In this document: positions 1-64,000 of the stretch, one piece after another
How positions within the stretch are numbered: the first letter of the stretch is position 1
Layout: the number at the start of each line of letters is the position of its first letter
Assembly (NCBI GenBank): GCA_001873435.1
Contig: MNZB01000004.1
Span: 239,538-303,537 of the forward strand
Direction of reading: 5' to 3'
DNA: 64,000 nucleotides
Source: Candidatus Pacebacteria bacterium CG2_30_36_39
GTDB taxonomy: Bacteria > Patescibacteriota > Microgenomatia > UBA1400 > PJMF01
Translations under genes and position numbers: made by a program
The notes under the pieces: model-generated
Seen by the model: only the letters and a program-made list of their open reading frames with translations
Told to the model about the DNA's origin: nothing
The model's database searches: none

Positions 1-1068
1 TTTAATAATTGGTTGAGTAACCAAGACTGGCCTATCTGCTTCTTGAGTTTGTACTAAATCCAAAACCTCTTCAGCTACAGCCATTGAAGTATTCTCAACT
101 GAAGCGGTTAAATTGGTGGCTTCATCAGTTGCTGTTGCTGCTCCAGTAGTTATAGCTGGAAGATCAACGAAAGCAGCAAGATCTGCTAATGACTGAGCGC
201 TTGCATCATCATCAGCACTGGTGACTAATTTGTCAGCCAATTGCTCTGGAGTTTGAGGTAAAACCGCTTCTTCAACCATAGCAGAAGCAGAAGCTTCTTG
301 AACAACAGGTACTTGACCCAATACTACCTCAGCAACAGGTTGCGAAGCGGAAACTAGACTTGTAAAACTAGAGACTTTATTAGGTTCAACTCCTTGCACC
401 ACGATATTTAACAAACTTTGATCAGTTAACTCTGCATAGCCACTGCCATCTTGCTTTCTAGCATTTGATAAAGCCAAAGCCCAACTACCAGATGATTTAA
501 TTAATGTAGACATTTCTGCAACCCCATCAGCTTTGACAAAAACTACACTACCTTCTGCAGGAGCTCCTGCCTCAGTAGAAACCGTACCATAAACAGTCTT
601 GTTGGTTGGTGGAGCACCACTTGGCGTTGAATATGTTTTAGTTGAAAAAGGAATACCGCTATTATCAAAACTCGAACCAGAAGCAGTACCTAAAACAAAC
701 TTATAACTAGTATTTGGAGTAAGACCTCTAACAGTGACATGATGTAAACGATAATTACCAATAGAACCAGAAAGTTGATCTCTATCGTCGCTAGACTGAG
801 TCTTCATTGAATCTTCGCTAGTACCATATTTAATAAAACCATTGGTACTTTCATCTGTATAGAAAACTACCGTAAAAGACTTATCAGTCAAATTGGTAAC
901 CTTAACATTTTTTGGGGTTGTTTGCGGTGTTGCTCTTGGAGCAAAAACTCCAGTGCCATCGCCAAACATCAATAATCCGGCCACAAGAGAAATAAGCAAA
1001 ACCCCAAGACCAAGTATGGTTGGGATTTGTTTCTTGGCTAATGGTGTTTTCTTTACTACAGGTTGCAT
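1..1068 (-). CDS. Secreted/membrane-anchored protein with an Fn3-like beta-sandwich domain. The 5' end is at ATG 1066-1068 and the 3' end runs off the window start (partial).
   Basis: The minus-strand frame is open from position 1 to ATG 1068 (MQPVVKKTPLAKKQIPTILGLGVLLISLVAGLLMF...). There is an N-terminal hydrophobic anchor and then an Fn3/PAP-N-like block '...FTVVFYTDESTNGFIKYGTSEDS...YRLHHVTVRGLTPNTSYKFVLGT'. It is absent from the ORF track because there is no stop inside the window. It is the last gene of the murJ-pilN-pilO string. Confidence 0.6.
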   Translation of the reverse strand, partial: MQPVVKKTPLAKKQIPTILGLGVLLISLVAGLLMFGDGTGVFAPRATPQTTPKNVKVTNLTDKSFTVVFYTDESTNGFIKYGTSEDSMKTQSSDDRDQLSGSIGNYRLHHVTVRGLTPNTSYKFVLGTASGSSFDNSGIPFSTKTYSTPSGAPPTNKTVYGTVSTEAGAPAEGSVVFVKADGVAEMSTLIKSSGSWALALSNARKQDGSGYAELTDQSLLNIVVQGVEPNKVSSFTSLVSASQPVAEVVLGQVPVVQEASASAMVEEAVLPQTPEQLADKLVTSADDDASAQSLADLAAFVDLPAITTGAATATDEATNLTASVENTSMAVAEEVLDLVQTQEADRPVLVTQPIIK

Positions 1069-1205
1069 ATAAAACAAAAGTGTTAAAACACTCCTGCTAA
1101 TACTCTAGTGAAATTTTAATAAAACTACAAGGCGAATAAAACACAAAGTTAAATAATACACATATCTGGCGAGCTTCAAAGTTTCTCAACATAAAAATCT
1201 ATTAA

Positions 1206-1604
1206 CTAAAAATTATCAACAGAAGCTGTTGCGTCTTCCGTTGGGCTGACATCAGCCCTAGGAGCTGGTGTTGGCTGACCATCCAGAGGTATTCCCTTGC
1301 GCATGTCTATTCTCTCTAGTTTCCCAGCGTTTTGATACATTACATAAATTGGAAAATCCTGTAGTTCATAATCAGAAAATTTTCTTTTTTGCTCAATCTT
1401 ATCCAAAGTATCAATATCAATATTTGGAGTTAATGGTGCAGACATTTTCTTTTGCTCTGGAGTAATACCTAGCTTCTGTTGAGAAGTAAACAATCCCAAA
1501 CCAATCCAAAATATGACAATTACAAACAAAAACAACAAAATAATCAAAATTTCTTTGCGCTGTTTCAATTTGCCAATTTGGTCTTTTATTGGGTTATTTG
1601 CCAT
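1206..1604 (-). CDS. Small single-pass membrane protein in the PilP position of the pilN/pilO string (hypothetical).
   Basis: 132-aa ORF with one N-terminal TM helix (ILIILLFLFVIVIFWIGLGLF). It is co-directional and nearly abutting pilO. Confidence 0.4.
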   Translation of the reverse strand: MANNPIKDQIGKLKQRKEILIILLFLFVIVIFWIGLGLFTSQQKLGITPEQKKMSAPLTPNIDIDTLDKIEQKRKFSDYELQDFPIYVMYQNAGKLERIDMRKGIPLDGQPTPAPRADVSPTEDATASVDNF

Positions 1605-1606
1605 GT

Positions 1607-2227
1607 TTATTTACTTCCAAAATATGGTGCTGTAACCAACAAGGTTGCTTCTAACGACTTTTGTCCTCGATTGTCTTCTGTTGAAAAAGTAATTCTATCA
1701 ACCACAAAACTTCTTCTAGAGTTTCTTAATCCCTCCACAAAACCACGAATAGAATTATATGAACCAACAACAGTTAGCTGAACAGGCATCGCCTTTCTCT
1801 CTAGCTCTGCCAATGAAGAATTTGGCTTAGGATCTGGTGGCAAGTCTAATAAAGTTAGATTATTAATTACTAAGTCTTGTTCACTTGCTACCAACTCAAT
1901 TATTTTTAAAGTTTGAGTTACTTTGGCCCCCAAGGGTAAAGCCTCGCTCAATACCGGCAAGCGCTGTTCTACACCAAGATATTGTGCTTGAGCTGTTGTT
2001 AAAGCAGCCACTTTTTGTGCCATTTGAGTATTGAGCTTTCTCTTATCTTCAATTTCTTTAATTAGTTCTGACATTGTTAATAAGGTTGGCCTAATAGCAA
2101 AAACTGCAAAGAAAATTACCACTGAAATTGAAAGAAATAATTCAAATGAAACAATTGCAACTGGATTGTGATAAAAACTATCCAATAACTGTGCCAATTG
2201 TTCTTGTCTAGTATTTTTTGGTGGCAT
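1607..2227 (-). CDS. pilO: Type IV pilus inner-membrane assembly protein, PilO-like.
   Basis: 206 aa with a short cytoplasmic N-terminus, one TM helix, then a coiled-coil/periplasmic domain. There is a 1-nt gap to pilN. Confidence 0.55.
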   Translation of the reverse strand: MPPKNTRQEQLAQLLDSFYHNPVAIVSFELFLSISVVIFFAVFAIRPTLLTMSELIKEIEDKRKLNTQMAQKVAALTTAQAQYLGVEQRLPVLSEALPLGAKVTQTLKIIELVASEQDLVINNLTLLDLPPDPKPNSSLAELERKAMPVQLTVVGSYNSIRGFVEGLRNSRRSFVVDRITFSTEDNRGQKSLEATLLVTAPYFGSK

Positions 2228-2228
2228 A

Positions 2229-2819
2229 TTATTTTTTGTTACCCGTGGGAACTACCTTTTGCGTTACTTCCTCTTTAGTTGAAGCCGTTAATTGAAAAAC
2301 AAATCCAGAGGCTTGGGTTCCATCAGACTCTATTGTGCTTACTGATACGTTATGGAATTTTGGTGAGATCTGCAAATTATTAATTAAAACATTCAATGAT
2401 TTTTGTGATATCACCGTACCCTTTATTGCTATCTTATCAACATAAATTACCAATTCATCTAATTTTATCCCTGTTGGAATTACCTCAGCCAATGCCGGAA
2501 ATGTATCAACAATGTTTTCTTCTTGTTCTATTTGTTGATATTGAGATAAGCGCTCCTGCACATCTCTAAGCCTAACTTCAAAATCTCCAAATGACTTAAT
2601 AACGGCTTCTTTTTGAAACAAATCTCTATTTAAATCTGTCACCTGACGATCAAGATAAAAACGAGTAACAAAACTCAAAACAACTATCAACTCTGTAAAC
2701 ATTACAATGTAACGTCCAGCAGAAAGAGCCCACTTCAAGCCACGACCCAAGAGAGTCTCAAAAAAAGGATCTTTTGGAACTAAATTAATATCAATAGTAG
2801 CTGTTTTTTTAGCTGGCAT
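2229..2819 (-). CDS. pilN: Type IV pilus assembly protein PilN.
   Basis: The N-terminal 'IDINLVP' matches the conserved PilN INLLP PilM-binding motif. It is followed by one TM helix and a periplasmic domain, 196 aa in total. Confidence 0.65.
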   Translation of the reverse strand: MPAKKTATIDINLVPKDPFFETLLGRGLKWALSAGRYIVMFTELIVVLSFVTRFYLDRQVTDLNRDLFQKEAVIKSFGDFEVRLRDVQERLSQYQQIEQEENIVDTFPALAEVIPTGIKLDELVIYVDKIAIKGTVISQKSLNVLINNLQISPKFHNVSVSTIESDGTQASGFVFQLTASTKEEVTQKVVPTGNKK

Positions 2820-2874
2820 AAGGGCAGTAATCTGTCTTTATTGTAGGCTGTTTCACCATAACTAACAAGAAAAA

Positions 2875-4563
2875 CTAAACTTCATTGCCTTCTACGCTAG
2901 TATCAAGCAAAATTTCTTTCGAGTCAGCCAACAAAGGTTTCCACTTGGTTACTTTGGAAAATATTTTAGCCAAATATCCAAGTTCTTTAATATCAAATAA
3001 ATACGAAAAATAAACATAAACCAACATTCCAATAGTGCCAGTTGAAGCAGTTAAAGCAACTAATTCCAAAGTTCTTGATGTGTCAAAAACAACTTCATCC
3101 AAGATGCGAAAAGGTAAATAAAGAAACACTGCCATCAAGAAGCTAGCACCAACCATTTTTAATTGAGGCCACCAAAAACCAGAACCACTAAAACAACCCA
3201 CTCTCTTATTTAGCAAGAGTATAAATAAAATTAATTCCAAATAGGCACTTAAGGTTGTAGCCCAGGCTAAACCGATCACACCAAGATTAGTGAAGAAAAC
3301 AAAATAACCACTAACGGCAAAATACATTAAAACAGTAATTATAGTTATGTAAAAAGGAGTTTTGGTGTTCTTCAAAGCATAAAAAGCTCTGATTAATAGC
3401 TGAACCATTGCCTGAGCTGCTACTGAAATTGCCAAGATAGCCACTACTTTTCCAGTTAAAACAGTTGATTTCCAAGGAAAATTATCTGTGCCAAAAACCA
3501 AACGTACAATTGGAATCCTTAAAATTAATAATAGAACTGAGGCTGGTAGAGCAAAAAATGATATTTGATGTAAAGATTGATTCACTAAAGAACCAAAACG
3601 TTTTTTTTCTTCATCATTAGTTTCTTGAGAAAAAAATGGCAATGAAGCCTGACCAATAGGTACACCAAACAATCTAATTGGAATTGTCATTAAACGCAGG
3701 CCAAGTCTAATTACTACAAAACTCAAACCACCTATAGTAGTAGCAAAAAAACCCAAACCTAAATTTTGTAATTCAGAAATACTTAAAGCCATTATTCTTG
3801 GAGGCATCATTCTAAATAATTTTTTCACCGACCAATCCTTAAAATCCAAAGTAAAGCTATAGCGAAAACCAAGTTTTTTTACAGATGGAAGTTGAACTAA
3901 CATGTGAAGGAAGGCGCCAATAATTACACCTACTCCAGCAGAGTAAATACCCAAGGAATCTTTAAATAAAATTACACCAAGAATAATGCCAAAATTATAA
4001 AAAATAGGCGCCATGGCTGAAACAATAAAGCGTTGATAAGACTGCAACATGCCAGTCAAAAAATTAGAAATTGCAAAGAATATTTGAGAAAACAACATGA
4101 GTCTAGTTAAACCAACAGCAATCATTATTTGTTCTGCAGTAAATTCAGGACCAGTGCGCCATCTGGTTAATGGTTCAGCAAAAATAGCCACAAAAGCTGC
4201 AAAAAAGATAAAAACAATCAATAAAATATTCATTACTGATGAAGTAAAGCGAAAAGCACTTTTTTCATCATTATTCTTAAGATCGGTAAATAGTGGGATA
4301 AAAGCTGCAGATACAGCTCCCAAAACAATCAATTGAAACAACATGTCTGGAATCTGAAAAGCAATTTGAAAAGCTTCATATGCTTGTTGTGATCCTAAAG
4401 AATCAAAAAAATGAGCTATTAAAAGACGCTCTCTTAAAAGTCCTGCAACTGAAGATGAGATATTGGCCAAAGTAATAATAAAAGCGGCAGATAAAATAGA
4501 AGTTTGCTGTTTCTCCAACCATTGGGTATTTTTGTTAAAAAAACGTGATATTTGCAGAAACAT
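2875..4563 (-). CDS. murJ: Lipid II flippase MurJ (MviN family).
   Basis: 562 aa, polytopic (~14 TM), with a MATE-like MurJ/MviN sequence pattern throughout. Confidence 0.85.
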   Translation of the reverse strand: MFLQISRFFNKNTQWLEKQQTSILSAAFIITLANISSSVAGLLRERLLIAHFFDSLGSQQAYEAFQIAFQIPDMLFQLIVLGAVSAAFIPLFTDLKNNDEKSAFRFTSSVMNILLIVFIFFAAFVAIFAEPLTRWRTGPEFTAEQIMIAVGLTRLMLFSQIFFAISNFLTGMLQSYQRFIVSAMAPIFYNFGIILGVILFKDSLGIYSAGVGVIIGAFLHMLVQLPSVKKLGFRYSFTLDFKDWSVKKLFRMMPPRIMALSISELQNLGLGFFATTIGGLSFVVIRLGLRLMTIPIRLFGVPIGQASLPFFSQETNDEEKKRFGSLVNQSLHQISFFALPASVLLLILRIPIVRLVFGTDNFPWKSTVLTGKVVAILAISVAAQAMVQLLIRAFYALKNTKTPFYITIITVLMYFAVSGYFVFFTNLGVIGLAWATTLSAYLELILFILLLNKRVGCFSGSGFWWPQLKMVGASFLMAVFLYLPFRILDEVVFDTSRTLELVALTASTGTIGMLVYVYFSYLFDIKELGYLAKIFSKVTKWKPLLADSKEILLDTSVEGNEV

Positions 4564-4640
4564 ATTATTTTTAATTATAAGAGTTGTCCTGGCAAACTTC
4601 CATTGCTAAAAATAAGTTTTCCCTGTATAATTCCAGATCT

Positions 4641-4955
4641 ATGCCTATCTTACACAATGCAAAAAAAGCCTTAAGAGTTAGTAAGAAAAAAACTACTCGC
4701 AATAAAGTTACTAAATCACGCACTAAATCTGCCGTGGATAAAGTCAAGAAAACTCCAACCATGGAATTCTTAGCTGCTGCTTACTCTGCTATCGATAAAG
4801 CCGTTAAGAAAAATATTTTTCATGCGAACAGAGCTGCTCGCTTGAAAACTCAATTAGCCAAACTAGTTAAGCCAGCTAAAATCGAAAAAAAAGTTGCTCC
4901 TAAAAAAGCCGTGAAAACTGCTCCTAAAAAAGCAACCAAAAAAGCTGCAAAGTAA
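4641..4955 (+). CDS. rpsT: 30S ribosomal protein S20 with a K/A-rich histone-H1-like C-terminal extension.
   Basis: 'MPILHNAKKALRVSKKKTTRNKVTKSRTKSAVDKVKK...FHANRAARLKTQLAKLV' matches the S20 consensus. The C-terminus is 'KPAKIEKKVAPKKAVKTAPKKATKKAAK'. The start is taken at the ATG at 4641, internal to track ORF 4584. Confidence 0.8.
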   Translation: MPILHNAKKALRVSKKKTTRNKVTKSRTKSAVDKVKKTPTMEFLAAAYSAIDKAVKKNIFHANRAARLKTQLAKLVKPAKIEKKVAPKKAVKTAPKKATKKAAK

Positions 4956-4967
4956 CAGCTTTTCACT

Positions 4968-6761
4968 ATGGTAACACCACTGTCCCAGATTCGAAACTTC
5001 TCGATCATCGCTCATATAGATCATGGTAAGACTACCCTAACTGATGCTTTTCTCCACGCCACCCATACTATTTCTGACTTAGAAACCAGAGAACGAGTTA
5101 TGGACTCCAATCCAATAGAACAAGAAAAGGGAGTTACTATTAAACTAGCTCCTGTTCGCATGGATTATAATTATCAAGGACAAGATTACGTTTTAAATCT
5201 CATTGATACTCCTGGCCATGTCGACTTTGGTTATGAAGTCAACAGATCTCTTGCTGCTTGTGAAGGAGCTCTTCTTTTAATTGACGCCACTCAAGGAGTT
5301 CAAGCTCAAACCTTAGCCAACTTTGAAAAAGCCAAAAACTTAGGTTTAAAAATCATTCCAGTGATCAATAAGATTGATTTACCATCTGCTGACATTGATC
5401 AAGTGATGTTGGAAATTATGGATTTGCTTGGAGCGGCAGAAAATGAAATTTATAAAACTTCTGCAAAAAATAATCTAGGTATAACAGAAGTATTAGCTGC
5501 AATTATTGAAAAAATTCCAGCTCCAGTTGGAGATGCAAATAAACCAGCCAAAGCTATGATTATTACCTCTTTATTTGATAATCACCAAGGTGGAATTGCC
5601 TACGTTCGCATCATGGATGGAACATTAATAAAAGCACCATCCTATTTGCTTTCCACAAAAACAGTTTTTCAACCAGTTGAAATTGGTGTTTTCAAACCAG
5701 AAAGACAAAAAAGAGATCAACTAACCGCTGGAGAAGTTGGTTATATTTCTACAGGACTTAAAGATATTTCCAATTTAAAAGTTGGTGATACTCTAACTCT
5801 TCAAAAAGATAAAGATTTAATTGAAAAAGTTCCTGGCTATAAAGAACCAACTCCAATGGTCTATATGGAACTTTATCCAATCGATGCTGATGATTTTCCA
5901 GCTTTAAAAGATGCTTTTGAAAAACTTTCTTTACATGACTCAGCCCTCAGAAGCAAACCAACCCACTCTGTCGCCCTTGGTAATGGACTAAGAGTTGGCT
6001 TTTTGGGAATTTTCCATGCTGAAATTGTTAGAGAACGTTTGAGCCGGGAATTTGATCTTGATTTAATTGCCACTGCTCCATCAGTTAGTTATCAACTTGA
6101 TACCAAACATCACGAAACAATTACAGTTAACAGTCCAGCAGAATTTCCTGATCCCAGTCTTATTGATGGTATTAGTGAACCAGTAGTAAAAGCAATGATT
6201 TTTACCCCAGAAAAATATGTGAGTTCTGTTTATAAATTAGCTAGAGAAAAACGTGGGATCTTAACTAATACTCAAAGCACTGGCACTAGAGTAAGACTAG
6301 AATATACAATTCCTTTAGCAGAATTAATTACAGATTTTCATGATCAATTAAAATCTGTAACTTCTGGATTTGCTTCACTTGAATATGAATTATCTGGCTA
6401 TCAAAAGGTCGATGCTATCAAAGTTGATATTGTAATTCATGGTGAACCAATAGAAGCTTTGAGTTTTGTTACTGTTAAAGATAAGGTTGATCAAAAAGGT
6501 CGAGATTTGGTTAAAAAACTCAAAGAGGTTGTTCCTCGTCAAATGTTTGAAGTACCAATTCAAGCTACTATTGGTGGCAAAGTAATTGCTCGAGAAACTA
6601 TTAAAGCTTATCGCAAGGATGTTACTGCCAAACTTTATGGTGGCGATGTTACTCGCCGTATGAAACTTTTGCGCAAACAAAGTCGCGGTAAGAAAAAAAT
6701 GAAATCTATTGGTAAGGTTGAACTCAATCAAGAAACTTTTTTGGCTGTTTTGAAAACCTAA
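4968..6761 (+). CDS. lepA: Elongation factor 4 (LepA).
   Basis: 'NFSIIAHIDHGKTTLTD' G1 motif, 'DTPGHVDF' G3 motif, and a 597-aa LepA-type C-terminal domain. Confidence 0.95.
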   Translation: MVTPLSQIRNFSIIAHIDHGKTTLTDAFLHATHTISDLETRERVMDSNPIEQEKGVTIKLAPVRMDYNYQGQDYVLNLIDTPGHVDFGYEVNRSLAACEGALLLIDATQGVQAQTLANFEKAKNLGLKIIPVINKIDLPSADIDQVMLEIMDLLGAAENEIYKTSAKNNLGITEVLAAIIEKIPAPVGDANKPAKAMIITSLFDNHQGGIAYVRIMDGTLIKAPSYLLSTKTVFQPVEIGVFKPERQKRDQLTAGEVGYISTGLKDISNLKVGDTLTLQKDKDLIEKVPGYKEPTPMVYMELYPIDADDFPALKDAFEKLSLHDSALRSKPTHSVALGNGLRVGFLGIFHAEIVRERLSREFDLDLIATAPSVSYQLDTKHHETITVNSPAEFPDPSLIDGISEPVVKAMIFTPEKYVSSVYKLAREKRGILTNTQSTGTRVRLEYTIPLAELITDFHDQLKSVTSGFASLEYELSGYQKVDAIKVDIVIHGEPIEALSFVTVKDKVDQKGRDLVKKLKEVVPRQMFEVPIQATIGGKVIARETIKAYRKDVTAKLYGGDVTRRMKLLRKQSRGKKKMKSIGKVELNQETFLAVLKT

Positions 6762-6807
6762 TAAATACCGAATTAATTATTTAATTATAATTACTCAATA
6801 AGAACAG

Positions 6808-6837
6808 AAAACCCCGCCGTAGCGGGGTTTTGTATTT
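6808..6837. terminator. Bidirectional intrinsic terminator between convergent lepA and the SurA-like gene.
   Basis: Hairpin aaaCCCCGC-cgta-GCGGGGttt flanked by an A-run and a T-run. Confidence 0.8.
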
Positions 6838-6849
6838 CGGTAAAAAATA

Positions 6850-7674
6850 TTATTTATTTGTAAGCTTAGTATCGTATTCTTTTAAATAAATAATCTTAGC
6901 TTCATCTTGCAAACCCTGCACCCAAGTTTGAATCTCTTGGTTGAGTTTTGAAGAATAAATTTGTTGTCTAACAGTTTCGCGGAATGATTCTGGATCAGAA
7001 TCAGCTGGAAAATAATCAGCATTGTCTTTAAGGTACTGTGAAATTTCATCATCAGTGACAACAACTTTGTCAGCAACAATTTTCTCTGCACTTTTTTGCA
7101 TCACAATATCTTCAATGAGAGCGGCTCTAGTCATACCCTGCTCTTGCAAGGCTGCATCAAGAGTTAAGCCTTGAGCCACAATTCTATCTTCAAGTTCTTT
7201 AATTGCTGCATCGATATCCACTTGATCAACTGTTACCTTGGATTTATCAATAGCTTGTCTTACTAGGGTTTCAACTATTAATGAGTCAAGAACTTGCTTA
7301 CCACCCTGCTCTTCTAATTTATTAATCATTGTCCAACGGTAAATAGGCTTACCATTTACCATAGCAACAACAACTTGATCTTTGGCTAAATAAACTACAC
7401 CCATAATCAATAAAGCACCAAGAACTAAAACAACATTTTTCTTCTTAGAAAAAAATTTCTGTACATTAATCAATGGATTGGCCATCTTCATCATTGGCTC
7501 TACTTTGGAAACAACAGTTTTGGTTACTGGTTTCTTAACAGTCTTAATTACTTTACTAACTTTTTTAGCTACTGGTTTTACAGCTGCTTTTGAAGGTATT
7601 TTTTTCATTTGTTTTTTTTCTGCTCCAGCGATCTTTTTTGTACGAGTTGGAGCTTTTTTGGTTGTTTTTGACAT
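6850..7674 (-). CDS. Membrane-anchored SurA-N-domain chaperone (PpiD/PrsA-like, no parvulin domain) with a lysine-rich N-terminal tail.
   Basis: The K-rich N-terminus is 'KKAPTRTKKIAGAEKKQMKKIPSKAAVKPVAKKVSK...', followed by one TM helix and a SurA_N-like helical chaperone region (…LIVETLVRQAIDKSKVTVDQVDIDAAIKELEDR…). Confidence 0.55.
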   Translation of the reverse strand: MSKTTKKAPTRTKKIAGAEKKQMKKIPSKAAVKPVAKKVSKVIKTVKKPVTKTVVSKVEPMMKMANPLINVQKFFSKKKNVVLVLGALLIMGVVYLAKDQVVVAMVNGKPIYRWTMINKLEEQGGKQVLDSLIVETLVRQAIDKSKVTVDQVDIDAAIKELEDRIVAQGLTLDAALQEQGMTRAALIEDIVMQKSAEKIVADKVVVTDDEISQYLKDNADYFPADSDPESFRETVRQQIYSSKLNQEIQTWVQGLQDEAKIIYLKEYDTKLTNK

Positions 7675-7702
7675 GCCTAGACTGTATCAAACCTCAAGCA
7701 AA

Positions 7703-8461
7703 ATGCATAGTCCTGATTTACTCAAGATGCAGTATAATAAAAATATGCCTGAAATCTTTAATGCTAGCCAGGCCCAGGAAGACAAAATAATGTCATCTCC
7801 ATCTATTCCCACCACAACACCTGAAAAAGAAAAAGAAATTATTAGTAAAAAAGCTAGGAATGTTGATGACTATTCCGAAATCATGAGACGTGAAAAACCA
7901 AGCAGCAACTGTCTTCAATCTTTCTTACCAAAACCAATTAAATTTGGTTTTGATACCCAATTAAATCAAGAAAAAGTTATTTTAGTTTTAAGACAACATC
8001 CAATTACTTTATTGAAAAAAATAGGAATTATTATTTTTGGCATAATATTTCCACTGTTCTTTTCTCAATTCCCTTTTACAGATTTCTTTCCTACTTCATA
8101 CCAATTCGCTATGATTGTCGGTTGGTACACCATCACCATGGGCTTGGCTTTGGAAACTTTTTTAGTTTGGTTTTTTAGCGTCTATATTATTACAGATGAA
8201 AGAATTATCGATGTAGATTTTATTTCTTTACTATTTAAAGATGTTTCTTCTGCAAAACTAGATGATATTCAAGATATTAGCTCGAAAACTGGTGGCTTGT
8301 TGGCTACAGTAGTAGATTATGGAACAGTTTATATTCAAACTGCTGGAGAAAAAACAGAAATTGAATTTGAAAATGTACCTCAACCAGCAAAAGTAGCAGC
8401 TATTCTAAATGAATTACTCCTAGAAGAAGAACGAGAGAAAATTGAAGGGAGGGTAAGTTAA
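7703..8461 (+). CDS. bPH_2/DUF304-domain membrane protein (YdbT-like).
   Basis: Two TM helices followed by a PH-like '...DERIIDVDFISLLFKDVSSAKLDDIQDISSKTGGLLATVVDYGTVYIQTAGEKTEIEFENVPQP' block. The start is placed at the internal ATG 7703, because the track ORF start 7478 overlaps the divergent gene. ATG 7727 or 7745 are alternative starts. Confidence 0.5.
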   Translation: MHSPDLLKMQYNKNMPEIFNASQAQEDKIMSSPSIPTTTPEKEKEIISKKARNVDDYSEIMRREKPSSNCLQSFLPKPIKFGFDTQLNQEKVILVLRQHPITLLKKIGIIIFGIIFPLFFSQFPFTDFFPTSYQFAMIVGWYTITMGLALETFLVWFFSVYIITDERIIDVDFISLLFKDVSSAKLDDIQDISSKTGGLLATVVDYGTVYIQTAGEKTEIEFENVPQPAKVAAILNELLLEEEREKIEGRVS

Positions 8462-8700
8462 TGAATCCAAATTTTGGCTCCATTGGTTCTAGCTTTTCAC
8501 TCCTATTATTATTCAAAGTTTTAATCATTATTTTATCTGGTTTTTATGTGCTATTTTCTATTATTGTAGTACGACAAATAGCTGTAATGAAAAAAACTTT
8601 AATCACTCCCTTCTCGGCAAACATAACTGTTTTGGGTTGGTTGCACTTTCTTTTCGCAACTGGTGTTTTATTACTTTTTCTTTTCTTTGTACAACCATAG
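8461..8700 (+). CDS. Small 2-TM membrane protein (hypothetical).
   Basis: 79-aa hydrophobic ORF whose start overlaps the stop of the upstream gene. Confidence 0.3.
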   Translation: MNPNFGSIGSSFSLLLLFKVLIIILSGFYVLFSIIVVRQIAVMKKTLITPFSANITVLGWLHFLFATGVLLLFLFFVQP

Positions 8701-8728
8701 TTATTAGTATTGTTTTACCAGATGAAAC

Positions 8729-10435
8729 TTGACTATAATGAAGTGTTTCATGGAAAGAAATTCTTCAATACAATCAGCTCCAAACTACTCAGATAATAGT
8801 AATTTAATTAATAAAAAGTTTTCTGTTCAAAACCCTCGTTCTAATAATCATTTTTCAAAAAAAATATTTATTAGCTTAATTACTTTTTTTATTCTTTTTA
8901 TTGGTGGGGTTGCTGCTTTTTTCTTATTGCAAATTAATCAAGACATTAGACAACAAGCAAGTGATGGTGCTTATATTAATCCTGTTGTTGCTAATGCCAA
9001 CGATCCAGGAAATGCAGAATTTGGCTGGAATTATAATACGAACAAACCTGCTACAGCTGAAGATTGGACTAAAATATATGATGAAAATGGCAAAGAAATA
9101 CAAATAGCTGGAACATATATTCACTGCCAAGAAGGTAAATGTGAAAGATATGTTGTTAATTTACCGGCTACTCATAATGCTTTAAACCAATATGCTAGTT
9201 CTCACCAACAAGTTGGTGCTGAGTGTGTTAAAACTCTAGAAGGTGTTTGTGTAGCCTGGAAAGATAGACCAAAACCAACTGCTACACCAGTGCCAACAAT
9301 CAAACCCCAGCCAACTGCTGCCGCCTCGCCTACTGCTTCACCCACTGCCGCACCAATCTCTAGATGTTCTGGATTGAGTTCTACAGCATGTGGATTTGGA
9401 AGAGCTTGTGTTTATACACCCTATGGATATTACTGCCAAGATATTTCAACAATTACTACTGCCGAAGGAACCAAACAATGTGACGGAGATATAGTCATGG
9501 AATTCAAAAGTAACTCTTGGAGCAAAAAATATACTTGCATGTATGGTTGCGCCAATGGCCAATGCAATACTGCTCCAGTGGCAACAGCCACTCCAAAACT
9601 AACAGCTACTCCAATTCCAATTGATTATAGTAATTATCCTGATTGGAATGAAACATGCCATCAATCATGTCAACCTGGTCTTAAGTGTGTAAATAATAAA
9701 TGTATTGCTGATTGTCCAACTTCTCCGTCTGGAGATTGCAATAATTTTGGGTTACTTTGTGAAGACACAACAGATAGATTGATTAATAATTGGGAAGGAA
9801 ATATGTATATTTGTAATGGTGGTTCTTGGACTCAAAAAGGAGAGTTGAGAATTAATTTTGATAGTAGTTGTTCAGAAGAAGATAAAAGTGTTTATAGGGA
9901 GTCTTTTGCCCATGCTCCAGAGAACCTACTACCAAAAGAACATATTGATGTTTCCTGTGGAGATCCACCTCCAATAACAACAACCATTGATGGAGTTGAT
10001 TATGAAGGTGTGGCTTGTGGGCAGTATTCAACTGACAATTATAATTCAGATCACCTTTACCTATATTGTAATGATCCTCAGTGTCATATTCCTGAAGCTG
10101 GCTATGATTGCGATTACACGACCACTCATGAGTTAGTCCATAATCAGGCCAATGAAACTCAATGGCTTGGATCCGCAGAAGTTACTAGTTTTAATGAAGC
10201 AATTGGTTGTAAGAGTGCTGGAAAAGGAAAATTTGAGTTTTCAGAAAACCCAGTCACTACGTATGGAAGAGCTAATTGTGCTGAAGCCTATGCAGAGTTG
10301 GTTACTGTTTATTCAGAAAACCCGTGTTATATAAAGAATAGTGGCGAATATCAGAATCAACATAATTGGCTTATGACAAGCAATGATTCTCCTTACCAAG
10401 GACAAGATAATTGTCAGGAAGGAGGAAAAGGATAA
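8729..10435 (+). CDS. Cys-rich secreted/signal-anchored protein with an 'INQDIRQQA' post-TM motif, a P/T/A linker and a C-terminal HELVH motif.
   Basis: N-terminal TM helix (ISLITFFILFIGGVAAFFLLQ) followed by INQDIRQQA. Many Cys residues, the linker 'PKPTATPVPTIKPQPTAAASPTASPTAAP', and HELVH at nt 10127-10141. Confidence 0.6.
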   Translation: MTIMKCFMERNSSIQSAPNYSDNSNLINKKFSVQNPRSNNHFSKKIFISLITFFILFIGGVAAFFLLQINQDIRQQASDGAYINPVVANANDPGNAEFGWNYNTNKPATAEDWTKIYDENGKEIQIAGTYIHCQEGKCERYVVNLPATHNALNQYASSHQQVGAECVKTLEGVCVAWKDRPKPTATPVPTIKPQPTAAASPTASPTAAPISRCSGLSSTACGFGRACVYTPYGYYCQDISTITTAEGTKQCDGDIVMEFKSNSWSKKYTCMYGCANGQCNTAPVATATPKLTATPIPIDYSNYPDWNETCHQSCQPGLKCVNNKCIADCPTSPSGDCNNFGLLCEDTTDRLINNWEGNMYICNGGSWTQKGELRINFDSSCSEEDKSVYRESFAHAPENLLPKEHIDVSCGDPPPITTTIDGVDYEGVACGQYSTDNYNSDHLYLYCNDPQCHIPEAGYDCDYTTTHELVHNQANETQWLGSAEVTSFNEAIGCKSAGKGKFEFSENPVTTYGRANCAEAYAELVTVYSENPCYIKNSGEYQNQHNWLMTSNDSPYQGQDNCQEGGKG

Positions 10436-11193
10436 TGAAAATGAAAAAAGCTTGGCTGTTCTTATTATTTATAATTTTTTTAGGATTGCCTCAAAAAGCA
10501 ATTGCAAAAGATCTATTTCCTGAACTAGAAAGTCTAGAAATAGACCAGAAATTACCACAAGAAATTCAAGATCTTGGTAAAGAAACTAAAGATGATGTGC
10601 CTGAAACTATATTTTTAGAATTTGAATCAAGTTCAAAATCCTATCCACATTATATAGAAATTACTCCAATGGGAAAAATTGTTTATATGGAACTTAAAAT
10701 TCCAGATACTCATGTAGAAATTTATCAGAATATATTAACTTCACTTGGAGAACCAGAAACAAAAGAAGAAACCACGCCATCATATGTCTTGCTTGCATAT
10801 CCAAGCAAAGGAATAGGTTTTATTGTTAATGAGAGAAATAGAAATTTTCTTATGCAAACTAGATTTCCTAAGAAATCTGTTACCAATTTAAAAGCCAATG
10901 AAGCTAAAAACTTTATTCAAGTTTCTCAACTAGCCACCTTTCCCACAGGGATATTAAGTCCAATACCAACTGAACCACCAATTCCAAAAGATTTAGCTAT
11001 TATTAATGAGCAAAATCAAGGAAGAAATAATTTAATCAAATATGTTTTGTATACAATTATTGGACTAATAGTGCTTTGGGCAATTGAATTAGTAGGATCA
11101 TACTTTAAACGAAAGAAACAAGATCCACCCAAACCTAAAATACCTCCTACTCCTCCAATGCCGATAGATCCACCGATAATATTGGAACAATAA
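10435..11193 (+). CDS. Secreted protein with a Sec signal peptide and a C-terminal TM anchor plus a Pro-rich tail.
   Basis: ATG at 10435 is preceded by AGGAGG 9 nt upstream. The signal peptide is MKMKKAWLFLLFIIFLGLPQKAIA|KD. The C-terminus is 'YVLYTIIGLIVLWAIELVG...PPKPKIPPTPPMPIDPP'. The track start at 10411 is a TTG. Confidence 0.6.
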   Translation: MKMKKAWLFLLFIIFLGLPQKAIAKDLFPELESLEIDQKLPQEIQDLGKETKDDVPETIFLEFESSSKSYPHYIEITPMGKIVYMELKIPDTHVEIYQNILTSLGEPETKEETTPSYVLLAYPSKGIGFIVNERNRNFLMQTRFPKKSVTNLKANEAKNFIQVSQLATFPTGILSPIPTEPPIPKDLAIINEQNQGRNNLIKYVLYTIIGLIVLWAIELVGSYFKRKKQDPPKPKIPPTPPMPIDPPIILEQ

Positions 11194-11240
11194 AAAAATG
11201 TATTGGAAAATAGTGTTTTAGGCGCAAAAAAAGCGCTTTA

Positions 11241-11358
11241 TTCTGGCCTCGACCTATCTTCGCGTCCCAACGAGGGGATACTATTGTCGGCGCTGAGGCG
11301 TTTCAAGACTCTGTTCGGGATGGGAAGAGTTGGTTCCACCTCGCTCCGGAGACCAGAA
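11241..11358 (-). rRNA. rrf: 5S rRNA.
   Basis: The reverse complement reads '...GGUGGAACCACUCUUCCCAUCCCGAACAGAGUCUUGAAACGCCUCAGCGCCGACAAUAGUAUCCCC...'. This matches the conserved 5S loop B/C/helix III-IV consensus, and the terminal helix UCUGGUCUC/GAGGCCAGA closes it. Confidence 0.85.
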
Positions 11359-11467
11359 TAAAACGCTTTTTGTTAATTTTAGGTTATGTTCCCTAAAAGG
11401 TGAAGAGAAATTGTCATCTGCCAGTAAAAAATTGAGAATTCATTTTTAACGCATCTTTATATACTAA

Positions 11468-14378
<2,911 letters not shown>

Positions 14379-14584
14379 AATTAGCGAAATTTGCATTTTT
14401 TTATAAATTCTCGACGAATTTACTATTAGATGACATATCTCTTCACTTTTTAAAGAACAATTCTAAACAAGAAGCTTCCGCTCCTTGTTGTTCGCCCCGA
14501 GTAGTCAAGATTTCTCTCAAAAACCCATGAACGAATAACAAAAAGCCGATCTTAGTTATTCTTGTTTATGTTAATTTGCTTCTG

Positions 14585-14658
14585 TGGACCCTAAGGGGCT
14601 CGAACCCTTGGCCTCTACATTGCAAATGTAGCGCTCTAGCCAACTGAGCTAAGGGCCC
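14585..14658 (-). tRNA. tRNA-Ala (anticodon UGC), immediately upstream of the 23S rRNA.
   Basis: The reverse complement is GGGCCCTTAGCTCAGTTGGCTAGAGCGCTACATTTGCAATGTAGAGGCCAAGGGTTCGAGCCCCTTAGGGTCCA. It forms a cloverleaf, the anticodon loop is TTTGCAA, and the Ala-identity G3:U70 pair is present. Confidence 0.9.
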
Positions 14659-14846
14659 TCTTAAAGATCTTAGTTAGCCACAAAAAAAATCTTGGCCAAC
14701 TACTTTTGGTTTTATTCACTTGTAAAAATCGGGTGAGGGATTCTTCCGCTTTAAAGCGAGCAAGAATGTCTATTTGCTGTTTTCCCGAACAGAGGAGGTT
14801 ATTATAATCAGAGACCTCCTATTTTGCAATAGAGAGAAAATACTAT

Positions 14847-15482
14847 TTATCTCCCTGGTAGAGCTATTGGTTTGAGACCAATTTTTTCTAAAATTTGCAA
14901 ATTCTTTTGAGCAATTTTTTCACCAAGACTACCATTCAAATCATAGAATAATGGTAATTCTCTTTTGGAAAGAGCTCGATAATATTCAATTTGAGGCATA
15001 ATTACTTCTTCAGCAACTTTTGGAGAAGCTGCGTGCAGCCAATCTGCAGAAATTTGAAAACAACCTAAATTGAAAATATTTTCTCCGCCACCGAGAGTAA
15101 AACAAATTTTATTGGCAATATGGACACCCTTTGGTCTTACCATATGACCTTTAATACCTTCTCCAAGTTTCTTTGGATCAGTAAAAGGAATAAAACCAAT
15201 AAAATCCAATTTTTCTCTATCAGCCAAAGCTTCAACTTGTTGTTGCATTGAGGCATCAGCTTGCTCAAAATCAGCTAACTTCAACTTTGTTTTCACCCAA
15301 TCATTTTCTTGGCTTGCAGCAATAGAAATCTTAGAGCCAAAGGTCTTCTTTAAAGCAACCACTGCTTTAGAAAATCCTGGCAATTCAAGTCCAGCCCCAG
15401 CAAAGGATAAACGAGTGCCTTCATTAATTTGAACGCCTTCATCTCCACAGGTGATAACATAAGAGGCTTGAGTATCTGTCAT
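14847..15482 (-). CDS. Hypothetical protein of 211 aa with no family recognised.
   Basis: Clean ORF with ordinary codon usage and no TM helix. Motifs present: 'GHMVRPKGVHIANKICFTLGGGENIFNLGCF'. Confidence 0.5.
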   Translation of the reverse strand: MTDTQASYVITCGDEGVQINEGTRLSFAGAGLELPGFSKAVVALKKTFGSKISIAASQENDWVKTKLKLADFEQADASMQQQVEALADREKLDFIGFIPFTDPKKLGEGIKGHMVRPKGVHIANKICFTLGGGENIFNLGCFQISADWLHAASPKVAEEVIMPQIEYYRALSKRELPLFYDLNGSLGEKIAQKNLQILEKIGLKPIALPGR

Positions 15483-15525
15483 AGAAGCCTTTCTTCCTAA
15501 GACCTATATAGTCATGGGCAAGGGA

Positions 15526-15744
15526 CTATTTTTCAGTACCTTCTTCTAAATGAGACATGGCTTGAATCGAGGCTAGATATTGATTCATATCATTTTCGAC
15601 TTTTTCCCAGTCTCCACCAGCTTCTCGGATTGCATTAAAAAGCAAATCCATATCTATTAAAAGTTGGTCATCGGTAACAATCATTCTTTGTTTTGCCATA
15701 GTTGTATTATACCATTTTCTAGAGAAAAAATTCGATGAAATCAA
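15526..15744 (-). CDS. Small hypothetical protein. The start is possibly at the internal ATG (MAKQRMIV...) near 15699.
   Basis: 72-aa ORF between the rpsA terminator and the 14847 gene. Confidence 0.35.
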   Translation of the reverse strand: MISSNFFSRKWYNTTMAKQRMIVTDDQLLIDMDLLFNAIREAGGDWEKVENDMNQYLASIQAMSHLEEGTEK

Positions 15745-15792
15745 TTTTTTTTAAAAACGAGCTCCTGTTCTCATTTGAGTAGGCAGGAGCTC
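15745..15792 (-). terminator. Intrinsic terminator/attenuator downstream of rpsA.
   Basis: 9-bp stem GAGCTCCTG...CAGGAGCTC at 15759-15792. On the minus-strand transcript it is followed by GTTTTTAAAAAAAA. Confidence 0.5.
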
Positions 15793-15832
15793 ATCTAAAT
15801 TTCTTTTACCGATTTTAACTCTAGTTAAAATC

Positions 15833-17089
15833 CTACTTATAGCCCATTGGAGCTTCAGTTAGCACGATACTTAAACTCATGCGACGTTGCTCTGGTACTA
15901 CATTCTCTACATTCACAGTAACATCTTCACCAACTTTTAGTTCTTTGTCAGCATCAAGCTTACTAGAGTGAATTAAACCATCAACCCCAGGCTCAACATT
16001 TACAAAAACACCAAAAGATTCAACTCTTGTTACTTTGCCAGTAAAGGTTGTTCCAACTGCATAACGATCACCAATGGTAATCCAAGGATCATTAATTAGT
16101 TGTTTGATAGAGAGATTAAGTTTATTGGTTTTTTCATCAATACCCAACACTTTAACCTTAATTCTGTCTCCTACGCTGTGATAATCCTTTGGATGATTAA
16201 CTTTTTCCCAACTGATTTCAGATATATGAACTAAACCTTCAACATAACCAATGTTAGAAGCTTTACCCTCTTTATCCTTTGATTCATCAACTGGAATTTC
16301 AACAGTTACAAATAAACCAAAGTGCATTACACCAGAGACTACACCTTCGTAGATTTCTCCAGATTTCACTTTGTCTAAAGCTTGATCTTTTTGAGCCAAC
16401 TCTTTGGCTTCACTTACGTGACGCTCAGAGAAGATCAAACGATTTTTTTCACGATCAACTTCAATTACTTTAACTTGAAAAGCTTCACCTTTGAGATTAT
16501 TAACTTTACCGACAAAATCTCGACCAAATTGACTGGAAGGTACAAAACCTCTCACTCCATTGACCACCACGATTAAGCCGCCTCGGTTAGTTTCAACACC
16601 TTTAGCATCAAGAATTTCTTCTTTTTCAAAAGCTTCTTCAAAATATTCCCATTTGGCATCAGAAGCTGCACCTCTTAATGAGAGCACTACCTGTCCACGG
16701 TCATTTTCTGAAGAAACAACTAAAGCAGAAACTTCATCACCTACATTAAGTTCTTTAATGAACTCTGAAGCGAAATCATATTCTTTTTCTGAAACAATAC
16801 CTTCGGTTTTTGCACCCAAATCAATTACTAAAGCTTTTTTGCTTTTAGCAGTAATTAAACCTTTAAGTGAATCACCTTTTTGAGGAACAACCAATTTGTA
16901 TTTAGAATCAGCCAACAAATCCTCCATAGTTTTTGGTTTTGTAGCTGCTTTTTCAACTTTTTTATCTTCTTTAACTTCAACAGTTTTTTCAACTTTTTCT
17001 TCTTGAATAACTTCAGCTGGCTTGTCTGCAACAGCCTCCGTTTTTTCAATTTTTTTATCTTCTTGTACTTTCTTTGTAGCCATACACAA
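15833..17089 (-). CDS. rpsA: 30S ribosomal protein S1 with a K/E-rich N-terminal extension.
   Basis: Repeated S1 OB-fold motifs (…GDEVSALVV…, …GEIYEGVVSGVMHFGLFVTVE…, …GTTFTGKVTRVESFGVFVNV…). The N-terminus is 'KKVQEDKKIEKTEAVADKPAEVIQEEKVEK...'. The start may be Met3 at 17083. Confidence 0.85.
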   Translation of the reverse strand: MCMATKKVQEDKKIEKTEAVADKPAEVIQEEKVEKTVEVKEDKKVEKAATKPKTMEDLLADSKYKLVVPQKGDSLKGLITAKSKKALVIDLGAKTEGIVSEKEYDFASEFIKELNVGDEVSALVVSSENDRGQVVLSLRGAASDAKWEYFEEAFEKEEILDAKGVETNRGGLIVVVNGVRGFVPSSQFGRDFVGKVNNLKGEAFQVKVIEVDREKNRLIFSERHVSEAKELAQKDQALDKVKSGEIYEGVVSGVMHFGLFVTVEIPVDESKDKEGKASNIGYVEGLVHISEISWEKVNHPKDYHSVGDRIKVKVLGIDEKTNKLNLSIKQLINDPWITIGDRYAVGTTFTGKVTRVESFGVFVNVEPGVDGLIHSSKLDADKELKVGEDVTVNVENVVPEQRRMSLSIVLTEAPMGYK

Positions 17090-17166
17090 TAAATCCCCTT
17101 TCTTTTGGAATCCATGAAGTATATCATACTGATATTATTTTTTCACAAGAGTTCCAGAGAAAAAAC

Positions 17167-17778
17167 ATGACACCAATTAGCACTCACTACTTCTCTCTTT
17201 CAAAGAGAACATTTGATTTTTCTCTAGCTATTTTCCTTGCTATCTTCTTATCTCCATTACTATTATTAATTGCTATTACTATTTTAATAAGTTCTGGTAT
17301 GCCAATCATTTTTACTCAGAAAAGAACTGGAAAAGATGGTAAAACCTTTACCATTTACAAATTTAGAACAATGAAAAAAAATGCTTCACTACTCAAGCAT
17401 AAATATCTAGAATTCAATGAAGCACCTTCTCCAATGTTTAAAATTCACAATGACCCAAGATTTGTTGGCATTGGAAAATTATTATCTCAAAGCGGTTTTG
17501 ATGAACTCCCTCAATTAGTTAACATCATTAAAGGTGAAATGAGCTTTGTTGGACCAAGACCATTGCCTGTTCAAGAAGCCGCCTCCCTTAATCAAAACTG
17601 GAAATCTTTTAGAGAACAAGTAAAACCAGGTGTTTTTTCAGAATGGACTCTTTCAAGCAATAGACATTCAACTCTAAAAAAATGGCAAGAACTAGAAGAA
17701 AAAACTCTATCGTATAGTAATTTAAAAAATGATTTAGAAGTCATGATTAAAGTCATGCTCAAACAACACAATCCCTAA
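17167..17778 (+). CDS. Initiating polyprenyl-phosphate hexose-1-phosphate transferase (bacterial sugar transferase, PglC/WbaP C-terminal type).
   Basis: One TM helix followed by 'PIIFTQKRTGKDGKTFTIYKFRTM...FDELPQLVNIIKGEMSFVGPRPL'. Confidence 0.85.
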   Translation: MTPISTHYFSLSKRTFDFSLAIFLAIFLSPLLLLIAITILISSGMPIIFTQKRTGKDGKTFTIYKFRTMKKNASLLKHKYLEFNEAPSPMFKIHNDPRFVGIGKLLSQSGFDELPQLVNIIKGEMSFVGPRPLPVQEAASLNQNWKSFREQVKPGVFSEWTLSSNRHSTLKKWQELEEKTLSYSNLKNDLEVMIKVMLKQHNP

Positions 17779-17830
17779 ATAAATTTAATCCTAAAACTTA
17801 GGATTAGCAGATGATGCTATTATTAAAATA

Positions 17831-20422
17831 GTGTCAAATATCCTTAAGTTTTTAGCTGGTTCAGCATTATTAATAATTTATTTATTATTAATCTTCTTAT
17901 TAGGTGAATCATTTCTGCAATATGTTCTTTTTGGGATGGGGGCGATCATTTGCCTTTATTTATCATTTGCTCTGGGAAATTGGTCTTCATTAATTAAATA
18001 CCCCTTAATTCTGGCTGGCTGGATATTATTTGTTTTGAGCTTGGCAATAAGCACTATTTCTACTGTGAATCTACCGCTAACTTTGAGTTATTTAGCATTT
18101 TATGGATTAAGCTATTTAACATTTATTACGATTTTGGTTTTACCTAAAAAAATAAAAAGTATTTGGGTAATTTTCACAACATTACTAGCAATTTTTATAG
18201 TTACTCTAATTAGTATCTTTTTTCAGTTATTTCCAGAAATGGCCAAATCATTACCAACAATGAACTTGATTTATTCAACTTTTGGCCATAACCATTTAGC
18301 AGCCATACTATTACTAATTATTCCCATGAGCTGGTGGTTTGCCATCAATAAAAAACACGAGCTAAGTGAAGTTTTTCCAAATATTTTTTTTCAAATTGTT
18401 CCCTTTTTTTTCTCAATAGTTTTGCTTTTTAGCTTTGGAAGAATAGCTATTTTGTTGGGTTTATTTGAGTTTTTAATTATTAAATTTTTATTAAATAAAC
18501 AAAAAGTATCTCCAACAAAAATTATTAAAAATGAACTACGCCTATTACAAATCTTATTTTTCTCAATCTTAATTATTAAAATCATCTTCTCAGTAGTTGA
18601 AATATTTAATCCTGGCTATATATGTCCTATTCAAGAAAAAGAAAAGCAATTATGTAAATCTATTTCAAATGAAAGAAGACCGCTCTACTGGGATCAAGCC
18701 TGGAAAGTAATCAAGGAATACCCGCCAATTGGTTCTGGACCAGGTACTTTTAGTGTTTCTGGAGCTAAATACAGCCAAGCCCCTCTATATAGAACATCTT
18801 TTGCTCATAACGCTTTCCTAGAAAACTACAGCACTTTGGGAATTATCGGAGGTAGCATCTTCATATTTTTAATGTTTAACATGTTATTTAAAGTAAGTCG
18901 TGCAAAAGAAATAAAAATAAATTCAAAAGAAGAATTGATTAATGGCAGTAATAGTTGGCAATTTTTCAGTTTAATTTCTTTATGTGCAATTTATGTTGAT
19001 GTTCTATTTGATTTTGATTGGAATTTTTCAGGAATCTTCATTTTAACGCTCATCTTAATTGCAACCATGCTTCGAGAAACTACTATAAATAAAGATCTAA
19101 ATTTTCTTAACAAAAGAAAGAGTGAAAAAATAGCTAAAGCAACTAAAAACATATTTGTTTTTATTAGTTTTTGTTTAATCACCCTATCTGGAACATATTT
19201 GGTTGTTGAATTTAAAATCAAACAACAAAAAACCAATGAAGCATTTGAGTTTTTCCCCTACTTCCACTGGCATCGTAAAATTTTTGAAACAGAACTATCT
19301 TCAGAAAACTACCCCAAACTCTTAAGTATTTATAAAAATTATCCAGAACACTACATATTTTTAATCAGCAAAGAAATTGATCCAAACAAAACAGCTCTCC
19401 TAAAAAAAAGACTGGGAGAACTGAGTCCTTGGGACAAAATTAAGGAAAATAACATTGAATACTATTTAAATGAAAATCAATATGACTTGGCTCAACAAGA
19501 ACTAGAAACAATTCATGAACTTTATCAAAAAAGCTTAAAAACAAGCGATGACTGGATTTTTAGCTATAGCGATATAAAAAGACTATCTCAACAGACCCTT
19601 AGATTTGCAGACAAAATATGGCTTCAAAACCCCTTATTAGCCGCTGATTTTTACACTAAAGCTCAAAAAATAGATTCATGGACTTGGCAAGAAAATAGCT
19701 TGGGTATTTTAAATGATAAATTTGACCAATATTTTCAACAAAGATTAGAATTTATGAGAAATTTTCCAAATGAAAAATATGATTATTTAGGCACTAATCG
19801 TAACACTTATGCCAAAAAATATTTATTGGCTTTAAATGAATTTTTAAAATCACAAGAAAACCCTCAAAATATTCATAATGATCTAAACAATATTTTAAAT
19901 ATGGCTAACTGGCTTTCTGTTTATGCTTGGGCTGACCTAAATGAAATTTACCAATTAAAAATAACCCAAACCTTACAAACAAACAAAATAAATGAAGTTA
20001 GTAGTTTAATTTCAGAATGGAAAAAAACCTCAGAAACAATCCAAAAATACAACAAAGATCTTTCGTGGGATTATAAACTAAAAATTAACTTAGTTAAAAA
20101 ACTGCAAAAAAAAGCTACTGAATTATTAAACAATAATAAAGCTGAAAATCTTACAGATGAAATAAGAAGCCAAGTCATGGATTTGGTTTCTTTAATGAAC
20201 CAAGTTTTACCAGAAAATTATTGGGTCATAGTACAGCCAGGAAATCTATATACCTATTTTGGCCAAATTGAGACAGCAAAAAAGGCTTTTCAATATTGTT
20301 TAGACAACTATTATGATCCAGGAAAACATGTAGATTGTGAGAATGGATTATTAAATTTAAATCAAGAAATACCAAATAAGAACCGCTATTTTGAAGTATC
20401 TAAAACCATCCTCAGCCAATAA
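17831..20422 (+). CDS. Wzy_C-family membrane protein (O-antigen ligase / O-oligosaccharyltransferase-like) with a ~450-aa C-terminal alpha-helical soluble domain.
   Basis: About 10 N-terminal TM helices. The motif '...RTSFAHNAFLENYSTLGIIGG' is the Wzy_C signature. The long K/N/E-rich C-terminus is probably TPR-like. Confidence 0.7.
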   Translation: MSNILKFLAGSALLIIYLLLIFLLGESFLQYVLFGMGAIICLYLSFALGNWSSLIKYPLILAGWILFVLSLAISTISTVNLPLTLSYLAFYGLSYLTFITILVLPKKIKSIWVIFTTLLAIFIVTLISIFFQLFPEMAKSLPTMNLIYSTFGHNHLAAILLLIIPMSWWFAINKKHELSEVFPNIFFQIVPFFFSIVLLFSFGRIAILLGLFEFLIIKFLLNKQKVSPTKIIKNELRLLQILFFSILIIKIIFSVVEIFNPGYICPIQEKEKQLCKSISNERRPLYWDQAWKVIKEYPPIGSGPGTFSVSGAKYSQAPLYRTSFAHNAFLENYSTLGIIGGSIFIFLMFNMLFKVSRAKEIKINSKEELINGSNSWQFFSLISLCAIYVDVLFDFDWNFSGIFILTLILIATMLRETTINKDLNFLNKRKSEKIAKATKNIFVFISFCLITLSGTYLVVEFKIKQQKTNEAFEFFPYFHWHRKIFETELSSENYPKLLSIYKNYPEHYIFLISKEIDPNKTALLKKRLGELSPWDKIKENNIEYYLNENQYDLAQQELETIHELYQKSLKTSDDWIFSYSDIKRLSQQTLRFADKIWLQNPLLAADFYTKAQKIDSWTWQENSLGILNDKFDQYFQQRLEFMRNFPNEKYDYLGTNRNTYAKKYLLALNEFLKSQENPQNIHNDLNNILNMANWLSVYAWADLNEIYQLKITQTLQTNKINEVSSLISEWKKTSETIQKYNKDLSWDYKLKINLVKKLQKKATELLNNNKAENLTDEIRSQVMDLVSLMNQVLPENYWVIVQPGNLYTYFGQIETAKKAFQYCLDNYYDPGKHVDCENGLLNLNQEIPNKNRYFEVSKTILSQ

Positions 20423-20486
20423 TAAATCTTAAATAATAAAAAACTATGGCTAGTGGTTATTTTTCTATGATAAGATCGAGCCTATT

Positions 20487-21464
20487 ATGAATACTAAGAA
20501 ACGAGCAAGGGTTTTAGTTGCAGGCGGTGGTGGCTTTATTGGTGGTCACTTAATTAAATATCTTAAAAAACAAGGTTATGAAAAAATCAGAGCTGTAGAC
20601 ATCAAACCACTGTCTGAGTGGCAACAGCTAGATTCTAAAGTTGAAAACATTTCCCTAGATCTTAAAGATAAAAACAACTGTATCGAAGCAGTTAAAGGAA
20701 TTGATGAAGTTTATAACCTAGCAGCTGATATGGGTGGCATTGGTTTTATCGAAAATAATAAGGCCAGTTGTATGCTGAGCGTTTTAATAAACACTCACTT
20801 ATTATTAGCAGCCAAAAATAACAAAGTTAAACGTTTTTTCTTTGCTTCATCAGCTTGTGTTTATGCTGCTGACAAACAAACAGAAACTCAAAATAAGGGC
20901 TTAAAAGAAAGCGATGCTTATCCAGCCATGGCTGAAGATGGTTACGGTTGGGAAAAGTTATTCAGTGAAAGAATGTGTCGCCACTTTGCAGAAGATTTCG
21001 GCTTAAAAACAAGAGTAGCTAGATTTCATAATGTTTATGGCCCATTCGGTGATTACAACACCGGCCGTGAAAAAGCTCCTGCTGCTTTAACTAGAAAAAT
21101 CATTGCTGCTGAAAAAACAAAGAAAAAAGAAATTGAAATTTGGGGAGATGGTGAGCAAACTAGAAGCTTTATGTATATTGATGACTGTGTAAAAGGCATC
21201 GACCTAATTATGCACAGTAATATTAAGGAGCCAGTCAACTTGGGTAGTGAAGAAATGGTTTCCATTAATCAATTGGTAGAGATATTAGAAAAAATTGCCA
21301 AAATAACTGTCAAAAGAAAGTATTTGCTTAACGCACCAAAAGGAGTTAGAGGTAGGAGTAGTGATAATACTCTGCTTAGAAAATATCTGAGTTGGGAACC
21401 ATCTATTTCTCTCAAAAGAGGTATGAGCAAACTATATCAGTGGATCAAACAAGTAGAAAAGTAA
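20487..21464 (+). CDS. GDP-mannose 3,5-epimerase (GME; NAD-dependent epimerase/dehydratase family).
   Basis: Near-identical blocks to plant and bacterial GME: 'AGGGGFIGGHL', 'YNLAADMGGIGFIENN', 'KRFFFASSACVYAADKQTETQNKGLKESDAYPA...GYGWEKL', 'RFHNVYGPFGDYNTGREKAPAA', 'EIWGDGEQTRSF.YIDDCV', 'EPVNLGSEEMVSIN', 'KGVRGRSSDN'. Confidence 0.8.
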   Translation: MNTKKRARVLVAGGGGFIGGHLIKYLKKQGYEKIRAVDIKPLSEWQQLDSKVENISLDLKDKNNCIEAVKGIDEVYNLAADMGGIGFIENNKASCMLSVLINTHLLLAAKNNKVKRFFFASSACVYAADKQTETQNKGLKESDAYPAMAEDGYGWEKLFSERMCRHFAEDFGLKTRVARFHNVYGPFGDYNTGREKAPAALTRKIIAAEKTKKKEIEIWGDGEQTRSFMYIDDCVKGIDLIMHSNIKEPVNLGSEEMVSINQLVEILEKIAKITVKRKYLLNAPKGVRGRSSDNTLLRKYLSWEPSISLKRGMSKLYQWIKQVEK

Positions 21465-21517
21465 TCTTATTGACAGACCATAACGCATAGATTAGTTTAA
21501 CATAGAGAAATATCATT

Positions 21518-21805
21518 ATGATGCATTTTATTAATCAACTTAAAAACCAATTAATGGATTTTTTTCAAAGCAAAAAAACCCTAATGAAATATTTAAAAAA
21601 AATTAACTTTTATTTTAAAAAATTTCAAACAATAGTGAACTTTCTTATTTCCTTTATAAGCTTACTATTCACTTATATTGTTGGCATTGGAATTACTAGC
21701 TTAGTTGCAAAGATAGTGGGCAAAAAATTTCTTGGCAAAAAAGCCACTGATTCTCAATGGGTAGCGGTAGATTATTCAGATAAATTTAATCAGAAAATGT
21801 CCTAA
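21518..21805 (+). CDS. Small membrane protein (hypothetical).
   Basis: 95 aa with one TM helix (IVNFLISFISLLFTYIVGIGITSLVA). Its stop is 2 nt before the carbamoyltransferase start. Confidence 0.3.
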   Translation: MMHFINQLKNQLMDFFQSKKTLMKYLKKINFYFKKFQTIVNFLISFISLLFTYIVGIGITSLVAKIVGKKFLGKKATDSQWVAVDYSDKFNQKMS

Positions 21806-21807
21806 AA

Positions 21808-23538
21808 ATGAAAACACTAGGTATTTCAGCTTTTTACCATGATTCAGCAGTTTGTTTAATAATTGATGGAAAAATCATTGCGGCGGCTGCAGAAGAACGT
21901 TTTACTAGAATAAAACATGATAATAATTTTCCCCATCGAGCCATTAAATACTGCTTGGAAGAAGCAAACATATCTATTAATGATTTAGATGCTATTGCTT
22001 TCTACGAAAAGCCAATCTGGAAATTTGAAAGACTGCTCAGTCAGCATCTCGAGTACTTTCCCCTTAGCATTAAGGTCTTTTTAGAAAACACCGGTTCTTG
22101 GCTGAATCAAAAACTAAATGTAGAAAACATTGTAAAAAAAGAACTCAAATACAATGGCAAAATATTTTTCAGTCCTCATCACCTTTCGCATGCTGCCAGT
22201 GCCTATTATCTTTCAGATTTTGAAGATTCAGTAATTGTTACGGTTGATGGAGTTGGAGAATGGGCCACTACTACTGTTGGTAGAGCAACTAAAAACAAAA
22301 TTAAAATAGATAAAGAAATCAGATTTCCTCACTCTCTTGGTTTGCTTTATAGCACCTTAACTGGTTATTTAGGTTTCAAAGTTAATGATGCTGAATATAA
22401 AGTCATGGGCCTTGCTGCTTATGGTGACTACAAACCATTTTTAAAGAAATTCGACCAATTAATCAAAATGCATAAAGACGGAAGTTATTCCTTAAATATG
22501 GAATATTTTGATTATGGTTGGGCAGAACATATGCCATCAGCAAAAATGGCTAAATTATTTGGTTATCCTATTAGAAAACCAGAATCAAAAATAGAACGAC
22601 ATCACGAAAACATTGCTGCTGCCTTGCAATACAAAACAGAACAAGTAGTTTTTAATTTACTTAAAAAAGCTCACCAAGAATACAAATGCGATAATCTTTG
22701 CATGGCTGGCGGTGTAGCTTTAAACTCTGTCTTAAATGGCAAAATATTGACAAATACTCCATTTAAAAAAATCTATATTCCCCCGGCTCCCAGCGATGCT
22801 GGTGGAGCCATGGGAGCTGCTTTATATCTAGATCAAAACCCAGAATTAATTGGTTTAAAGAAAAACACCAAAACAACCCATTTGGCCTTAGCTAAAAACT
22901 TCACTCCATACTTGGGTCCAGCTTATAGCCAAGATAGAATTCTAAAGGCTATTAAAGATTCCAAGCTAAAATATAAGTTATATAAAAGTGAAAAAGATTT
23001 ATTAGACTTTATTAGTGATTTAATCATTGATAAAAAAGTAATTGGCTGGTATCAAGGCAGGATGGAATGGGGGCCAAGAGCTTTGGGTAGTCGTAGTATT
23101 CTTGCTGCTGCCACCAGTAAAGACATGAAAGATATTTTGAATTTAAAAGTTAAAAAAAGAGAATTATTTAGACCTTTTGCCCCAGTTATTTTGGAAAAAT
23201 ATGCCCACGAATTCTTTGAAGCAGATAAGCCATTGCCTCCACTAGCCAAATACATGTTGCTTGTATATCAATTTACCAAAAAGGGAGCCAAAGACATTCC
23301 TTCTGTGGTTCATGTCAACGGTAGTGGAAGATTACAAAGCATCAATTGCAAAGAAAATCCTCTTTATTATGATCTTATTGATACTTATAGAAAAAAGACT
23401 GGAGTACCAGTTATCATCAATACTTCTTTTAATGTTCGCGGAGAACCAATTATCGATTCTCCAGAAAGCGCTATTAACTGCTTTTTAACAACAGAAATAG
23501 ATTGTTTAGTGATGGATCGCTATATAGTATTAAAGTAG
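21808..23538 (+). CDS. Carbamoyltransferase (NodU/CmcH family).
   Basis: 'MKTLGISAFYHDSAVCLI.DGKIIAAAAEERFTRIKHD..FP' N-terminal Kae1-like ASKHA fold plus a C-terminal YrdC-like domain, 576 aa. Confidence 0.85.
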   Translation: MKTLGISAFYHDSAVCLIIDGKIIAAAAEERFTRIKHDNNFPHRAIKYCLEEANISINDLDAIAFYEKPIWKFERLLSQHLEYFPLSIKVFLENTGSWLNQKLNVENIVKKELKYNGKIFFSPHHLSHAASAYYLSDFEDSVIVTVDGVGEWATTTVGRATKNKIKIDKEIRFPHSLGLLYSTLTGYLGFKVNDAEYKVMGLAAYGDYKPFLKKFDQLIKMHKDGSYSLNMEYFDYGWAEHMPSAKMAKLFGYPIRKPESKIERHHENIAAALQYKTEQVVFNLLKKAHQEYKCDNLCMAGGVALNSVLNGKILTNTPFKKIYIPPAPSDAGGAMGAALYLDQNPELIGLKKNTKTTHLALAKNFTPYLGPAYSQDRILKAIKDSKLKYKLYKSEKDLLDFISDLIIDKKVIGWYQGRMEWGPRALGSRSILAAATSKDMKDILNLKVKKRELFRPFAPVILEKYAHEFFEADKPLPPLAKYMLLVYQFTKKGAKDIPSVVHVNGSGRLQSINCKENPLYYDLIDTYRKKTGVPVIINTSFNVRGEPIIDSPESAINCFLTTEIDCLVMDRYIVLK

Positions 23539-23550
23539 AATAAAAATAAT

Positions 23551-23694
23551 ATGTTTAAAGAATTAATTAAATATTTATGGAAAAATAAATCTTGGTGGAT
23601 TATCCCACCAGTAATTATTTTAATTATCTTTGGCGCATTAGTGGTTTTTTCTCAAACATCTCCACTTAGTCCATTTATCTACGTCTTATTTTAA
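23551..23694 (+). CDS. 47-aa membrane protein of the small family that typically follows carbamoyltransferases (DUF5989-like).
   Basis: ATG at 23551, 13 nt after the carbamoyltransferase stop. The sequence is MFKELIKYLWKNKSWWIIPPVIILIIFGALVVFSQTSPLSPFIYVLF. It is too short for the ORF track. Confidence 0.55.
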   Translation: MFKELIKYLWKNKSWWIIPPVIILIIFGALVVFSQTSPLSPFIYVLF

Positions 23695-24917
23695 AGTTTT
23701 TCAATAGCTTTAATCACCATTGGAGTTAGTTTTTTGGCAACTATTTCATAACCTTTATCTGACGTATGAATGTGATCAATATAAATATCTTCTGAAAATT
23801 CATTATAAAAATCTGTGCCATCAATAATTGTTTTATCCAAAAATAATTTGGATTTAAGCAAATAGTCATAAGCAGAAGAAAAATACTTCTCTGCCCCAGG
23901 AAAAACCCCCACAAATCTTTCCTTAATTCTTATTTCTTCAGTTGAAAAAGATTTATTACCCCAAAAAATAGTTGGTTGAAAAACAAATAATACAGGAGTT
24001 TTTGTTTTACTCGCTATTGCGTTAATATAGTCAACACTTTCTTCATATTTTTTTGCTGAATCAATTGCAACATTCCCTTGTTCTAAAATATTCTCAGCTT
24101 TATTAAGATTTGATTTTTGCAAATGATATCTAAAAAAACCAAGTAATTCACTCTTATTTAAACGATTTTTAACTTCTTCTTCTATTAATGACCAAGCAGC
24201 ACCCAATTTTTTCTTGGTCAAAGCATTCTCATTAATACCAGGCAAATTTGACCCTACTTTATAAATAAAACCAGCATAAAGATCATTAAAACCACCATAG
24301 TGAATAACTAAATCTGGTTGGTAGGCACTAATTTCTTTCCACATCAATAATTCTTGAGTAGAAACATAGCCTGGCTGGCCTAGATTTAGCACTTCTATTT
24401 TATTGGCTACTAAATTTATTTTTTTCTCTGCCAACTTGTTATTTAGCTCTTTCTCTAGATAGCCAATAATAGTTTTATCATCAGCCGTTGCTCCCTGACC
24501 CCAAACTGAAGAACCGCCCAATATGATGATTCTAAAAGTTCCAGCTTGTTTTTCTCCCCAGTCATTACCCCTATAGCCTAATGAGTTGGTAGAAACGACT
24601 CCGTTGTCTTGATTTGGATCAGATGCCCACAACAAAAATGGCTTATATGAATATTTAATATTCTCATACTGTTTAGTAACAAAATCCTGTTCTTCCAAAC
24701 TAGAAAAAGTAGAAAAATATAAACGATCAACATTCTTCACTCGATGAATAAATCTTAGTGTTAACTCACCAGCAATTAAAAATAAAAAAACAATCAAACA
24801 AGAAATTAAAACTAGAAACAATTTATTTATTTTAAAAGCAAACTTATTATCAGCTTCTAATACTATTTTTTCTCTAGAATTAACAGATTCTTTTTTCTCA
24901 GACCTAACACTAAACAT
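23691..24917 (-). CDS. Membrane-anchored SGNH/GDSL-family hydrolase (possible glycan O-acetyl esterase/transferase).
   Basis: N-terminal TM helix. Block I 'IIILGGSSVWGQGA' contains the catalytic Ser. Block III is 'VIHYGGFNDL'. The late 'DHIHTSDKGYE' supplies the Asp/His. Confidence 0.55.
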   Translation of the reverse strand: MFSVRSEKKESVNSREKIVLEADNKFAFKINKLFLVLISCLIVFLFLIAGELTLRFIHRVKNVDRLYFSTFSSLEEQDFVTKQYENIKYSYKPFLLWASDPNQDNGVVSTNSLGYRGNDWGEKQAGTFRIIILGGSSVWGQGATADDKTIIGYLEKELNNKLAEKKINLVANKIEVLNLGQPGYVSTQELLMWKEISAYQPDLVIHYGGFNDLYAGFIYKVGSNLPGINENALTKKKLGAAWSLIEEEVKNRLNKSELLGFFRYHLQKSNLNKAENILEQGNVAIDSAKKYEESVDYINAIASKTKTPVLFVFQPTIFWGNKSFSTEEIRIKERFVGVFPGAEKYFSSAYDYLLKSKLFLDKTIIDGTDFYNEFSEDIYIDHIHTSDKGYEIVAKKLTPMVIKAIEKL

Positions 24918-24992
24918 AGGCCAGATTGTACTATAATAATTAAACGATTAACAAACAGCTAATAAATATTATTTCAAGAAAAATTTAAACCA

Positions 24993-26120
24993 ATGAAGAT
25001 AATAACAAGAATAAAACATTTTTTTAGAAATCTTCTTTTTGGAATATTTGCCTCTATCTTTACATCATTGCTTATTTTAGTTGCAATCAATCTTTTTCTT
25101 GAAAAAATATACCTTCGTAATAATTTACCCCAGCATGATTGGACGGTTTTATTTACTACTTATGATCCTAGGTATGTTTTTTGGCAAAACTGCCTTGATG
25201 AATTCTGTCCAGAAAAATTTGGACAAAATTATCCACTGGATAAAATAGGAATTTATACCAATAAATTTAATTCTGAAAAAAATAAAGAAGCCAATTCTTG
25301 TTTAAAAATTTTGTTCCTTGGAGATTCTTTTTCTTCTTCTCCATTCTCAGATCATAGTTATTCATATTATTTTGCAGATTCACTGGCAAAAAACTCTAGT
25401 TTTTGTGTAGAAACAATTAGCATTGCCTCTGGAGGAGCTGGAAATAGTCAAGAATTAGCAAGACTTGAAGATGTAATAGAACAAGCCAAACCGAATGCAG
25501 TAATATGGCAATTCTACTGGAATGATTTTTTCGACAACATTAGATTTTCTCTTTTTGAAATTAACAATGAAGAACTAATTAGAAAAAAAGCTTGGGATAG
25601 CTCAGCCTTTTGGTCTGGATACATTAATCAAAAAATTCATCTTCTTGAAGATTCAACCTTGGGAAAATTCATCTCTACTAAAATGTTTTATAACGATCTT
25701 TTTCATAGCCAACCAGCAGATGATCGAGATTTTGCAAAAGTTATTGAATATAACCAAAAATTTATTCCTTTGGCAATTAAAAGAGTAGAAAAATTGGGAG
25801 AAAAAAATAATTTCAAACTATTTACCACCCTATCTCCCATGGAATGTCAATTTAATACTAATTCAACCTGTGAAAAATGGGCTATTAATTTCCAAGATCA
25901 ATTGAGAAAAATACTTTCAGAAAACAATAATTATTTATCAATGGAAAAAGAATTTATAATAAACGATCAAGAAAAAACCATTGAAGAATCCCAAAACAAA
26001 GAAATTCTTTTTGCAGAAAATGATAAACTCACAACTAAGGGAATCAGACACTTATCAGATGATGGAGAAAAATATTTTGGTGGAATTTTATTGCAAAATT
26101 TCTTAAACAAAATTAGTTAA
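24993..26120 (+). CDS. Second SGNH-like hydrolase, transcribed divergently.
   Basis: N-terminal TM helix, then 'ILFLGDSFSSS' (GDS motif) and 'AVIWQFYWNDF'. Confidence 0.45.
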   Translation: MKIITRIKHFFRNLLFGIFASIFTSLLILVAINLFLEKIYLRNNLPQHDWTVLFTTYDPRYVFWQNCLDEFCPEKFGQNYPLDKIGIYTNKFNSEKNKEANSCLKILFLGDSFSSSPFSDHSYSYYFADSLAKNSSFCVETISIASGGAGNSQELARLEDVIEQAKPNAVIWQFYWNDFFDNIRFSLFEINNEELIRKKAWDSSAFWSGYINQKIHLLEDSTLGKFISTKMFYNDLFHSQPADDRDFAKVIEYNQKFIPLAIKRVEKLGEKNNFKLFTTLSPMECQFNTNSTCEKWAINFQDQLRKILSENNNYLSMEKEFIINDQEKTIEESQNKEILFAENDKLTTKGIRHLSDDGEKYFGGILLQNFLNKIS

Positions 26121-26125
26121 ACATA

Positions 26126-26857
26126 ATGAAAATAATTATAGATCAATTAAATTTTATAATTGGAAATTTTGATCAAGTAATAGTAGCCATTCAAAACAAA
26201 TTTAAAACCAGAGGCATTACGGTTTTACCCTGCTCTCTCAACGATCTCGCAACTAAAAAATTCAATCCAAATTACGAAATTTATTATCAAAACGTTGATG
26301 TTTGCACAACTGATAGTATGATTTTAACCAAATGGTTGAGTTATAAACTCGGCTTAAAAATAGAAAGAGTTTACGGGCCAGATCTTTTATTAGCATTATT
26401 CAAAAAAACAAATTTAGAACCTGGTAAGACATTTTTTTTAGGTGCTAATAAGCAAATGCTGGAACAACTAAAAAATAAACTAGCAATTAAAAATAACAAC
26501 CAATTTAACTTTATAACCTTATCAAAAACTGCTACTGAAAAAGAGGAGGAGCTGGTTTTAACAACAATAATAAAAGCAAAACCGAATTTTTTGTGGTTAG
26601 GAATTGGCTCTCCAAAACAAATAGAACTAGCCTACAAATTAAGAAAGCAATTACCCAAAACACATATTTTCTGCGTTGGGGCTGCTCTAGATTTTATTAG
26701 TGGTAACAAAAAACAAGCACCTATTTGGATGCAAAAAAATGGTCTCGAATGGCTATTTAGATTAATCTCCGAACCACAGAGACTATGGAATAGATATTTA
26801 ATCAGCATACCAAAATATATTTTTCTAAAATTAATAGAAAAACTCTTGTTAAAATAA
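26126..26857 (+). CDS. WecG/TagA/CpsF-family (GT26) glycosyltransferase.
   Basis: 'GPDLL..L......FFLGA', 'NFLWLGIGSPKQIELA', 'VGAALDFISGNKKQAPIWMQKNGLEWLFRL..EP.RLWNRYL'. Confidence 0.85.
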   Translation: MKIIIDQLNFIIGNFDQVIVAIQNKFKTRGITVLPCSLNDLATKKFNPNYEIYYQNVDVCTTDSMILTKWLSYKLGLKIERVYGPDLLLALFKKTNLEPGKTFFLGANKQMLEQLKNKLAIKNNNQFNFITLSKTATEKEEELVLTTIIKAKPNFLWLGIGSPKQIELAYKLRKQLPKTHIFCVGAALDFISGNKKQAPIWMQKNGLEWLFRLISEPQRLWNRYLISIPKYIFLKLIEKLLLK

Positions 26858-26862
26858 CAATT

Positions 26863-28026
26863 ATGAATGTCATTTTTTCTACTTATGAAACTAAAGAAAT
26901 AGGCGGCAGCTACCTTAGATCCCTCTCCCTAGCTCAGGGCTTGAGCAAGTTGGGCCATAAAGTAACCCTTTGGACTAGTGCAAAAACAATTTGCTTGAAA
27001 CCAAAAATATCATTTGAAGAAAATGTTAAAGTAATTGAATCTATTGGCATTTTTCCTTACAGATTTAGAAAAGGTGGATATGATCCACTAGATTTAGTCT
27101 TTCGCACTTTAGCTATTTTGTTCTCACCAGCTGAAATAATTCATAGCTTTAACCACCGTCCTACTGCATCAATACCTGGATTAATAAAATCTTTGTTTTC
27201 AAAAACAAAATGGTTTGTTGACTGGGCAGATCTATGGGGAAGAGGTGGAATTGCCGATCGAAGATATGGATTATTTAGCTTCATTACCTCAAGAGTAGAT
27301 CACTATTCTGAACAATTAATTATAAAATTAGCAAATTATGTAACTCCAATAAGTGATGACTTGGTTAGAAAAGCAAAAAATATTAGAAATTCTAATAAAA
27401 ATATATATTTTTTAGCTGTGGGCGCAAACATTGATCATATTTCTCCATTAAAAAAAGAAGTTGCTAGAAATAAATTAAAACTTTCTTTAAAAAATAAGAT
27501 TTTAGTCTATCTATACGTTGGCACCTATGATGAAATCTTATTAGCTCAGATGTTTATTGAATTGAGAAAAATAAGATCAGATGTTAGCTTACTTTTACTT
27601 GGCCCAAATATCCCAGATTTTTATCAAGAATTTAATAAAAATAAAGAGTATTTAAAAAACGTAATTCATCCAGGAATAGTTTCTAGAGAAATGTTAACTT
27701 GGTATTTGGCAGCTGGGGATATTATGATGATGCCTTTTGCTAATAAAGAAATTAATCTAGGAAAATTTCCCAATAAACTTGGAGATTATTTAGCCGCTGG
27801 AAGACCAATTTTAGGCAATCCAACTGGAGAAGTTAAAAAACTATTAGAAAAAGAAAATGTAGGAGTTCTTGCATCAGAAGAACCTAAAAAATTCGCTAAA
27901 GCAGCAGACAAATTACTTAATGATAAACAAAAACTATTGGTACTTGGAAAAAATGCTCGTAAAGCAGCTGAACTACTTTCTTGGAAGGCTGTCGCTCAAC
28001 AACTTGAAAGTTTTTACCTCAAATAA
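26863..28026 (+). CDS. GT4 (GT-B) glycosyltransferase.
   Basis: 387 aa. The C-terminal half has a GT1/GT4-type pattern (…ILLLGPNIP…DIMMMPF…GRPILGNPTGE…). Confidence 0.7.
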   Translation: MNVIFSTYETKEIGGSYLRSLSLAQGLSKLGHKVTLWTSAKTICLKPKISFEENVKVIESIGIFPYRFRKGGYDPLDLVFRTLAILFSPAEIIHSFNHRPTASIPGLIKSLFSKTKWFVDWADLWGRGGIADRRYGLFSFITSRVDHYSEQLIIKLANYVTPISDDLVRKAKNIRNSNKNIYFLAVGANIDHISPLKKEVARNKLKLSLKNKILVYLYVGTYDEILLAQMFIELRKIRSDVSLLLLGPNIPDFYQEFNKNKEYLKNVIHPGIVSREMLTWYLAAGDIMMMPFANKEINLGKFPNKLGDYLAAGRPILGNPTGEVKKLLEKENVGVLASEEPKKFAKAADKLLNDKQKLLVLGKNARKAAELLSWKAVAQQLESFYLK

Positions 28027-28839
28027 ATTTTTTCTAAACTGCCACTGAAGCTTATCTTGGTCATAATAAATACTTGGATTAATTTTTGTATGATTTGCTA
28101 ATTTTGCAATTTGCCTCCAAGCAATTTTACCAATCAAACTAATTTTTTCAGGAACCCAAGCGTTTATCTCTCGATAATACTTTTGATGGTTATCATTATT
28201 CTTACGATTTGGATTCAAACGATAAGAAGCCAAACAGGCCTCAACACAATAAAGTCTTTCATGCTTTGCAAAAGATTGCCACAACTTGAGATCCATCGAA
28301 TAAGGAACCTCCGCCAAACCTCCACCTGCTTTATTCCAAAGCGAACGACGCCAAAAAGTCCCCTCTTGCATCACAAAACCCATGAATTTTCTTGTGTACC
28401 AGCCTCTTTTAATAAAAGACTGAATATAGAATGGTGGTTGGGCTAAATAAAGTTGATAGCCTTGATCATTAATAGTAGATGGCAAACTAGTTAGCCAACT
28501 CACTTCTTTTAATTGGGCAAAAATACTTCCAACTAGCTGTAAAGCTCCTGGCCTTAAAATATCATCACTATTTAACCAAGCCATAACTTGTCCATTTGTT
28601 CTTGCAAAACCCTTATTAATGGCATGTGACTGCCCACGGTCGGCAACACTTTCCCAATGAGCCAAATATTTTTCATATTTCTTAATAATTTTTTTACTAC
28701 CATCGGTAGAACCACCATCAATAATCACATATTCTAAATTTGGGTAATTTTGATCAAGAATAGAACAAATGGTTTTTTCTAAAAATTCACCTTGATTGTA
28801 AGACGGAGTAACAATGGAAATTTTAGGAAGATTTTTCAT
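27973..28839 (-). CDS. GT2 glycosyltransferase.
   Basis: 'ISIVTPSYNQGEFLEKTICSILDQNYPNLEYVIIDGGSTDGS'. Confidence 0.8.
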   Translation of the reverse strand: MKNLPKISIVTPSYNQGEFLEKTICSILDQNYPNLEYVIIDGGSTDGSKKIIKKYEKYLAHWESVADRGQSHAINKGFARTNGQVMAWLNSDDILRPGALQLVGSIFAQLKEVSWLTSLPSTINDQGYQLYLAQPPFYIQSFIKRGWYTRKFMGFVMQEGTFWRRSLWNKAGGGLAEVPYSMDLKLWQSFAKHERLYCVEACLASYRLNPNRKNNDNHQKYYREINAWVPEKISLIGKIAWRQIAKLANHTKINPSIYYDQDKLQWQFRKNLFEVKTFKLLSDSLPRK

Positions 28840-29729
28840 TAATTTTCAACAACTGGTTCTACAAATGAAATTTTACCAATGACAGAAATATTATCAAAAA
28901 TTAAATATAATTTACTATCAACCAATAGTGGAGATTCTTTACGATAATAGTAATTGCCATTAATTTCTTCTCCAAGAATTTCTAAAGTTAAAGTAGTTTT
29001 AGTTCTTTCTGGATCTACTACAGAATAATAATTACCAGCTTCTACAAAACTTCTTTTACCTGGTTGAGTTTTAATTGAAACAATTTTCACTAATTCCGAT
29101 CCTTTGGCATCAGCAATGTTCATTCCTTCTTTTAATGCCCTAAGAACATGGTTTTCAATTCCTTCGATTAAAGCATTGCTGTTATTTTGAAAGTCTGGAG
29201 ATACTCCTTGAGCGTCGAGTTCCAAAGTAACTAAAAACTTTTTAAATATCTTTTCTTTAGTACCCAAGTCAACTATTTCTCCAGCTAAAAGCAAGTCTCC
29301 AACTTTAAAAGATCGGATGTCATGAATTAACAATGGACTACCATTAAAAACATACTGGCCAGTAACATTATTTTTTAGGGCCCTAAGACGAACAGTTACA
29401 TAAACATCATGATAAATAGATGGACCTGGATACTGATATACATCAACTATTTCAATTAATGATCTTCCCAATCCATCAACTTGTTTTTTCCCAGTTGTCA
29501 CCTGCTCAACATACCAAGATCTTGGTTTATTTTGTCCAAATGAATATTCTGGCCCCTCATAACTAAGTAAGCGAACTGTTAAATCAAGATATTCAACTTT
29601 ACGACTTAAAAAGAAATAAGCAGAACCCATTAAAAAAACCACTAAAAACACCCCCACGAAATCTAGGGCACTGGCATTTCTAAGCTTTTTTAAAAATATA
29701 GATATTAGTTTATGAAGTTGTTTTTTCAT
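28839..29729 (-). CDS. Membrane-anchored hypothetical protein in the glycan locus.
   Basis: 296 aa with one N-terminal TM helix. It is start/stop-coupled to its neighbours. Confidence 0.4.
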   Translation of the reverse strand: MKKQLHKLISIFLKKLRNASALDFVGVFLVVFLMGSAYFFLSRKVEYLDLTVRLLSYEGPEYSFGQNKPRSWYVEQVTTGKKQVDGLGRSLIEIVDVYQYPGPSIYHDVYVTVRLRALKNNVTGQYVFNGSPLLIHDIRSFKVGDLLLAGEIVDLGTKEKIFKKFLVTLELDAQGVSPDFQNNSNALIEGIENHVLRALKEGMNIADAKGSELVKIVSIKTQPGKRSFVEAGNYYSVVDPERTKTTLTLEILGEEINGNYYYRKESPLLVDSKLYLIFDNISVIGKISFVEPVVEN

Positions 29730-31212
29730 AATGTAGAACTAATAGAATAGCCAAAATATTAAAGCTAAAAAGATTTATAAATGGATGAAACAACATCATA
29801 ATAAATCCCGCAGCGATACTTGAGTATATCATGGCTAAAGCAAGCGGACTAAACAAAATTTTCCTAACTTTTTTCAATAATAAACCAAAGAATACCAAAC
29901 AAAAAACTCCAGCTACCAAACCTCTTTCAACTAAAAACAAAATAAAACCATTATGAATTTCCTCTGGAAAATATTTCATTATCCCCTCTGGAAAGAGCTC
30001 AAAAGAAACTGGAATAAACATTCCAGAACCAAAACCCAAAAATGGAGATTTTCCTAAAACACCAAAAGCTTCTTGTGTTTGAGAAATTCTAGTCGTTACC
30101 CCGCCAGTAGGAGAAAAAGAAGAAAAACTATTGAATAAACGATAAGACATTTTGAATATTAATACTGAACTAGCAAATAAAAATATTAATTTTATCCAAG
30201 GGTTTATTTTTTTAACTTCAACATTAATTTTTTTAATAAAGCTAAAAATATTTTTATCTCTAAAATAATAAAAAGAATAAAATCCGCAACTAACAATAAA
30301 AGCCAAGAAAGCTGATCTGCTTAATGAAATAAATGTTACAAAAACAAGAATTCCAATGATTAATAAATAAATAATTTTATTAGCTTCTTTAGAAAATACA
30401 TTCTTTAAATAATTAACAAAAACCAGAGCTCCCAAAGCCATCATGAGCTGTTCGTTGGCCAAACTATTAGCATGTGGGTGCCAACCGAATGGCCTAAATC
30501 CTCCCCCCTGTTCATCTGAGCCAAGCCCAAAAACTGGAATTATCTCAGCTTTTTCTATCATTAAACCTAATGCTGAATTTTTAATCAATTGAGCAAAGAC
30601 AAGAAAATTTTCAAAAGACAAAGTAACTAATAAAATTAAAATTAAAGTAGCTAAAACCTTGTTTCTTTGCACTTTTAAATTAGCAGTAGCTATTAGTAAA
30701 TACATAAACCAAATAAGAATTAAACTTTCTCTAAGAGAAAAAATCGTGCTTAAAAAAGGAAAAGGAGCTATCCAAAATGATGAAAAAATAAAAATAAACG
30801 GCAAAATTAACAATATTTTTTCATAAGTTAATAACTTTATTCTCGATTTAAAATAGTAAAATGGTAGTAATAATCCAGCAGCAAATAAAATTACCAAATG
30901 AGGTGAAAGAATGAACAACAATTGCCTTCCCTCCCAATATTGAATTGAACCTATGTCAGCAGCAGACATAACAGGAAAAGCATAAATTTGCCCAACTGTT
31001 AATGAAAGAAAAATTGGAACACTATAGATAACTGCCCTGGGAAAAGAGTAATAAAAAGCCAAAAAAATAAAGTAAAAAAAACTAACTACAAAATATATTT
31101 TTACTGATGGAATTAAAAATACCATGGCACAAAATAAAAAAGTAGCAATCACTGCCATCTGGTCAGTGGGTTTGATGAGGCTTGCTAGAAATTGTTTAAT
31201 TTTTTGCAACAT
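29710..31212 (-). CDS. Wzy-like polymerase / O-antigen-ligase-family polytopic membrane protein.
   Basis: 500 aa with more than 10 TM helices. Large loop with 'SRSAFLAFIVSCGFYSF'. Confidence 0.55.
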   Translation of the reverse strand: MLQKIKQFLASLIKPTDQMAVIATFLFCAMVFLIPSVKIYFVVSFFYFIFLAFYYSFPRAVIYSVPIFLSLTVGQIYAFPVMSAADIGSIQYWEGRQLLFILSPHLVILFAAGLLLPFYYFKSRIKLLTYEKILLILPFIFIFSSFWIAPFPFLSTIFSLRESLILIWFMYLLIATANLKVQRNKVLATLILILLVTLSFENFLVFAQLIKNSALGLMIEKAEIIPVFGLGSDEQGGGFRPFGWHPHANSLANEQLMMALGALVFVNYLKNVFSKEANKIIYLLIIGILVFVTFISLSRSAFLAFIVSCGFYSFYYFRDKNIFSFIKKINVEVKKINPWIKLIFLFASSVLIFKMSYRLFNSFSSFSPTGGVTTRISQTQEAFGVLGKSPFLGFGSGMFIPVSFELFPEGIMKYFPEEIHNGFILFLVERGLVAGVFCLVFFGLLLKKVRKILFSPLALAMIYSSIAAGFIMMLFHPFINLFSFNILAILLVLHYEKTTS

Positions 31213-32107
31213 AACCTAAGACATAAAAACGTTCAAAAACTCTAATTAGAACTATAGTTAACATTTTTGTAAACAAGCCACCATTGATATAAGGACTATA
31301 TTGATCAAAATCTTTGGAAAAATGTTTAATTAATCTAATTAACCATAAAATAAATATTTTGTCTTTGAGATTGACAAAATCATTGTTTAATTGCCATTTG
31401 CCTTTTAGAAAATGAATTAATTTTCCTCTAGCAAAGGCTCTATTAATAAACCTAAAAAATCTACCTGTTTCTTCATGATAAAGTTTCATTTCCTGGCAGT
31501 AGCTTCCTAAACAATTAAATTTTGCTAACTGCAATCCCATATCAAAATCTGCTATGTCATAAAACCCTATTTGGCAATTTTCATCAAATTTAATTTTTTT
31601 CTTTTTAAGTTCAGATATATCTAAAATTACATTTTTAGTATCAAAAACTTCTTTAGAACTTCTTGGAGATTTCTTAAAACCTTCAATTCTCCAATATGTA
31701 TCTCTAGAAAACTGAGCATTGGCAAAAATATTATTAGTATTTAATAAAAGAGAATTACCTAAAACAAAAACATCTTTTTTAGTTGAAATTATTCTATAGC
31801 CTTCTCTTAACCACTGTTTTGTTAGGACACAATCATCATCTATGAAAGCTAAATATTTAGTTTTTGCCTTACCAATAGCTAGATTTCTACAACCAGGAAC
31901 ATTTTTTTTGCAAAAAAAATAGCTAATATTCAAATCACTAAAAGCAGAATCTTTAATTACATCTTTTGCTGAAAAGTTTTCATCATTATCAATAACTATA
32001 ACTTCCAAGGGTTTAACAACCTGCTTCGTAACACTTGATAAGCAACGGCTCAATTCAATAGGCCTATTTTTTGTAACTATAGCCAACGAAATGTCTCTGT
32101 CCAACAT
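31196..32107 (-). CDS. GT2 glycosyltransferase.
   Basis: 'LAIVTKNRPIELSRCLSSVTKQVVKPLEVIVIDNDE' and 'FIDDDC'. Confidence 0.75.
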   Translation of the reverse strand: MLDRDISLAIVTKNRPIELSRCLSSVTKQVVKPLEVIVIDNDENFSAKDVIKDSAFSDLNISYFFCKKNVPGCRNLAIGKAKTKYLAFIDDDCVLTKQWLREGYRIISTKKDVFVLGNSLLLNTNNIFANAQFSRDTYWRIEGFKKSPRSSKEVFDTKNVILDISELKKKKIKFDENCQIGFYDIADFDMGLQLAKFNCLGSYCQEMKLYHEETGRFFRFINRAFARGKLIHFLKGKWQLNNDFVNLKDKIFILWLIRLIKHFSKDFDQYSPYINGGLFTKMLTIVLIRVFERFYVLGYVAKN

Positions 32108-32112
32108 ACCTT

Positions 32113-32790
32113 TTATTTTTGTACCACTCCCAAGCCATTTGAGCCTGGAAATTCAAAAGCTGGATACTTCTTCTTAAGCTCTTGCCAAAACTTATCAACT
32201 CCATAATCCAAATCATTTTCTAAATTAGTTTGCGTATCATGGAATGAAATAAAACCACCAGTTAATAAACTTGGCCAAAAATTATTAAAATCTTCCTTTA
32301 TTCCCTTGTAAGAATGATCACCGTCCAAATAAATATAACCCCACTCTCTTTTGGGAAATTTTTTCTTAAAATCCTGAGAAGTCATCACGTTCATTCTGAT
32401 ATAAGAATCTAGACCATATTTTGCAAAGTGTTTTTTAACATTATTTTCTCGCCAAAAACCCACTCCGCCCCAATGTCTTTTTTTATCAGCTACACTATTT
32501 TGAGAATACCCAGCATCTACAAAATCCACAATTCCTTGTTGATTATCTTTGCAAGCCAAAGCACATATGGCTGGAATAAATCCATACCTACTACCAACAC
32601 AAAGAACTCTCTTTGGCTTGAGTAATCTAATTAAAGAATAATGAATCCAACCATAACCCAGATTTGCTTTATCAATATCTAATTCATGCCAATTATCACC
32701 TTTGGAAAAATGATTGATAAAGTTTTTTATCGATCGACGATTTACTAAACTTTTACTCTGAAATATTTGAGGTATGATATGGGTCAACAT
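32113..32790 (-). CDS. Class I SAM-dependent methyltransferase (TylF/CmcI-like sugar O-methyltransferase candidate).
   Basis: 'VLCVGSRYGFIPAICA' and 'IYLDGDHSYKGIKEDFNNFWPSLLTGGFISFHD'. Confidence 0.45.
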   Translation of the reverse strand: MLTHIIPQIFQSKSLVNRRSIKNFINHFSKGDNWHELDIDKANLGYGWIHYSLIRLLKPKRVLCVGSRYGFIPAICALACKDNQQGIVDFVDAGYSQNSVADKKRHWGGVGFWRENNVKKHFAKYGLDSYIRMNVMTSQDFKKKFPKREWGYIYLDGDHSYKGIKEDFNNFWPSLLTGGFISFHDTQTNLENDLDYGVDKFWQELKKKYPAFEFPGSNGLGVVQK

Positions 32791-32792
32791 TT

Positions 32793-34019
32793 ATGGTTAA
32801 GTTTATCATCAAATCTCTCCTTAATAAGGCCCATTTTTTAAACTGGAATCAAGATGATTATTTAAAATATTTCCTATCAATTTCAAACAACAAAAATAAA
32901 ATTAAAACTATTCTTGCCAAAGAAAATACCCCTATTTTTATTGGAGATACAAAAATCATTGCTCAAAGACACCATGATTTAAAAAATGCCTTAGAAAAAA
33001 ACTGGCTAAATTATCAAATTAGTTATTCTTTCAAAACAAATTACTCAATTATCGAAAATAATTATTTTAAAAATAATTTTTGGGCTGAAGTTGTCTCAGC
33101 AAAAGAATACTTATTAGCTGAAAAAAATCAATATAAAAATATCATCTTTAATGGACCACTAAAAACAGAATCTTCTTTAAAACAAGCAATTAAAAATAAT
33201 TCAATTATTAATCTTGATCATGAATCAGAAATAACAAAAGTTGCAAAACATAATAACAAGACTAAAACAAATTTTGGTTTGAGACTAAATATTATTACAG
33301 ATCAAACTACTCAAAAAAGTAGATTTGGTTTTTCAATCGAAAATAAACAAGCTGAAAAAGCACTCAAGATAGCCAAGATTAATAATGTCTCTATTTCCGG
33401 ATTACATATTCACTTGGGAACAAATATTCCAAACTGTAAAAAATATCAACAGGCAGCTAAAAAAATTAGTGATTTTATTGTCAAAAACAAACTCACAAAA
33501 CAAATAAGATATATTGATTTTGGTGGTGGTTTTGTAAGTCATGCCAATCCACCAAACGACAGATTAAACTGGAATATTCCAGATATAGAAGAATATATCC
33601 AAGCAATTACAACCACATTGAAACAAGTTTTTCACCGAGAGAAAAAACCAATTTTGTTAGTAGAGCCAGGAAGATATTTGGTTGAAGATGCCATATCTTT
33701 ATTTTCCAGAATTGAAAATAAAAAAATTGAAAATCAAACACAATTAATTACTACTGACACCAGCATTAATATGCTACCCATAACTCATTATCGAAAACAT
33801 ATTGTGCAAATTGCAAAAGAAAACCTAAATATTAAAACTGGTAAAAAAATTAAAACCATCATTTATGGTGCAACCTGCCAAGAAGATGACATTCTATTTG
33901 AGGGTTATCTGCCAAAAATTTCAGAAAGTGATTATCTAATTTGGCACGCAACAGGAGCCTACAATGATTCCATGAACAGTAATTTTATTTTTGATAAACC
34001 AAAAACAGTTTTTATTTAA
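32793..34019 (+). CDS. Fold-III PLP-dependent decarboxylase (Orn/DAP/Arg decarboxylase family 2).
   Basis: 'SYSFKTN' contains the PLP lysine. Also 'GLHIHLGTN', 'YIDFGGGF' and 'LLVEPGRYLVEDA'. Confidence 0.75.
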   Translation: MVKFIIKSLLNKAHFLNWNQDDYLKYFLSISNNKNKIKTILAKENTPIFIGDTKIIAQRHHDLKNALEKNWLNYQISYSFKTNYSIIENNYFKNNFWAEVVSAKEYLLAEKNQYKNIIFNGPLKTESSLKQAIKNNSIINLDHESEITKVAKHNNKTKTNFGLRLNIITDQTTQKSRFGFSIENKQAEKALKIAKINNVSISGLHIHLGTNIPNCKKYQQAAKKISDFIVKNKLTKQIRYIDFGGGFVSHANPPNDRLNWNIPDIEEYIQAITTTLKQVFHREKKPILLVEPGRYLVEDAISLFSRIENKKIENQTQLITTDTSINMLPITHYRKHIVQIAKENLNIKTGKKIKTIIYGATCQEDDILFEGYLPKISESDYLIWHATGAYNDSMNSNFIFDKPKTVFI

Positions 34020-34031
34020 AAAAAAATAAAT

Positions 34032-34883
34032 ATGTTAAAAAAAGTAATCAACAAATTAAAAAAAGAAACAAAGAATCTTTTAGAGAAAAAGAAACTGCCT
34101 GATTATTTTAAATCAAATCAATTGGCCTGGAATACTGTCGCTCCATTGCATCAAGCTGCCAACCATCAATCTTTATTAAAAGAAGTACAACAACAAAAAT
34201 ATTCTTGTCTTAACCAAAATCAAATAACTGCCTTAAATGAAATTGGAGTTAAAAATAAGAAAGTTTTTCAACCAGCCTGCAATAACGGAATAGAGTTAAT
34301 ATCTATTAAAAAAATGGGTGCCAAAGAATGCGTCGGCTTTGATATCGCGGAAAAATTTATATTGCAAGCTCAAGAACTGGGAAAATCCGCCAATGTTGAT
34401 TGCCAATTTGTACAAAAAAATTTCTTTGATATTTCAGATAAACTAAAAAATCACTTCGACCTAGTGTTTGTTTCAGTCGGCACTCTCCCTTGGATGCTAG
34501 ATCTAAATAAGTTCATAAAAAATTCTAATAAGCTTCTCAAAAAAAGTGGCTACATTGTTATTAATGAGATGAACCCTTTGTTACATTGCCTAAACTATGA
34601 AAGCACCATAGAAAAAATTAAAATTGATAGATCATATTTTGCTGATCAACTTGATGTTAATAATATTTCCTTAGACTATTACAAACACAGCAAATATAAG
34701 GTTCCAACTCAATACTGCAAATACCACACCTTGGCAGAAATAATAAACACTCTAATCAAAAATAAGTTTAAAATAAACTTATATAATGAATATCCAGATG
34801 ATCCTTCATTGAGTTTCCAAAAATTAACTAGATCAAATAAAAAACTACCGATGAGCTACACTATAATTGCCCAAAAAATATAA
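34032..34883 (+). CDS. Class I SAM-dependent methyltransferase.
   Basis: 'VFQPACNNGIELISIKKMGAKECVGFDIAEKF' is SAM-binding motif I. 'LVFVSVGTL' is motif II. Confidence 0.6.
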   Translation: MLKKVINKLKKETKNLLEKKKLPDYFKSNQLAWNTVAPLHQAANHQSLLKEVQQQKYSCLNQNQITALNEIGVKNKKVFQPACNNGIELISIKKMGAKECVGFDIAEKFILQAQELGKSANVDCQFVQKNFFDISDKLKNHFDLVFVSVGTLPWMLDLNKFIKNSNKLLKKSGYIVINEMNPLLHCLNYESTIEKIKIDRSYFADQLDVNNISLDYYKHSKYKVPTQYCKYHTLAEIINTLIKNKFKINLYNEYPDDPSLSFQKLTRSNKKLPMSYTIIAQKI

Positions 34884-36156
34884 AATGAGCCCATTCTCTG
34901 CCCAGAACCTACTCAAAAAAATTAATCTATACAATCTAGCTTTGCTATTAATTGGTGTTTTTACTATCTTAAAAATAGCTAATATTACTCAAAGCACTCA
35001 TTATCATAGCGATGAATACTTTTCAATTTTATTAGTTAATAGCTACAAACCAATCGACTATTTCAAATTTAATACAGACGTGGGAAACCCGCCGTTTTAT
35101 TATTTAATGCTTGATAACTATTTATCTTTTTTTCCCACAAAAAATGAATTTGTTAGTAGATCATTATCAATAATATTTTTAATTGTTAGTTTGTTTTTTG
35201 TTATAAAAATTGCCGACAATATTTTTAAATCAAAATTAAATAAATTAGCCCTATTCACTCTTTTTTCTACCTCAGGAACAGTTATTAATTACTACACTCT
35301 AGCAAGGCCATACCCTCTGTATCTAACAATATTCATTATCATTATTTTTCTATTTACCAAAAAAAGAACAAATAAAATAAATTCAATGTTTATCATTATG
35401 TTAATTTTGGGCATGTTTACTCATTATGTTTTTTTTGTTATTTCAATTTGCTTTTTAATTTATTTTATCCTACAAAAAAATCTTAAAATGACCCTAGCCA
35501 TTGGGGCAAGTTTTTTAATTAGCTTTGGATTAAATGCAAAATATGTATATTTGTCGTTATTTGATAAAAACAATCAATATGCTTTTGACCAGTTTCAAGT
35601 ACAAACAATGAGCTTATTAGAACCAATCCGCGCTGCTTGGTTTAGAGGTTTTGTTTCATACCAAATCATTGCTATTTTATTAATAATATTGTTTTTCTAT
35701 TTGCTAAAAAATATCAAACATTCAAATATTAACTCTATAAATTATTCAATAATCAACATAACTATTATTAGTTATTTGGCATTTTTTATTCCACCCTTAT
35801 CAAGAATTTTTCCATCACTTACATATAAATTATCTTTAATTTTTCTATTGCAAATAGTTCTAATAAATTTATTTGATTCATTGCCAAACTTTAAAAGTAA
35901 AAAAATAATTGTTGGTCTATATATTGTTTGGTTAATTTTTACCTCTCCTCTAAAAAGGTTTGATGTCTTTCAACCAGAGATAGACGATTTATCTATGAAA
36001 CTAGATGCCATGAAAGCAAGTCAAGAAGTTCCGTGGGTTATAACTCAAAAATGCTTTGTTAATATGGTTCCATATTTCAAATATTATTTACCCAAAAACC
36101 AATTTAAATGTTTGGATAACCAAACCACCTTAGTAACTCCAATCATTCAGCAATAA
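34867..36156 (+). CDS. Polytopic membrane protein, GT-C-fold (ArnT/PMT-like) glycosyltransferase candidate.
   Basis: 429 aa with about 10 TM helices. An early loop has 'HYHSDEYFS', a DE motif. Confidence 0.4.
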   Translation: MPKKYKMSPFSAQNLLKKINLYNLALLLIGVFTILKIANITQSTHYHSDEYFSILLVNSYKPIDYFKFNTDVGNPPFYYLMLDNYLSFFPTKNEFVSRSLSIIFLIVSLFFVIKIADNIFKSKLNKLALFTLFSTSGTVINYYTLARPYPLYLTIFIIIIFLFTKKRTNKINSMFIIMLILGMFTHYVFFVISICFLIYFILQKNLKMTLAIGASFLISFGLNAKYVYLSLFDKNNQYAFDQFQVQTMSLLEPIRAAWFRGFVSYQIIAILLIILFFYLLKNIKHSNINSINYSIINITIISYLAFFIPPLSRIFPSLTYKLSLIFLLQIVLINLFDSLPNFKSKKIIVGLYIVWLIFTSPLKRFDVFQPEIDDLSMKLDAMKASQEVPWVITQKCFVNMVPYFKYYLPKNQFKCLDNQTTLVTPIIQQ

Positions 36157-36250
36157 AACTAATCACATCGAGTTAAAATAGCTAATATATTCTTTTTATA
36201 TGTGCTAATATTGTGGATATAAAGAAATCAAACAACATCCAAAGGAATAA

Positions 36251-37372
36251 ATGAAGTTTAATCAAAATATAACTGAAATCACTTTTGACGACGTTCTGCT
36301 TTTGCCTGGAAAATCAGATTTTTTGGTCGATAATGAAAAAAAAGTTGTTAATATCACTGGCAGAGTAACCAAAGATTTATTCCTCGAACTACCAATAATT
36401 TCAGCCCCAATGCCAGGAATCACCACCGCAGCAATGGCAATAGCCCTTGGAAAAGCTGGTGGCATGAGCGTTATCCACCCATTTCAATCAATTAAGAGCC
36501 AAGCTGAGCAAATCAGAATAGTTAAAGAAGCAAATGTAAAAGTTGCTGGCAGTATCTCTTTTAATAAAAACACTACTCTAAAAGATGTTGAAATATTATT
36601 AAAAGCAGGAGCTGATTTAATTTCAATTGAAACTGGCCATGCTCATAACCAACAAACCATAGAGTTTATTAGTAAAATTAAAAATACTTTCGAAAAAATT
36701 AGATTAAGTGCTTCTTTAGTAGTAACTGGAGAAGCCACTGAAGCCCTAATTAAAGCAGGCGCTGACAATATTAGAGTTGGAATTGGTGGTGGCTCACACT
36801 GTACCACCAGACTTGTTACTGGAGTTGGAAGACCACAACTTAGTGCCATTGAAGAATGTTATAAAGTAGCTAAAAAATATGACATCCCAATTATTTCTGA
36901 TACTGGCATTAAGTATTCCGGAGATTTACCAAAAGCTTTTGCTTTTGGAGCCGAAACAGTCATGATTGGTGGACTACTGGCTGGAACAGATGAGTGTCCT
37001 GGAGAAATAGTTGAAAAAGAAGGTAAAAAATATAAATATTCTTGGGGCATGTGCACTGATACTGCTTACAAACACAAAACTCCTTTTGAAAAACTGAAAC
37101 CAGAATACATTTTGCAATTAATTAAAAAAACCATCAAGAAAATTATTGGTAGAGCAGATTCTGATTCATTTAGAGAAAAAGACTTTGAAGAAGGAGTTGA
37201 AGCATTAGTTCCTTATCGTGGACCAGTTACCTCTATACTCAATCAACTAAGGGGCGGTCTCATTAGATCTATGTGGTATTTGGGTACAAAAAATATTAAG
37301 GAAATTGCCAAAAAAACCAGAGTGGTTATGGTTTCAAATAGCACTCCCCTAGAAAATATTCCTCGAATTTAA
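36251..37372 (+). CDS. IMP dehydrogenase/GMP reductase family enzyme without a CBS pair.
   Basis: '[15 protein letters not shown]'. Catalytic loop '[11 protein letters not shown]'. 373 aa. Confidence 0.8.
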
Positions 37373-37377
37373 AACAA

Positions 37378-38034
37378 ATGCTTAAATCAATTCTTAGAAA
37401 AACTAAGAAAATAATCGAAAAAAAACTAATCAAATATATAGTTTGGGATTTTGATGATACTTTGTATGTAAATCTCAAGCTTGGAACCAAACTAAAGAAA
37501 TGTTATCTAGATTATCTTAATGAAAAGAGTAAAGAAAATATTTCTTTTAGAGAATTTAATCTATTAACAAAAAATGGTTTGAGCTGGAGTGGTTTAGTCG
37601 CCAAAAAATTAAAAAAATCTGAAATTAAAATTATCAATGAAGTTGAAAAAAGATTTAATAAAAGCCAATATCTCAAAAAAAACTCATTACTGGTTAAACA
37701 ATTAGAAAAACTAACCAAATATCGTCACGTCATCTTGACTAATTCTCCAGCTTTTGAAGTAGAACAATGTCTTAAAAAAATTGGTTTTAAAAAGAAAAAT
37801 AATCTTGATTTTTTTCCTTTTGAAAAAATTATTGATTGTAATTTAAGTAAAAAATTAAAACCTGATTTAACTCCCTTTAAAAAAGTTACTGACTATACAA
37901 AAATTCATCCAATAAAACATTTAATGGTTGGCAATTCCTATCACAGTGATTTATTACCTGCAAAAAAAGCAGGTTTTCAAGCCATACTAATAGAAGAAAT
38001 TCCAGAATATTTAAAAATAAAACTCAAACAATGA
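37378..38034 (+). CDS. HAD-superfamily phosphatase (nucleotidase candidate).
   Basis: HAD motif I is 'VWDFDDTLY'. The gene sits 6 nt after the IMPDH-family gene. Confidence 0.6.
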   Translation: MLKSILRKTKKIIEKKLIKYIVWDFDDTLYVNLKLGTKLKKCYLDYLNEKSKENISFREFNLLTKNGLSWSGLVAKKLKKSEIKIINEVEKRFNKSQYLKKNSLLVKQLEKLTKYRHVILTNSPAFEVEQCLKKIGFKKKNNLDFFPFEKIIDCNLSKKLKPDLTPFKKVTDYTKIHPIKHLMVGNSYHSDLLPAKKAGFQAILIEEIPEYLKIKLKQ

Positions 38035-38972
38035 AAAAAAAACCTGAAATAATCATTGATACCGACGCTGGTGCAGATGATTTACTAGCAATAACACTTC
38101 TTTTTTCAGCCAATAGTTATTTAATTAAAAAAATTATTACTAGCTATGGCAGTTTTTCTCTAAAAGAATCTACTTCTAGAATTAATAAACTACTAAGCCT
38201 TATTGGAGCAGAAGATATTGCTGTCATAGAGACTGGTGCACAAAAACCCCTAAAAAGAAGCTTTGAACCCTATCACTTAATTCATGGTGATTTGTGGATT
38301 TCTGAAGAGCAAAAACATACAAAATTAAATATAAAAAAACTTGTTGATAATTTATTGCCAAAAACAGATTATTTTTGTCTAGGGCCTTTAACAAATCTAA
38401 GCAAGTTATTGGATGAAAAAGATTTTTTAAAAAAAATTAATAACATCTATATTATGGGTGGGGCAATTTCTTACCCTGGTAATGCTACACCATTAGCTGA
38501 AGCTAACTTTTTCTGGGATCCAGATGCTGTAGAAAAAGTTTTTAAATTGGCTAGTGAAAAAATTAGATTAATTCCCTTGAACATCACTGAACAAATTCAA
38601 CTTAATAATAAGGATATTAAATTCTTCAAAGAACAAAAAATTATTTCTGGATTTTTTAAACCATATTTGCACTATTACTTAAAAATTAAAAAATGGTTTT
38701 TAGATCCAAAAGATTATTTACAAAAAAAATACTCTGGAGCCTCAATTCATGACGTAGTAGCTGTTATTAGTTTGTTTGATAATAGAATTATCAACTTTAA
38801 GCCTATTTTGCTTGCTACTGATTTAATCAAAAAAGAACCAGGATTTATTTATCCAATTTTAAGACAAGAACAGCAATCAAATAAAAAAAATAGTTATAAA
38901 ATAATGACTGCAGTAAATATTAATCAAAAAGAGTTTTGGGAAACCTTTAATAAGGTATTGGTCTCTAGGTAA
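38031..38972 (+). CDS. Ribonucleoside hydrolase (IUNH family).
   Basis: N-terminal 'IIIDTDAGADDLLAI' is the DXDXXXDD Ca-binding motif. It overlaps the HAD gene by 4 nt. Confidence 0.85.
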   Translation: MKKKPEIIIDTDAGADDLLAITLLFSANSYLIKKIITSYGSFSLKESTSRINKLLSLIGAEDIAVIETGAQKPLKRSFEPYHLIHGDLWISEEQKHTKLNIKKLVDNLLPKTDYFCLGPLTNLSKLLDEKDFLKKINNIYIMGGAISYPGNATPLAEANFFWDPDAVEKVFKLASEKIRLIPLNITEQIQLNNKDIKFFKEQKIISGFFKPYLHYYLKIKKWFLDPKDYLQKKYSGASIHDVVAVISLFDNRIINFKPILLATDLIKKEPGFIYPILRQEQQSNKKNSYKIMTAVNINQKEFWETFNKVLVSR

Positions 38973-40203
38973 CAAAGTTTTTAATAAACAAATTTACTTC
39001 AGCTATTAAAGTATTTTTTCCATCAAAATCATGAAGTAATTTATCAACTGTCCTATATCTAGATTTGATTTCTCTCTTATGTTGTTCTTCTGTTTTAGCC
39101 AAAAACTTTAAAATTGAATTAACTAGCCTTTGTTGATTGGCTAAATAATATTTTAAACCTTCATATAAATAACCAACGTCTTCTGCATCTTTCTTGGGAT
39201 GATAAAAAGAAGCAGATAAACAACTATCACACTCAAAACCTTCTTTAAACATTTCATTAACATTTATAGTATGAGAAGTAGTTTGTTCTGGTAAAAGAAA
39301 TATTCTCTTTTTAAAATAAACTGATTCATAAATTCCGTTTTGACCTGGTTGCATAATTAAATAATCGCAATTAGCAATTAAGGACATATGCTCTTTAAAC
39401 GGCAGGGTTGTTATTATTTCTAAATTGTTAAATTTTTCTTGAATGTGACTTAGACTGGGCGTAACTTTTAAAACAATTCTGTAGTTATTTTTTGAATTTA
39501 CCTTATTCAAAACATTGCCAATTAAATTTGCGTAATCAACACTAAACTCATATCCAGTATTTGGATTTAACATTCCTCCCAACTGCACATAGATTAATTT
39601 TTTAGAATCTTTTTGATAAGTTTTGGGAAGTTTTTTTTCCGGAACCAAAGCACCAAATAATTCAATGCTGTGATTATATTTACTTAAAAAATCTACTCTT
39701 TTTTCTACCAATGTTCCAAATCGTTGAATTAGAGATTTGCTTGAGAATAAATGACCAAGAATAAATGGATAGTGTGTGTTTATATCAACTAATTCTGCTA
39801 ATTTTTTACCAAACAAAGCTGGAGTTTCTTTTTTAAGAGCAATAATTTTTCTATACAAATCAATAACTTTTTTTTCATCATATTGCCAAAACCACAAACA
39901 ATTATCGATATATAAACTAGGAATTCCTAGTTGCCATGATTTAATAACCAAAATTGGATCAAAACAAGAAATAACTGCTTCCACAGATCTCTCTGCCAAA
40001 GCTTTTTCCATATTTTCAGCTAAATCTACCCTGTAACCTTGTTGTTTAAAAAAGTTTTTCTGTTTTTCAGTTCCTAAAAATGAAAAATTCTGTTGTTTTT
40101 TGTTATCAACCAAAGATTGAGCCAAAATTGAAGTGGGACCCAAGCCAAAATCATGAGCACTTATTAAAATCTTGTGCTTTGGTTTGAAGAAACGAAAATT
40201 CAT
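38965..40203 (-). CDS. GT-B-fold glycosyltransferase (GT1/MGT/MurG-like).
   Basis: 'ISAHDFGLGPTS', 'VQLGGM', 'ANCDYLIMQPGQNGIYESVYFKKRIFLLP'. Confidence 0.5.
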   Translation of the reverse strand: MNFRFFKPKHKILISAHDFGLGPTSILAQSLVDNKKQQNFSFLGTEKQKNFFKQQGYRVDLAENMEKALAERSVEAVISCFDPILVIKSWQLGIPSLYIDNCLWFWQYDEKKVIDLYRKIIALKKETPALFGKKLAELVDINTHYPFILGHLFSSKSLIQRFGTLVEKRVDFLSKYNHSIELFGALVPEKKLPKTYQKDSKKLIYVQLGGMLNPNTGYEFSVDYANLIGNVLNKVNSKNNYRIVLKVTPSLSHIQEKFNNLEIITTLPFKEHMSLIANCDYLIMQPGQNGIYESVYFKKRIFLLPEQTTSHTINVNEMFKEGFECDSCLSASFYHPKKDAEDVGYLYEGLKYYLANQQRLVNSILKFLAKTEEQHKREIKSRYRTVDKLLHDFDGKNTLIAEVNLFIKNFVT

Positions 40204-41813
40204 TTGTGTTTTTTATTAAATCTTTGCAAATCTTTTATAAAATAATAAAAATAACTAGTAATTTTTTCTGGTTTGGTTAAGATTTGTCTTAAGTAATATT
40301 TGGGGAAAACAAAAAGATCATGAGCTCTCTGTTTTAATGCCAAAGCAGCTCTAAGTTTTTGATTTTGACGATCAGCCTCAATCAAGCTCTCTGTCCAACC
40401 TGGAATACTTTCCCATTTTTGCTGAACATGATTTGAAAGTTTGGCAAATTTTGCCCAAATCTTTTCCGTATCTCTATCTGAATAATCATTATAGAAAAAT
40501 ATTTTTGTCATATCTCTATCACCAGATGATAAATCAAACATTAAAAAGTCATCCCAAACCAGCTTGTCAGTATCAAGTATTCCCATGTCTACAGCCTCTG
40601 TCCAAAGTTTAGTCCCAGGATATGGAGTAGTAACAGAATAACCCAGTGATAAAGCATTTTTTTGGTTTGCAAACCACTTTGCAAGTTGATATGTTTCTTC
40701 AGTTTCTTCTTTGGTTTCAGTTGGTGCAAAAAGCATAAAACTACCAAAAACAAAGATATTATATTTACCAAATAGTTTTGTTGAGTTTTTTACTTGCTCA
40801 TTTGTTAATTGACCATCTTTATATCGCTTTAAAAGTCTTGCGCTACCAAACTCAATACCAATAAAAACTGAAATTGCTCCAAATTCTTTAAGAATCTGCA
40901 CAAACTCCTCATCAATTAGATTGGCTCGAATAAAAAGATGAGAGAAAAACACTTTACCCAGCAGATTTCTTTCTTTTAATTCTCTAATCAAGTCTCTTGC
41001 TCTTGGCTTTGATATGGCAAAGGTATCATCCATGATTTGGAAGGATTGAACACCATAATCCTTATATAAGGCCTCGATTTCATCTACCACTTTTTTAGCA
41101 CTAAAGTATCTCACCCCAGTCCAAACAACTCGGTGGGCACAAAATGCACAATTATAAGGGCAACCTCTGGCTGAATAAATTCTTACAGTTTTAAATACTT
41201 GAGGTTTACCATCGACTAAAAATACTTGATTTTGAAAGATCTTTTCAGCGTGCAGCAAACTCCAATCCAATGCGTCTGCTTTTTTTGTATCAATTGCTAA
41301 ACGAATCTGAGTTTTAACTATTTTTCCCAATTTATTAATAAAAGTTATACCTGGAATTTTCTCTAATTTGGCATCACTAACAGATGTTTTATTTTTCTTA
41401 AAAACACTCACCAACTCTGCCAATGTAGCTTCTCCTTCTCCCAAAACACCAATATCAAATGGCTGTTTTAGTTTTTCTGGCAAAGAAGAGATGTGATAGC
41501 CACCTATTATTGTTGTAACTGGATATTTTTCTTTAATTTTGTTTGCAATATCTGCTGCAAGTGAGTAAAAAGCTGTAATTACAGAAAAACCAATTAGGTT
41601 TGGTTCGAATTTCTCCACAATTTTAACTGGATCCTCAAAATCTAAATCAATAATTCTAATTTGTTTTCTAGATAAAATCTTATTTTTTACCAAATAATCA
41701 GCCAAATACAATAAATTAAGAGGAGCCTCATCTAAATAACTACGATCAACTACATTAATTAAACAAAGTCTGAATTCTTTACTATTAATTTTATTAACTG
41801 GAAATGATTTCAT
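40200..41813 (-). CDS. Cobalamin-binding radical SAM enzyme (class B).
   Basis: N-terminal Rossmann B12-binding region. The 'RGCPYNCAFCAH' CxxxCxxC cluster is present. 537 aa. Confidence 0.8.
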   Translation of the reverse strand: MKSFPVNKINSKEFRLCLINVVDRSYLDEAPLNLLYLADYLVKNKILSRKQIRIIDLDFEDPVKIVEKFEPNLIGFSVITAFYSLAADIANKIKEKYPVTTIIGGYHISSLPEKLKQPFDIGVLGEGEATLAELVSVFKKNKTSVSDAKLEKIPGITFINKLGKIVKTQIRLAIDTKKADALDWSLLHAEKIFQNQVFLVDGKPQVFKTVRIYSARGCPYNCAFCAHRVVWTGVRYFSAKKVVDEIEALYKDYGVQSFQIMDDTFAISKPRARDLIRELKERNLLGKVFFSHLFIRANLIDEEFVQILKEFGAISVFIGIEFGSARLLKRYKDGQLTNEQVKNSTKLFGKYNIFVFGSFMLFAPTETKEETEETYQLAKWFANQKNALSLGYSVTTPYPGTKLWTEAVDMGILDTDKLVWDDFLMFDLSSGDRDMTKIFFYNDYSDRDTEKIWAKFAKLSNHVQQKWESIPGWTESLIEADRQNQKLRAALALKQRAHDLFVFPKYYLRQILTKPEKITSYFYYFIKDLQRFNKKHK

Positions 41814-41835
41814 ATTATTGATTAATCTTATTTAA

Positions 41836-42561
41836 CTAACTAATATTTTTACTTTTTTTATAATTTTTAATCACCTCTTTGCCACCATCACCAAGGATTT
41901 CACCATTCTCCAACCAAATAATTCTTTCACAGGATTTGGAAATAAAATCAATCAGGTGACTTACTATTACTACCACTTTTCCTTTTTTTAAAAAAGAATC
42001 AACTCTTTTAGCGGTTTTAATCTTAAACTCTTCGTCCCCTACAGCAATCATTTCGTCTAAAAGAAAAATATCTGGATCACTATTAATTGCCACAGCAAAA
42101 CCTAATCTTAATTTCATGCCTTTGGAATAAGTAAAAAGAGGTTCATCTATAAACCTACCGATATCAGCAAAACCAATGATCTCATCCATTTTCGCGTTAA
42201 TCTCTTTCTTATTCATTCCCAAAACCATGCCATTAATCATAATATTTTCTCTACCAGATAAATCTGGGTGAAAACCAGCTTCTAGATCAATTACAGAAAC
42301 AACTTTACCAATTACTTTTAGTTCGCCGGATGTTGGTTGTGAAATATCAGAGATAATCTTAAGAATGGTTGTTTTTCCAGATCCATTTGGACCAACTATT
42401 CCCACTTTTTGTCCTTTAAAAATATCTAAATTAATTCTATTTAAAGCAACTAGTTTTTCTGGCCTAGATCTACCGATTATCTGCTCTATAAGAGTAGGAC
42501 GGTGTCCTAGTAGAACATATTCTTTAGTAATGTTTCTTAGTGAGATAACTGGTTTATTCAT
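41836..42561 (-). CDS. ABC transporter ATP-binding protein, polysaccharide/teichoic-acid exporter type (Wzt/TagH-like).
   Basis: Walker A 'GIVGPNGSGKTT', signature 'YSKGMKLRL', Walker B 'IFLLDE'. Confidence 0.85.
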   Translation of the reverse strand: MNKPVISLRNITKEYVLLGHRPTLIEQIIGRSRPEKLVALNRINLDIFKGQKVGIVGPNGSGKTTILKIISDISQPTSGELKVIGKVVSVIDLEAGFHPDLSGRENIMINGMVLGMNKKEINAKMDEIIGFADIGRFIDEPLFTYSKGMKLRLGFAVAINSDPDIFLLDEMIAVGDEEFKIKTAKRVDSFLKKGKVVVIVSHLIDFISKSCERIIWLENGEILGDGGKEVIKNYKKSKNIS

Positions 42562-42563
42562 AA

Positions 42564-43397
42564 TTAAACATAATCACTAAAATTTTTACTATCTTTATAA
42601 AAGATATAGAAACCAACTATAAAAAATAAGCTCGCCGACAATAAACTAAACATCCAGATTGGTTCTGGAGCTGAATTTGAAATAAAAAATATATTTCTCA
42701 TCATAACCACAACCAAACTCAGTGGATTTAAAAATAATACCCATCTAATAAATTCTGGGATTACGTTTTGAGAATAAATAATTGGAGTTAAATAAAATCC
42801 TAATGGCAATGAGGCTTGCATAATAAAACTAACATCTCTAAATCTGATATTAAGAGATGAAACTAATAGCCCTAAGCCACTGGTAAAAATAACTAAACAA
42901 ATTATGGCTAATAATAGAAGAAGGAGATTAATAAAAATAACATGTTGCCAAACGGCTACGAATAAATACAACAATACAAATGAAATTAATAAGTGAAACA
43001 AATTAGCAGCAACTATTGATAAAACTAATATTTCTCTAGGAAAATTTGCTTTCTGTAAAAGAAATCTTTGATGAACAAAAACTGGAGTGATCTGGTTTAA
43101 GCTTGAAGAAAAGAAATTCCAAATTAATAAACCAACAAATAAAAATAAGAAGTAGTTTTCTGTTTTTACTGGCATGAAAAACTGAAAAACGGCTCCAATA
43201 ACAAACATTTGTAGTATTGGATTAATAATCATCCAGGCAAAACCCAAGCCAGCATTCTTATATCTAGCCTTTATTTCTTTCTCTGTCATCGTCCATAGAA
43301 AATCCAACCAATATTGTTGTTTATCATTTAGTTTAAATAGTTTTGATTCACTAAATACCATATCGAGACTTAATTTTAACAGAATATTGGACAACAA
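42564..43397 (-). CDS. ABC-2-type permease (Wzm/TagG-like).
   Basis: 277 aa with 6 TM helices. It is directly upstream of, and stop-start coupled to, the ATPase. Confidence 0.7.
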   Translation of the reverse strand: MLSNILLKLSLDMVFSESKLFKLNDKQQYWLDFLWTMTEKEIKARYKNAGLGFAWMIINPILQMFVIGAVFQFFMPVKTENYFLFLFVGLLIWNFFSSSLNQITPVFVHQRFLLQKANFPREILVLSIVAANLFHLLISFVLLYLFVAVWQHVIFINLLLLLLAIICLVIFTSGLGLLVSSLNIRFRDVSFIMQASLPLGFYLTPIIYSQNVIPEFIRWVLFLNPLSLVVVMMRNIFFISNSAPEPIWMFSLLSASLFFIVGFYIFYKDSKNFSDYV

Positions 43398-43469
43398 ATA
43401 TGTTATTTATATCACCAATATAATTATGCTAGACTATACTCACTTTTATTATCTCAATATGATCGACCT

Positions 43470-44159
43470 ATGATAAATATCATTGATTCAGCCAATATCA
43501 CCAATAATAGCCAAGAAGGCTCTAAAGACAATCCTCCTCAAATTAAGCTCCCTGATGCCACTGGTGTTGCTTCAGCTCAATTTCAAAAAAAGTTTTCTGA
43601 AAAACCACAGAGAAAAGGCTTATCCAAATATTTAATTGCCGGAATTCTCTTGTTACTTTTGGCCATCGGAGGCGGAGCAAGTCTTTATTTAATGAGTATT
43701 AATCAAGACCTTAGACAACAAGCTGATCAAGGAGATTACACTAATCCAACTGATCCACCAGAAGAGCCTACAACTGCCCCGACCACTGCCCCAACTACTG
43801 AACCTACTGGCGAACCAACTACCGAACCTACAACTGAACCCACTGGTGAACCAACTACCGAACCTACGGGCGAACCAACGGATGGGCCAACTGGTGAACC
43901 TACCACTGAACCCACTGGTGAACCTACAACTGAACCAACCACAGATCCTGGAAACGGTGGTGGTGGAAGTAGCAGTTCTTCAAGTTCATCATCAAGTAGT
44001 ACGGCTGTTGTAAATATCAATAATGGAAGCACCACAATAAGAGTTCAACCAACTCTGCCTCCTCAATTGCCACAAACTGGACCAGAAGATTGGCTAAAAT
44101 ATTTACAAGTAGGCTTGGGAGCCTTAGGAGTTGGAGCCTTATTCCTACTCTTCTTATAA
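43470..44159 (+). CDS. Surface protein with an N-terminal TM + INQDLRQQA motif, a TEPTGEP tandem repeat, a poly-Ser run and a C-terminal LPQTG + hydrophobic tail.
   Basis: '...LYLMSINQDLRQQAD', (PTTEPTGE)n, 'GGGGSSSSSSSSSSSS', 'LPQTGPEDWLKYLQVGLGALGVGALFLLFL*'. Confidence 0.65.
   Translation: MINIIDSANITNNSQEGSKDNPPQIKLPDATGVASAQFQKKFSEKPQRKGLSKYLIAGILLLLLAIGGGASLYLMSINQDLRQQADQGDYTNPTDPPEEPTTAPTTAPTTEPTGEPTTEPTTEPTGEPTTEPTGEPTDGPTGEPTTEPTGEPTTEPTTDPGNGGGGSSSSSSSSSSSTAVVNINNGSTTIRVQPTLPPQLPQTGPEDWLKYLQVGLGALGVGALFLLFL
43765..43940 (+). repeat. In-frame imperfect tandem repeat (~24-nt unit) encoding the (P-T-T/G-E-P-T) linker.
   Basis: 'gaacctactggcgaaccaactaccgaacctacaactgaacccactggtgaaccaactaccgaacctacgggcgaacc...' recurs. 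Confidence 0.7.
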
Positions 44160-44180
44160 AACAATTAGAAATAAATTTAA

Positions 44181-44208
44181 AAGCCTAGCCAAAAGCTAGG
44201 CTTTTTTA
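44181..44208 (+). terminator. Intrinsic terminator after the 43470 gene.
   Basis: 9-bp stem AAGCCTAGC-caaaa-GCTAGGCTT followed by TTTTTT. Confidence 0.8.
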
Positions 44209-44295
44209 ATATTTTAACAATTAAAACCAAACTTTCACCGAAAAAACAAATAATCTCTCATTGACCAGCAAATAACAAAGGCTGTATTCTAGATA

Positions 44296-45384
44296 GTGAC
44301 TAGATTAACTAGTTACAGTTCTATGGATTTTAATCAACCAAATATTAGCAAAATCCAAGATAGACCAGAAGAAAATAAAAGTGACTCTGGTTTAATTTTT
44401 CGTCCAAAAAAACCAAACAACTCAAAGATATTTTTTGGTCTAATCTCCCTCTTCGTTTTGGCAGTTGGAGGTCTAGTTGGAACATACCTAATTGGCATTA
44501 ATCAAGACCTTAGACAACAAGCCGACTCTGGCACTTATGTTAATGGCCAATGTGAGCCAAATTACTGGTCAGTTAATGGCCAATGCGTTTTGGAAAACTG
44601 TGATGACTATGATAATGACGGAATTATTGTTTGTGGTGTTGGTCATGGAATTTGTACTGAAGATAGTCTTGGTGGAGATTGGTGTGACAATCCAAACACC
44701 ACCGATCATGTTGAAACATGCGGAGAAACAGGACAAATTCGCTGCCAATGTGGACCGGGAAGTGACCAAGGATATTGGGTAATTGGCTCTGGAACAGGTA
44801 GTTGTGACGATCTCTGTGAAGACGCCAATGTTATTTGTACTGACTGTCCACCAGAAGAGCCTCCAGAAATTACCAATCCTCCAGAAGAACCAACTGCAAC
44901 TCCTCCTATTACTATATATACTCCTACACCAACTCCTACTGTTAATCCTAGTATAACTATAACCCCTACCCCAACCACTCCTCCAGGCGTAACTCTGACT
45001 CCCACACCTACAACTCCAATTGGACCACAATGTCGCAATATTGAGATGTACAACACAACAGGAGGAACAAGTACAATAATGGAAGAAAATGACGACGCTG
45101 CTTTAGTGCCTAATCAAAGCTCTGTTAGATTCGTCTGTAGTAATTTTCAAGAGAATAATTTACCAACTGGTTACTTCTATGCCTTTAGAATCTTTGAGCC
45201 TTGCGGTAGTGAAAACCATGAGACTCCTCTAGAGTTTGTAAATGCAGAAGGAGAAAATGGCATTAGTTACAACATTGAACTCAGTGGAGACTATATGGCC
45301 CAATGCTCAGTTTGTACTGTTGATGATGCAGGAGATACTGTTTGTGACTGGGAAAGCTTAACACCACAAGAATGTGGAAACTAA
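44296..45384 (+). CDS. Cys-rich secreted/signal-anchored protein with the same INQDLRQQA post-TM motif and a P/T-rich linker.
   Basis: '...TYLIGINQDLRQQADSGTYVNGQCEPNYW...', many Cys, 'TPTPTPTVNPSITITPTPTTPPGVTLTPTPTTP'. Confidence 0.6.
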   Translation: MTRLTSYSSMDFNQPNISKIQDRPEENKSDSGLIFRPKKPNNSKIFFGLISLFVLAVGGLVGTYLIGINQDLRQQADSGTYVNGQCEPNYWSVNGQCVLENCDDYDNDGIIVCGVGHGICTEDSLGGDWCDNPNTTDHVETCGETGQIRCQCGPGSDQGYWVIGSGTGSCDDLCEDANVICTDCPPEEPPEITNPPEEPTATPPITIYTPTPTPTVNPSITITPTPTTPPGVTLTPTPTTPIGPQCRNIEMYNTTGGTSTIMEENDDAALVPNQSSVRFVCSNFQENNLPTGYFYAFRIFEPCGSENHETPLEFVNAEGENGISYNIELSGDYMAQCSVCTVDDAGDTVCDWESLTPQECGN

Positions 45385-45387
45385 AAA

Positions 45388-46374
45388 ATGACTGACTGGA
45401 ATAAAAAACCACTAGCTGAAATGCCAGAAACTGCAAAGAAAGAATCTTCTAGCGTGCCTCAGTTTTCTCAATCACCTATAAAAAAGAGTGATCCAAAGAA
45501 AACAATTTTTGCTATTTTAGGCCTAGTCTCATTCTTTATTCTCGGTGTTGCTGGTGTATTAATCTCTCAAAAACAATATTTAGACAAAAATGTTACTGCT
45601 CCCAATGCCCCAGGATCTCAACCAGCTGCTTATATAAACAAAGCTAGTTGTCATCTAACCTTTACAGTCGGAACACCAACAACAGTAGTCAAAACTGCTT
45701 GTGGATTTAGTCCTTGTGAAACTGATAACGACTGTATTGATGGTTTAAGCTGTGTTACTAGCTCTGGCGACTCTATCGGAGAAGGTGCAAAATACTGTTC
45801 TCAACCTGAATTTGAAGATGCCTGTATTCTTAATCCAGGAGTAGATGCTTGTTGTACCGAGCCAACTCCAGTGCCAGGAGAATGTGCTGCCGAATGTGTA
45901 AGCGATACTGACTGTGACACTGGTTTAACTTGTGTTGGACCGGAAGATGGGGCTAAGTTCTGTTCAGAGCCAGAATTTGAAGATGCCTGTATCAACAACC
46001 CAAGCTCTGAATCTTGTTGTACCGAGCCAACTCCAACCATAACTGGCAATCCAACTGCAACCCCGAATCCAACTACAACTCCTAACCCAACTAATCCTCC
46101 AGGCGGTGGAAGCTCATCTAGCTCAAGTTCTTCATCTAGTTCATCAGTTGTTGTAAATGTTGATAACAGCACTACTACAAACACCACTACTCAAAACACT
46201 ACAACAAAACCTGGAACTACCACAAAAACCACTACTCCAAAAACCACCACCAAAGGTGCTCAACCAGAATATCCAGAAGAACTTCCAAAAACTGGACCAG
46301 AAGAATGGCTACAATATCTCCAAGTTGGCCTAGGCGCACTAGGAGTTGGAGCCTTATTACTGCTCTTCTTATAA
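45388..46374 (+). CDS. Cys-rich surface protein with an internal ~50-aa duplicated Cys module, a poly-Ser run and a C-terminal LPKTG + hydrophobic tail.
   Basis: N-terminal TM helix. The duplicated module is '...GAKYCSQPEFEDACILNPGVDACCTEPTP' / 'GAKFCSEPEFEDACINNPSSESCCTEPTP'. 'GGGSSSSSSSSSSSS'. C-terminus 'LPKTGPEEWLQYLQVGLGALGVGALLLLFL*'. Confidence 0.65.
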   Translation: MTDWNKKPLAEMPETAKKESSSVPQFSQSPIKKSDPKKTIFAILGLVSFFILGVAGVLISQKQYLDKNVTAPNAPGSQPAAYINKASCHLTFTVGTPTTVVKTACGFSPCETDNDCIDGLSCVTSSGDSIGEGAKYCSQPEFEDACILNPGVDACCTEPTPVPGECAAECVSDTDCDTGLTCVGPEDGAKFCSEPEFEDACINNPSSESCCTEPTPTITGNPTATPNPTTTPNPTNPPGGGSSSSSSSSSSSSVVVNVDNSTTTNTTTQNTTTKPGTTTKTTTPKTTTKGAQPEYPEELPKTGPEEWLQYLQVGLGALGVGALLLLFL

Positions 46375-46449
46375 ACAAACTATTCTCTAGAAATTGATTA
46401 AAACCAGGTTATAATAAGAAATCTTATTGAAAGTATTTAATAGGAAAAT

Positions 46450-46522
46450 GCGTGCGTAGCTCAATCGGCAGAGCTCCAAGCTTATACCTTGGTGGTTCTA
46501 GGTTCAAGTCCTAGCGCACGCA
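46450..46522 (+). tRNA. tRNA with anticodon UAU (tRNA-Ile(UAU)-type, decoding AUA).
   Basis: GCGTGCGTAGCTCAATCGGCAGAGCTCCAAGCTTATACCTTGGTGGTTCTAGGTTCAAGTCCTAGCGCACGCA folds as a canonical cloverleaf: acceptor stem 7 bp, D stem 4 bp, anticodon stem CCAAG/CTTGG with loop C-U-UAU-A-C, T stem 5 bp with TTCAAGT. CCA is not encoded. Confidence 0.8.
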
Positions 46523-46563
46523 CCCAAAGTAATTTAAAAGACTATAATTTAAAACGAATAAAT

Positions 46564-47610
46564 ATGAAAAAAATAATTAAAAAACTCTCAAATCCCTTGA
46601 TTAACTTATGGAAAACTAAAAAATGGTTAGTTATAGGTATTGTTATTTTATTACTAATAGCTGGAAATAATTTCTATAAACAAGCAAAAAATAAAACAGT
46701 TTTATCCTTTGTTCATCCTAGTATTCAAACTATTACAAAAACCCTAGACGTATCTGGAATCATTGATGCTAAAGAAAAAGCCAACCTACATTTTGCAGCT
46801 GGTGGAAAATTAATTTATTTGGGAGCAAAAGAAGGCAGTTGGGTAAAAAAGTGGCAAAACATCGCCACTATTGACCAACGAGCTGCTGTTAAAACCCAAG
46901 AAAAATCCCTCAATAACTATGCAAAAGAAAGATTGGATTGGGACCAACGCCAAAGCGACATTGGAGATGGAACCACGGTAGATGAAGAATTAAAAAGAAC
47001 CATTGATAAAGAACAATATGACCTCAATAATTCAGTATTAGATGTCGAGCTTTCTGCCATATCAACTACCAACAACACAATGTCTGCTCCATTTGAAGGC
47101 ATTTTAGTAAGCAGCCCAACAACTGTTACTGGAATTCAACTATCAGCCACAGATTCTTTTTTACTTGTAAATCCAAAAACATTAACCTTTAAAGCTTTAG
47201 TAGATGAATCTGACATTGCCTTAATTGCTCAAAACCAAACAGCAACATTAGAATTTGATGCTTATCCAAATGAAAAGCTACAAAGTTTTGTAAACTATAT
47301 CTCATTCCAAAGCGTTCCATCCTCAAGTGGAACTGCTTTTATTGTTGAATTACCAGTAGAAGCTAGTGATTTAAATAAGTTTCGCTTGGGCATGAACGGT
47401 GACGCCAAAATTGAACTAGAAACAAAACAAAATGTTTTAACTATTCCAGTGGTTGCTGTTAAAGAACGAGATGGTAAAGCATATGTTGAAATTAAAACTG
47501 GTAAAAATACTGCTGAAGAAAAAGAAATCTCAGTTGGCCTAGAAACAGATGACTACATTGAAGTCATTGGTGGCCTAACTGAAAATGATGAAATAGTGGT
47601 ACCAGAATAA
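46564..47610 (+). CDS. Efflux-pump periplasmic adaptor (HlyD/MacA family).
   Basis: The internal ATG in the track frame gives MKKIIKKLSNPL. The upstream part of track ORF 46489 overlaps the tRNA. One TM helix then a beta-barrel/lipoyl adaptor pattern. Confidence 0.75.
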   Translation: MKKIIKKLSNPLINLWKTKKWLVIGIVILLLIAGNNFYKQAKNKTVLSFVHPSIQTITKTLDVSGIIDAKEKANLHFAAGGKLIYLGAKEGSWVKKWQNIATIDQRAAVKTQEKSLNNYAKERLDWDQRQSDIGDGTTVDEELKRTIDKEQYDLNNSVLDVELSAISTTNNTMSAPFEGILVSSPTTVTGIQLSATDSFLLVNPKTLTFKALVDESDIALIAQNQTATLEFDAYPNEKLQSFVNYISFQSVPSSSGTAFIVELPVEASDLNKFRLGMNGDAKIELETKQNVLTIPVVAVKERDGKAYVEIKTGKNTAEEKEISVGLETDDYIEVIGGLTENDEIVVPE

Positions 47611-47625
47611 CCAGTCTAAAAAAAT

Positions 47626-48318
47626 ATGCCACGTAAAAATGCCAACATCGTGCTCGAGCTTCAAGATGTAACCAAGGAATATTTAATTGGTTCTCAAAAA
47701 ATTCATGCTTTGAACGGGATTTCTCTCAAAGTCAGAGAAGGAGATTTTTTATCTGTCATGGGACCGTCTGGATCTGGAAAGTCAACATTTTTACAGGTAG
47801 CTAGTATCCTGGCCACAGTTAGTTCTGGAAAAATACTAATTAATGGCAAAGACACCTCAAAATATGACGAAGTAGCCCGTGCTCACTTAAGAAACAAAGA
47901 AATTGGCTTTATTTTTCAAAACTTCAACCTGCTCCCCAAAACCTCAGCCTTAGAAAATGTTGCTTTACCATTGGTATATGCCGGCATAGATGAAGCTACT
48001 AGGTTGGAAATGGCAAAAGATATGTTGGAAAAAGTTGGACTTGGAGATAGGCTGCATAACACCCCAGCTCAGTTATCTGGAGGCCAACAACAAAGAGTGG
48101 CCGTGGCCAGAGCTTTAATCAACAACCCCGCTATTATTTTTGCTGATGAGCCAACTGGAAATTTAGATTCAAAATCTGGCAAGGAAGTTGAAAAAATCCT
48201 TGGAAAATTAAGCAAAGAAGGCAAAACCATTATTATGGTTACCCACGAACCAACTATTGCAAAAATAGCCACCTCGCACATCGAGATTCACGATGGAAAG
48301 ATCAAACATGAATCTTAA
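47626..48318 (+). CDS. ABC transporter ATP-binding protein (MacB/LolD-type).
   Basis: Walker A 'GPSGSGKST', signature 'LSGGQQQRVAVARAL', Walker B 'IIFADEPTGNLD'. Confidence 0.9.
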   Translation: MPRKNANIVLELQDVTKEYLIGSQKIHALNGISLKVREGDFLSVMGPSGSGKSTFLQVASILATVSSGKILINGKDTSKYDEVARAHLRNKEIGFIFQNFNLLPKTSALENVALPLVYAGIDEATRLEMAKDMLEKVGLGDRLHNTPAQLSGGQQQRVAVARALINNPAIIFADEPTGNLDSKSGKEVEKILGKLSKEGKTIIMVTHEPTIAKIATSHIEIHDGKIKHES

Positions 48319-49516
48319 AAGCACCTTTCTTGTCGCTATCAAAGCCATCATGGTCAATAAAGGCCGATCTTTTTTAACTATGCTTGGCGTCATCATTGGA
48401 GTTTCATCCGTAGTTCTTCTAACCTCAATTGGCACTGGTTTACAAGCCTATGTAACACAACAATTTGAAGAGCTAGGCTCCAACAATGTAATTGTCTTTC
48501 CTGGAGATATCTTTGGCGAAGGAGGTGGATTTAGTCGAGAATCACAATCAAATGCTCTATTAAATAACAAACTAAAACTTAGTGATGTAAATGATATTGA
48601 AAAACTTCGTGAATACGTGGAGTTTGCTCTACCAATGAACACAAGATCTGATAAAGCCTCATATAGGGATGAAACAAAAACTATTACCGTGATAGGCACA
48701 CACTATCAATATGATAAGTTCATCACTGGCATAGAGAAAGGCCGTTTTTTCAATAAAACAGAAGACCAAAGCGCAGAAAGAGTTGTTGTCTTAGGCTGGG
48801 AAATAGCCGATAAACTTTTTGGCAAAATAGATCCAATCGGGAAAAAAATTAAGCTCGGAACTCAAACCTTCAAAGTCGTTGGTGTTGCTGAAAAACAAGG
48901 CGGTGGTTTTGGAGGACCTTCTTTTGACACTTATGTCTATATGCCTTTGGAAACTAATTTTAGAATCTATGATACAAACCAAATTGTTGAAATCATGGTT
49001 AGAGTTAGAAACAAAGATCAAATGCCAGAAGCAATTAAGGCTATTGAACAAACAATGGGTAAAAGACTCAAAGATGATGAATTCAGTGTTTTTGATCAAA
49101 CAGAAATCTTAAATACCATTAATAGTATTTTGGGAGTTTTAACTGCTGGACTTGGTGGTATCGCTGCAATTTCCTTAGTAGTTGGAGGTATTGGCATTAT
49201 GAATATTATGTTGGTCTCAGTCACAGAAAGAACTAGAGAAATTGGACTTAGAAAAGCTCTAGGAGCTACTCCAAAACAAATATTGTTTCAATTTTTAATT
49301 GAATCTGCTCTGCTATCAATTCTTGGAGGCTTAATTGGACTTTTAATAGCTTATCTCGGATCGCTAGCCCTACAAGCAGTTTTCCCTGCAAAAGTTACTA
49401 TGGGAGCAATTATGCTGGCTTTTAGTGTTTCGGCACTAGTTGGTGTAATCTTTGGGGTTGCTCCTGCAAGAAAAGCAGCTAATCTCTCCCCAATCGAGGC
49501 TTTGCGCTACGAATAA
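48308..49516 (+). CDS. FtsX-like ABC permease (MacB-type).
   Basis: 4 TM helices with a large extracytoplasmic loop between TM1 and TM2. C-terminal 'GIMNIMLVSVTERTREIGLRKALGA'. The start is at the internal ATG 48308. The track starts at 48293. Confidence 0.8.
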   Translation: MNLKSTFLVAIKAIMVNKGRSFLTMLGVIIGVSSVVLLTSIGTGLQAYVTQQFEELGSNNVIVFPGDIFGEGGGFSRESQSNALLNNKLKLSDVNDIEKLREYVEFALPMNTRSDKASYRDETKTITVIGTHYQYDKFITGIEKGRFFNKTEDQSAERVVVLGWEIADKLFGKIDPIGKKIKLGTQTFKVVGVAEKQGGGFGGPSFDTYVYMPLETNFRIYDTNQIVEIMVRVRNKDQMPEAIKAIEQTMGKRLKDDEFSVFDQTEILNTINSILGVLTAGLGGIAAISLVVGGIGIMNIMLVSVTERTREIGLRKALGATPKQILFQFLIESALLSILGGLIGLLIAYLGSLALQAVFPAKVTMGAIMLAFSVSALVGVIFGVAPARKAANLSPIEALRYE

Positions 49517-49537
49517 AACTTATCTATACTGATCATA

Positions 49538-49906
49538 GTGAAAAAAAGAATCTTCATTATAATTTTGATTTTATTGTTGGTTGGAATTGGCTATGTTTAT
49601 GCTTCCGATCAGGGATGGTTGCCCAAAAATGCTCCAAAACTACCAATAAAAAACCTCCCAAAAATATCTACTGATTCCGCATCATTAAACACAATCCAAA
49701 AAAATGCTGGTTCAGGATTATCCACTCTCTCTGAAAGAGCTCAAGAACTTGGAGAAAATGCAAAAAATGCTCTACAAACTGGAATTCAAGTTGATAGCGA
49801 GCAGCCAGTTCACGAAAGAGTTATTGAATATGGACAGTATGTTTACTGTAAACAAGTAGTTGAAGAATTTGAAAAAAACATAATTTCTCCAACTCCAACA
49901 CCTTAA
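49538..49906 (+). CDS. Small signal-anchored protein (hypothetical).
   Basis: 122 aa with N-terminal 'IFIIILILLLVGIGYVYA'. Confidence 0.4.
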   Translation: MKKRIFIIILILLLVGIGYVYASDQGWLPKNAPKLPIKNLPKISTDSASLNTIQKNAGSGLSTLSERAQELGENAKNALQTGIQVDSEQPVHERVIEYGQYVYCKQVVEEFEKNIISPTPTP

Positions 49907-50715
49907 TAAATCTTAGTGCCAACCCAATTTTCACCCGCTATTAATTTATATAAATTATTATCTTTTCCAGCAATTACATAAGAAATAACTTGGTGTTTTT
50001 TAGCTAAATCCAAAGATTCTTCAATTTTTAATTCCATTCCCCCAGTAACATCCACTCCTCTGGTTTTAGTTAAAAACTTTTTTAACTCAGGCCAATTCTG
50101 TTGCTCTATATTTTCAATTATTTGTCCATCATCATCCAAAAAACCAGCTACCTCTGTTAGGTGAATAACTTTATCAATAAGATATCCAGTTTCAATAAAT
50201 TTGGAAGCTAAATAATTCAAAATTATATCCGTTGACCAAATAGTGCAGCCTACTTTTGAATCCACCAAAACATCTCCATAAGTAATAGGAAAAAGCCCCT
50301 GATTTAATTGTTCTTCTAAAAGAGCAAAAAAATTACTTTTTTCATTGCGATTATCCGTAATTACAGTATTACTAACAGCAAAAGTTACCGCTGGAATTTC
50401 CTGACTTAAAAACTCCTCGACTACTAAACGATTCAGCTGAGCAGCCTTATCTTGAACAATAGCCATTCCCAATCGACTATTTTCATTAATAAAACCACTC
50501 ATAGTTTCATATTTTTTTGCTGGAACATGGGCAAAGCTTCCTTGGCCATGACCAATTATTAGTTGAATCCCTGGAAAATCATTCCTAATTTTTTTAATCT
50601 GACTAATTAAATCTTTTAAAACCTCTTTCTTAACCGAAGCATCTATCTCTTTGTTGGTTATTAAAGAACCGCCAAGCTTGACTAATATCAATGGAGTTTT
50701 TTTGTTAAATGACAT
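49903..50715 (-). CDS. Isopentenyl phosphate kinase (amino-acid-kinase fold).
   Basis: 'ILVKLGGSLIT' and 'IGHGQGSFAH', which is IPK's GHGxGSFxH motif. 270 aa. Confidence 0.7.
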   Translation of the reverse strand: MSFNKKTPLILVKLGGSLITNKEIDASVKKEVLKDLISQIKKIRNDFPGIQLIIGHGQGSFAHVPAKKYETMSGFINENSRLGMAIVQDKAAQLNRLVVEEFLSQEIPAVTFAVSNTVITDNRNEKSNFFALLEEQLNQGLFPITYGDVLVDSKVGCTIWSTDIILNYLASKFIETGYLIDKVIHLTEVAGFLDDDGQIIENIEQQNWPELKKFLTKTRGVDVTGGMELKIEESLDLAKKHQVISYVIAGKDNNLYKLIAGENWVGTKIY

Positions 50716-50719
50716 ATTT

Positions 50720-51340
50720 TTATTCTTTACGCTTATTTCCTAATTGATAAACTTTTTTTAAAGCTAATCTATTGGCAGGGCGAATTTTACCAATATTTTC
50801 CTGATAAAAATGTTCCAAGCCATCATCTGGAACCAAAACTACCGGAACCTTTTGTTGTAAATCTCCGATTTGATTATCACGCAAAATTACTTGAGTTATC
50901 ACCCATAATAAAAAATGAACTTCCTTATCATTTCTAATCTGTTCTACTCTTCCAACTGGAAAAACATTTAATTGTGAAATATCTAAATTTGCAGATAAAT
51001 CTATTCCGTATTCCTCAACTCCTTCCCTAATCAATTCATCTCTTAATAACCTAGCCTTATTTAATCTATCTAGCGCAAATAAATTAATGGATTTTTCTAC
51101 CGCACCACTTACAAAACCAAGCATTCCTTGTTGTAATAAAGTCCAATCTGTTTCTAATTTACCAATTCTCTCTCGCTTTGGAAATTTTTCCAACAACGGA
51201 TCATTGGTAAAATCTTCATCTGGAAGAGGCAGTAATACCACTCCATTTTCATATCTTAATATGCCAGTAACACCTTGTCTTAATTTAGTTATTTCCACAA
51301 CTCCTTTTATTAGCGAACAACCATATATATGTAGTCGCAA
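50720..51340 (-). CDS. Hypothetical protein co-transcribed upstream of IPK.
   Basis: 206 aa with no family recognised. There is a 4-nt gap to the IPK gene. Confidence 0.45.
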   Translation of the reverse strand: MRLHIYGCSLIKGVVEITKLRQGVTGILRYENGVVLLPLPDEDFTNDPLLEKFPKRERIGKLETDWTLLQQGMLGFVSGAVEKSINLFALDRLNKARLLRDELIREGVEEYGIDLSANLDISQLNVFPVGRVEQIRNDKEVHFLLWVITQVILRDNQIGDLQQKVPVVLVPDDGLEHFYQENIGKIRPANRLALKKVYQLGNKRKE

Positions 51341-51371
51341 AAAAGTGAAAAATCACGCAGAAAAACAAAAA

Positions 51372-52592
51372 TTAATATGATAATTTATCTTTAACCAAAG
51401 ATCTGGCCAGAGGAACAACTGTCAAAATAGTTAGCAAACCCAAGAAAGTGTACATCAATCTCGTTGTCCCAAAAGCAATGATTGGACCAGAAGCAAAAGT
51501 TAAAATTGTAAAAAAGACACCAATAATCATGCTTAGGGTAGAAATTGCTGTAGCTCTATATTTGGAAGAAAAATGTTCATTAGTCATTCTACCCAAAATG
51601 ATCCATCTGGCTGTAGATGCCACCATAGAACCAGCCACAAATGGTGTGGCCCACCATCCTTGTAAAAATAATCCTGGTAATAAAGAGATAATCATAATAA
51701 TGGGGAAAAATAAGATTGAATTTCTCTCAGAAAACACTTTTTTATTCTTCAACAACTTAGTTAATAACAATATATTTACTAATCTCAAAGCACCAATAAT
51801 AAATCCACGAATATCATCAGAAAAACCAAGATCAACCATTAAAGAATTATTAAAATAAAGAGCACATGTCCAAGTAATGCTTCCCACAGCAATATAAAAC
51901 CAAGAAAGTTTTTTTAAGAAAGAATTTTTAAATGCTTCTTTGGCGCCTTGTTTCATCTGAAAAATATAATTTTTTAAGGTAAAAACTTCAGAATCAACAT
52001 CTGGTTCTATTAATTGAAAAGCAATAATACCACCCAAAAGAAAAAAACTTCCTTCAACTATGAATGGAGCATAAATATTCCATTTATATAACAAACCACC
52101 CAAAGCTGTACTAATTACCAAACCTATTTGGTAATTAAAACTTTGTCTTGCCTGAACATGGGCGTATTCACTATCTCGACCATCTTGTTTGAGAGAATCA
52201 TAAATCATGGCATCAGTGGAGCCAGATAGAAATGAATCAGCCAGACCAATTAACCCAGCTAGATACAAATAGTGCCAAAAATTAGAAGCTAATGGAAACA
52301 GCAATGAGCTAGCTGAAAATAATAAAAAGCCAACAATAATTGAAACTTTTTTACCTAGAATATCTGCAAAAGCACCAGTTGGTAATTCGGAAATAATCTG
52401 AACAATATATTGAAAACCAACTAAAAAAGAAATTTGTTCAATTGAAATAACTCGACGATAAAACACAATCCAAATAGGAATGGAAAAAATTAAAGAATGA
52501 CAAAACTGCATTAAGATAAATACAGCGATATTGTTGTCAGAAATAGTATTTTTGCGTAAAAACCCAAACATAAAAACAAAAAAGGCAACCAA
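51372..52592 (-). CDS. MFS transporter.
   Basis: 406 aa with 12 predicted TM helices in a 6+6 arrangement. Confidence 0.7.
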   Translation of the reverse strand: MVAFFVFMFGFLRKNTISDNNIAVFILMQFCHSLIFSIPIWIVFYRRVISIEQISFLVGFQYIVQIISELPTGAFADILGKKVSIIVGFLLFSASSLLFPLASNFWHYLYLAGLIGLADSFLSGSTDAMIYDSLKQDGRDSEYAHVQARQSFNYQIGLVISTALGGLLYKWNIYAPFIVEGSFFLLGGIIAFQLIEPDVDSEVFTLKNYIFQMKQGAKEAFKNSFLKKLSWFYIAVGSITWTCALYFNNSLMVDLGFSDDIRGFIIGALRLVNILLLTKLLKNKKVFSERNSILFFPIIMIISLLPGLFLQGWWATPFVAGSMVASTARWIILGRMTNEHFSSKYRATAISTLSMIIGVFFTILTFASGPIIAFGTTRLMYTFLGLLTILTVVPLARSLVKDKLSY

Positions 52593-52654
52593 AAATGTTT
52601 GATGCCAATCATTTATTATAACTTCTACTCAAGAAAAGTGGAAAGATCGGTAAT

Positions 52655-54991
52655 TTATAACCTAGCTCTTACCTGAATCTCAGCTTCCACCACTTCTCTA
52701 TCCTTACCGTATTTGAGTCTAGAAAGTTGTTTCACCATTTCCGCAAGCTTTGGATTCATACGAGCCTTAACAGCATCCATATCTTTTTCTAAAGACATAC
52801 TGAAGGCTGGAACAGGCTCATTATTAACAATAGTTTTAATATATACATGGAATTTCTCAACATTTGTTAAGTCATTTTCAGTGAATGTTGGAGTAAATTC
52901 ATGTTGCAAGAAATTTGCATCTGTCACGCCAACACGGAAAGAAACTATAGTTCCAACGTTACCAAAAACAGCATTCTTAACTTCTTCATCTATCTGACCA
53001 ATAAACTGATTAGCAACAATCAAATTCAACTTATATTTACGGGCCTCAGAAAGAATGGTAGCAAAATCCTCAGTAGCATAGTTTTGAAACTCATCTACAT
53101 ATAAGAAAAAGTCAGTACGTTGATCCATAGGAATATCCTGGCGACTCATGGCAGCAGTTAAAACCTTAGGCACTAAAATCAAACCCAAAAACTTAGCATC
53201 TTCTTCTCCCAAAATACCTTTGGATAAGTTACATAAGATAATTTTCTTTTCATCCATTGCTTTGCGGAAATTAAAAGCACTATAAGGCTGACCGATAATA
53301 TTACGCATTGTCTTATTCGTAACAAATCTACCAAACTTAGAAACAATGTAATCTAAAACTTCTGATTTATGAAAGTCACTTGTTTGAGCCATTTGATCAG
53401 TCCAGTAGCGTTTGACCACTGGGTCTTTAACAAAGGGCAAAAGTTCTTCAACAAACTTTTGATCAGTTAAAGCACGCACTAATTCGATAAAAGTAGTTCC
53501 TTCACGGGACATAATCGTTAACATAGCATTACGAATTGCATGTTCAAAACGGGGACCAATAATACCAGTACGATGTGGATCATAAAGCTTATACATCAAG
53601 CCAATAACAGAACTAACCACAAAATGGCGCTGCTCTTCGCTATCAGCTTCCATCATGTTTAAGCCCATAGGTCTAGTTAAATCTGAAGGATTAAAATAAA
53701 TAATATCTTCTGCTCTCTCTGGTGGAACTAGCTGTAAAATATCTTCCACAAACTCGCCATGAGGATCAATGGCGCAAACTCCTTGGCCATTTTCAATATC
53801 CTGCATAATCATTTCTTTTAGAAACTCGGATTTACCAGTACCAGTCTTACCAATGATATACATATGGCGCTGACGATCTTTAAGATTCATATAGACATTG
53901 CGAATATCACCGCGGTAGATAGATTTACCCAAAAACAATCCTTTGGTAGGAATTAAATTTGGAGCCGGAGCGTTTTTGGCTGTTAACCATTTAATATGAT
54001 GAGTTTCAACTGTTTTATTTGGGAAATGGAATATTGTTGCCAATTCCTCAGTGTTCAAAATACAGGTACCAAAATTAAATAAGGGCATATATCGATAAAT
54101 AAAATCAATCATGAAAAGATGTTTAATAAAAAACCAAGGTTTTTTAAACTCATTGTAGGCAGAAGAAAACTGAGCAAATGCTCCAGTTAGATTACTCAAA
54201 TGAGAATCAGCATCAACATCCTTTGGCGAAGAAACAACCATTCTAATTGAAACGCGGAAACCTGGTTTCTCAACCTTGGTTGTGATTGCTTCCATTTCTT
54301 TTGGATCATGACCGTAGGTAGCTTTTTGAGGATCAGCCTCTCTCTTTTTCTCGTTTTTAATGTAATTTCTACCTTTTTTCTGCCAACCATTACCTTCTGG
54401 ATAAATTAAGATTTGTAAAATAGCTCCATCACCATCCCCCATCTTAGAGAAACCAGAAGTAATTAAAGAAAGACCATCTGTTGGCAAATCTTTGTAGGTT
54501 TTAATTGGCAAATAGTTGGCTTGTTTAAATTTCAAAGAAGTAAAGGCAACTCGACCTTTTTCATTAAAAATATTTACCTCATCCTGTTCCTTAATATCTG
54601 CAAATGGATAAGCTCCATGAATTTGTTTCTCAACCAAATCTCTAATCCTTTTTGTACAACTAACATAAAAAGAGATTTCTTCCTTTAAGCCAACAATTTC
54701 AAAACTAATTAATTCTTCTGGCTGTAAAAATGAAAATAGACCATATTTTTTTAATGAGTGTAATCCAGCAAACATCTGTTCTGCTGCATCGATTTTAATT
54801 TCATTGTCCTTTGGAAGACGAACCAAGAGGGTGACAAAGTCTAGAGAATAGTCTTCTCGCTTTCTATGCTTAAACCACTGGAAAAATGTATATCCCAAAA
54901 AGGATAGGGCAATTAATAGAATAATTACTAGAAAAAAATTCATGAAAAACAACGAGGCTTGAGTAATAAAGTTGGCTGAACCAAAGGTCAC
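52655..54991 (-). CDS. Type IV coupling-protein-like P-loop ATPase (VirD4/TraG/TraD family-like).
   Basis: N-terminal TM helix. Walker A 'IIGKTGTGKS' is followed by 'AIDPHGE'. The C-terminal 'YVDEFQNYATEDFATILSEARKYKLNLIVANQFIGQI' is a Walker B/T4CP-type block. 778 aa. Confidence 0.65.
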   Translation of the reverse strand: MTFGSANFITQASLFFMNFFLVIILLIALSFLGYTFFQWFKHRKREDYSLDFVTLLVRLPKDNEIKIDAAEQMFAGLHSLKKYGLFSFLQPEELISFEIVGLKEEISFYVSCTKRIRDLVEKQIHGAYPFADIKEQDEVNIFNEKGRVAFTSLKFKQANYLPIKTYKDLPTDGLSLITSGFSKMGDGDGAILQILIYPEGNGWQKKGRNYIKNEKKREADPQKATYGHDPKEMEAITTKVEKPGFRVSIRMVVSSPKDVDADSHLSNLTGAFAQFSSAYNEFKKPWFFIKHLFMIDFIYRYMPLFNFGTCILNTEELATIFHFPNKTVETHHIKWLTAKNAPAPNLIPTKGLFLGKSIYRGDIRNVYMNLKDRQRHMYIIGKTGTGKSEFLKEMIMQDIENGQGVCAIDPHGEFVEDILQLVPPERAEDIIYFNPSDLTRPMGLNMMEADSEEQRHFVVSSVIGLMYKLYDPHRTGIIGPRFEHAIRNAMLTIMSREGTTFIELVRALTDQKFVEELLPFVKDPVVKRYWTDQMAQTSDFHKSEVLDYIVSKFGRFVTNKTMRNIIGQPYSAFNFRKAMDEKKIILCNLSKGILGEEDAKFLGLILVPKVLTAAMSRQDIPMDQRTDFFLYVDEFQNYATEDFATILSEARKYKLNLIVANQFIGQIDEEVKNAVFGNVGTIVSFRVGVTDANFLQHEFTPTFTENDLTNVEKFHVYIKTIVNNEPVPAFSMSLEKDMDAVKARMNPKLAEMVKQLSRLKYGKDREVVEAEIQVRARL

Positions 54992-55806
54992 TTCTTTTCC
55001 TCCTCAAATCGATAAACTACTTTACCAGAAAAAATCTTCATTACTTTGTGGCTCCATTCTACTAGCCAGCGAATGCTAAAACGAGGGTTCTTATGAGCTC
55101 CCTGCTTTTCTATTTCTGGTGTAATTGGCAAAACAACCACTGGTTGAGACGGATATTGATGATCATTTGGTTGAGTTTGTGAACCATCAGCAATCACAAT
55201 TTCCTGGGGGGCTGTTTCTTGGTGTTGTTCAACTTTTTGTAAATAGCTCTCAACTTCTGGGGGAATTTCTGGACTTGGCTCAACCTCAACTTGTTGAGCT
55301 CCCCTTGCTGCATCGATAGCTATTTGCTCAAGAGAAACATTTTTTGTAGCTTCTTTACCACCAATTGATGAAACAGATTTTGGATTCAAAGTATCAGTAG
55401 CGTCCCTAATCACTTGGGGCATTACCTGAGAAATTAAGCCCGTTTGATCTTCAGTTGAGTTTTCTTGAACAATTGGATCTTTAGGCAAAGATTGTTTATC
55501 AACCAAACCAACCAAAGCATCCAGAGCAGAATCTCCACTGTCTTCTAAATTTAGATCATCACGATGAGTTTCTACCGAAGCAATCGCTTGATCCAAAACA
55601 TCCAAATCAACGGCCTGATCTATTGGAGTTGTTGGTATTAAAACTTGATCTTGAACAACATTTGAGTTGACTACTTGAGGGGTTGTGGCACTATTTGCAG
55701 CTGACCCCTGCATTCCCCTTCTCAACAAACTCCCAATCGTAGATTGTTGATTAGCAACAAAACGACCGGCCATTCCCGTTGATGTTTGGGCAGGGTTATC
55801 AGACAC
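54988..55806 (-). CDS. Acidic, Q/S/P-rich disordered protein with a structured C-terminal ~60 aa (hypothetical). It is translationally coupled to the ATPase.
   Basis: Its start overlaps the stop of the upstream ATPase by 4 nt (ATGA). Low-complexity N-terminus; C-terminal '...RFSIRWLVEWSHKVMKIFSGKVVYRF'. Confidence 0.45.
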   Translation of the reverse strand: MSDNPAQTSTGMAGRFVANQQSTIGSLLRRGMQGSAANSATTPQVVNSNVVQDQVLIPTTPIDQAVDLDVLDQAIASVETHRDDLNLEDSGDSALDALVGLVDKQSLPKDPIVQENSTEDQTGLISQVMPQVIRDATDTLNPKSVSSIGGKEATKNVSLEQIAIDAARGAQQVEVEPSPEIPPEVESYLQKVEQHQETAPQEIVIADGSQTQPNDHQYPSQPVVVLPITPEIEKQGAHKNPRFSIRWLVEWSHKVMKIFSGKVVYRFEEEKK

Positions 55807-55847
55807 CCTTCTATAATACTTGTTTTCTCAAGCAGAAGAAAGAGTCT

Positions 55848-56321
55848 TTAAGGTAACAAAATATCTTTGTTTGTTGGAATTTCTAAAACCATATCCACCA
55901 TGCCTGGAGAATAATAAACTTTCATAGTCTCTTGACTGTTTAAATCATTTGGTGGCAACATATTTTTTTCCACTCCAACAATTTGTTCATTTGCAATCCA
56001 ATATAAATCGATTGGAAACAGCATATCTTTCATCCAAAAACTAGTTGTCACTGGTGATGGAAAAACAAACAACATACCATCAACATTAAGATTTTCTCTA
56101 CCACCAAGACCACGACTGATGCTATCTGCTTTGTTCACAACTTCAACCTTAATTGTTTTACCCGCTATTTGATATTTAATAACTGAGTGATCTGGCAAAT
56201 TTATTAAGGAAGTATTATTCCTTTTAATCAATAAAAACAACCAAACTAATAAGCTAGTAATGATTAATAACAAGAAAAAATTTTTAATAGTTATTTTTTT
56301 CTTCATCTTTATGCAATCCAA
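55848..56321 (-). CDS. DUF192-family protein.
   Basis: Signal anchor followed by 'GLGGRENLNVDGMLFVFPSPVTTSFWMKDMLFPIDLYWI'. Confidence 0.6.
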   Translation of the reverse strand: MDCIKMKKKITIKNFFLLLIITSLLVWLFLLIKRNNTSLINLPDHSVIKYQIAGKTIKVEVVNKADSISRGLGGRENLNVDGMLFVFPSPVTTSFWMKDMLFPIDLYWIANEQIVGVEKNMLPPNDLNSQETMKVYYSPGMVDMVLEIPTNKDILLP

Positions 56322-57036
56322 TATATAACAAAACTGGTAAGAAAATTAAAATTGTTAATTGGTTAAAACCCAAACCAAACCAAATAGAACCCCTATCTAT
56401 CCTCATAAAATCTAAACAAAACCTTCCTAACCCATAAAAAAACAAATAAAATGAGAAAAACTTTCCTGAACCAAATTTGGCTTTTTTATTTTTAAGTAAA
56501 ACATTGAGTACTAACAAACAAACTAACACCCAAATTATTTCGTAAAAAAACAAGGGATGAAAATAACCATTTTCTTGATAAAAATAAGGCCTATTTTCAG
56601 GTTTAATATAAATTGCCCAAGGCAAGTTTGTTGGCAAACCATATAACTCTTGATTTACCCAATTTGCAAATCTACCAACAGCTTGAGCCAATGGTAAACT
56701 AAAAGCAAAAGAATCTAAATAAATACCAAGATATTTTTGTTTTTTTGTTAAATAAAGCACTATTGGCAACACTATAATTCCGCCCAAAATTGCGCCAATA
56801 ATACTCATTCCACCAGACCAAATAAATAAAATATCTAATAAATTATTACTATATAAACCCCAATCAGTTAGCACGTGCCAAAGTCTTGCTCCAAACAATG
56901 CTCCTAATCCTATCCAAATAACTGTTTTACCAAAAAAAACATCGTCTATTCCAGCCGAAACAGCTTTCTTTTCAGCAACCAAATAACCAATGATTGCTGC
57001 CAAGCCAACAATTAAACCATACCAATGAAATTGCAT
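56284..57036 (-). CDS. lgt: Prolipoprotein diacylglyceryl transferase.
   Basis: 'MQFHWYGLIVGLAAIIGY', 'GRFANWVNQELYG' (Lgt signature G-x-x-N-x-x-N-Q-E-x-x-G), 7 TM helices. Confidence 0.75.
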   Translation of the reverse strand: MQFHWYGLIVGLAAIIGYLVAEKKAVSAGIDDVFFGKTVIWIGLGALFGARLWHVLTDWGLYSNNLLDILFIWSGGMSIIGAILGGIIVLPIVLYLTKKQKYLGIYLDSFAFSLPLAQAVGRFANWVNQELYGLPTNLPWAIYIKPENRPYFYQENGYFHPLFFYEIIWVLVCLLVLNVLLKNKKAKFGSGKFFSFYLFFYGLGRFCLDFMRIDRGSIWFGLGFNQLTILIFLPVLLYIGLHKDEEKNNY

Positions 57037-57039
57037 ATT

Positions 57040-57576
57040 TTAGAGAATAACAAAAAAATTTAAGAAAATAAAAAATAAAACACTACAAACCAACATCGTT
57101 TTCAAACTCTTTTGAGTTGGCTCAATTTTTACCCCTTGTAAAAACCTGTCAAAAAACAACAAAGGTTCTTTTAATTTTAAATACATTTCAGTAATCAAAT
57201 AAAGCATCATGCCAGAAATTATTCCTATCGCTAAAAAACTACCAGATGAAGTAAAAACAAAAATTGAAGTTGGAATTAAGGTGAGAAAATACAACACAGA
57301 ATGAGTAACATAAAAAGTTTTAGAAGTTTTATCTTCTTTGTCTTGATACCAATGATAAAGATATTTTTCATCGGCTGGAATTAAACTAAGACCTATGGCC
57401 AAACCAAGGAATAAAAGCACAAAACCTGAAATGCCATTGGTATAAAAATAGGCAAATGCTCCATAAATCACCACCATCAATAAATGAATAGTGTGATCCT
57501 TCACCAATTCTTGACCTAAATTAAGAATTTTTTTAGAATCTTTTTTGGCTGGAGAAATTGGTTGAGTTATTTCCAT
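57040..57576 (-). CDS. Polytopic membrane protein (hypothetical).
   Basis: 178 aa with about 5 TM helices. Confidence 0.4.
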   Translation of the reverse strand: MEITQPISPAKKDSKKILNLGQELVKDHTIHLLMVVIYGAFAYFYTNGISGFVLLFLGLAIGLSLIPADEKYLYHWYQDKEDKTSKTFYVTHSVLYFLTLIPTSIFVFTSSGSFLAIGIISGMMLYLITEMYLKLKEPLLFFDRFLQGVKIEPTQKSLKTMLVCSVLFFIFLNFFVIL

Positions 57577-57579
57577 AAA

Positions 57580-58749
57580 TTATTTAATTTCTTCAGGTAA
57601 TTTTAGATCTAAAATCTTAGCAACACTAGCTTCAACCTTAGCGCTAAACTCTGGTTCTTCCTGATATTTCATTGATAAATAATTAACAACTTGTTTAATT
57701 TCTTCCTGGCTTACTTTTTCACCAAAAACAACAACATGGTTACCAGCCTTAATAGCTAGATATGCTATTTCACCTAAGGTTTTTTCTTCACCATCTTCTG
57801 TAATTTGAGCAGAAGCCATTTCTAAAGCATCTGTAAACAATAAAACATCTGGAAAATGAACTGGAAATGGATTTAAACAAACCTCACTCAAACTGCAGGG
57901 AAGATTATCTGTTTTGCCAGCCACTATGACATGAGAACTCATTACTCCAATGTTTGGAAAGTCGGCCAATATTCTTTGAAATGGAGCTGTGTCTTGAGCT
58001 TCAATTGCTAATTCAGTTTTATAAAAATGCATGTCTTTGGTGGCAGAACCAATTCCTGGATAGTGCTTGATTACTGACAAAATACCTTGAGATCCAAAAG
58101 TTTTAATATAATCCTCTGCTGTAATTAAAGAATTTATTTGATTCTCACATGCTCTAGTTTTTAAAAATGAACCATCTCTTGGAACATCGACTATTGGGGC
58201 AAAAACAACATTAACTCCAGCCGACCTTAATTCTCTAGCAGAAGTTTCAAAAACATTTATCCTCAATCCCTCTGATTTTTCACACATGCTTTCCCACGAT
58301 TCTAATTTTGTAAAACCTTTTCCAGTTAAACGCTGAACTGTTCCACCCTCATGGTCTACAGCAATTAGTGGCACATAGCCTCCCAAAGAAACTGGAAGGG
58401 AATTAGTAAAATTTCTTGTTGTTTCTAATGAAATATTTTTACCAAAAATAGTAATAAATCCAGGATTTACTTGACTAATAAACTTAGTTTCAGTGCTAGC
58501 CTCAGAGTCATTATCTAAAGAAATTGGAATACTTATTAGTTGCCAGATTTTTTCTTCAACTGAAAGATTATTTATGGTTTTTTGCAAATTACTAATAGTT
58601 GGTTCTGGAGTAATATTGGATAAAATGGCTTCAGCAGCCTTTTGTGCTTCAAATTTTTTCAAGAACGGACGATAAAAATAATTGTAACCACTCAGAAGAG
58701 TTAAAATAAAAAGAATTAAAATAATTGTTTTAGTAGAATTACTTTTCAT
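57580..58749 (-). CDS. Glycoside hydrolase family 3 N-terminal domain protein (NagZ-like beta-N-acetylhexosaminidase), membrane-anchored.
   Basis: 'PLIAVDHEGGTVQRL' and 'KHYPGIGSATKDMHF'. Confidence 0.8.
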   Translation of the reverse strand: MKSNSTKTIILILFILTLLSGYNYFYRPFLKKFEAQKAAEAILSNITPEPTISNLQKTINNLSVEEKIWQLISIPISLDNDSEASTETKFISQVNPGFITIFGKNISLETTRNFTNSLPVSLGGYVPLIAVDHEGGTVQRLTGKGFTKLESWESMCEKSEGLRINVFETSARELRSAGVNVVFAPIVDVPRDGSFLKTRACENQINSLITAEDYIKTFGSQGILSVIKHYPGIGSATKDMHFYKTELAIEAQDTAPFQRILADFPNIGVMSSHVIVAGKTDNLPCSLSEVCLNPFPVHFPDVLLFTDALEMASAQITEDGEEKTLGEIAYLAIKAGNHVVVFGEKVSQEEIKQVVNYLSMKYQEEPEFSAKVEASVAKILDLKLPEEIK

Positions 58750-59092
58750 GATCCTTCTTTTCTTCTTTTATTTGCTTTACTTTCCACATAAATAATCTTG
58801 CTTTATTCTTTGCATTTGCATCGCTAACAAAAGAAAGAGCTTGTTCCAAAATTCCCCTATTTTCCCTCTTTGCCAACCTCATATATAAGCTAGTTCTAGC
58901 CAAATCATCAAGCTCAACAGCCATCCTATAACCAAAATCCTGAAACTCTTGAGTTATGTAACCACCCTTGTCTTTAATTTTAAACTTATCAAATAAAGTT
59001 CCAACTGATTGAAAGCCGACTTTTCTATCAACAACAGTTTCTTTTTTTGGCACATCTTTTGGAGAAAGCTGAGAAAACAAATCATCGGTCAT
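58739..59092 (-). CDS. Hypothetical 117-aa protein.
   Basis: ORF only. Confidence 0.4.
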   Translation of the reverse strand: MTDDLFSQLSPKDVPKKETVVDRKVGFQSVGTLFDKFKIKDKGGYITQEFQDFGYRMAVELDDLARTSLYMRLAKRENRGILEQALSFVSDANAKNKARLFMWKVKQIKEEKKDHEK

Positions 59093-59111
59093 ACAGCTTT
59101 ATTCTACCAGG

Positions 59112-60347
59112 TTAATCTTCATGTTTTCTGCTGATCAATAAACTCATTAAAGTACCGATGGCAGCAATTACAAACATACCTTGCCATTCCAAATTGGTAA
59201 ATAAAAATACTCCAGCAAATATCGCCCAAAATATTAAAGATCCAAAACTAGCAATCATTTCTCTATAAGTGAAATATGAAAAAGCTTCTCTTCCCTTACC
59301 ACGATTCATCAAAATTCTATCGAAAAACAACCAATGAAAATTCCCAGTAATTTTATCTGCTGCATCAATTGCTGCTATTGACCAAAAATTAAAAATACTA
59401 GACCTAATTATCCAAAGAAAAGAAAGAATTCCACCAGAAATAATAAATGGTCTCTTCTTAATTTCATGATCTAACTGGATTCCAATAAACAAACTCATAA
59501 TCATTGATGCCAAAAAAGACAAACTATAAACAATTCCAACTTTTTCTGTATTACCCAAAATTAAAAACACATAAAGTGGCCAAATATACAAAGCATAGTC
59601 ATAAATAGACTTGCCTATAATCGAAACTCCTAATTTAAAAAAATGACCATCGCCCATCCAAAAAGCCAACTCTTTAAAAGAAATTGAGTCTTTTTCTTGA
59701 GGAAAATCAATAAAAAATGAAAGTAATGAACCAAAAGCCACCATTGCAACACCAATAGAAAATACTATTTCATAACCAAAGACATAAATTATAAAACCAC
59801 TCAACGCTGGAGCCACCAACCAAGTCATATTTAATAAAACTTGCAAGAAACCCAAATCTTTACCCATTCTAGATCTTCTCGCTCCCTTGGAAAGCAGGGT
59901 GTTAAAACCACCCCACATTAAACCAGTGGCAACTCCATCGGCTGGTAAAGCAAGCCACAACCACTGGGGATCTGCTGCTGAAAACCTTAAAGCAATTAAT
60001 TCAACAGCATAGGCTAAAAAAGACAACATAAATGCTGCTGAAAAACCATATTTTTTCATAAATTTTCCAGCAGGAATCAAGAAAAAAAATGTTACCAACT
60101 TAGCACTAGCCATAAAAACAGATAACAAAACAATTCCACTTTGAAAAGGAGTTAGCCCCCATCCTGATAAAAAACCATTTTCTTGACCAAGTTGAAAAAG
60201 AAAAACCGGGAGAAAAAATAAAGCAAATTTGTTTGCTAATTCACGAACAACTCTAATACCAAACAACAACTTCATGTTTTTGGAACCATCAATAGAAACA
60301 CGCGGAAAATTAAATAGATGGGAGTGATTAAAGTTGATGCTGGGCAT
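59112..60347 (-). CDS. MFS transporter. The start is probably the internal Met (MKLLFGIRV) near 60275.
   Basis: About 12 TM helices. Confidence 0.6.
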   Translation of the reverse strand: MPSINFNHSHLFNFPRVSIDGSKNMKLLFGIRVVRELANKFALFFLPVFLFQLGQENGFLSGWGLTPFQSGIVLLSVFMASAKLVTFFFLIPAGKFMKKYGFSAAFMLSFLAYAVELIALRFSAADPQWLWLALPADGVATGLMWGGFNTLLSKGARRSRMGKDLGFLQVLLNMTWLVAPALSGFIIYVFGYEIVFSIGVAMVAFGSLLSFFIDFPQEKDSISFKELAFWMGDGHFFKLGVSIIGKSIYDYALYIWPLYVFLILGNTEKVGIVYSLSFLASMIMSLFIGIQLDHEIKKRPFIISGGILSFLWIIRSSIFNFWSIAAIDAADKITGNFHWLFFDRILMNRGKGREAFSYFTYREMIASFGSLIFWAIFAGVFLFTNLEWQGMFVIAAIGTLMSLLISRKHED

Positions 60348-60349
60348 GG

Positions 60350-60874
60350 CTACCTTGTATATGGTAGCAATTTTTGCACTATTTGCGTAACCAAATCTTG
60401 CAAAGTCTTTTCTTCCTCAGGCTTAAAAGAGGCTAAAATATAATCTGCTCCTGGTATTGATCGATCTCCAGCTCTGTTATCCACTCCAACTCTAATATGC
60501 AAAAAATCCTGATTTCCTAGATGTTGATAAATGGAAAGCAGTCCATTGTGAACCTTGGGCCCAGTTCCTTGCTGAATTTTTACAGCTCCAAACTCTAAAT
60601 CCAAATCATCGTGAACTACAACCAAATCTTTTGCAGAATCAATATTAAAATAATCGCAAGCAGCTCTTACTGATCTACCAGAATCATTCATAAAGGTTTG
60701 TGGTTTTAATATCAAAATATCTTGAGATTTGGCAACATGGCCAAAAAGTTTTGGAGAAGTATTAAAACTTAAACCCAACTGATCAGCTAAAACTTCTACT
60801 ATTCTAAATCCAATATTATGTCTGGTTTTAATATATTTTTCACCAGGATTTCCTAACCCAACAATAAGTTTCAT
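60350..60874 (-). CDS. pth: Peptidyl-tRNA hydrolase.
   Basis: 'MKLIVGLGNPGEKYIKTRHNIGF' and 'HDDLDLEFGAVKI'. Confidence 0.9.
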   Translation of the reverse strand: MKLIVGLGNPGEKYIKTRHNIGFRIVEVLADQLGLSFNTSPKLFGHVAKSQDILILKPQTFMNDSGRSVRAACDYFNIDSAKDLVVVHDDLDLEFGAVKIQQGTGPKVHNGLLSIYQHLGNQDFLHIRVGVDNRAGDRSIPGADYILASFKPEEEKTLQDLVTQIVQKLLPYTR

Positions 60875-60945
60875 ACCATCAATTGTAGCAATCTGTTTTA
60901 CAATGTACGAACTAAAATAATAAAAAGGCTAATTACACTAAAAAT

Positions 60946-61806
60946 ATGTTAAGAAAACCATTTTTTTCTATTGTCACTCCCACACTCAATGAAGAAAAAT
61001 ACTTTCCTCTGCTCTTAGAAGATCTTTCAAAACAAACTTTTACCGATTTTGAAGTAATTCACATAGATGCCAATTCAGAGGATTTAACCATTAAAAAAGC
61101 TCAGGTTTGGAGAAGAAAAATTAATCTAAAAACTGAAAAAGTTAAAATTCGTAATGTTGCTTTTCAACGTAATTTAGGAGCCAAAAAAGCTAGAGGCCAA
61201 TGGGTAATCTTTATGGATGCTGACAATAGATTGCCAACGTATTTTTTACAAGGATTACGTTACAGAATTGATAAAAATCCAGAAATAGGAGTTTTTACTA
61301 CTTGGATTCAAGTAGAAAATGACGTGCCACTAAGCAAAACCATAGAAAATGCCATTAATCTTGGCTATGAAGCTTATTCTCTTGTAGGTAAAGATGGTGC
61401 CATGGGAGCTCTAATTGGTGCCAAAAAAGAAGTGGTAGAAAATGTCAAATTCAGAGAGAAAGCAAAAATATTTGAAGATTCATTTTTTGTCCAAGATGCT
61501 AATAAACTTGGATATAAATTTGAAATATTTAGAGATCCTAAATATTTTTTCTCCCTTCGTCGGTTAAAAAAAGAGGGTGGATTAAAAATGTTTAATATTA
61601 TCGCCAAAGCTCAAATTGATTACATTATCCTGGGCAAATCATTTGAAACCAATAATCACGGTTATGTCATGAAAGGCGGTGGTTATTATGATGAAGAAAA
61701 ACACTCCCCCTTAAAAAACCTACAAAAATTTATAGAAAAAGCCTCAAAAGAACAACTAGATAAAGCTAAAAAAATTCTTCGTGACTTACAAGAACAATTT
61801 GAATAA
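60946..61806 (+). CDS. GT2 glycosyltransferase.
   Basis: 'FSIVTPTLNEEKYFPLLLEDLSKQTFTDFEVIHIDANSED' and 'FMDADN'. Confidence 0.75.
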   Translation: MLRKPFFSIVTPTLNEEKYFPLLLEDLSKQTFTDFEVIHIDANSEDLTIKKAQVWRRKINLKTEKVKIRNVAFQRNLGAKKARGQWVIFMDADNRLPTYFLQGLRYRIDKNPEIGVFTTWIQVENDVPLSKTIENAINLGYEAYSLVGKDGAMGALIGAKKEVVENVKFREKAKIFEDSFFVQDANKLGYKFEIFRDPKYFFSLRRLKKEGGLKMFNIIAKAQIDYIILGKSFETNNHGYVMKGGGYYDEEKHSPLKNLQKFIEKASKEQLDKAKKILRDLQEQFE

Positions 61807-61807
61807 A

Positions 61808-63595
61808 TTAAACCAAGTGAGTTATTGTTTCTAATTCACTTTGTTGTGTTGCTTGAATAACATTTTTATCGTCTCTAAAACGAACTAATCTTGGAAATCT
61901 TAGTGCCTTGCCGGCGGAGTGGATTGGCGACTTAGTAATTTCATCAGCAGCAATTTCAACAATTAAAGATGGCTCTACCCAAACGTCTGGAACTAGATTT
62001 TTGTGTACCAAATATGCTTGAGGCTTATTTTTAACAATCAAAGAATCAGTTCTTTTTTTAAATTCACCAAATTGAACATCTGTTAAACCAGTGCCAACTT
62101 TGGCTACTGTTAAAATTTCACCGTTATCAGCTACAACCCCAACAAGAAAAGCCCCCAAACCAAAATCTACCCGCTTGCCTTTACCCTTGTAATAACCCAT
62201 TACAACACAATCCAACGTATCATTAAGCTTTCCTTGAGATCCTTCTTCTTCTTTAATTTTGACCCAACGCCAACCCTTACGACCACTTTTGTATAAAGAG
62301 TCTTGTTTTTTCATCACAGCGCCCTCTAGTCCTTGGACCAACTGCTCTTCATGAAATTCTTTTAATTCTTGAGGGTCTGAGGTAATAATATATGGAGTAG
62401 GAATAAAAATTTCTGCCCCATTGGTAATCTGACGTAATAAGTCTTTTCGATAATTTAGAGGTTCATCCAAGAGTGATCTTCCATCTTTTTCTAAAACATC
62501 AAAAACATAAAAATGAGCTGGAATTTCAGCGGCTTTTTCATCAACCCCATGTTTTCTTCTTCTAGTAGAAGTCTCCTGAAAAGGAAGAATTTCTCCAGTA
62601 ACTTTATCTATTCCAACAATTTCTCCATCTAAAATGCAACTTTTACAATTTAGTTCAGAAAGAGCTCTTTTTAATTCTGGAAACATATGAGATGTTTCCT
62701 CAAGATTTCTTGTAAAAGATCTTACTAATTTAGTTTCTTTATCGACATGAATTTGAATACGCAAACCATCATATTTTGGTTCAGCAATAACAGTTTGCAT
62801 TTTTTCGATAATTTCGTGAGTAGAGTTTAAACGCTGACAAAGAGCTGGAATAACCGGAATTCCTAAGCTTGCTTGATATTTTGCCATTAGTTCATCGTTG
62901 GATTTTGTTCCTTTTAAATACATCTGTGCCAAAATTCCCAAGTCGGCTTTGCGTTGAAATAGTTCTTCCAAAAAAGAAGCATCACTCTTATCACCTCTTT
63001 TTACCCAAGATAAAGCATCTATTATTGTCATTGTTGAAAAACCCAAACGAAGTTTTCCAATAACCATTCTTGCGATGAAACGAGCCGACAAAGCATCAAC
63101 TTGCTGCATTAATTTTAATAATTGAGAAACTTTTCTATCCTGAGATCCAGCTCCCCCCTCTAAAGCAATTTTTTTCAAAGCCTCAAAGGTTTCCAATAAA
63201 CTAAGCTTAATTTCTCTTTGGGTATTGGTGTTGGCAAATACTTGCTGAGTTGTTTCACCTATATCACCTGTTTTTTTATAAATTTCATCTACTTTTTTTT
63301 CATATAAACCATCGTCTGCCTCTGAAAACAAATTGCTGACTGGCAAACCATCTCCAAATTTTTCGGGGTTCTGTACCATTTGCTGGACTAAAACGCGTAA
63401 TACCATTTTTGATGATAGCTGAAATTCTAAAGATAAATATTCTGGGGTTAATCTGCCAAGTAATAAATAAATACTAAGGGGAATTTCTTCAAAATTTAAT
63501 TGATTAAATAATCGAGCCAACTGCTCAGTCATTTCCAAACGAGATGGAGTTTTTTCTAGTTTTTGCAAATATAAAGAAAAGTCAGTAATCAACAT
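61808..63595 (-). CDS. ATP-dependent DNA ligase (Lig1/archaeal-eukaryal type, with an N-terminal DNA-binding domain).
   Basis: 'AEPKYDGLRIQIHV' is motif I KxDG. Adenylation and OB domains are present, 595 aa. No Ku/LigD polymerase or nuclease domains. Confidence 0.85.
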   Translation of the reverse strand: MLITDFSLYLQKLEKTPSRLEMTEQLARLFNQLNFEEIPLSIYLLLGRLTPEYLSLEFQLSSKMVLRVLVQQMVQNPEKFGDGLPVSNLFSEADDGLYEKKVDEIYKKTGDIGETTQQVFANTNTQREIKLSLLETFEALKKIALEGGAGSQDRKVSQLLKLMQQVDALSARFIARMVIGKLRLGFSTMTIIDALSWVKRGDKSDASFLEELFQRKADLGILAQMYLKGTKSNDELMAKYQASLGIPVIPALCQRLNSTHEIIEKMQTVIAEPKYDGLRIQIHVDKETKLVRSFTRNLEETSHMFPELKRALSELNCKSCILDGEIVGIDKVTGEILPFQETSTRRRKHGVDEKAAEIPAHFYVFDVLEKDGRSLLDEPLNYRKDLLRQITNGAEIFIPTPYIITSDPQELKEFHEEQLVQGLEGAVMKKQDSLYKSGRKGWRWVKIKEEEGSQGKLNDTLDCVVMGYYKGKGKRVDFGLGAFLVGVVADNGEILTVAKVGTGLTDVQFGEFKKRTDSLIVKNKPQAYLVHKNLVPDVWVEPSLIVEIAADEITKSPIHSAGKALRFPRLVRFRDDKNVIQATQQSELETITHLV

Positions 63596-63631
63596 AATTC
63601 CCTTTCACTGCTCTACTCTAACAGAAAAAAC

Positions 63632-64000
63632 TTAAACCAAGGAGTAACGTACGCCCTTGGTTACACCCTCTTTTTTAATTACTCCCTTTTTGATCAAATC
63701 TCTTACATCACGTAAAATTGTATCGATAGAAATATCTGGTAGAACCTCTTGAGCATCATCAGAGGTTATCTCTCCCTGATTTTGTAATAACTCTAGCAAA
63801 ATAATTTGACGCTCAGACAATGCAACCTGTTTACCAAGTTCTTTCTTAAGCTTAAGATCTTTTGAAAGTTTCTGAACCTGTCTCTTAACCTTATCTATTT
63901 CAACAGCCAATCCATAGCAAAAATATTCCATCCAATAGGTCATGTCTGCATCAGCTTGTTGCTGAACAGACAATAAAGCTTTGTAATATTGTTCTACATC
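63632..64000 (-). CDS. C-terminal winged-helix domain of a larger protein (partial; N-terminus lies beyond the window end).
   Basis: The frame stays open past 64000. The C-terminus is '...ITSDDAQEVLPDISIDTILRDVRDLIKKGVIKKEGVTKGVRYSLV', a wHTH as found at the C-terminus of Fic/AAA-type regulators. Confidence 0.4.
   Translation of the reverse strand, partial: DVEQYYKALLSVQQQADADMTYWMEYFCYGLAVEIDKVKRQVQKLSKDLKLKKELGKQVALSERQIILLELLQNQGEITSDDAQEVLPDISIDTILRDVRDLIKKGVIKKEGVTKGVRYSLV

Follow-up and report, generated by a model that had tools for sequence, protein, structure and literature searches.

A 26-nucleotide element in Pacebacteria surface-protein genes most likely encodes an undescribed export or sorting tag

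The C-terminal sorting domains (LPXTG/sortase, PEP-CTERM/exosortase, GlyGly-CTERM/rhombosortase and MYXO-CTERM/myxosortase) combine a motif, short and invariant, at the outer membrane face, a helix and a cytoplasmic basic cluster, and are carried by many unrelated passengers, in several copies per genome within one lineage. At the other end of the protein, the YSIRK/G-S signal peptides of staphylococcal and streptococcal LPXTG proteins place a stereotyped motif in the N-region of the export signal, before the hydrophobic core, in a wall-anchored subset; this motif is thought to set where and how secretion happens, not whether. ABC systems of the MacB superfamily, such as LolCDE, which extracts lipoproteins, and MacAB-TolC, which exports heat-stable enterotoxin II, use cytoplasmic ATP to move substrates that are already on the outer membrane face. 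Another long type of N-terminal leader, KxYKxGKxW of the accessory Sec system (GspB of Streptococcus gordonii), is carried by surface adhesins that are in many cases LPXTG proteins; its extreme N-terminus is conserved, its N-region is extended, its hydrophobic core contains glycines, and the segment of the preprotein next to it matters for routing. The GspB substitutions G75L/G79A/G80C re-route export to the general Sec pathway (PMC5578698); the adjacent segment and the glycines of GspB are the subject of its references 19 and 26.

The leader described here shares these traits of the KxYKxGKxW class but has no sequence similarity to it; its strongest motif lies after the helix, and its passengers are Cys-rich, not Ser-rich. 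Like YSIRK signals it is stereotyped and found on a wall-anchored subset, although in another clade. It mirrors the three ingredients of the C-terminal sorting domains but is N-terminal, so that it is also an export signal, and some of its members additionally bear a true LPXTG C-terminus; should it prove a true sorting tag, sortase- and exosortase-type signals would have in it their N-terminal counterpart. The host lineage, Patescibacteria (candidate phyla radiation), is a huge, mostly uncultured group of ultra-small groundwater bacteria, whose cultivated members live attached to other microbes and whose surface proteins are almost wholly unannotated. Peribacteria of this radiation are reported to have large extracellular proteins rich in Cys (~7%), which form genomic clusters and have a proposed role in attachment (PMC4736985). 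That study treats signal peptides in general and no conserved leader motif, and its lineage, Peregrinibacteria, is a different one (PMC4736985).

The window, that is, the whole stretch of 64,000 nucleotides from Candidatus Pacebacteria bacterium CG2_30_36_39 that was analysed, contains the 26-mer ATTAATCAAGACCTTAGACAACAAGC exactly at 43698-43723 and 44497-44522 (+ strand) and, with a single C-to-A mismatch, at 8933-8958 (+). Our scan thereby reproduced the coordinates of the original prediction, and 100 dinucleotide shuffles yielded no match, even with up to 3 mismatches permitted. All three copies lie in frame in long ORFs and encode I-N-Q-D-L/I-R-Q-Q-A, starting 2-3 residues past a 21-residue hydrophobic helix, so the placement directly C-terminal to an N-terminal membrane helix holds for each gene. 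The description of all three products as Cys-rich secreted proteins fits only two, since the protein encoded from 43470 has zero cysteines. The fourth paralogue, at 45388, does lack the motif as reported, but it has a homologous helix followed by another conserved motif (class 2). The relevant features are as follows.

43470..44159, + strand: gene P1, for a 229-aa surface protein with Pro/Thr repeats, a class-1 leader and a C-terminal LPQTG (ORF; Pfam PT repeat; TIGR01167 LPXTG_anchor, 16.7 bits, cut-off 15.9)
43470..43478, + strand: M-I-N with which P1 starts, an extreme N-terminus conserved in the leader family
43632..43694, + strand: leader membrane helix of P1, LIAGILLLLLAIGGGASLYLM, preceded by basic residues
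43698..43724, + strand: class-1 motif of P1, I-N-Q-D-L-R-Q-Q-A, including the 26-mer
44067..44156, + strand: C-terminal LPQTG sorting signal of P1 and hydrophobic tail, LPQTGPEDWLKYLQVGLGALGVGALFLLFL, without a basic tail
44296..45384, + strand: gene P2, a 353/362-aa Cys-rich surface protein with a class-1 leader (start in the public record 44323, MDFNQ...)
44428..44490, + strand: leader membrane helix of P2
44497..44523, + strand: class-1 motif of P2, I-N-Q-D-L-R-Q-Q-A, including the 26-mer
8750..10435, + strand: third gene, a 561-aa Cys-rich protein with a class-1 leader (mechanical ORF start 8729; top HMMER match, P0022)
8864..8926, + strand: leader membrane helix of the third gene
8933..8959, + strand: class-1 motif of the third gene, I-N-Q-D-I-R-Q-Q-A, including the 26-mer with one change
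45388..46374, + strand: gene P3, the fourth paralogue, a 328-aa Cys-rich LPKTG protein with a class-2 leader
45592..45630, + strand: class-2 post-helix motif of P3, V-T-A-P-N-A-P-G-S-Q-P-A-A, standing where QDxRQQA would be

Peptide conservation among the window genes is wider than the nine residues, taking in G-G within the helix and A-x-x-G-x-Y-x-N after the motif. The eight motif codons are the same in all three copies, the Leu/Ile change excepted, and the surrounding codons vary at synonymous and non-synonymous sites alike: the conserved Gly-Gly codons read GGT GGG, GGA GGC and GGA GGT, and those of the conserved Tyr TAT, TAC and TAT. Retained motif codons between diverged flanks, as originally noted, are thus borne out. 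Most of these codons are common ones; the minor ones are GAC (19% usage), used three times, and CTT (15%), used twice. In this genome 22 of 25 same-residue motif codon pairs are identical, against 14.2 expected, and full codon identity in the window would have P ~5e-4 if codon choice were independent. Such figures would suit what a recent duplication of three paralogues, or gene conversion over short tracts between them, leaves behind, with no special function. The exact identity over 26 nt would also suit an element that functions at the nucleotide level inside the coding sequence, such as an RNA motif or a site of recombination or regulation.

Both readings were weighed against other genomes. 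After a membrane helix, the motif [NS]-Q-D-[VLI]-R-Q-Q-A recurs in no fewer than 22 species genomes of Patescibacteria, in 51 metagenome loci and in 206 protein clusters (counted at 50% identity); confinement to the three window genes, which the original prediction had named as evidence against itself, is therefore not what we found. A degenerate DNA pattern for NQD[LIMF][RS]QQA gave 32 matches directly after a helix, from 25 loci in 22 species-level genomes (titled or inferred Patescibacteria), while the other ~86 matches came without a helix. The 206 clusters were recovered by exhaustive HMMER search at E ≤ 1e-3, with every match N-terminal and the R, Q, Q and A of the motif 97-100% conserved. 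Searches of Pfam, NCBIfam, PDB sequences and the literature gave no match to the motif. Among the matches listed in our scans, on which the clade restriction rests, about half of the GTDB record titles read 'Pseudomonadales'; because of synteny and homology with the window we take these to be probable mislabels. As far as sampled, the leader is restricted to a Pacebacteria-like clade of Patescibacteria.

Across 35 motif copies the third position of every codon varies, and in 13 other genome groups paralogues share 269 codon identities where 235 are expected, slightly above the expectation from codon usage. Selection thus acts on the peptide, not on the DNA, and the near-identity of the three window copies is a local oddity. 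The motif also keeps one frame, one strand and one position relative to the helix, and the 26-mer has no Rfam match at gathering thresholds. A nucleotide-level element, already contradicted by the varying synonymous sites, is the least credible of the readings considered. Duplication or conversion is very improbable: the peptide is kept in at least 22 species and 206 clusters with different codons, the conserved flanking residues of the three genes already differ synonymously, and one copy lies 35 kb off in an unrelated protein. The cross-genome matches refute it as the sole explanation and as the source of the family-wide conservation; at most it adds to the odd codon identity in this genome. 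Because the encoded peptide sits outside the first membrane helix of many unrelated surface proteins, the 26 bases most probably specify an undescribed tag for protein export or sorting rather than acting as a DNA element. Our best reading of the sequences is that the 26-mer encodes the best-conserved stretch of an N-terminal leader that is specific to the lineage and common to many surface proteins, and a dedicated N-terminal sorting or processing signal, one of the three readings first offered, remains the preferred interpretation.

The leader begins often with M-I-N (41 of 147 family representatives; M-[IALV]-N in 59), continues through a Cys-free linker rich in Pro, Ser and Thr and a Lys/Arg cluster into a helix with a conserved Gly, and ends in the motif. 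The region ahead of the helix has a median of ~45 residues (range ~5 to ~230), placing the motif at a median position of 75, and Cys makes up 0.0% of the linker against a median of 7.2% in the ectodomain. The helix, of ~21 residues, has a conserved G-[GAS]-x-x-[GA] face. Counted from the invariant Ala, Gly occupies position -12 in 84-99% of the family, Leu occupies -5 in 78-98%, and the residue at -8 is small in ~77-93%; in a set chosen without regard to the helix, Gly at -12 still stood at 84% and Leu at -5 at 78%. The extended motif is [TS]-Q-x-[NS]-Q-D-[VLI]-R-Q-Q-A, often followed by [SAD]-x-G-x-Y. Passengers range from 87 to 6618 aa and are mostly cysteine-rich and mutually unrelated, with almost no Pfam or NCBIfam domains in common among 114 members, and 30 of the 147 representatives (~20%) carry an LPXTG-type C-terminal signal. 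In the window P1 and P3 pass the TIGR01167 cut-off of 15.9 with 16.7 and 16.6 bits, but both proteins end in ...LLLFL without a basic tail. The leader is therefore a module fused to unrelated passenger domains. It offers a sequence handle for listing a class of surface proteins (at least 206 clusters, some of more than 6000 residues) and could become a curated model for genome annotation.

Described leader types were compared with this architecture. The YSIRK model (PF04650/TIGR01168) matched none of the four window proteins at E ≤ 1 and none of 114 family members at E ≤ 1e-3. KxYKxGKxW (TIGR03715) was absent from the NCBIfam matches, the family N-termini being of the type M-I-N-[AVT]... and not KxYKxGKxW, and the window's Pfam gene lists hold no SecA2, SecY2 or Asp. 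A type IV prepilin leader was rejected on the lack of an N_methyl match and on position, since its G|F-T-L-[IL]-E would precede the helix. A lipoprotein signal peptide was rejected because there is no Cys in or beside the helix or in the linker, hence no lipobox L-x-x-C, and an LPXTG signal because it concerns the C-terminus only.

We propose that the module takes an N-in, C-out orientation in the membrane, a topology suggested by the Lys cluster ahead of the helix and by the Cys-free linker against the Cys-rich ectodomain; the linker would stay in the cytoplasm. The motif would then let a machine associated with the membrane recognise these proteins and free them of their N-terminal anchor, whether through a cut at the invariant Ala or close to it, or through ATP-driven extraction by a downstream MacA/MacB-type ABC system. 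The freed ectodomain would reach the cell surface and, in about one fifth of cases, be linked to the wall via LPXTG. LPXTG proteins in known biology have their signal peptides cleaved, and release is expected in view of the 30 of 147 representatives with an LPXTG-type signal. An AF2 model of P2, of low confidence, agrees in that its predicted helix stops exactly at the invariant Ala. Such a lineage-specific export or sorting leader, working at the outer face of the membrane through either cleavage or extraction, we judge to have about an even chance of being correct; it would point to a specific processing or export step and a candidate machine.

The same AF2 model predicts one continuous helix over residues 34-67, spanning leader helix and motif, as would be expected if the leader were a permanent type II membrane anchor. 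Helix and QDxRQQA would then never be removed, and the small-residue face and polar juxtamembrane turn would pack helices, in a homo-oligomer or onto a shared membrane scaffold, and so keep the Cys-rich ectodomains at the surface of the membrane. The ~21-residue helix is in keeping with this, as are the Gly at -12 and small residue at -8, which resemble GxxxG-type packing motifs, the Gln at -3, unfavourable to signal peptidase I, and the cytoplasmic N-terminal regions of up to ~250 residues, which, with their conserved start, look as if the mature protein keeps them and not like a signal to be discarded. However, the ~20% with wall signals would be tethered at both ends, and an invariant small residue closing the motif, with conservation on both sides, is typical of a processing site. 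We regard a permanent anchor as a real possibility, though on the unlikely side; even so, the leader would mark a large family of attachment-type proteins in Patescibacteria. A signal peptide that is cleaved would be expected to have a shorter helix, which makes permanent anchorage plausible.

Should release occur by cleavage, the cut might simply be that of housekeeping signal peptidase I after the invariant Ala, the leader being an ordinary Sec signal peptide whose cleavage region is stereotyped in this clade, with no dedicated pathway. A basic cluster, a hydrophobic core and a polar region ending in Ala are all there, some members have short, signal-peptide-like N-regions (MSTLLYRKKK..., MKKSYVV...), and LPXTG proteins need a cleavable signal. 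This reading is nevertheless improbable. A cut after the Ala would put Ala at -1 in 100%, Gln at -3 in 93-97% and Arg at -4 in 100%, with Asp and Arg in the c-region, against the rule of small uncharged residues at -3 and -1; in place of a short basic N-region, the long region with its own conserved start precedes a basic cluster that adjoins the helix; ~11 residues separate helix end and Ala; and the conserved stretch reaches +5, with G at +3 and Y at +5. Gene 10411-11193 of the window has a canonical signal peptide that ends in AIA|K, on which ground the leader is taken as distinct from ordinary secretion, and a second stereotyped leader class occurs in the same loci. The -3 Gln, violating the small/neutral rule, also counts against cleavage by this enzyme within the sorting-leader reading.

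For the dedicated export or sorting leader, a partner was sought among neighbouring genes. No sortase, signal peptidase or other peptidase signature recurred beside motif genes in a crude regular-expression search, so the suggested co-occurring protease did not emerge. What recurs is an adaptor, ATPase and permease set directly downstream, represented in the window by the following genes.

46564..47610, + strand: membrane-fusion (MacA/YknX-like) adaptor heading the downstream ABC system (PF25989 YknX_C; TIGR01730 RND_mfp, 105.9 bits, over cut-off)
47626..48318, + strand: MacB/LolD/FtsE-type ABC ATPase (domain matches)
48293..49516, + strand: MacB-type permease, MacB_PCD + FtsX (domain matches)
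49565..49906, + strand: small 113-aa membrane protein after the permease, without a family match

Of the 24 locus groups with sufficient flanking sequence, 15 have a MacA/MacB-like cluster no more than 7 kb downstream of the motif gene and on its strand, a linkage inflated because metagenome loci were confirmed against the P2 leader and genomes share ancestry and synteny. The adaptor recurs in 15 locus groups, the permease in 13 and homologues of the small membrane protein in 12; adaptor identity among these loci is 44-68%, and passenger families differ. Association was seen in 2 of 5 informative GTDB loci, and the gene at 8750 lies 36 kb from the ABC cluster with none nearby. On this gene neighbourhood, incomplete and partly due to shared synteny, the ABC system is a candidate partner of the leader; its substrates would be helix-anchored, unlike the lipid-anchored ones of LolCDE.

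From these sequence comparisons a wider proposal can be drawn, which we consider rather doubtful as a whole: Pacebacteria-type Patescibacteria may possess an unrecognised N-terminal sorting system, in which two or more leader classes (QD[VLI]RQQA and [VI]AP[NT]AP-x-S-x-P-x-A) mark Cys-rich adhesins, and a dedicated machine, the lead candidate being the adjacent MacA/MacB-type ABC system, LolCDE-like but working on a helix instead of a lipid, would recognise them at the outer membrane face and detach the anchor for surface display toward host cells. The class-2 leader of P3 occurs in loci that also have class 1, and its pattern, [VI]-[AS]-P-[NT]-A-P-x-S-x-P-x-A after ...GVLI[SA]Q[KR]Q, was recovered in ~18 LPXTG proteins from other loci.

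The 26-mer ATTAATCAAGACCTTAGACAACAAGC is present in the window as two exact copies (43698-43723 and 44497-44522) and one copy with a single change (8933-8958), all on the + strand, and it was absent from 100 dinucleotide-preserving shuffles with up to three mismatches allowed. The repeat is thus real, and it proved more general than the original prediction could see: at the peptide level it represents a hitherto undescribed leader of Patescibacteria surface proteins that is strongly conserved and for which there is a candidate partner open to testing. Every copy lies in frame within a long ORF (P1, 43470-44159; P2, 44296/44323-45384; and gene 8750-10435) and encodes I-N-Q-D-L/I-R-Q-Q-A, which begins two or three residues past a 21-residue hydrophobic helix preceded by Lys/Arg. 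As originally described, the codons flanking the repeat have diverged, also at conserved residues: the Gly-Gly of the helix is encoded by GGT GGG, GGA GGC and GGA GGT, and a Tyr that follows the motif by TAT, TAC and TAT. The likeness reaches beyond the nine residues first noted, taking in G-G of the helix and, past the motif, A-x-x-G-x-Y-x-N, and the description of the three proteins as Cys-rich holds only in part, as the P1 product, a Pro/Thr-repeat LPQTG protein, has zero cysteine.

The G+C content of the window is 33.6%. Genes identical to those of the window were also found in a 274-kb contig of a groundwater metagenome and in the NCBI assembly GCA_002772855.1, where P2 is named a hypothetical protein of Candidatus Pacebacteria bacterium; NCBI taxonomy places Pacebacteria in the phylum Minisyncoccota, i.e., Patescibacteria or CPR. 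A P1 strain variant from another sample (L128 951-999, corresponding to about 43690-43740 of the window) carries CAT (His) for GCT at the invariant Ala codon. This change, two of just five mismatches over 3.2 kb, may be a genuine variant or may stem from an error in assembly.

An exhaustive search of 1.84 billion cluster representatives with a profile built from the three window leaders (46 columns) recovered 206 proteins at E<=1e-3, ranging in length from 87 to 6618 residues, and every match lay near the N-terminus. A word-indexed protein search with the 46-residue three-sequence alignment gave two candidates, neither usable. The motif x-[NS]-Q-[DE]-[VLI]-R-Q-Q-A was found in 143 of the 148 newly listed proteins, with close variants in the other five, and in all 21 full-length P2 homologues. 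The motif-aligned profile reads K-K-K-x3-K-x-[IL]-[LI]-G-G-x2-L-L-L-L-x-[VI]-G-[GAS]-x-[AVS]-[GA]-[LF]-[YF]-L-[TS]-Q-x-[NS]-Q-D-[VLI]-R-Q-Q-A-[SAD]-x-G-x-Y; the layout is a basic cluster, a helix and a polar motif. With the motif at a median position of 75, the stretch before the helix is about 45 residues long (range about 5 to 230); it is rich in Pro, Ser and Thr and has 0.0% Cys. Past the motif the median Cys content is 7.2% (more than 4% in 82% of the proteins). Among 147 family representatives (P0022-P0169), 41 begin with M-I-N, as does P1 (MINII, 43470-43478), and 59 with M-[IALV]-N; a MINA start was seen in 25. The passengers have hardly any Pfam or NCBIfam domains in common, with a few matches to PT repeats, DUF11, cohesin, dockerin and PKD, and all ten family clusters inspected for names were called "hypothetical protein" or nothing and carried no taxonomy. 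The leader is modular and conserved at the protein level.

The same module was recovered by motif alone. A degenerate DNA pattern for N-Q-D-[LIMF]-[RS]-Q-Q-A, scanned across one genome per GTDB species, matched at least 118 stretches. In-frame translation placed a strongly hydrophobic segment directly before at least 32 non-window matches, at no fewer than 25 loci in at least 22 genomes, so the peptide follows a membrane helix in other genomes as well; the remaining ~86 listed matches lacked such a segment, and many contained stop codons. This set, chosen by motif only, keeps the helix features: 84% of it has Gly at -12, 78% has Leu at -5, and 77% has a small residue at -8. The synonymous choices thought to be retained vary at every position among the 35 copies listed (AAT/AAC, CAA/CAG, GAT/GAC, five Leu codons, five Arg codons). 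Between paralogue motifs within a genome, identical codon pairs for the same residue numbered 66 in six other genomes, against 66.7 expected from codon usage, and 269 against 235 expected in 13 other genome groups. Because synonymous positions vary and paralogue codon identity elsewhere is near expectation, selection is concluded to act on the peptide.

For the window itself the count was 22 of 25 pairs, against 14.2 expected. ATT, AAT, CAA and AGA are the commonest codons, and the excess comes from GAC (19% usage) in all three motifs and CTT (15%) in two; under independent codon choice, full codon identity would have P ~5e-4, a post hoc figure. Either a short conversion tract or chance could account for this identity. 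Rfam gave no match at the three 26-mer sites, and a DNA or RNA element is rejected on this null together with the synonymous variation and the paralogue codon counts. DNA-level and duplication-only readings are accordingly given little weight, and the 26-nt nucleotide identity is a local curiosity.

About half of the at least 25 GTDB loci carry Patescibacteria, Pacebacteria or Paceibacterota titles, and the rest are titled "uncultured Pseudomonadales". The latter titles look wrong, because several of these loci have gene order in common with the Pacebacteria window and 35-83% protein identity to it; the MAGs so titled are low in G+C (L024, L032, L034, L046, L050, L059, L061, L070, L077, L084, L087, L089, L117 and L013). 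Within the sampled genomes, the leader is limited to this clade. Extracellular Cys-rich proteins of CPR bacteria are already on record, without the leader motif (PMC4736985), and literature searches for the motif itself and for Patescibacteria sorting signals gave no description of it.

The neighborhood of the motif genes was examined in at least 51 confirmed loci in metagenome contigs; with the window and the GTDB loci added, these form 46-47 non-redundant groups. Motif genes frequently occur in runs of two or three, and their most recurrent neighbors are the genes that follow the run 43470, 44296/44323 and 45388 in the window (46564-49906):

46564-47610: membrane-fusion adaptor, MacA/YknX-like (YknX_C, RND_mfp)
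47626-48318: MacB/LolD/FtsE-type ATPase
48293-49516: MacB_PCD/FtsX permease
after the permease, within 46564-49906: small membrane protein

Of the 24 groups with at least 5 kb of downstream sequence, 15 have this MacA/MacB-like cluster downstream of motif genes, in the same orientation and at a distance of 0.2-7 kb, a count to be read with the metagenome loci having been confirmed against the leader of P2, itself in such a cluster, and with the genomes being related. It was found in just two of the five GTDB loci with enough flank, and gene 8750 lies 36 kb from the window's copy. The adaptor in other loci is 44-68% identical to that of the window, and the linked motif proteins come from many different similarity clusters. 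A tRNA gene (46450-46522, + strand) separates gene 45388-46374 from the adaptor gene, and a mechanical ORF start at 46489 overlaps it.

The fourth paralogue (45388-46374) indeed lacks QDxRQQA and has a different stereotyped segment in its place. In LPXTG proteins of the motif loci without QDxRQQA, this gene's product included, the helix ends in ...G-V-L-I-[SA]-Q-[KR]-Q, and 3-9 residues past this end lies [VI]-[AS]-P-[NT]-A-P-x-S-[KRQ]-P-x-A, in the window VTAPNAPGSQPAA at 45592-45630. Such genes usually lie just upstream of the MacA/MacB-like cluster. With ~18 distinct examples of this other segment found (L144, L139, L147, L156, L167, L134, L145 and others), the clade has two or more leader classes in parallel, a pattern expected if they serve as signals for sorting or processing and not if the motif arose by chance. 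The second-class proteins frequently start M-x-N...QPQA[FT]YTK.

The first-class leader would be inserted N-in, C-out, because the basic cluster precedes the helix and the sequence is Cys-free before and Cys-rich after it; the motif would then sit at the outer face, topologically like sortase-type motifs at the other protein end. An LPXTG-like C-terminal signal was found in 30 of the 147 family proteins, and because a fifth of the leader proteins are thus also LPXTG proteins, detachment from the N-terminal helix would be expected. Release might be the work of an atypical or dedicated peptidase that cuts at the invariant Ala, or of the adjoining MacB-type system, which would extract the protein by analogy with LolCDE and MacAB. 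We hold a sorting or processing leader to be an evenly balanced proposition. Possible, if rather doubtful, is a permanent anchor with no release, the module serving as anchor and packing interface. In an AlphaFold2 model of P2 from an 18-sequence alignment, one helix (residues 34 to 67) continues the membrane helix straight through the motif and ends at the invariant Ala, with high confidence in the membrane part and pLDDT <50 in the motif. A co-occurring protease had been suggested as something to look for; a crude regex search of 1590 neighboring ORFs revealed no recurrent sortase, signal peptidase I, prepilin peptidase or site-2 protease signature, and the window gene lists contained no sortase, signal-peptidase or other peptidase signature. 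The C-terminal 120 residues of P2 are modeled as a confident beta-sandwich with only generic, weak FN3/Ig-like Foldseek matches in the PDB (E>=0.028), which fits a surface protein and says nothing beyond that.

A plain but stereotyped signal peptide seems improbable. Gene 10411-11193 has an ordinary signal peptide, MKMKKAWLFLLFIIFLGLPQKAIA|KD (ending AIA|KD), so this organism has N-termini of both the canonical and the motif type, and the leader module is distinct from the canonical one. Ordinary signal peptidase I cutting at the invariant Ala is disfavored by Gln at -3 and Arg at -4. Gene 10411-11193 also encodes a C-terminal membrane helix.

Returning to the sorting or processing leader, its closest architectural analogue is the KxYKxGKxW type of extended signal peptide found on serine-rich-repeat adhesins, in which, according to PMC5578698 and its references 19 and 26, glycines of the hydrophobic core and the neighboring preprotein segment direct export into the accessory Sec system. 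YSIRK signal peptides are another analogue, and C-terminal sorting domains are one in mirror image. By curated models or defining features, the leader falls outside all three families, and for this reason we place it, as a distinct one with a putative function, among the lineage-specific protein sorting or leader signals. No Pfam or NCBIfam model matched the leader when the four window proteins and 114 family members were scanned, and a PDB sequence profile search with it returned insignificant membrane-helix matches only. Two candidates were rejected on general grounds: a TQXA-like thioester motif, as P1 lacks Cys, and a site of the rhomboid type, in view of the Arg at P4 and the wrong orientation.

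Several further features of the window were recorded. The LPXTG-type C-termini (44067-44156 and 46282-46371) are stereotyped as LP[QKE][TS]GPEDW[LI]xYLQ[VI]GLGALG[VI]GALLLLFL and lack the usual basic tail, yet score narrowly above the TIGR01167 cut-off. A Wzm/Wzt (TagGH-like) ABC exporter (41836-43397) lies directly upstream of the three-gene run on the opposite strand and adjoins motif genes in 8 locus groups, and a large glycosyltransferase and Wzy-type polysaccharide cluster spans 17167-36156. Complete 23S and 5S rRNA genes (11241-14382, - strand), with no 16S within the 64-kb window, have a tRNA gene upstream of the 23S gene (14585-14658, - strand). A VirB4/TrwB-like ATPase (DUF87) is encoded at 52655-54991, and five T4SS_pilin genes form a run on the same contig just past the window end (L125 17912-20088).

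Follow-up and report, generated by a model that had tools for sequence, protein, structure and literature searches.

What does a cluster of glycan genes in an ultra-small groundwater bacterium build, and on what acceptor? The question is raised by positions 17167-43397 of a 64,000-nucleotide stretch (the window) of Candidatus Pacebacteria bacterium CG2_30_36_39, from the Pacebacteria, a lineage of the candidate phyla radiation (CPR). The window exactly matches groundwater metagenome contigs, and one of its proteins, the GT-B glycosyltransferase described below, is named in a Candidatus Pacebacteria metagenome-assembled genome. From gene content, we favour a native, lineage-conserved CPR surface-glycan locus using the ABC-transporter route, in which LPxTG proteins would be the probable acceptors and a small enzyme module would supply a purine- or amine-derived substituent. 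The main result is that purine-nucleotide genes, overlooked so far, belong to the best-conserved core of this locus.

A compact island with genes for initiation, chain building and decoration

The region is a contiguous island of about 26 kb, exactly as delimited in the original prediction: it opens at the start of the phosphoglycosyl transferase gene (17167), ends where the Wzm gene, on the minus strand, starts (43397), and holds 23 back-to-back ORFs with almost no intergenic space and several strand switches. ORFs were compared with Pfam and NCBIfam profiles, and some of them with PDB sequences. About 19 of the gene calls made earlier hold up in profile or structure tests; that inventory stands for the most part, except that three purine-nucleotide genes had been left out.

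The initiating enzyme is a small monotopic phosphoglycosyl transferase (PGT; 17167-17778, +; Bac_transf, 162.6 bits), the only one in the island, which aligns with the C-terminal catalytic part of EPS/WbaP/WcaJ models and has one N-terminal hydrophobic segment. The enzyme called GDP-mannose 3,5-epimerase (GME; 20487-21464, +) is not a generic epimerase: it scored 308 bits (E 5e-91) against the solved GMEs 8sg0/2c59, versus 105 bits for the next-best family, and retains all four catalytic residues (Cys145, Tyr174, Lys178, Lys217). Neither GME nor the other GDP-sugar genes are conserved across the nine loci compared (see below). A NodU/CmcH-type O-carbamoyltransferase follows (21808-23538, +; Carbam_trans_N 292 bits, Carbam_trans_C 222 bits), present in 4 of the 9 loci. 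Two SGNH hydrolases had been announced; both ORFs, each with an N-terminal transmembrane (TM) segment, pass the Lipase_GDSL cut-off of 23.6 bits, if marginally (23691-24917, -, 28.6 bits; 24993-26120, +, 24.6 bits, with a GDSF motif).

Four glycosyltransferases were recognised by profiles: a GT26 enzyme of the WecG/TagA/CpsF family (26126-26857, +; PF03808 146.5 bits; TIGR00696 115.5 bits, cut-off 69), a TuaH-like GT4 (26863-28026, +; Glyco_trans_1_4 47.8 bits; 83 bits against the TuaH model, under its cut-off), and two GT2 enzymes (27973-28839, -, Glycos_transf_2 85.2 bits; 31196-32107, -, 62.6 bits), the second belonging to the core (7 of 9 loci). Pfam or NCBIfam matches likewise bear out the PGT, the carbamoyltransferase, and the PLP decarboxylase, B12-radical-SAM enzyme and Wzm/Wzt pair described below. 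A rare GT-B glycosyltransferase (38965-40203, -) has a predicted GT1-like fold, with natural-product GT1 enzymes as nearest folds, in a structure model of moderate confidence (pLDDT 68.6); two of its remote homologues are fused to SLOG/LOG-like nucleotide-processing domains. The neighbouring B12-binding radical-SAM enzyme (40200-41813, -; Radical_SAM 74.5 bits, B12-binding 54.4 bits) occurs in 7 of the 25 metagenome loci of the clade. Both genes lie outside the conserved core.

Two SAM methyltransferases were found where two or three had been predicted: a Methyltransf_24 enzyme, treated with the module, and a class-I Methyltransf_11/25 enzyme (34032-34883, +; 42.3 bits) common only to the closest relatives. 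The capacity for L-hexose formation, carbamoylation and methylation is encoded, as proposed. A third methyltransferase could not be identified; the ORF at 28839-29729 encodes a TM-anchored all-beta protein. The protein previously described as GT-C-like (34867-36156, +) has no Pfam, NCBIfam or PDB match; it is polytopic, with seven or more predicted TM segments, the first of which is followed by an HSDEY stretch. Other gene callers place its start 18 nt later.

Export machinery and candidate ligases

Pfam Wzy_C is the O-antigen-ligase/O-oligosaccharyltransferase domain; it also matches some Wzy polymerases, and in ABC-type O-antigen pathways the Wzy_C protein is the ligase. The island encodes two such proteins, both foreseen. 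The 863-aa protein (17831-20422, +; Wzy_C 46.7 bits, residues 192-345) has about 11 TM segments in its N-terminal 450 aa, a C-terminal soluble region of about 400 aa, and no PDB sequence match; it could act as a ligase or O-oligosaccharyltransferase. The second, of 500 aa (29710-31212, -; 48.9 bits, 11 TM segments), is a core protein found in 8 of 9 loci, and its gene is always paired with that of the conserved 296-aa TM-anchored all-beta protein (28839-29729, -). Each is a candidate ligase or polymerase, two roles that sequence does not separate.

The exporter consists of a 241-aa Wzt/TagH-type ABC ATPase lacking the C-terminal carbohydrate-binding extension (41836-42561, -; ABC_tran 83.7 bits; Wzt/RfbE model 189 bits and TagH models 168-171 bits, all under cut-offs), and of the ABC-2 permease Wzm (42564-43397, -; ABC2_membrane 76.3 bits), present in 9 of 9 loci. 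A profile search of the 23 island ORFs gave no match to a Wzx/MOP flippase or to a Wzz/polysaccharide co-polymerase. Together with the presence of PGT and Wzm/Wzt, this supports the ABC-transporter-dependent glycan locus that had been predicted. The co-occurrence of Wzy-like and ABC machinery had been judged unusual; it is in fact a known layout, shared by ABC-type O-antigen pathways. Gram-positive S-layer O-glycan clusters also combine PGT, Wzm/Wzt and a Wzy_C O-oligosaccharyltransferase, as the island does (PMC2943079).

A purine-nucleotide module in the core of the locus

Three consecutive genes at 36251-38972 were absent from the original prediction. The first encodes an IMPDH/GMP-reductase-like enzyme without CBS domains (36251-37372, +; PF00478 332.8 bits). 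In its family an eleven-residue catalytic Cys loop is invariant, and the flap lacks the Arg-Tyr dyad that activates water in IMPDH; members carry the NCBI name "GMP reductase". The second is a nucleotidase-like HAD-IA phosphatase (37378-38034, +; HAD_2 40.4 bits, DFDDT motif), and the third an inosine-uridine-type nucleoside hydrolase (38031-38972, +; PF01156 164.5 bits, with the Ca-site motif DTDAGADD).

The first two form, with two nearby genes, a four-gene module better conserved than most of the glycosyltransferases. The other members are a class-I Methyltransf_24 methyltransferase (32113-32790, -; PF13578 55.1 bits) and a fold-III PLP-dependent decarboxylase (32793-34019, +; Orn_Arg_deC_N 101 bits). 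The latter is of the Orn/DAP type, closest to the N-citrylornithine decarboxylase FslC (FslC model 196 bits; 169 bits to PDB 7kh2, versus 90 bits to DAP decarboxylase). A group-II PF00282 enzyme stands in for it in 5 of the 12 distinct loci. Such non-orthologous replacement, with two unrelated folds in one slot, is an argument for selection on the decarboxylation step itself.

The module's remaining partners vary. The nucleoside hydrolase, an accessory, occupies the slot in 5 of 12 distinct loci (the window, L005/L013, L006, L010 and L022); a purine-type phosphoribosyltransferase (PRT) with a PRPP synthetase is found there in L017 and L021, and a DUF4406 protein in L018. A radical-SAM enzyme, of the B12 or another type, can also be the partner, as can a Dph2-like enzyme. 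In L021, HAD and a methyltransferase form a single fusion protein. The module comes without guaA, ndk or a guanylyltransferase gene, and no deazapurine or other base-building gene lies within the window.

Purine-nucleotide enzymes of this kind are not known to take part in sugar-polymer synthesis; nor do we know of any surface glycan bearing a purine-derived substituent, and a literature search for one found none. A precedent exists in tubercidin biosynthesis, which uses TubD, a CBS-less GMP reductase homologue, and TubE, a 194-aa purine PRT (PMC6112128).

Conservation of the module with the glycan genes

Twelve distinct relatives of the IMPDH-like gene were sampled, with identities of 45-75%, and synteny is kept in every one, so that the genes are not scattered, in agreement with what had been proposed. 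In these 12 independent relatives, and in 25 metagenome loci, the gene adjoins those for HAD, Methyltransf_24 and PLP decarboxylase, with Wzm and Wzy_C usually less than 10 kb away. Nine distinct loci were clustered all-against-all for gene-content counts. Methyltransf_24, Wzm and Wzt were present in 9 of 9, as was the decarboxylase (6 fold-III, 3 group-II), while HAD, Wzy_C and the ~290-aa partner protein of Wzy_C were each present in 8.

As a control, the clade loci no shorter than 10 kb (n=25) were compared, within a single metagenome scan, with loci of the next-nearest IMPDH-like clade (n=28, 33-37% identity). HAD was present in 23 of the 25 clade loci and in only 1 of the 28 from the outgroup; the corresponding counts were 24 and 1 for Methyltransf_24, 23 and 1 for the decarboxylase, 18 and 0 for Wzm, and 14 and 0 for Wzy_C (Fisher p 1e-6 to 1e-13). 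HAD directly adjoins the IMPDH-like gene in 23 of the 25 clade loci (median centre-to-centre distance 0.9 kb). The decarboxylase is likewise a direct neighbour (median 1.2 kb). The core cluster, made of the module genes, Wzm/Wzt, Wzy_C and GT2, occurs across Pacebacteria, Shapirobacteria and other Patescibacteria. That a purine enzyme set travels with this type of surface-glycan cluster across the whole lineage is its most unusual part.

Neighbouring surface proteins

The Ser/Thr-rich LPxTG proteins said to follow the island are indeed there. A Pro/Thr/Ser-rich candidate acceptor (43470-44159, +; PT repeat 45.6 bits, S+T+P fraction 0.35) ends in LPQTG and a hydrophobic tail; its homologue in L005/L013 occupies the corresponding position. 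After it come a Cys-rich secreted protein with a PT linker and no LPxTG (44296-45384, +), conserved in L005/L013 and sharing with the former an N-terminal INQDLRQQAD motif, and a second Thr/Ser/Pro-rich protein ending in LPKTG and a hydrophobic tail (45388-46374, +; two paralogues in L013). The usual basic residues are absent from the LPxTG tails of these flanking proteins, and no sortase or LCP gene lies within the window. Among the relatives, only the closest (L005/L013) have LPxTG/PT proteins beside the cluster; in L018 a sortase and a 2316-aa adhesin lie there. LPxTG proteins are plausible glycan acceptors.

Proposed pathway and alternatives

From the gene identities, synteny and statistical association, we infer an order of steps, an acceptor and a chemistry for the module. 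The small PGT would prime polyprenyl phosphate at the cytoplasmic face, and the GT26, GT4, GT2 and GT1-like GT-B enzymes would extend the chain from nucleotide sugars, with GDP-L-galactose/L-gulose supplied by GME. Carbamoyl, methyl and possibly acyl groups would be added, and Wzm/Wzt would export the finished lipid-linked glycan. A Wzy_C-type enzyme, with its TM-anchored beta-protein partner, would then transfer the glycan to its acceptor, most likely the neighbouring Ser/Thr/Pro-rich LPxTG proteins, as in S-layer O-glycosylation. The module may dephosphorylate and modify a purine nucleotide, giving a purine nucleoside or base, or couple it to the amine derived from decarboxylation; its product would be attached to the glycan as a conserved substituent or as a cap. 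Its four enzymes could also split into two unrelated sub-pathways, one for amine and methyl, the other for nucleotide and phosphatase.

The contribution of the purine genes can be read otherwise. They would be housekeeping salvage or recycling passengers, placed in the locus for co-expression only and giving no atoms to the glycan; they could then recycle or dispose of GDP/GMP released by GDP-sugar transferases, or supply GTP for GDP-mannose. CPR bacteria depend on salvage, and the IMPDH-like enzyme might alone carry out purine interconversion in the organism; the "GMP reductase" label, the textbook catabolic sequence from GMP reductase to nucleotidase to nucleoside hydrolase, the use of a GDP-sugar at the locus (GME), and the salvage enzymes of L017/L021 all agree with this. 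We nevertheless hold it to be unlikely, as the association outlasts extensive rearrangement in 12 of 12 contexts down to 45% identity and is absent from the 28 control loci. Moreover, salvage has no use for the two enzymes whose genes always flank it, Methyltransf_24 and the decarboxylase, and two unrelated folds fill the slot of the latter. The HAD of L021 forms a fusion with a methyltransferase, the GDP-sugar genes vary between loci, and guaA, ndk and guanylyltransferase do not accompany the module. Less probable still is that the module, the GT-B and radical-SAM enzymes and the ABC-2 transporter serve the production and export of a free nucleoside-type natural product and merely lie beside the glycan genes. 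GMP-reductase-like, PRT and HAD enzymes are hallmarks of toyocamycin/tubercidin clusters (PMC6112128), and the GT1 folds and SLOG/LOG-like fusions of the GT-B family fit this proposal, as does the fact that ABC-2 exporters also export drugs. However, the constant partners of the module are glycan enzymes (Wzy_C, its partner protein, GT2), base-building genes are missing from the window, and the non-core GT-B and B12-radical-SAM genes occur together with Wzt/Wzm but without the IMPDH-like gene in L019.

As for the polymer, the most serious competitor to glycosylated LPxTG proteins, possible though clearly less probable, is a wall-teichoic-acid-like or secondary cell-wall polymer carried by peptidoglycan or a membrane lipid, with the LPxTG proteins as unrelated neighbours. 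The TagA-like GT26, the TagGH-like exporter, the resemblance of GT4 and GT2 to the teichuronic-acid enzymes TuaH/TuaG, and the lack of PT/LPxTG neighbours in most related loci point that way. Against it, neither the window nor the Pfam annotations of 15 neighbourhoods hold a TagO-type initiator, a TagB/TagF-type glycerophosphotransferase or an LCP ligase, and the sole candidate ligases are Wzy_C proteins, whose known acceptors outside LPS are proteins (PMC2943079). Two assembly pathways might also share the locus, as the original prediction implied: a Wzy-dependent polymer, with one or both Wzy_C proteins as polymerase, and a second polymer exported by the ABC transporter, given the presence of two such proteins, the breadth of the Pfam model and the strand changes. 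This is improbable with a single PGT and neither flippase nor co-polymerase in the island; Wzy_C and Wzm/Wzt, besides, are found together as one unit in 8 of the 9 loci, as expected for an exporter and its ligase in S-layer glycan clusters. Finally, the suggestion of a horizontally transferred island, which as a recent acquisition appears the most doubtful reading of all, was checked by composition. Island genes have a lower GC than the flanks (0.303 versus 0.342, p = 3e-4), and the island has an rRNA/tRNA region on one side and a tRNA gene on the other. GC3 is nevertheless indistinguishable from that of neighbouring genes (0.221 versus 0.229, p = 0.57), so that the gap stems from codon positions 1-2, where proteins rich in Lys, Asn, Ile and Phe are its source, and reflects the amino acids used rather than the choice of codons. 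The flanks carry housekeeping genes (rpsA, rRNA, MurJ, LepA, MacAB-like). Neither an integrase nor a transposase turned up in the ORFs scanned in island and flanks, the core recurs across Patescibacteria lineages, and in the 75% relative L013 the same cluster is likewise followed on its right by the PT proteins and MacA.

Gene content of the glycan island

The glycan locus at 17167-43397 consists of 23 tightly packed ORFs, carried by both strands. To its left lie rpsA, a tRNA-Ala gene and the genes of 23S and 5S rRNA, without a 16S gene alongside, and to its right three secreted proteins, a tRNA-Ile gene and a MacAB-like efflux system; the remaining genes of the window are of the housekeeping kind (PilN/O, MurJ, LepA, Lgt, Pth, ATP-dependent DNA ligase). 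The window sequence was found, identical, in groundwater metagenome contigs (ERZ909571/SRR1534154; JGI 3300008094).

The original prediction, a 26-kb L-sugar glycan island, was largely right as an observation and partly right as an interpretation. Pfam and NCBIfam profiles confirmed the small phosphoglycosyl transferase (PGT; Bac_transf), the NodU-type carbamoyltransferase, the GT26, GT4 and two GT2 glycosyltransferases, and the B12-binding radical-SAM enzyme. Two proteins, of 863 and 500 aa, passed the 31.7-bit cut-off for a Wzy_C domain, with 46.7 and 48.9 bits. The Wzm/Wzt exporter was recognised by PF01061 (76.3 bits) and PF00005 (83.7 bits). In NCBIfam, its genes came closest to Wzm/RfbD and Wzt/RfbE/TagH, with every score under the equivalog cut-off. 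The PLP decarboxylase was also confirmed, as a protein of the Orn/DAP fold, N-citrylornithine decarboxylase being the closest, and both SGNH hydrolases exceed the cut-off, if only just. Among the two or three SAM methyltransferases announced, a Methyltransf_24 and a Methyltransf_11 protein were found, and no third one could be verified with Pfam/NCBIfam. The GT-B transferase is supported by fold search at the level of a GT1-like fold; its identification as a CGA-synthase, suggested by a match of just 21.7 bits, was rejected, and a Pfam search on 70 remote homologues gave weak GT28, GT1 and epimerase-2 matches only. The 429-aa membrane protein read as GT-C-like (34867-36156) had no profile match and no PDB sequence match.

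The GDP-mannose 3,5-epimerase (GME) is genuine, with 308 bits to solved GMEs compared to 105 bits for the next SDR family. In a full-length alignment to 2c59, it is identical at Cys145, Tyr174, Lys178 and Lys217 (A. thaliana numbering), which we take to be the catalytic residues. A generic epimerase is excluded by these scores and by the four conserved residues. The alignment and the catalytic Cys/Tyr/Lys/Lys are thus shared with the GMEs of plants and thermophilic prokaryotes, but the island protein is shorter (325 aa), the plant N- and C-terminal extensions being missing, and it would serve a surface glycan rather than ascorbate.

Three adjoining genes at 36251-38972 had been left out of the original prediction. 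The first (36251-37372) encodes a CBS-less IMPDH/GMP-reductase-like protein, the second a phosphatase of the HAD-IA type and the third a nucleoside hydrolase of the inosine-uridine type.

The GC content of island genes is below that of the remaining window genes (0.303 vs 0.342, p = 3e-4). GC3 is equal (0.221 vs 0.229, p = 0.57), so the lower GC reflects proteins rich in Lys, Asn, Ile and Phe, not foreign codon usage. No mobility genes were found among the window ORFs scanned, and the cluster, together with its right-hand neighbours, is also found in L013, a relative of 75% identity. The island had been thought to be of a type often acquired by horizontal transfer; this origin was rejected on the equal GC3 and the synteny in relatives, and no evidence of recent transfer was obtained.

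Conservation of a four-gene module in related loci

The IMPDH-like protein was chosen as a probe because it seemed out of place. Its relatives, also CBS-less and of about 370 aa, occur in Pacebacteria, Shapirobacteria and other Patescibacteria, and some in MAGs labelled Woesearchaeota, Pacearchaeota, Methanoperedens and Pseudomonadales, where the same CPR-type cluster is found. The labels of these last loci (L011, L012, L013 and L016), deposited under names such as Candidatus Woesearchaeota, Candidatus Methanoperedens, "uncultured Pseudomonadales" and Candidatus Pacearchaeota, are probably due to mis-binning or mislabelling. Gene order in L012 is nearly that of the Shapirobacteria locus L008.

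Scanning genome contigs with this single protein gave 4 loci. The synteny check proposed for related genomes came out in favour of the prediction, as each of the 12 distinct genomic contexts compared, at 45-75% identity, proved to be a glycan locus of this kind. Gene families were then counted by an all-against-all comparison of nine distinct loci. Methyltransf_24, Wzm and Wzt are present in all nine, and so is a PLP decarboxylase, fold-III in six loci and group-II (histidine/tyrosine-decarboxylase-like) in three, two unrelated folds occupying the same slot. The HAD protein, the 500-aa Wzy_C protein and a partner of the latter, of about 290 aa, were each found in 8 of the 9 loci, and a GT2 in 7 of 9. 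GME, GT26, carbamoyltransferase, GT-B, the B12-radical-SAM enzyme, the 429-aa membrane protein and Methyltransf_11 are lineage-specific additions. The GT-B and B12-radical-SAM genes form a block of their own with Wzt/Wzm, which is found without the IMPDH-like gene in another locus, L019.

As a control, metagenomes were scanned with two motifs of the family itself, GGSHCTTR and GVGRPQLSA, as seeds. The scan yielded 80 loci, which split into a clade of at least 40% identity and an outgroup, the next-nearest group, at 33-37%, largely from brine and marine metagenome contigs. Neighbours were counted in loci of at least 10 kb, 25 for the clade and 28 for the outgroup. A HAD gene was present in 23 clade loci, Methyltransf_24 in 24 and the decarboxylase in 23, compared to a single outgroup locus for each; Wzm (18/25) and Wzy_C (14/25) were never seen in the outgroup (0/28 for both). 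Fisher p values ranged from 1e-6 to 1e-13. The HAD and decarboxylase genes directly adjoin the IMPDH-like gene (median distance between gene centres, 0.9 and 1.2 kb). The lone outgroup positive, of about 40% identity, is probably a borderline clade member. We concluded from this contrast that the neighbour association is specific to the clade, and not a product of the search. The outgroup loci (L060-L102) encode CBS-less IMPDH-like proteins of about 330 aa, at 33-37% identity, in which the GSHCTTR or GVGRPQLSA motif is kept, and have essentially no glycan or module neighbours.

The accessory genes near the module, judged by family, all point to purine or ribose chemistry. Five of the 12 loci have a nucleoside hydrolase. 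Two related loci (L017, L021) encode a phosphoribosyltransferase (PRT) of the purine type and a PRPP synthetase, with an AP_endonuc_2 barrel, and L021 also has a HAD-methyltransferase fusion. A partial QueC-like domain and a P-loop kinase were seen in L015, and a DUF4406 protein in L018, the only locus without HAD within 10 kb. B12 or SPASM radical-SAM enzymes are present in many loci (B12-radical-SAM in 7 of the 25 clade loci), and a Dph2-like radical enzyme in L006 (13565-14821) and L022 (13522-14775), scored at 235.6 bits with TIGR03682 (cut-off 202.8). The Dph2 family normally transfers a 3-amino-3-carboxypropyl radical in archaeal and eukaryotic diphthamide synthesis; here, the gene lies within a bacterial glycan locus and adjoins a nucleoside hydrolase.

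Homologues of RGP (UDP-arabinopyranose mutase family) were also observed, in L015 (3038-4027, 176 bits), L021 (6247-7224) and L022 (6924-7898). Their recurrence suggests that some of these related CPR glycans may contain arabinofuranose.

Possible role of the module

The IMPDH-like protein retains the catalytic Cys loop of IMPDH (G-S-x-C-T-T-R) in the form GSHCTTR, with an invariant His preceding the Cys; a stretch of 11 residues does not vary among 57 members of the family, and the motifs that bind ribose and phosphate are kept. In IMPDH, an Arg-Tyr dyad on a mobile flap activates water, and hydrolysis of the covalent E-XMP* needs this dyad. It is missing here: the flap is unconserved in the family and unalignable to IMPDH structures, and the window protein reads S-F at this place. 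We therefore conclude that the enzyme is not a canonical IMPDH. An IMPDH fold with the catalytic Cys/Thr and without the hydrolysis dyad is compatible with GMP reductase (GMPR, EC 1.7.1.7), which deaminates GMP with NADPH and is the name given to relatives by NCBI, although all GMPR equivalog scores are under the cut-off (215 vs 397; 199 vs 492). From its motifs, the enzyme could be a GMP reductase, or could form a thioimidate that is resolved by another nucleophile.

Specialised purine nucleotides are handled by enzymes of the same families in other pathways, as in toyocamycin biosynthesis, where the HAD phosphatase ToyI acts on one. In tubercidin biosynthesis, TubD is a CBS-less GMPR homologue acting on a special purine nucleotide, together with TubE, a PRT of 194 aa (PMC6112128). 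The tubercidin/toyocamycin systems (TubD/ToyE, TubE/ToyH, ToyI) and the module resemble each other by family and size: in both, an enzyme of the GMPR/IMPDH family that lacks CBS domains and measures about 370-385 aa is accompanied by a HAD protein and, in L017 and L021, by a purine PRT of about 190 aa. Unlike these clusters, the window has the GMPR-like and HAD proteins only, without GTP cyclohydrolase I, QueD or QueE; among the related loci, the PRT is confined to L017/L021 and the partial QueC-like domain to L015. Moreover, the partners of the module are a PLP decarboxylase and Methyltransf_24, and it sits among surface-glycan genes instead of in a secondary-metabolite cluster.

From its gene neighbourhood, the module is probably linked in function to the glycan, and any specific chemistry ascribed to it is doubtful at best. 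Most likely, it would modify and dephosphorylate a purine nucleotide, and the product would become part of the glycan, possibly as a conserved cap. That a Paceibacteria-type CPR glycan is decorated or capped with a purine-derived residue, by way of IMPDH-like thioimidate chemistry, decarboxylase, methyltransferase and radical-SAM enzymes, seems to us unlikely. Such a residue would possibly be a modified nucleoside or nucleobase, namely an N2-alkyl/aminoalkyl or methylated xanthine or guanine derivative. We know of no purine-derived glycan substituent in any bacterial envelope. A contribution of the module to the glycan would mean a substituent class new to bacterial envelopes, and a new type of reaction in the well-studied IMPDH/GMPR fold. 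The leading rival is that the module consists of salvage enzymes placed beside a pathway that consumes nucleotide sugars, an explanation we hold to be improbable. CPR organisms cannot make nucleotides and, were the rival correct, purine salvage would be unusually hard-wired to envelope synthesis in these auxotrophs. PRPP-dependent ribofuranosylation, in which a gPRT acts with a HAD phosphatase, is known from Klebsiella; this reading was not adopted, since the PRTs of L017 and L021 are of the classical purine type and most loci have none.

Proposed assembly, export and acceptor of the glycan

The priming enzyme predicted for the island is the Bac_transf PGT, and its cytoplasmic glycosyltransferases are GT26, GT4, two GT2 and the GT-B fold protein. 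No MOP/Polysacc_synt or Wzz match was found at E <= 0.01 among the 23 ORFs, two of which are without family assignment, and MurJ (2875-4563) sits outside the island. Of the set that marks a Wzy-dependent pathway (Wzx, Wzy and a chain-length regulator), neither flippase nor PCP was detected in the island. The Wzy_C domain by itself cannot tell a polymerase from a ligase, and neither Wzy_C protein has a PDB sequence match. The 863-aa protein carries a soluble C-terminal region of about 400 aa, and Pfam detected no TPR in this protein at E <= 0.01; a C-terminal TPR-type domain is present in PglL and WsfB, and is not universal among Wzy_C O-oligosaccharyltransferases.

We suppose that the PGT primes polyprenyl phosphate, and that the chain is lengthened in the cytoplasm by GT26, GT4, GT2 and GT-B, from donors including GDP-L-Gal/L-Gul. 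Carbamoyl and methyl groups would then be attached, the finished glycan carried out by Wzm/Wzt, and a Wzy_C enzyme would pass it to the acceptor. The co-occurrence of Wzy-like and ABC machinery had been considered unusual. PGT, Wzm/Wzt and a Wzy_C transferase are in fact the published layout of Gram-positive S-layer O-glycan clusters, so the combination is known (PMC2943079). By type, the locus is a variation on ABC-dependent glycan pathways in which a Wzy_C protein is the candidate ligase.

The slg clusters of Geobacillus stearothermophilus NRS 2004/3a and Paenibacillus alvei (WsaP/WsfP, Wzm/Wzt, WsaB/WsfB) resemble the island in their monoderm-type envelope, in a WbaP-family PGT, cytoplasmic GTs, a methyltransferase, Wzm/Wzt and a Wzy_C-domain transferase, and in a target protein encoded close by (PMC2943079). 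Their acceptor is an S-layer protein, whereas the window candidates are short PT/Ser-rich LPxTG proteins. The island also differs by its two Wzy_C proteins, one with an obligate partner of about 290 aa, by the lack of rml genes, and by GME, carbamoyltransferase, B12-radical-SAM and the purine/decarboxylase module, none of which is in the slg clusters. With ABC-type O-antigen pathways (E. coli O8/O9a, Klebsiella; WaaL), it shares, on gene content, a plan of complete cytoplasmic polymerisation, Wzm/Wzt export and Wzy_C-family ligation, and dedicated enzymes for chain-terminating or capping modifications. However, a lipid A-core acceptor is not expected in a CPR monoderm, the island Wzt (241 aa) is without a C-terminal carbohydrate-binding domain, and the initiator is a Bac_transf PGT, not WecA. 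The teichoic/teichuronic pathways (TagO-TagA-TagB/F-TagGH-LCP; TuaA-H) have in common with it a TagA-like GT26, a TagGH-like exporter and TuaH/TuaG-like GT4 and GT2, but all equivalog scores are far below cut-offs, and TagA-like and TagGH-like parts only were detected in the window, with no TagO-type initiator, TagB/TagF polymerase or LCP ligase. Our literature search found no described CPR glycan locus, and no IMPDH-like gene in polysaccharide clusters.

As predicted, Ser/Thr-rich LPxTG proteins follow the island: both PT/Ser-rich neighbours (43470-44159 and 45388-46374), the candidate acceptors, end with LPxTG and a hydrophobic tail. To our knowledge, the only acceptors of Wzy_C enzymes outside LPS are proteins. 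This, and the absence of LCP and TagB/F from the window and from the Pfam annotations of the compared loci, favours O-glycosylation of the two proteins, to which we give an even chance. Attachment to peptidoglycan or lipid instead is the main alternative.

The LPxTG tails finish with LLLFL and no basic residues, which is atypical of sortase signals. The PT-rich protein (43470-44159) and the Cys-rich one that follows (44296-45384) have in common an N-terminal TM segment and then an INQDLRQQAD-G-Y-N motif.

CPR bacteria account for a large share of the diversity of bacteria and have a lifestyle of attachment to other cells; as far as we know, their surface chemistry is essentially uncharted. The locus is of interest because it is widely conserved among CPR lineages and contains an unexplained module of purine, decarboxylase and methyltransferase enzymes that was not recognised in the original prediction. 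It provides a concrete candidate for the main CPR surface glycan or protein O-glycosylation system, and the module (IMPDH-like, HAD, PLP decarboxylase, Methyltransf_24) is compact enough for direct expression and assay.

Other features of the window

A scan for promoter-like sites returned fewer than in shuffled sequence. A bidirectional terminator-like hairpin (23592-23611) separates the carbamoyltransferase gene from the SGNH gene that converges on it. On the minus strand, the 23S and 5S rRNA genes with tRNA-Ala(TGC) upstream (11241-14382 and 14584-14658) have no adjoining 16S gene, so the rRNA operon appears split; beyond them come a 211-aa ORF of no known family and rpsA.

The tRNA-Ile gene (46449-46526, plus strand) has the anticodon TAT (UAU), a rare means of reading AUA. 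The TTG start assigned mechanically to the MacA-like ORF (46489) falls within this tRNA gene, so the true start of the ORF is probably later; other gene callers begin this ORF about 190 nt past the preceding gene. Amid the housekeeping genes, a 778-aa homologue of VirD4/TraG/HerA-like coupling ATPases (52655-54991, minus strand) is followed by a 272-aa ORF of no known family and of unusually high GC (0.41). The ATP-dependent DNA ligase (61808-63595, minus strand) is of the archaeal/eukaryotic type, with all three domains.

Follow-up and report, generated by a model that had tools for sequence, protein, structure and literature searches.

The WaaL/PglL/Wzy superfamily (Wzy_C, GT-C-like) includes WaaL, the protein O-oligosaccharyltransferases (O-OTases) PglL and PglS of Proteobacteria (Neisseria, Acinetobacter), and some of the Wzy O-antigen and capsule polymerases. 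A catalytic Arg/Arg/His set has been described for E. coli WaaL (R215, R288, H338) and for PglL (R224, R298, H349) (PMC3643930). In the AlphaFold model of PglS, a periplasmic C-terminal domain comes after 13 TM helices (PMC12800693), and the TM segments of PglL and TfpO likewise precede a large periplasmic C-terminal domain (PMC12800693; bioRxiv 10.1101/2020.04.19.049825). Among monoderms, WsfB of Paenibacillus alvei and WsaB of Geobacillus stearothermophilus are predicted O-OTases of S-layer proteins; WsfB carries a C-terminal TPR motif, as is reported for PglL, and a separate TPR protein, WsaA, is encoded alongside WsaB (PMC2943079). A periplasmic TPR domain is also present in TfpW, the group IV pilin arabinosyl/oligosaccharyl transferase of P. 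aeruginosa, and the TPRs of this enzyme, like those of OGT and SPY, are believed to choose the protein substrates (bioRxiv 10.1101/2020.04.19.049825). Our literature search on WsfB and on a PglL structure returned only a review from 2010 and a paper on PglS engineering, and WsfB and WsaB are compared here by description.

The window (the 64-kb stretch of DNA analysed here, from an ultra-small patescibacterium of the Pacebacteria) contains an ORF of 863 aa, listed exactly as the first-pass annotation had described it (Table 1), and an identical sequence is present in a public protein collection (P0001). At about 30% GC, an ORF of 863 codons cannot have arisen by chance, and the GTG start is supported by 27 homologues that line up from residue 1. 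From its sequence, the protein is a predicted extracytoplasmic lipid-linked-glycan transferase of the WaaL/PglL/Wzy superfamily. Our tentative proposal, made with slightly less than even confidence, assigns it the role of terminal protein O-oligosaccharyltransferase in a conserved surface-glycan locus of Patescibacteria. The locus encodes a second, 500-aa Wzy_C protein, which the first-pass annotation had missed. NCBIfam gave no match (0) for either protein, and both are therefore without a curated subfamily name.

Table 1. Features of the 863-aa protein gene and of the genes discussed with it; positions are those of the window.
Feature	Position	Strand	Basis or remark
Gene of the 863-aa Wzy_C-family membrane glycan transferase with C-terminal TPR-like ectodomain (predicted)	17831..20422	+	GTG start; stop included
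Membrane domain, aa 1-464	17831..19222	+	13 TM helices, N terminus inside
Outer-loop motif F-G-H-N-H-L-A-A, aa 151-158, before TM6	18281..18304	+	Conservation
Pfam Wzy_C (PF04932), aa 192-345	18404..18865	+	E=3.6e-12, 46.7 bits
S-F-G-R motif, R204 at outer end of TM8	18431..18448	+	R204 in 51/52 members
Large extracytoplasmic catalytic loop, aa 260-327	18608..18811	+	Residue conservation
Short outer loop V-L-F-D-F-D-W-N-F, aa 391-399, TM11-TM12	19001..19027	+	D394 in 49/52 members
TM13, aa 425-464, extra helix carrying the C-terminal domain outward	19103..19222	+	AF2 model
All-helical TPR-like ectodomain, aa 465-863, about 20 helices	19223..20419	+	AF2 model, Foldseek, profiles
Family-specific motif F-P-Y-F-H-W-H-R-K, aa 475-483, just outside TM13	19253..19279	+	Conservation
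Canonical TPR unit, aa ~586-617	19586..19681	+	Consensus TPR proteins match repeatedly (profile A2, positions 126-154)
C823...H833..C836 motif	20291..20350	+	Sole two Cys of the ectodomain
Upstream 203-aa monotopic phosphoglycosyl transferase (PGT; Bac_transf)	17167..17778	+	Pfam E=9e-48; NCBIfam; 52-nt gap
Downstream SDR sugar-nucleotide epimerase/dehydratase	20487..21464	+	Pfam, NCBIfam; 64-nt gap
Second Wzy_C paralogue, 500 aa, no C-terminal domain	29710..31212	-	Pfam Wzy_C E=7.6e-13
Homologue of ~520-aa TM-anchored FN3-like surface protein, A/S/T-rich linkers, cut by window start	1..1075	-	Candidate acceptor
Surface protein, PT(E) repeats, 11-Ser run, LPQTG sorting signal	43470..44159	+	Candidate acceptor, conjectural
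Cys-rich surface protein, 12-Ser run, T-rich tail, LPKTG sorting signal	45388..46374	+	Candidate acceptor, conjectural

The Wzy_C assignment made in the first pass stands: the profile match lies above the Pfam gathering score (31.7 bits), the domain is matched in 52/52 scanned family members, and the fold is polytopic and of the WaaL type. In the AF2 model (pLDDT 88.3, pTM 0.78), for which WaaL is the best structural match, the TM helices span residues 2-24, 30-48, 58-76, 81-103, 110-133, 153-172 and 184-199 (TM1-7) and 204-223, 230-259, 328-356, 376-393, 400-416 and 425-464 (TM8-13), with a K/R-rich inner loop before the last. The Arg/Arg/His set of WaaL and of PglL/PglS (PMC3643930) is found on the outer face as R204, R283 and H326. 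The latter two lie in the large catalytic loop, which contains the pair C265/C275, R283-x-x-Y286-W287, G301-x-G303-x-G305 and H326-N327, and thus shares the R...GxGxG...HN arrangement of WaaL from E. coli and Cupriavidus metallidurans (7TPG/7TPJ). R283, Y286, G301 and H326 are invariant in both the 52-sequence and the 90-sequence sets. In an hhalign comparison of the family with K-12 WaaL, which aligned the His region only and with low probability, H326 falls on H338, and in a profile comparison the R and HN of C. metallidurans WaaL align with R283 and H326. R204 is proposed as the counterpart of WaaL R215 and PglL R224 from its position rather than from an alignment, and D394, again by position only, may correspond to the acidic residues E404 of PglL and E379 of PglS (PMC12800693). 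H153 and H155 of the motif before TM6 are kept in at least 90% of the family. By eye, G-W-H-P-H in the 500-aa paralogue resembles this motif.

This pattern of conservation bears on whether the protein is an enzyme at all. A degenerate, non-catalytic Wzy_C relic that serves as a membrane scaffold only would be compatible with the modest Pfam score of 46.7 bits, although nothing specific points to it. We consider it highly improbable, as the catalytic R, R and H and the motifs around them are invariant or nearly so in 52-90 homologues whose column identity averages 19-23%, and synteny with the PGT gene is conserved as well.

Which reaction is catalysed is less readily read from the membrane domain. 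The Wzy_C domain is common to polymerases and ligases (PMC3643930), and a Pfam match therefore cannot separate the two. With the Wzy polymerases the protein shares a polytopic fold and outer-loop Arg/His chemistry on Und-PP-glycans. Most of the characterized Wzy_C-type proteins of monoderms are polymerases. It is thus conceivable, though in our view unlikely, that the 863-aa protein is a Wzy-type polymerase that joins polyprenyl-PP-linked repeat units, with the external TPR-like domain as an internal module that sets chain length or engages a partner, and that the product is then attached elsewhere by another enzyme (for example the small Wzy_C paralogue or an LCP protein). We know of no characterized Wzy polymerase that combines a 13th helix with a large external TPR domain. 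Against a polymerase, several O-OTases do have the layout of a 13th helix and an external domain (PMC12800693; PMC2943079), and O-OTases in the broad sense share with the 863-aa protein a multi-TM Wzy_C core and an outer C-terminal domain.

A C-terminal extension of about 450 aa, rich in K, N and E and probably TPR-like, had been noted in the first-pass annotation. The extension is real but shorter, at about 400 aa (residues 465-863), with 12.5% L, 10.2% N, 9.7% K and 7.6% E. Its TPR-like character is borne out by the all-helical AF2 model, by the canonical unit and by matches to Pfam TPR models in 9/52 family members; the top Foldseek matches of the C-terminal half include the TPR domains of OGT and SPY. 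In the motif just outside TM13, P476, Y477 and F478 are invariant (alignment A1), with P476 in 50/52 members. C823 and C836 are kept wherever their columns are present (36-38/52, the remainder being gaps) and probably form a disulfide. Every topology test points to an extracytoplasmic rather than cytoplasmic TPR-like domain, the localization that the first-pass annotation had proposed to check. These comprise the count of 13 TM helices in the model, the positive-inside rule (K+R per homologue 11.2 in the predicted inner short loops vs 0.63 in the outer; n=52), and the conserved pairs C265/C275 and C823/C836, both in predicted outer parts.

A profile of this domain finds 442 cluster representatives, and in nearly all of them it starts at about aa 440-480 of a protein of 650-1000 aa. 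The domain is nearly always fused behind a Wzy_C membrane domain and is specific to the family. The first-pass annotation had called such a tail unusual for both WaaL and PglL; for O-OTases this does not hold, as WsfB, reportedly PglL, and TfpW illustrate. The fusion of a glycosyltransferase to an acceptor-side TPR domain is shared with TfpW, OGT and SPY, but this is a likeness of design and not of descent: TfpW is an ArnT/Emb-like GT-C enzyme with a DDX motif instead of Wzy_C, and OGT and SPY are soluble GT-B enzymes. The domain is also far larger than that of PglS (about 400 aa vs about 110 aa), and WaaL, with 403-419 aa, has no C-terminal ectodomain. TPR domains act as scaffolds in polysaccharide export systems too, so the tail alone does not imply a protein acceptor.

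The family comprises at least 165 clusters at 50% identity, all of them from Patescibacteria in the collection searched, and the relatives of the 863-aa protein are Patescibacteria without exception; WsfB and WsaB, which act on Tyr, Thr or Ser of S-layer proteins, differ in this and in the family-specific C-terminal domain. As a single-sequence PDB search with the membrane domain returned only noise, profiles were needed for the comparison with known structures. The family profile matches the PDB chain 9rmk_A (deposited as 'Oligosaccharyltransferase') with E 1e-4 and WaaL with E 9e-4, both marginal, which brings it no closer to 9rmk_A than to WaaL; similarity to WaaL is likewise marginal across the family profiles (E about 1e-3 to 3e-4). 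With the profile of the membrane domain WaaL is the only PDB match, and no similarity was detected between the C-terminal domain and chain 9rmk_A. The markers of PglL and PglS are absent from the protein: PglL_A (PF15864) has no match at E<=10 in the 863-aa protein and none in the 52 family members at E<=0.01 (0/52), and Wzy_C_2 (PF11846) has no match in the 863-aa protein and a weak one in 1/52 members (E=0.0057). In contrast to these two enzymes, the host here is a monoderm.

The closeness to WaaL and the absence of PglL markers would also suit a ligase that places the completed glycan on something other than a protein in the monoderm envelope (for example a membrane glycolipid, another wall polysaccharide or peptidoglycan), a functional WaaL analogue whose TPR domain would dock on wall-synthesis partners. 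Lipid A-core itself, the acceptor of WaaL, is not expected: Patescibacteria are not known to have LPS, LPXTG proteins of the sortase type are encoded in the window, and its scanned ORFs of at least 120 aa include no LPS or core genes, which agrees with the first-pass judgement that a WaaL function is unlikely. The window encodes no LCP-family ligase, so that another enzyme may do that job, and MurJ adjoins the locus in several genomes. However, the LCP search covered 64 kb, and an LCP enzyme may lie elsewhere in the genome. We know of no Wzy_C enzyme that ligates to peptidoglycan or to a glycolipid in a monoderm, and the lack of such a precedent counts against this reading. Moreover, where glycosyltransferases carry TPR tails, the best-documented cases, among them WsfB, TfpW and OGT, have protein acceptors (PMC2943079; bioRxiv 10.1101/2020.04.19.049825). 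We therefore regard a non-protein acceptor as improbable, if a serious alternative.

The gene neighbourhood resembles that of the monoderm O-OTases. Like WsfB and WsaB, the 863-aa protein is encoded in a surface-glycan locus with a Bac_transf-type initiating enzyme, and the ABC-2 (Wzm/Wzt) exporter and methyltransferase activity of the G. stearothermophilus locus have parallels here, where the genes include WecG, GT1 and GT2 transferases, carbamoyl-, methyl- and SGNH-type enzymes and an ABC-2 exporter. A promoter/terminator scan found no terminator-like site on the + strand from 17167 to 22533, and the sequence hints weakly that the + strand genes of this interval may be co-transcribed. The PGT gene directly adjoins the big Wzy_C gene in 13/22 related loci, down to 26% identity, and the two are still adjacent where the set of glycosyltransferases changes between genomes (L001 vs the window). 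This adjacency is easier to reconcile with an end-transferase that tolerates different glycans than with a polymerase specific for one repeat unit. A polymerase, which would work with Wzx and a Wzz/PCP co-polymerase, is also not favoured by the lack of a recognizable Wzx flippase (Polysacc_synt) in the 64-kb window, which has the ABC-2 exporter instead. The window likewise has no match to Wzz, and the partner of the small paralogue is not Wzz-like; a regulator built into a polymerase, in the form of the TPR-like domain, would fill this gap.

A further argument against a polymerase is the presence of a Wzy_C protein of conventional length in the same locus. BLASTP detects no similarity between the 863-aa protein and this 500-aa paralogue, which together with its partner (28839-29729) is conserved in L001, L002, L004, L010 and other contigs; at least five genomes have such a separate Wzy_C protein. 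From its sequence, the 500-aa paralogue is a candidate for the repeat-unit polymerase of the locus, which would leave the 863-aa protein as the end-transferase. The polymerase role of the small protein is itself conjectural, since its single-pass neighbour is beta-rich and not Wzz-like. Two large periplasmic loops, considered as a hallmark of Wzy, do not distinguish the paralogues: TM6 of the 500-aa protein is weakly hydrophobic and, once it is recognized, the loop layout is that of the 863-aa protein.

High divergence is typical of Wzy polymerases, and the 863-aa protein is the fastest-diverging gene of an otherwise conserved locus, with 34% identity to its counterpart in L005 vs 70-80% for the glycosyltransferases, which favours a polymerase. 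Relative rates do not separate the roles of the big and the small Wzy_C proteins, as the signal is not consistent: compared with L001 the 863-aa protein is better conserved than the 500-aa paralogue, and compared with L005 and the P0016 contig it is less so.

If the 863-aa protein is an O-OTase, candidate acceptors should be sought among the surface proteins. The Ser-rich surface proteins that the first-pass annotation had placed nearby are indeed poly-Ser or PT-rich LPXTG proteins, but they lie 23-26 kb downstream. Of the pilus genes to which it had pointed, PilN/PilO are present at 1607-2819, 15 kb upstream, but no canonical prepilin motif or pilin gene was found in the 64-kb window, and glycosylation of pilins is for that reason without support here. 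An S-layer gene was not identified in the window either. Overall, the candidate acceptors of this window are 15-26 kb from the 863-aa gene. A cognate acceptor is encoded close by for TfpO, TfpM and PglS, but not for PglL. In related loci (L003, L006, L007, L008, L009 and L010) a full-length homologue of the FN3-like surface protein lies directly beside the PGT and big Wzy_C genes, and the P0016 contig has a 530-aa gene in the same position. The S/T-rich protein beside the big Wzy_C gene is cell-wall-anchored in at least one locus, and some have sortase-type sorting signals. As the acceptors of PglL and PglS are low-complexity and S/A/P-rich, a similar preference would fit the S/T/P-rich proteins of the window.

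The fold, the conserved catalytic motifs, the outward topology, the coherence of the family and the gene neighbourhood are what the analysis shows, and they are compatible with the following pathway for the proposed O-OTase, in which we infer the type of donor, what each residue does, the sequence of steps and, most of all, which acceptor is used. The adjacent small PGT (203 aa) would prime the lipid carrier, so that glycan synthesis begins on polyprenyl phosphate on the inner side of the membrane; the WecG, GT1 and GT2 transferases would extend it, and the carbamoyl-, methyl- and SGNH-type enzymes would decorate it. The ABC-2 transporter or a MurJ-type flippase may then move the glycan outward, where the small Wzy_C paralogue possibly polymerizes it. 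The 863-aa enzyme would bind the polyprenyl-PP-linked glycan, the WaaL-like donor to be expected, via R204 and R283, and H326 in the outer loop would serve its en bloc transfer to Ser or Thr of S/T-rich surface proteins. The TPR-like ectodomain of ~400 aa after the 13th helix may recruit or position the acceptor. The absence of PglL_A and Wzy_C_2, the equally marginal similarity to 9rmk_A and to WaaL, the lack of an NCBIfam match, the distance of 15-26 kb to the acceptor candidates, the lack of a pilin gene and the high divergence all argue against an O-OTase.

More broadly, and more doubtfully, Patescibacteria (at least Pacebacteria and their relatives) may have a general en bloc protein O-glycosylation. 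Its OTase would then be of a previously undescribed class, in which a Wzy_C core and a 13th helix are followed by a lineage-specific TPR-like ectodomain of ~200-550 aa (FPYFHWH, C...H..C) that selects S/T-rich acceptors, including sortase-anchored ones.

Taken by itself, the 863-aa protein is not radically new; it is a plausible protein-glycosylating enzyme. Should it be a polymerase or a wall ligase, it would be an ordinary component with an unusual appendage. Our literature search found no paper on O-antigen-ligase-like proteins in Patescibacteria and, to our knowledge, almost nothing is known of how these bacteria build and decorate their surface. The conserved pair of a PGT and a Wzy_C-TPR end-transferase, near surface proteins and glycan-decorating enzymes, offers a concrete, clonable entry point, and E. 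coli glycoengineering strains permit assays of the gene that need no culture of its host. If the protein is an O-OTase, glycoengineering would gain a new class of enzyme whose acceptor-recognition module is of another kind, and the known range of en bloc protein O-glycosylation would come to include the candidate phyla radiation. Patescibacteria are abundant, mostly uncultured and thought to live attached to other cells, and their O-glycosylation would, if true, shape the surface used for this attachment.

The big Wzy_C gene is an unbroken open reading frame of 863 codons with a GTG start, in a region of about 29-33% GC where stop codons are common, and is therefore not a chance reading frame. 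The start codon is supported by 27 homologues (637-993 aa) that can be aligned with the protein from residue 1, and an identical 863-aa protein (P0001) is present in the public collection. The Pfam Wzy_C domain is matched at aa 192-345 (E=3.6e-12, over the curated cut-off), confirming the Wzy_C-domain protein described in the first-pass annotation. The C-terminal extension described there is also present, but is about 400 aa long (465-863) instead of about 450; it is abundant in L, N, K and E.

An AlphaFold2 model built from the 27-sequence alignment is confident (mean pLDDT 88.3, pTM 0.78) and shows 13 transmembrane helices, a 68-residue loop (aa 260-327) after TM9 and, past TM13, about 20 helices that make up an all-helical domain. 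Because the count of TM helices is odd, the C-terminal domain lies on the same side of the membrane as the catalytic loop. Several lines of evidence place that side outside: the catalytic loop of Wzy_C proteins is periplasmic in every characterized relative (PMC3643930, PMC12645811), the mean K+R content of short loops in 52 homologues is 11.2 for those predicted inside and 0.63 for those predicted outside, and two conserved Cys pairs lie in predicted outer parts. C265/C275 is kept in 46-47 of 52 members, whereas C823/C836, the sole Cys residues of the ectodomain, occurs in all sequences having those columns. An outward-facing TPR-like domain is thus well supported, and the cytoplasmic location that would have spoken against the original proposal is not what was found.

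Two alignments, one of 52 and one of 90 family members, have a mean column identity of 19-23%; R283, Y286, G301, H326 and G337 are invariant in them, and R204, H153, H155, C275, K276, D394 and P476 are kept in at least 90%. H338 of E. coli WaaL aligns to H326, and in C. metallidurans WaaL the equivalent Arg and His-Asn align to R283 and H326. The triads described in the literature are R215/R288/H338 for WaaL and R224/R298/H349 for PglL (PMC3643930); R204 corresponds to the first Arg by position only. From these WaaL-aligned residues, together with the position of R204, the predicted substrate is very likely a polyprenyl-pyrophosphate-linked glycan on the outer side of the membrane. Three motifs are specific to the family: FGHNH in an outer loop before TM6, DFDW in the outer loop linking TM11 and TM12, and FPYFHWH at the membrane boundary directly past TM13. 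By position, DFDW is a possible counterpart of PglL E404 and PglS E379 (PMC12800693). The Wzy_C/WaaL-fold superfamily features that we tested were found in the protein, and its assignment as a WaaL-fold lipid-linked-glycan transferase is well supported; that it is a non-catalytic relic is very improbable.

A profile of the C-terminal domain only, searched against 1.84 billion cluster representatives, matched 442 proteins at E<=1e-3; at the stricter E<=1e-10 there were 165. Nearly every match has a length of 650-1000 aa and a domain that begins at residue ~440-480, so that the ectodomain, which ranges from about 210 to 555 aa, is essentially confined to the Wzy_C fusion. Among the 52 family members scanned, Wzy_C was found in all, PglL_A in none, and Wzy_C_2 as one weak match. 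When a single genome from each GTDB species was scanned, relatives were present at 19 loci, and the informatively titled hosts are all Paceibacterota, Pacebacteria, 'Patescibacteria group' or Gottesmanbacteria. A coherent family, seen in these searches in Patescibacteria alone, is well supported, and its ectodomain is lineage-specific. Our literature search returned no paper on this O-antigen-ligase-like family in Patescibacteria.

The surrounding glycan locus spans about 26 kb and encodes an ABC-2 exporter pair, methyltransferases, and WecG/TagA, GT1 and GT2 glycosyltransferases. Within the window, no gene was detected for Wzx, Wzz, an LCP protein, a sortase or LPS. The carbamoyltransferase, GDSL/SGNH, decarboxylase and radical SAM genes suggest an unusually decorated glycan. 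The small Wzy_C paralogue has the same sequence as an NCBI protein from 'Candidatus Pacebacteria bacterium CG10_big_fil_rev_8_21...'. A 429-aa protein of the window has no Pfam or NCBIfam match and a homologue in the related locus L012; an N-terminal loop, HYHSDEYF, recalls GT-C (PMT/ArnT-like) glycosyltransferases, which use polyprenyl-P-sugars.

Features of the window, in order of position
Feature	Position	Strand	Remarks
Homologue of the L003 surface protein	1-~1075	-	A/S/T-rich linkers; cut by window start
PilN, PilO, MurJ	1607-4563
ORF	6850-7674	-	overlaps next ORF by about 200 nt
bPH_2-domain ORF	7478-8461	+	TTG start
Secreted protein	8729-10435	+	N-terminal TM helix
23S and 5S rRNA genes, with tRNA	11241-14382; 14585-14658	-	tRNA upstream
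PGT (Bac_transf)	52 nt upstream of big Wzy_C gene	+	203 aa
Big Wzy_C protein	17831-20422	+	863 aa
SDR epimerase	64 nt downstream of big Wzy_C gene
NodU/CmcH-type carbamoyltransferase, two membrane-anchored GDSL/SGNH proteins, PLP-dependent Orn/DAP/Arg-type decarboxylase, B12-binding radical SAM enzyme	21808-26120; 32793-34019; 40200-41813
Small Wzy_C paralogue	29710-31212	-	500 aa
429-aa protein	34867-36156	+	about 7-9 TM helices
LPXTG protein	43470-44159	+	P/T/E repeats, Ser runs (11-12), LPQTG or LPKTG end; N-terminal TM helix
Secreted protein	44296-45384	+	N-terminal TM helix
LPXTG protein	45388-46374	+	P/T/E repeats, Ser runs (11-12), LPQTG or LPKTG end
Second tRNA	46450-46522	+
VirD4/TraG/HerA-like coupling ATPase	52655-54991	-	778 aa
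DNA ligase	61808-63595	-	595 aa; ATP-dependent, not NAD-dependent type

Elsewhere in the window, no 16S gene adjoins the 23S and 5S genes, and the rRNA operon is therefore unlinked. For the two overlapping ORFs, which lie on opposite strands, the start of the bPH_2-domain ORF is probably set too far upstream.

Of the 22 related loci compared, 13 have the PGT immediately next to the big Wzy_C gene, down to 26% identity, and genes for WecG, carbamoyltransferase, SDR and GDSL proteins recur nearby. Genetic coupling to a priming PGT is thus well supported. The small Wzy_C gene recurs together with a single-pass partner (L001/L002/L004, L010, and the L005 and P0016 contigs). A ~520-aa TM-anchored surface protein directly adjoins the PGT and big Wzy_C pair in L003, L006, L007, L008, L009 and L010, and on the P0016 contig a 530-aa gene is found at the equivalent position. 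The L003 protein (L003:12813-14369) has an FN3-like (Pur_ac_phosph_N) match, faint CarboxypepD_reg/Big_13 matches, S/T-rich linkers and a C-terminal LPVSG followed by a hydrophobic stretch.

The window copy of this FN3-like protein adjoins PilO, PilN and MurJ after rearrangement; no canonical prepilin motif occurs in the whole window. Both LPXTG proteins look like sortase-anchored surface proteins and end, after LPQTG/LPKTG, in the identical tail PE(D/E)WL(K/Q)YLQVGLGALGVGAL. The first of them and the two secreted proteins, all three with no Pfam match, carry INQD[L/I]RQQA(D/S)xGxY after the TM helix, possibly a signal or processing site specific to this lineage.

As to function, we tentatively favor a protein O-oligosaccharyltransferase (O-OTase). 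PglS is described as having 13 helices and, after them, an external C-terminal domain, with PglL and TfpO similar (PMC12800693; bioRxiv 10.1101/2020.04.19.049825). WsfB and PglL are both reported to end in a TPR tail, and TfpW has one by convergence (PMC2943079; bioRxiv 10.1101/2020.04.19.049825). This shared layout argues for an O-OTase, and such a tail is, contrary to the first-pass annotation, not atypical of PglL-type enzymes. A polymerase with a built-in ectodomain is possible but on balance unlikely: polymerase activity can come from the separate Wzy_C paralogue of conventional type, which again favors the O-OTase. However, the partner of this paralogue is not Wzz-like, and polysaccharide machinery is also scaffolded by TPR domains, both of which count against an O-OTase.

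The PGT and big Wzy_C genes stay coupled while the glycosyltransferase set differs between genomes, and this persistence favors the O-OTase, as do the S/T-rich surface proteins encoded alongside in several genomes, at least one with a sortase-type signal. Ligation onto a non-protein envelope acceptor seems rather improbable. Against the O-OTase, PDB chain 9rmk_A ('Oligosaccharyltransferase' as deposited) is no closer than WaaL, and the protein diverges fast. In the well-conserved synteny of the L005 locus, identity to the window is 84% for S1, 78% for SDR, 76% for carbamoyltransferase, 70% for GT1 and 80% for GT2, but 34% for the big Wzy_C protein (36% membrane half, 33% ectodomain), the fastest-evolving gene of the locus.

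Compared with known systems, the protein is no WaaL in the functional sense, since the window offers no lipid A-core context and no LPS genes, in agreement with the first-pass annotation. It lacks both PglL_A and Wzy_C_2 and so also lies outside the PglL/PglS class that these markers define, a further point against an O-OTase. Closest in design, as judged from their descriptions, are WsfB and WsaB, the S-layer O-OTases of monoderms. While the protein itself would not surprise a specialist, its gene offers a clonable route to test en bloc surface-protein glycosylation in candidate-phyla-radiation bacteria.

Follow-up and report, generated by a model that had tools for sequence, protein, structure and literature searches.

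A probable GDP-mannose 3,5-epimerase gene in a conserved glycan-assembly locus of Candidatus Pacebacteria

What does the SDR gene in the middle of a glycan locus of a Candidatus Pacebacteria bacterium encode: another NAD-dependent epimerase or dehydratase of a familiar kind, or an enzyme that makes L-hexose nucleotide sugars? The gene is located in a 64-kb stretch of DNA, the whole of which was analysed and which is called the window here. A bacterial 23S-5S rRNA pair without an adjacent 16S rRNA gene is also found in the window, which is consistent with a CPR/Patescibacteria genome. The initial annotation had read the gene as a GDP-mannose 3,5-epimerase (GME) of the plant type. The gene is intact, and its feature line is as follows.

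20487-21464, + strand: GDP-mannose 3,5-epimerase (GM35E/GME) orthologue with an ATG start; 325 aa, stop codon included in the coordinates

The ORF has exactly the extent that had been proposed, and the three sequence blocks quoted in support of the plant-type reading are all present in the translation: VKRFFFASSACVYA corresponds to KRFF.ASSAC.Y, GREKAPAA is exact, and GVRGRSSDN corresponds to RGR.SDN. The protein bears the generic NCBI name 'NAD-dependent dehydratase', because the only Pfam families assigned to it are the broad Epimerase and GDP_Man_Dehyd families and because a GM35E model is absent from NCBIfam. What is new here is the specific re-annotation. The enzyme family was already known, and equivalent orthologues are annotated automatically by JGI, which names many of them GDP-D-mannose 3',5'-epimerase.

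In a phmmer search against the PDB, the top matches were the plant GM35Es of Myrciaria dubia (8sg0) and Arabidopsis (2c59, 2c54, 2c5a, and 2c5e), with E-values of 5e-91 to 1e-89; the matches covered residues 5-324 and scored 304-308 bits. UDP-xylose synthase (UXS) came next at 105 bits, followed by GalE-like and Fcl proteins at 75-100 bits. Thus, the score drops by about 200 bits from the GM35Es to the UXS, GalE, and Fcl families. The NCBIfam models of related enzymes all fell far short of their cut-offs, with scores of 122 against 500 for GDP-L-fucose synthase (Fcl; NF047922), 89 against 365 for RmlB, and 83 against 262.3 for GalE (TIGR01179). A pairwise MAFFT alignment with the Arabidopsis enzyme (AtGME), which the initial annotation had proposed as a check, gave 146 identical residues in 313 (46.6%) with the catalytic residues kept. 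The blocks around the active site are nearly identical between the two proteins (AADMGGxGFI, ASSACxY, GYGxEKL, RFHNxYGP, GREKAPAA, WGDGxQTRSF, and GVRGRxSDN). In general, the identity of the Pacebacteria GME to the nearest enzymes with a biochemical characterisation is about 45-50%.

The residues that define GM35E as against GalE and GDP-L-fucose synthase (GMER) are known from the literature (PMC8787198). They are the triad S143/Y174/K178, the acid/base pair C145/K217, R306, which acidifies the Cys, R243, which binds the diphosphate, and the conserved N203. GMER has a His base instead and a Lys as the Cys acidifier (PMC8787198). These positions were mapped onto the Pacebacteria protein through the pairwise alignment (313 columns) with an Arabidopsis sequence whose residues 28-341 were checked against the 2c59 alignment from the PDB search. 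It was found that all eight diagnostic residues are kept. The triad is S122, Y153, and K157; the acid/base pair is C124 and K196; the Cys-acidifying Arg is R290, inside GVRGRSSDN; R226 corresponds to the diphosphate-binding R243 and N182 to N203. In the GxxGxxG motif for NAD+, G13, G16, and G19 align with G34, G37, and A40 of AtGME. All of the 120 closest 90%-identity clusters show the diagnostic signature without variation.

Could the protein still be a generic enzyme, that is, a UDP-glucose 4-epimerase, a UDP-xylose synthase, a dTDP-glucose 4,6-dehydratase, or a GDP-L-fucose synthase? The broad Pfam families, the generic NCBI name, and the missing NCBIfam model would all permit it, but these families reach at most 105 bits against 308 for GM35E and lie far under the NCBIfam cut-offs. 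Moreover, GalE and UXS have no Cys/Lys pair, and Fcl/GMER has His and Lys where the Pacebacteria protein has K196 and R290 (PMC8787198). Taken one by one, membership in the GDP-L-fucose synthases is ruled out by the 122-bit score and by K196/R290 instead of His/Lys, membership in GalE by the 83-bit score and the extra Cys/Lys pair, and assignment to UXS or RmlB by scores far under the cut-offs and the wrong catalytic residues. Judged from the sequence, a generic SDR of another specificity is effectively refuted in silico, and I give it almost no chance.

The predicted fold points in the same direction. An AlphaFold2 model built from 40 homologues (database sequences) had a mean pLDDT of 96.5 and a pTM of 0.94. 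The model has the extended-SDR Rossmann fold, with a TM score of 0.93 to 2c54/2c59. The best 14 PDB matches in a Foldseek search were all GM35E chains (TM 0.93, rmsd 1.2-1.5 Å, 44-46% identity), while SDR epimerases of other families came next at about 25% identity. Thus, the claim that the protein is a GME-type enzyme and not merely a generic SDR held up on the gap between 304-308 and 105 bits, the eight residues, and the fold, the activity itself being predicted. The best matches were clearly neither UDP-glucose 4-epimerases nor dTDP-sugar enzymes, findings that the initial annotation had named, together with a lack of the Cys and Lys, as grounds for dropping its reading. I conclude that the product of the gene is very probably a GDP-mannose 3,5-epimerase (EC 5.1.3.18), which belongs to the extended SDRs and binds NAD+ tightly.

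If the mechanism is like that of the enzymes from Arabidopsis and Methylacidiphilum, Y153, K157, and S122 would oxidise C4 of GDP-alpha-D-mannose. The acid/base pair C124/K196 would then invert C5 and C3 through ene-diol(ate) intermediates, with R290 holding the catalytic Cys as a thiolate, and the 4-keto group would be re-reduced last. GDP-D-mannose, GDP-beta-L-galactose, and GDP-beta-L-gulose would then be expected to stand in equilibrium. With the Arabidopsis and Methylacidiphilum enzymes, the mannose, L-galactose, and L-gulose forms settle at roughly 80:15:5. As far as the sequence goes, the physiological product may be the L-galactose form, the L-gulose form, or both, and another GDP-hexose may be preferred.

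Where would the GDP-mannose come from? The initial annotation had suggested looking for a manB/manC pair, and this search came back empty: no manA-, manB-, or manC-type gene was found in the window or within 10 kb past either end. Pfam scans covered essentially all window ORFs of at least 120 aa. The window was also negative in tblastn searches with the E. coli ManC and three Pfam-verified ManC sequences from related loci, and the sugar-1-phosphate nucleotidyltransferase motif G-x-G-T-R-L was absent from all six frames of the window, with none found in the 10-kb extensions. On the other hand, a ManC-type GDP-mannose pyrophosphorylase gene accompanies GME in three orthologous loci; it is directly adjacent in a Bryobacterales locus and beside or near GME in a Prolixibacteraceae locus and a Simkania locus. 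This supports GDP-mannose as the substrate of the GME family.

It may be argued that the same Cys/Lys SDR epimerisation acts here on another substrate or with another outcome, for example on GDP-glucose or GDP-heptose, or as a single 5- or 3-epimerisation giving mainly GDP-L-gulose or GDP-D-altrose. The bacterial clade to which the Pacebacteria GME belongs (at least 61% identity) is known from its sequences, and a review of GM35E raises the possibility of single 3- or 5-epimerases and promiscuous homologues (PMC8787198). More distant 50%-identity representatives include sub-groups in which K217 is replaced by H or N203 by T, G, or S, so the wider family has diversified, and no GDP-mannose-forming gene was found in the 84 kb around GME. 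However, the Pacebacteria protein is outside these sub-groups and has the canonical signature. Its near-identity to AtGME in the active-site blocks, its backbone fit of 1.3 Å to substrate-bound GM35E structures, and the ManC genes next to or near GME in the three orthologous loci also go against a different substrate. I regard this alternative as improbable, and a 3,5-epimerase acting on GDP-mannose is the preferred reading in the following.

What would such an enzyme do in this bacterium? The genes around GME are as follows.

17167-17778, + strand: initiating phosphoglycosyl transferase (PGT; Bac_transf, PF02397), the first gene of the co-directional run; assigned by Pfam and syntenic in relatives
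17831-20422, + strand: Wzy_C-domain (O-antigen ligase/polymerase family) polytopic membrane protein of 863 aa with a long C-terminal extension; syntenic in relatives
21518-21805, + strand: small hydrophobic/membrane ORF of up to 95 aa between GME and the carbamoyltransferase gene; an ORF of 67-73 aa is kept in relatives
21808-23538, + strand: NodU/CmcH-type carbamoyltransferase (Carbam_trans_N and Carbam_trans_C), by domain search
23592-23611, no strand assigned: bidirectional terminator-like hairpin after the carbamoyltransferase gene, by consensus scan only
23691-24917, - strand: SGNH/GDSL-family hydrolase or acyl-esterase-like protein, by domain search
24993-26120, + strand: second SGNH/GDSL-like protein, by domain search
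26126-26857, + strand: WecG/TagA/CpsF-family (GT26) glycosyltransferase, by domain search
26863-28026, + strand: GT4 (group 1) glycosyltransferase; the orthologue in one of the compared loci is 69% identical
27973-28839, - strand: GT2 glycosyltransferase, by domain search
28839-29729, - strand: conserved protein of 296 aa without a family assignment; syntenic in relatives
29710-31212, - strand: second Wzy_C-domain membrane protein, 500 aa, by domain search
31196-32107, - strand: GT2 glycosyltransferase, by domain search

Methyltransferases and a PLP decarboxylase are also encoded in the locus, beyond the second GT2 gene. For the small ORF and three unassigned neighbours, nothing credible was found in Pfam even at a relaxed threshold (E ≤ 0.1). 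The PGT, Wzy_C, and GME genes are separated by same-strand gaps of 52-64 bp, and the carbamoyltransferase gene starts 2 bp past the small hydrophobic ORF. Consensus matching found no terminator-like site in the + strand intergenic spaces from 17167 to 23538. The PGT, Wzy_C, GME, small ORF, and carbamoyltransferase genes are probably co-transcribed, and the hairpin is, by its sequence, the likely end of this transcription unit.

The same gene set surrounds three GME orthologues in other Pacebacteria-like contigs; therefore, the locus is an inherited feature of the lineage. In the CPR relatives, carbamoyltransferase orthologues that are 67% identical adjoin GME. Thus, the earlier description of the surroundings as a bacterial glycan locus is borne out, the neighbours being glycan-assembly genes that are syntenic in related Pacebacteria. 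Separately, recent horizontal acquisition of GME was considered and is ruled out by the GC content of its region (32%, like that of its surroundings; about 33% for the window) and by the synteny across the Pacebacteria relatives.

Given the probable co-transcription and the glycosyltransferase and SGNH neighbours, the L-sugar therefore most likely becomes part of a cell-surface glycan in this Pacebacteria bacterium, one that is linked to undecaprenyl phosphate and possibly O-carbamoylated and O-acylated. A glycosyltransferase of the locus would draw the equilibrium forward by placing the L-sugar in the Und-P-linked glycan, which would then be carbamoylated or acylated and exported.

How common is this gene in bacteria? 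A word-indexed database search gave at least 8000 clusters at 90% identity (E ≤ 1e-20), the best 120 of which are 68-78% identical to the Pacebacteria GME, and an exhaustive search of 50%-identity representatives gave 1056 clusters (E ≤ 1e-30). I also searched GTDB, taking a single genome for each species, for two conserved peptide patterns and obtained at least 598 confirmed GME loci in these species-representative genomes. The best 80 of these loci are 61-70% identical to the Pacebacteria GME. They are distributed over Bacteroidota, Ignavibacteriota, Verrucomicrobiota, Patescibacteria, Acidobacteriota, Chlamydiota (Simkania), Alphaproteobacteria, Planctomycetota, Actinomycetota, Cyanobacteria, Gemmatimonadota, and Rhodothermota, and cultured carriers among them include Granulicella paludicola, Edaphobacter modestus, and Salinivenus lutea; Methylacidiphilum is not among the 80. 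In an NJ tree, the Pacebacteria GME falls within the canonical-signature group and clusters with other CPR sequences (71-77% identity). The sister of this CPR group is a Bacteroidota/Ignavibacteriota group, and the two are placed in a tight bacterial clade that spans many phyla. The Arabidopsis enzyme belongs to another clade with the canonical signature, and the sequences with variant signatures lie outside.

The expectation that such an enzyme is uncommon in bacteria is correct in one sense only. Relative to other nucleotide-sugar enzymes it stands: in 2011, the bacterial homologues of GME numbered 43, compared with 766 for GMD and 1930 for UGE (PMC3220709). In 2019, 18 bacterial GMEs were annotated in UniProt (PMC6678494). 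Otherwise it does not stand, since the gene is present in at least 598 species genomes from more than 10 phyla. In summary, bacterial GME is widespread at low frequency.

The neighbours of GME in other bacteria were compared among the best 80 of the at least 598 loci. In 24 of these 80 loci, a GT26 (PF03808) gene was found within 8 kb of GME; in 20 of the 24, the two genes are immediate neighbours with the same orientation. These pairs occur in at least five phyla (Acidobacteriota, Verrucomicrobiota, Planctomycetota, Actinomycetota, and Gemmatimonadota), and seven of the neighbouring GT26 genes were verified by Pfam. The CPR loci have a carbamoyltransferase gene at most 8 kb from GME, and so do 5 of 80 others. 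All the CPR relatives examined likewise carry a GT26 gene, as does the window, and the recurrent adjacency elsewhere suggests that the GT26 protein of the window is a candidate user of the GME product.

It is tempting to go further. Here and in many other bacteria, GME and a dedicated GT26 subgroup may form a fixed pair in which GDP-L-galactose or GDP-L-gulose is the donor; in Pacebacteria, the pair would lead to a carbamoylated L-hexose surface polymer, possibly made from GDP-mannose for whose synthesis the reduced genome lacks the genes. I offer this only tentatively and consider it rather doubtful as a whole. To my knowledge, a GDP-L-galactose/GDP-L-gulose donor class is undescribed for GT26. 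A literature search found no paper that joins GT26 with GDP-L-galactose, and one on CPR and GME found nothing relevant. If true, the GME-GT26 partnership, together with the carbamoyltransferase in some lineages, would define bacterial L-galactosyl/L-gulosyl transfer.

A different arrangement was found in 12 of the same 80 loci, in Bacteroidales, Ignavibacteriota, and Prolixibacteraceae. There, a GME of about 70% identity is followed by a cytidylyltransferase-like protein of 378 aa and then by an alpha-L-fucosidase, an MFS transporter, and a RhaM mutarotase, without glycan-assembly genes. Does the enzyme run in reverse, from GDP-L-galactose to GDP-mannose, in the salvage or catabolism of L-galactose? 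The reaction is freely reversible (PMC6678494). However, none of these catabolic partners is encoded in the Pacebacteria window, where GME is inside a conserved glycan-assembly operon, and for this bacterium the reverse direction seems highly unlikely. Synthesis of an L-sugar nucleotide for a surface glycan is the better account of the locus.

The re-annotation raises a generic 'NAD-dependent dehydratase' to a specific, testable activity. It also predicts that the envelope of this ultra-small Pacebacteria bacterium, a member of the CPR, carries L-galactose and/or L-gulose, possibly carbamoylated. Knowledge of the surface chemistry of such uncultured episymbiont-like bacteria is very limited. 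That a CPR bacterium may make L-hexose nucleotide sugars is a modest surprise; otherwise, the identification is fairly ordinary, because close relatives of the gene exist in hundreds of bacterial species. GM35E has long been regarded as an enzyme of plants that is found in just a few bacteria, and the present survey adds highly conserved orthologues (61-77% identity) in many bacterial phyla. These orthologues can be drawn on as candidate biocatalysts for making L-sugar nucleotides, and the recurrent GME-GT26 adjacency is a lead to bacterial L-galactosyl or L-gulosyl transferases.

How does the Pacebacteria GME compare with known systems? Its closest mechanistic cousin is GDP-L-fucose synthase (GMER/Fcl/WcaG), which is likewise an SDR and uses a catalytic Cys in the 3,5-epimerisation of a GDP-sugar. 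GMER/Fcl uses its His base and Lys acidifier and also carries out a C4 reduction, while K196 and R290 occupy the corresponding roles in the Pacebacteria protein. As a gene set, the locus resembles the bleomycin cluster of Streptomyces verticillus, in which a GME-like epimerase, a carbamoyltransferase, and glycosyltransferase(s) are encoded together. In the bleomycin sugar cassette, BlmG is the GME-like enzyme, BlmC the GDP-mannose synthase, BlmE the glycosyltransferase, and BlmD the carbamoyltransferase, and the product of the cassette is L-gulose linked to 3-O-carbamoyl-mannose (PMC7017467; PMC6678494). In contrast, the bleomycin cluster serves a secondary metabolite and has its own GDP-mannose synthase in BlmC, while the Pacebacteria genes form a Wzy/PGT-type polymer locus with no such synthase in view.

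The GMEs of Arabidopsis thaliana (Q93VR3; 2C59/2C54/2C5A/2C5E) and Myrciaria dubia (8SG0) share full-length homology (about 47% identity) and the same fold with the Pacebacteria GME. They also share the S/Y/K triad, the Cys/Lys pair, the acidifying Arg, the diphosphate Arg, and the 'orange wall' Asn. The Pacebacteria protein has neither the N-terminal extension (about 27 aa) nor the C-terminal one (about 35 aa) of the plant enzymes, and its GxxGxxG motif is GxxGxxA in Arabidopsis. The contexts differ as well, since plant GME serves ascorbate or cell-wall synthesis, whereas the Pacebacteria GME would serve surface-glycan assembly. The only biochemically characterised bacterial GM35E is that of Methylacidiphilum fumariolicum SolV (MfGM35E; I0K0X9) (PMC6678494). 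Its host is a verrucomicrobial methanotroph with LPS, while the host here is a monoderm-like CPR bacterium. MfGM35E is 50.5% identical to the plant enzyme (PMC6678494) and the Pacebacteria GME about 47%. The two proteins share the conserved Cys, Lys, and Arg, and MfGM35E is likewise a bacterial short-form enzyme whose gene adjoins glycosyltransferase and methyltransferase genes (PMC6678494).

Of 80 loci around orthologues of the GDP-mannose 3,5-epimerase (GME) gene (L008-L087, the best 80 of at least 598 species-representative loci), 20 have a gene for a glycosyltransferase of the WecG/TagA/CpsF family (GT26) as the immediate same-strand neighbour of GME, and within these best 80 the adjacency spans at least five phyla. 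The window has a GT26 gene as well. The GT26 proteins encoded next to GME are candidate GDP-L-Gal/L-Gul transferases.

GT26 genes: window and examples adjoining GME
26126-26857, window
7033-7956, locus L068
7105-7881, locus L016
7190-7993, locus L059
8948-9796, locus L022

In Bacteroidales, Ignavibacteriota, and Prolixibacteraceae genomes, a GME orthologue of about 70% identity is directly followed by a conserved gene for a 378-aa protein (L005 11016-12152, equivalent to L008 9010-10143; also L006, L009-L015, L017, and L048). It was found that this protein has a cytidylyltransferase-like domain (PF01467) at its N-terminus, while its C-terminal part ends in a GHMP-kinase-like GSGGGY motif. Next in the same loci come genes for a GH29 alpha-L-fucosidase, an MFS transporter, and a RhaM mutarotase. 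The whole set looks like an undescribed salvage or catabolic module for L-galactose/L-fucose, in which GME might work in the reverse direction. The module of the 378-aa protein, GH29, MFS, and RhaM genes is absent from the window.

The counterpart of the window's glycan locus in a Pacebacteria relative carries an RGP-family gene (PF03214; L001/L002 41-1024, minus strand). PF03214 is the plant UDP-arabinopyranose mutase/reversibly glycosylated polypeptide family, and the gene adds, besides GME, a further "plant-type" nucleotide-sugar enzyme in CPR.

Other genes of the window, and one tandem array beyond the ligase gene
11241-11357, minus, 5S rRNA
11464-14382, minus, 23S rRNA
14584-14658, minus, tRNA-Ala(UGC)
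36251-38972, plus, CBS-less IMPDH/GMP-reductase-family protein, then HAD hydrolase and nucleoside hydrolase
40200-43397, minus, B12-binding radical SAM protein adjoining an ABC-2 type (Wzm/Wzt-like) exporter pair
46449-46526, plus, tRNA-Ile, anticodon UAU
61808-63595, minus, ATP-dependent DNA ligase (archaeal/eukaryotic-type), at the window edge
L003 2563-4739, five small T4SS_pilin-family genes in tandem, just past the ligase at the window edge

The genes at 36251-38972 and 40200-43397 may be linked to guanine-nucleotide supply and glycan export, respectively. The block at 11241-14658 (minus strand) is an unlinked rRNA operon with no 16S rRNA gene upstream; a 211-aa ORF and the ribosomal protein S1 gene come in its place. 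On two contigs of Pacebacteria-like relatives (P0006 and P0011), the pilN/pilO-MurJ block adjoins the glycan locus directly, without the rRNA insertion. Bacteria usually decode AUA by a tRNA-Ile whose CAU anticodon is modified to lysidine, and the UAU anticodon is unusual.

Among representatives at 50% identity, I found altered catalytic signatures in more distant GME-like proteins of 41-50% identity (P0159, P0174, P0201, P0205, P0211, P0224, P0225, and others). In Arabidopsis numbering, K217 is replaced by His and N203 by Thr, Gly, or Ser, with Cys145 and Arg306 retained. These proteins form a clade of their own, and several representatives are fusions of 500-850 aa. The clade may have an activity other than that of GME; GDP-fucose synthase likewise has His at the position of K217.
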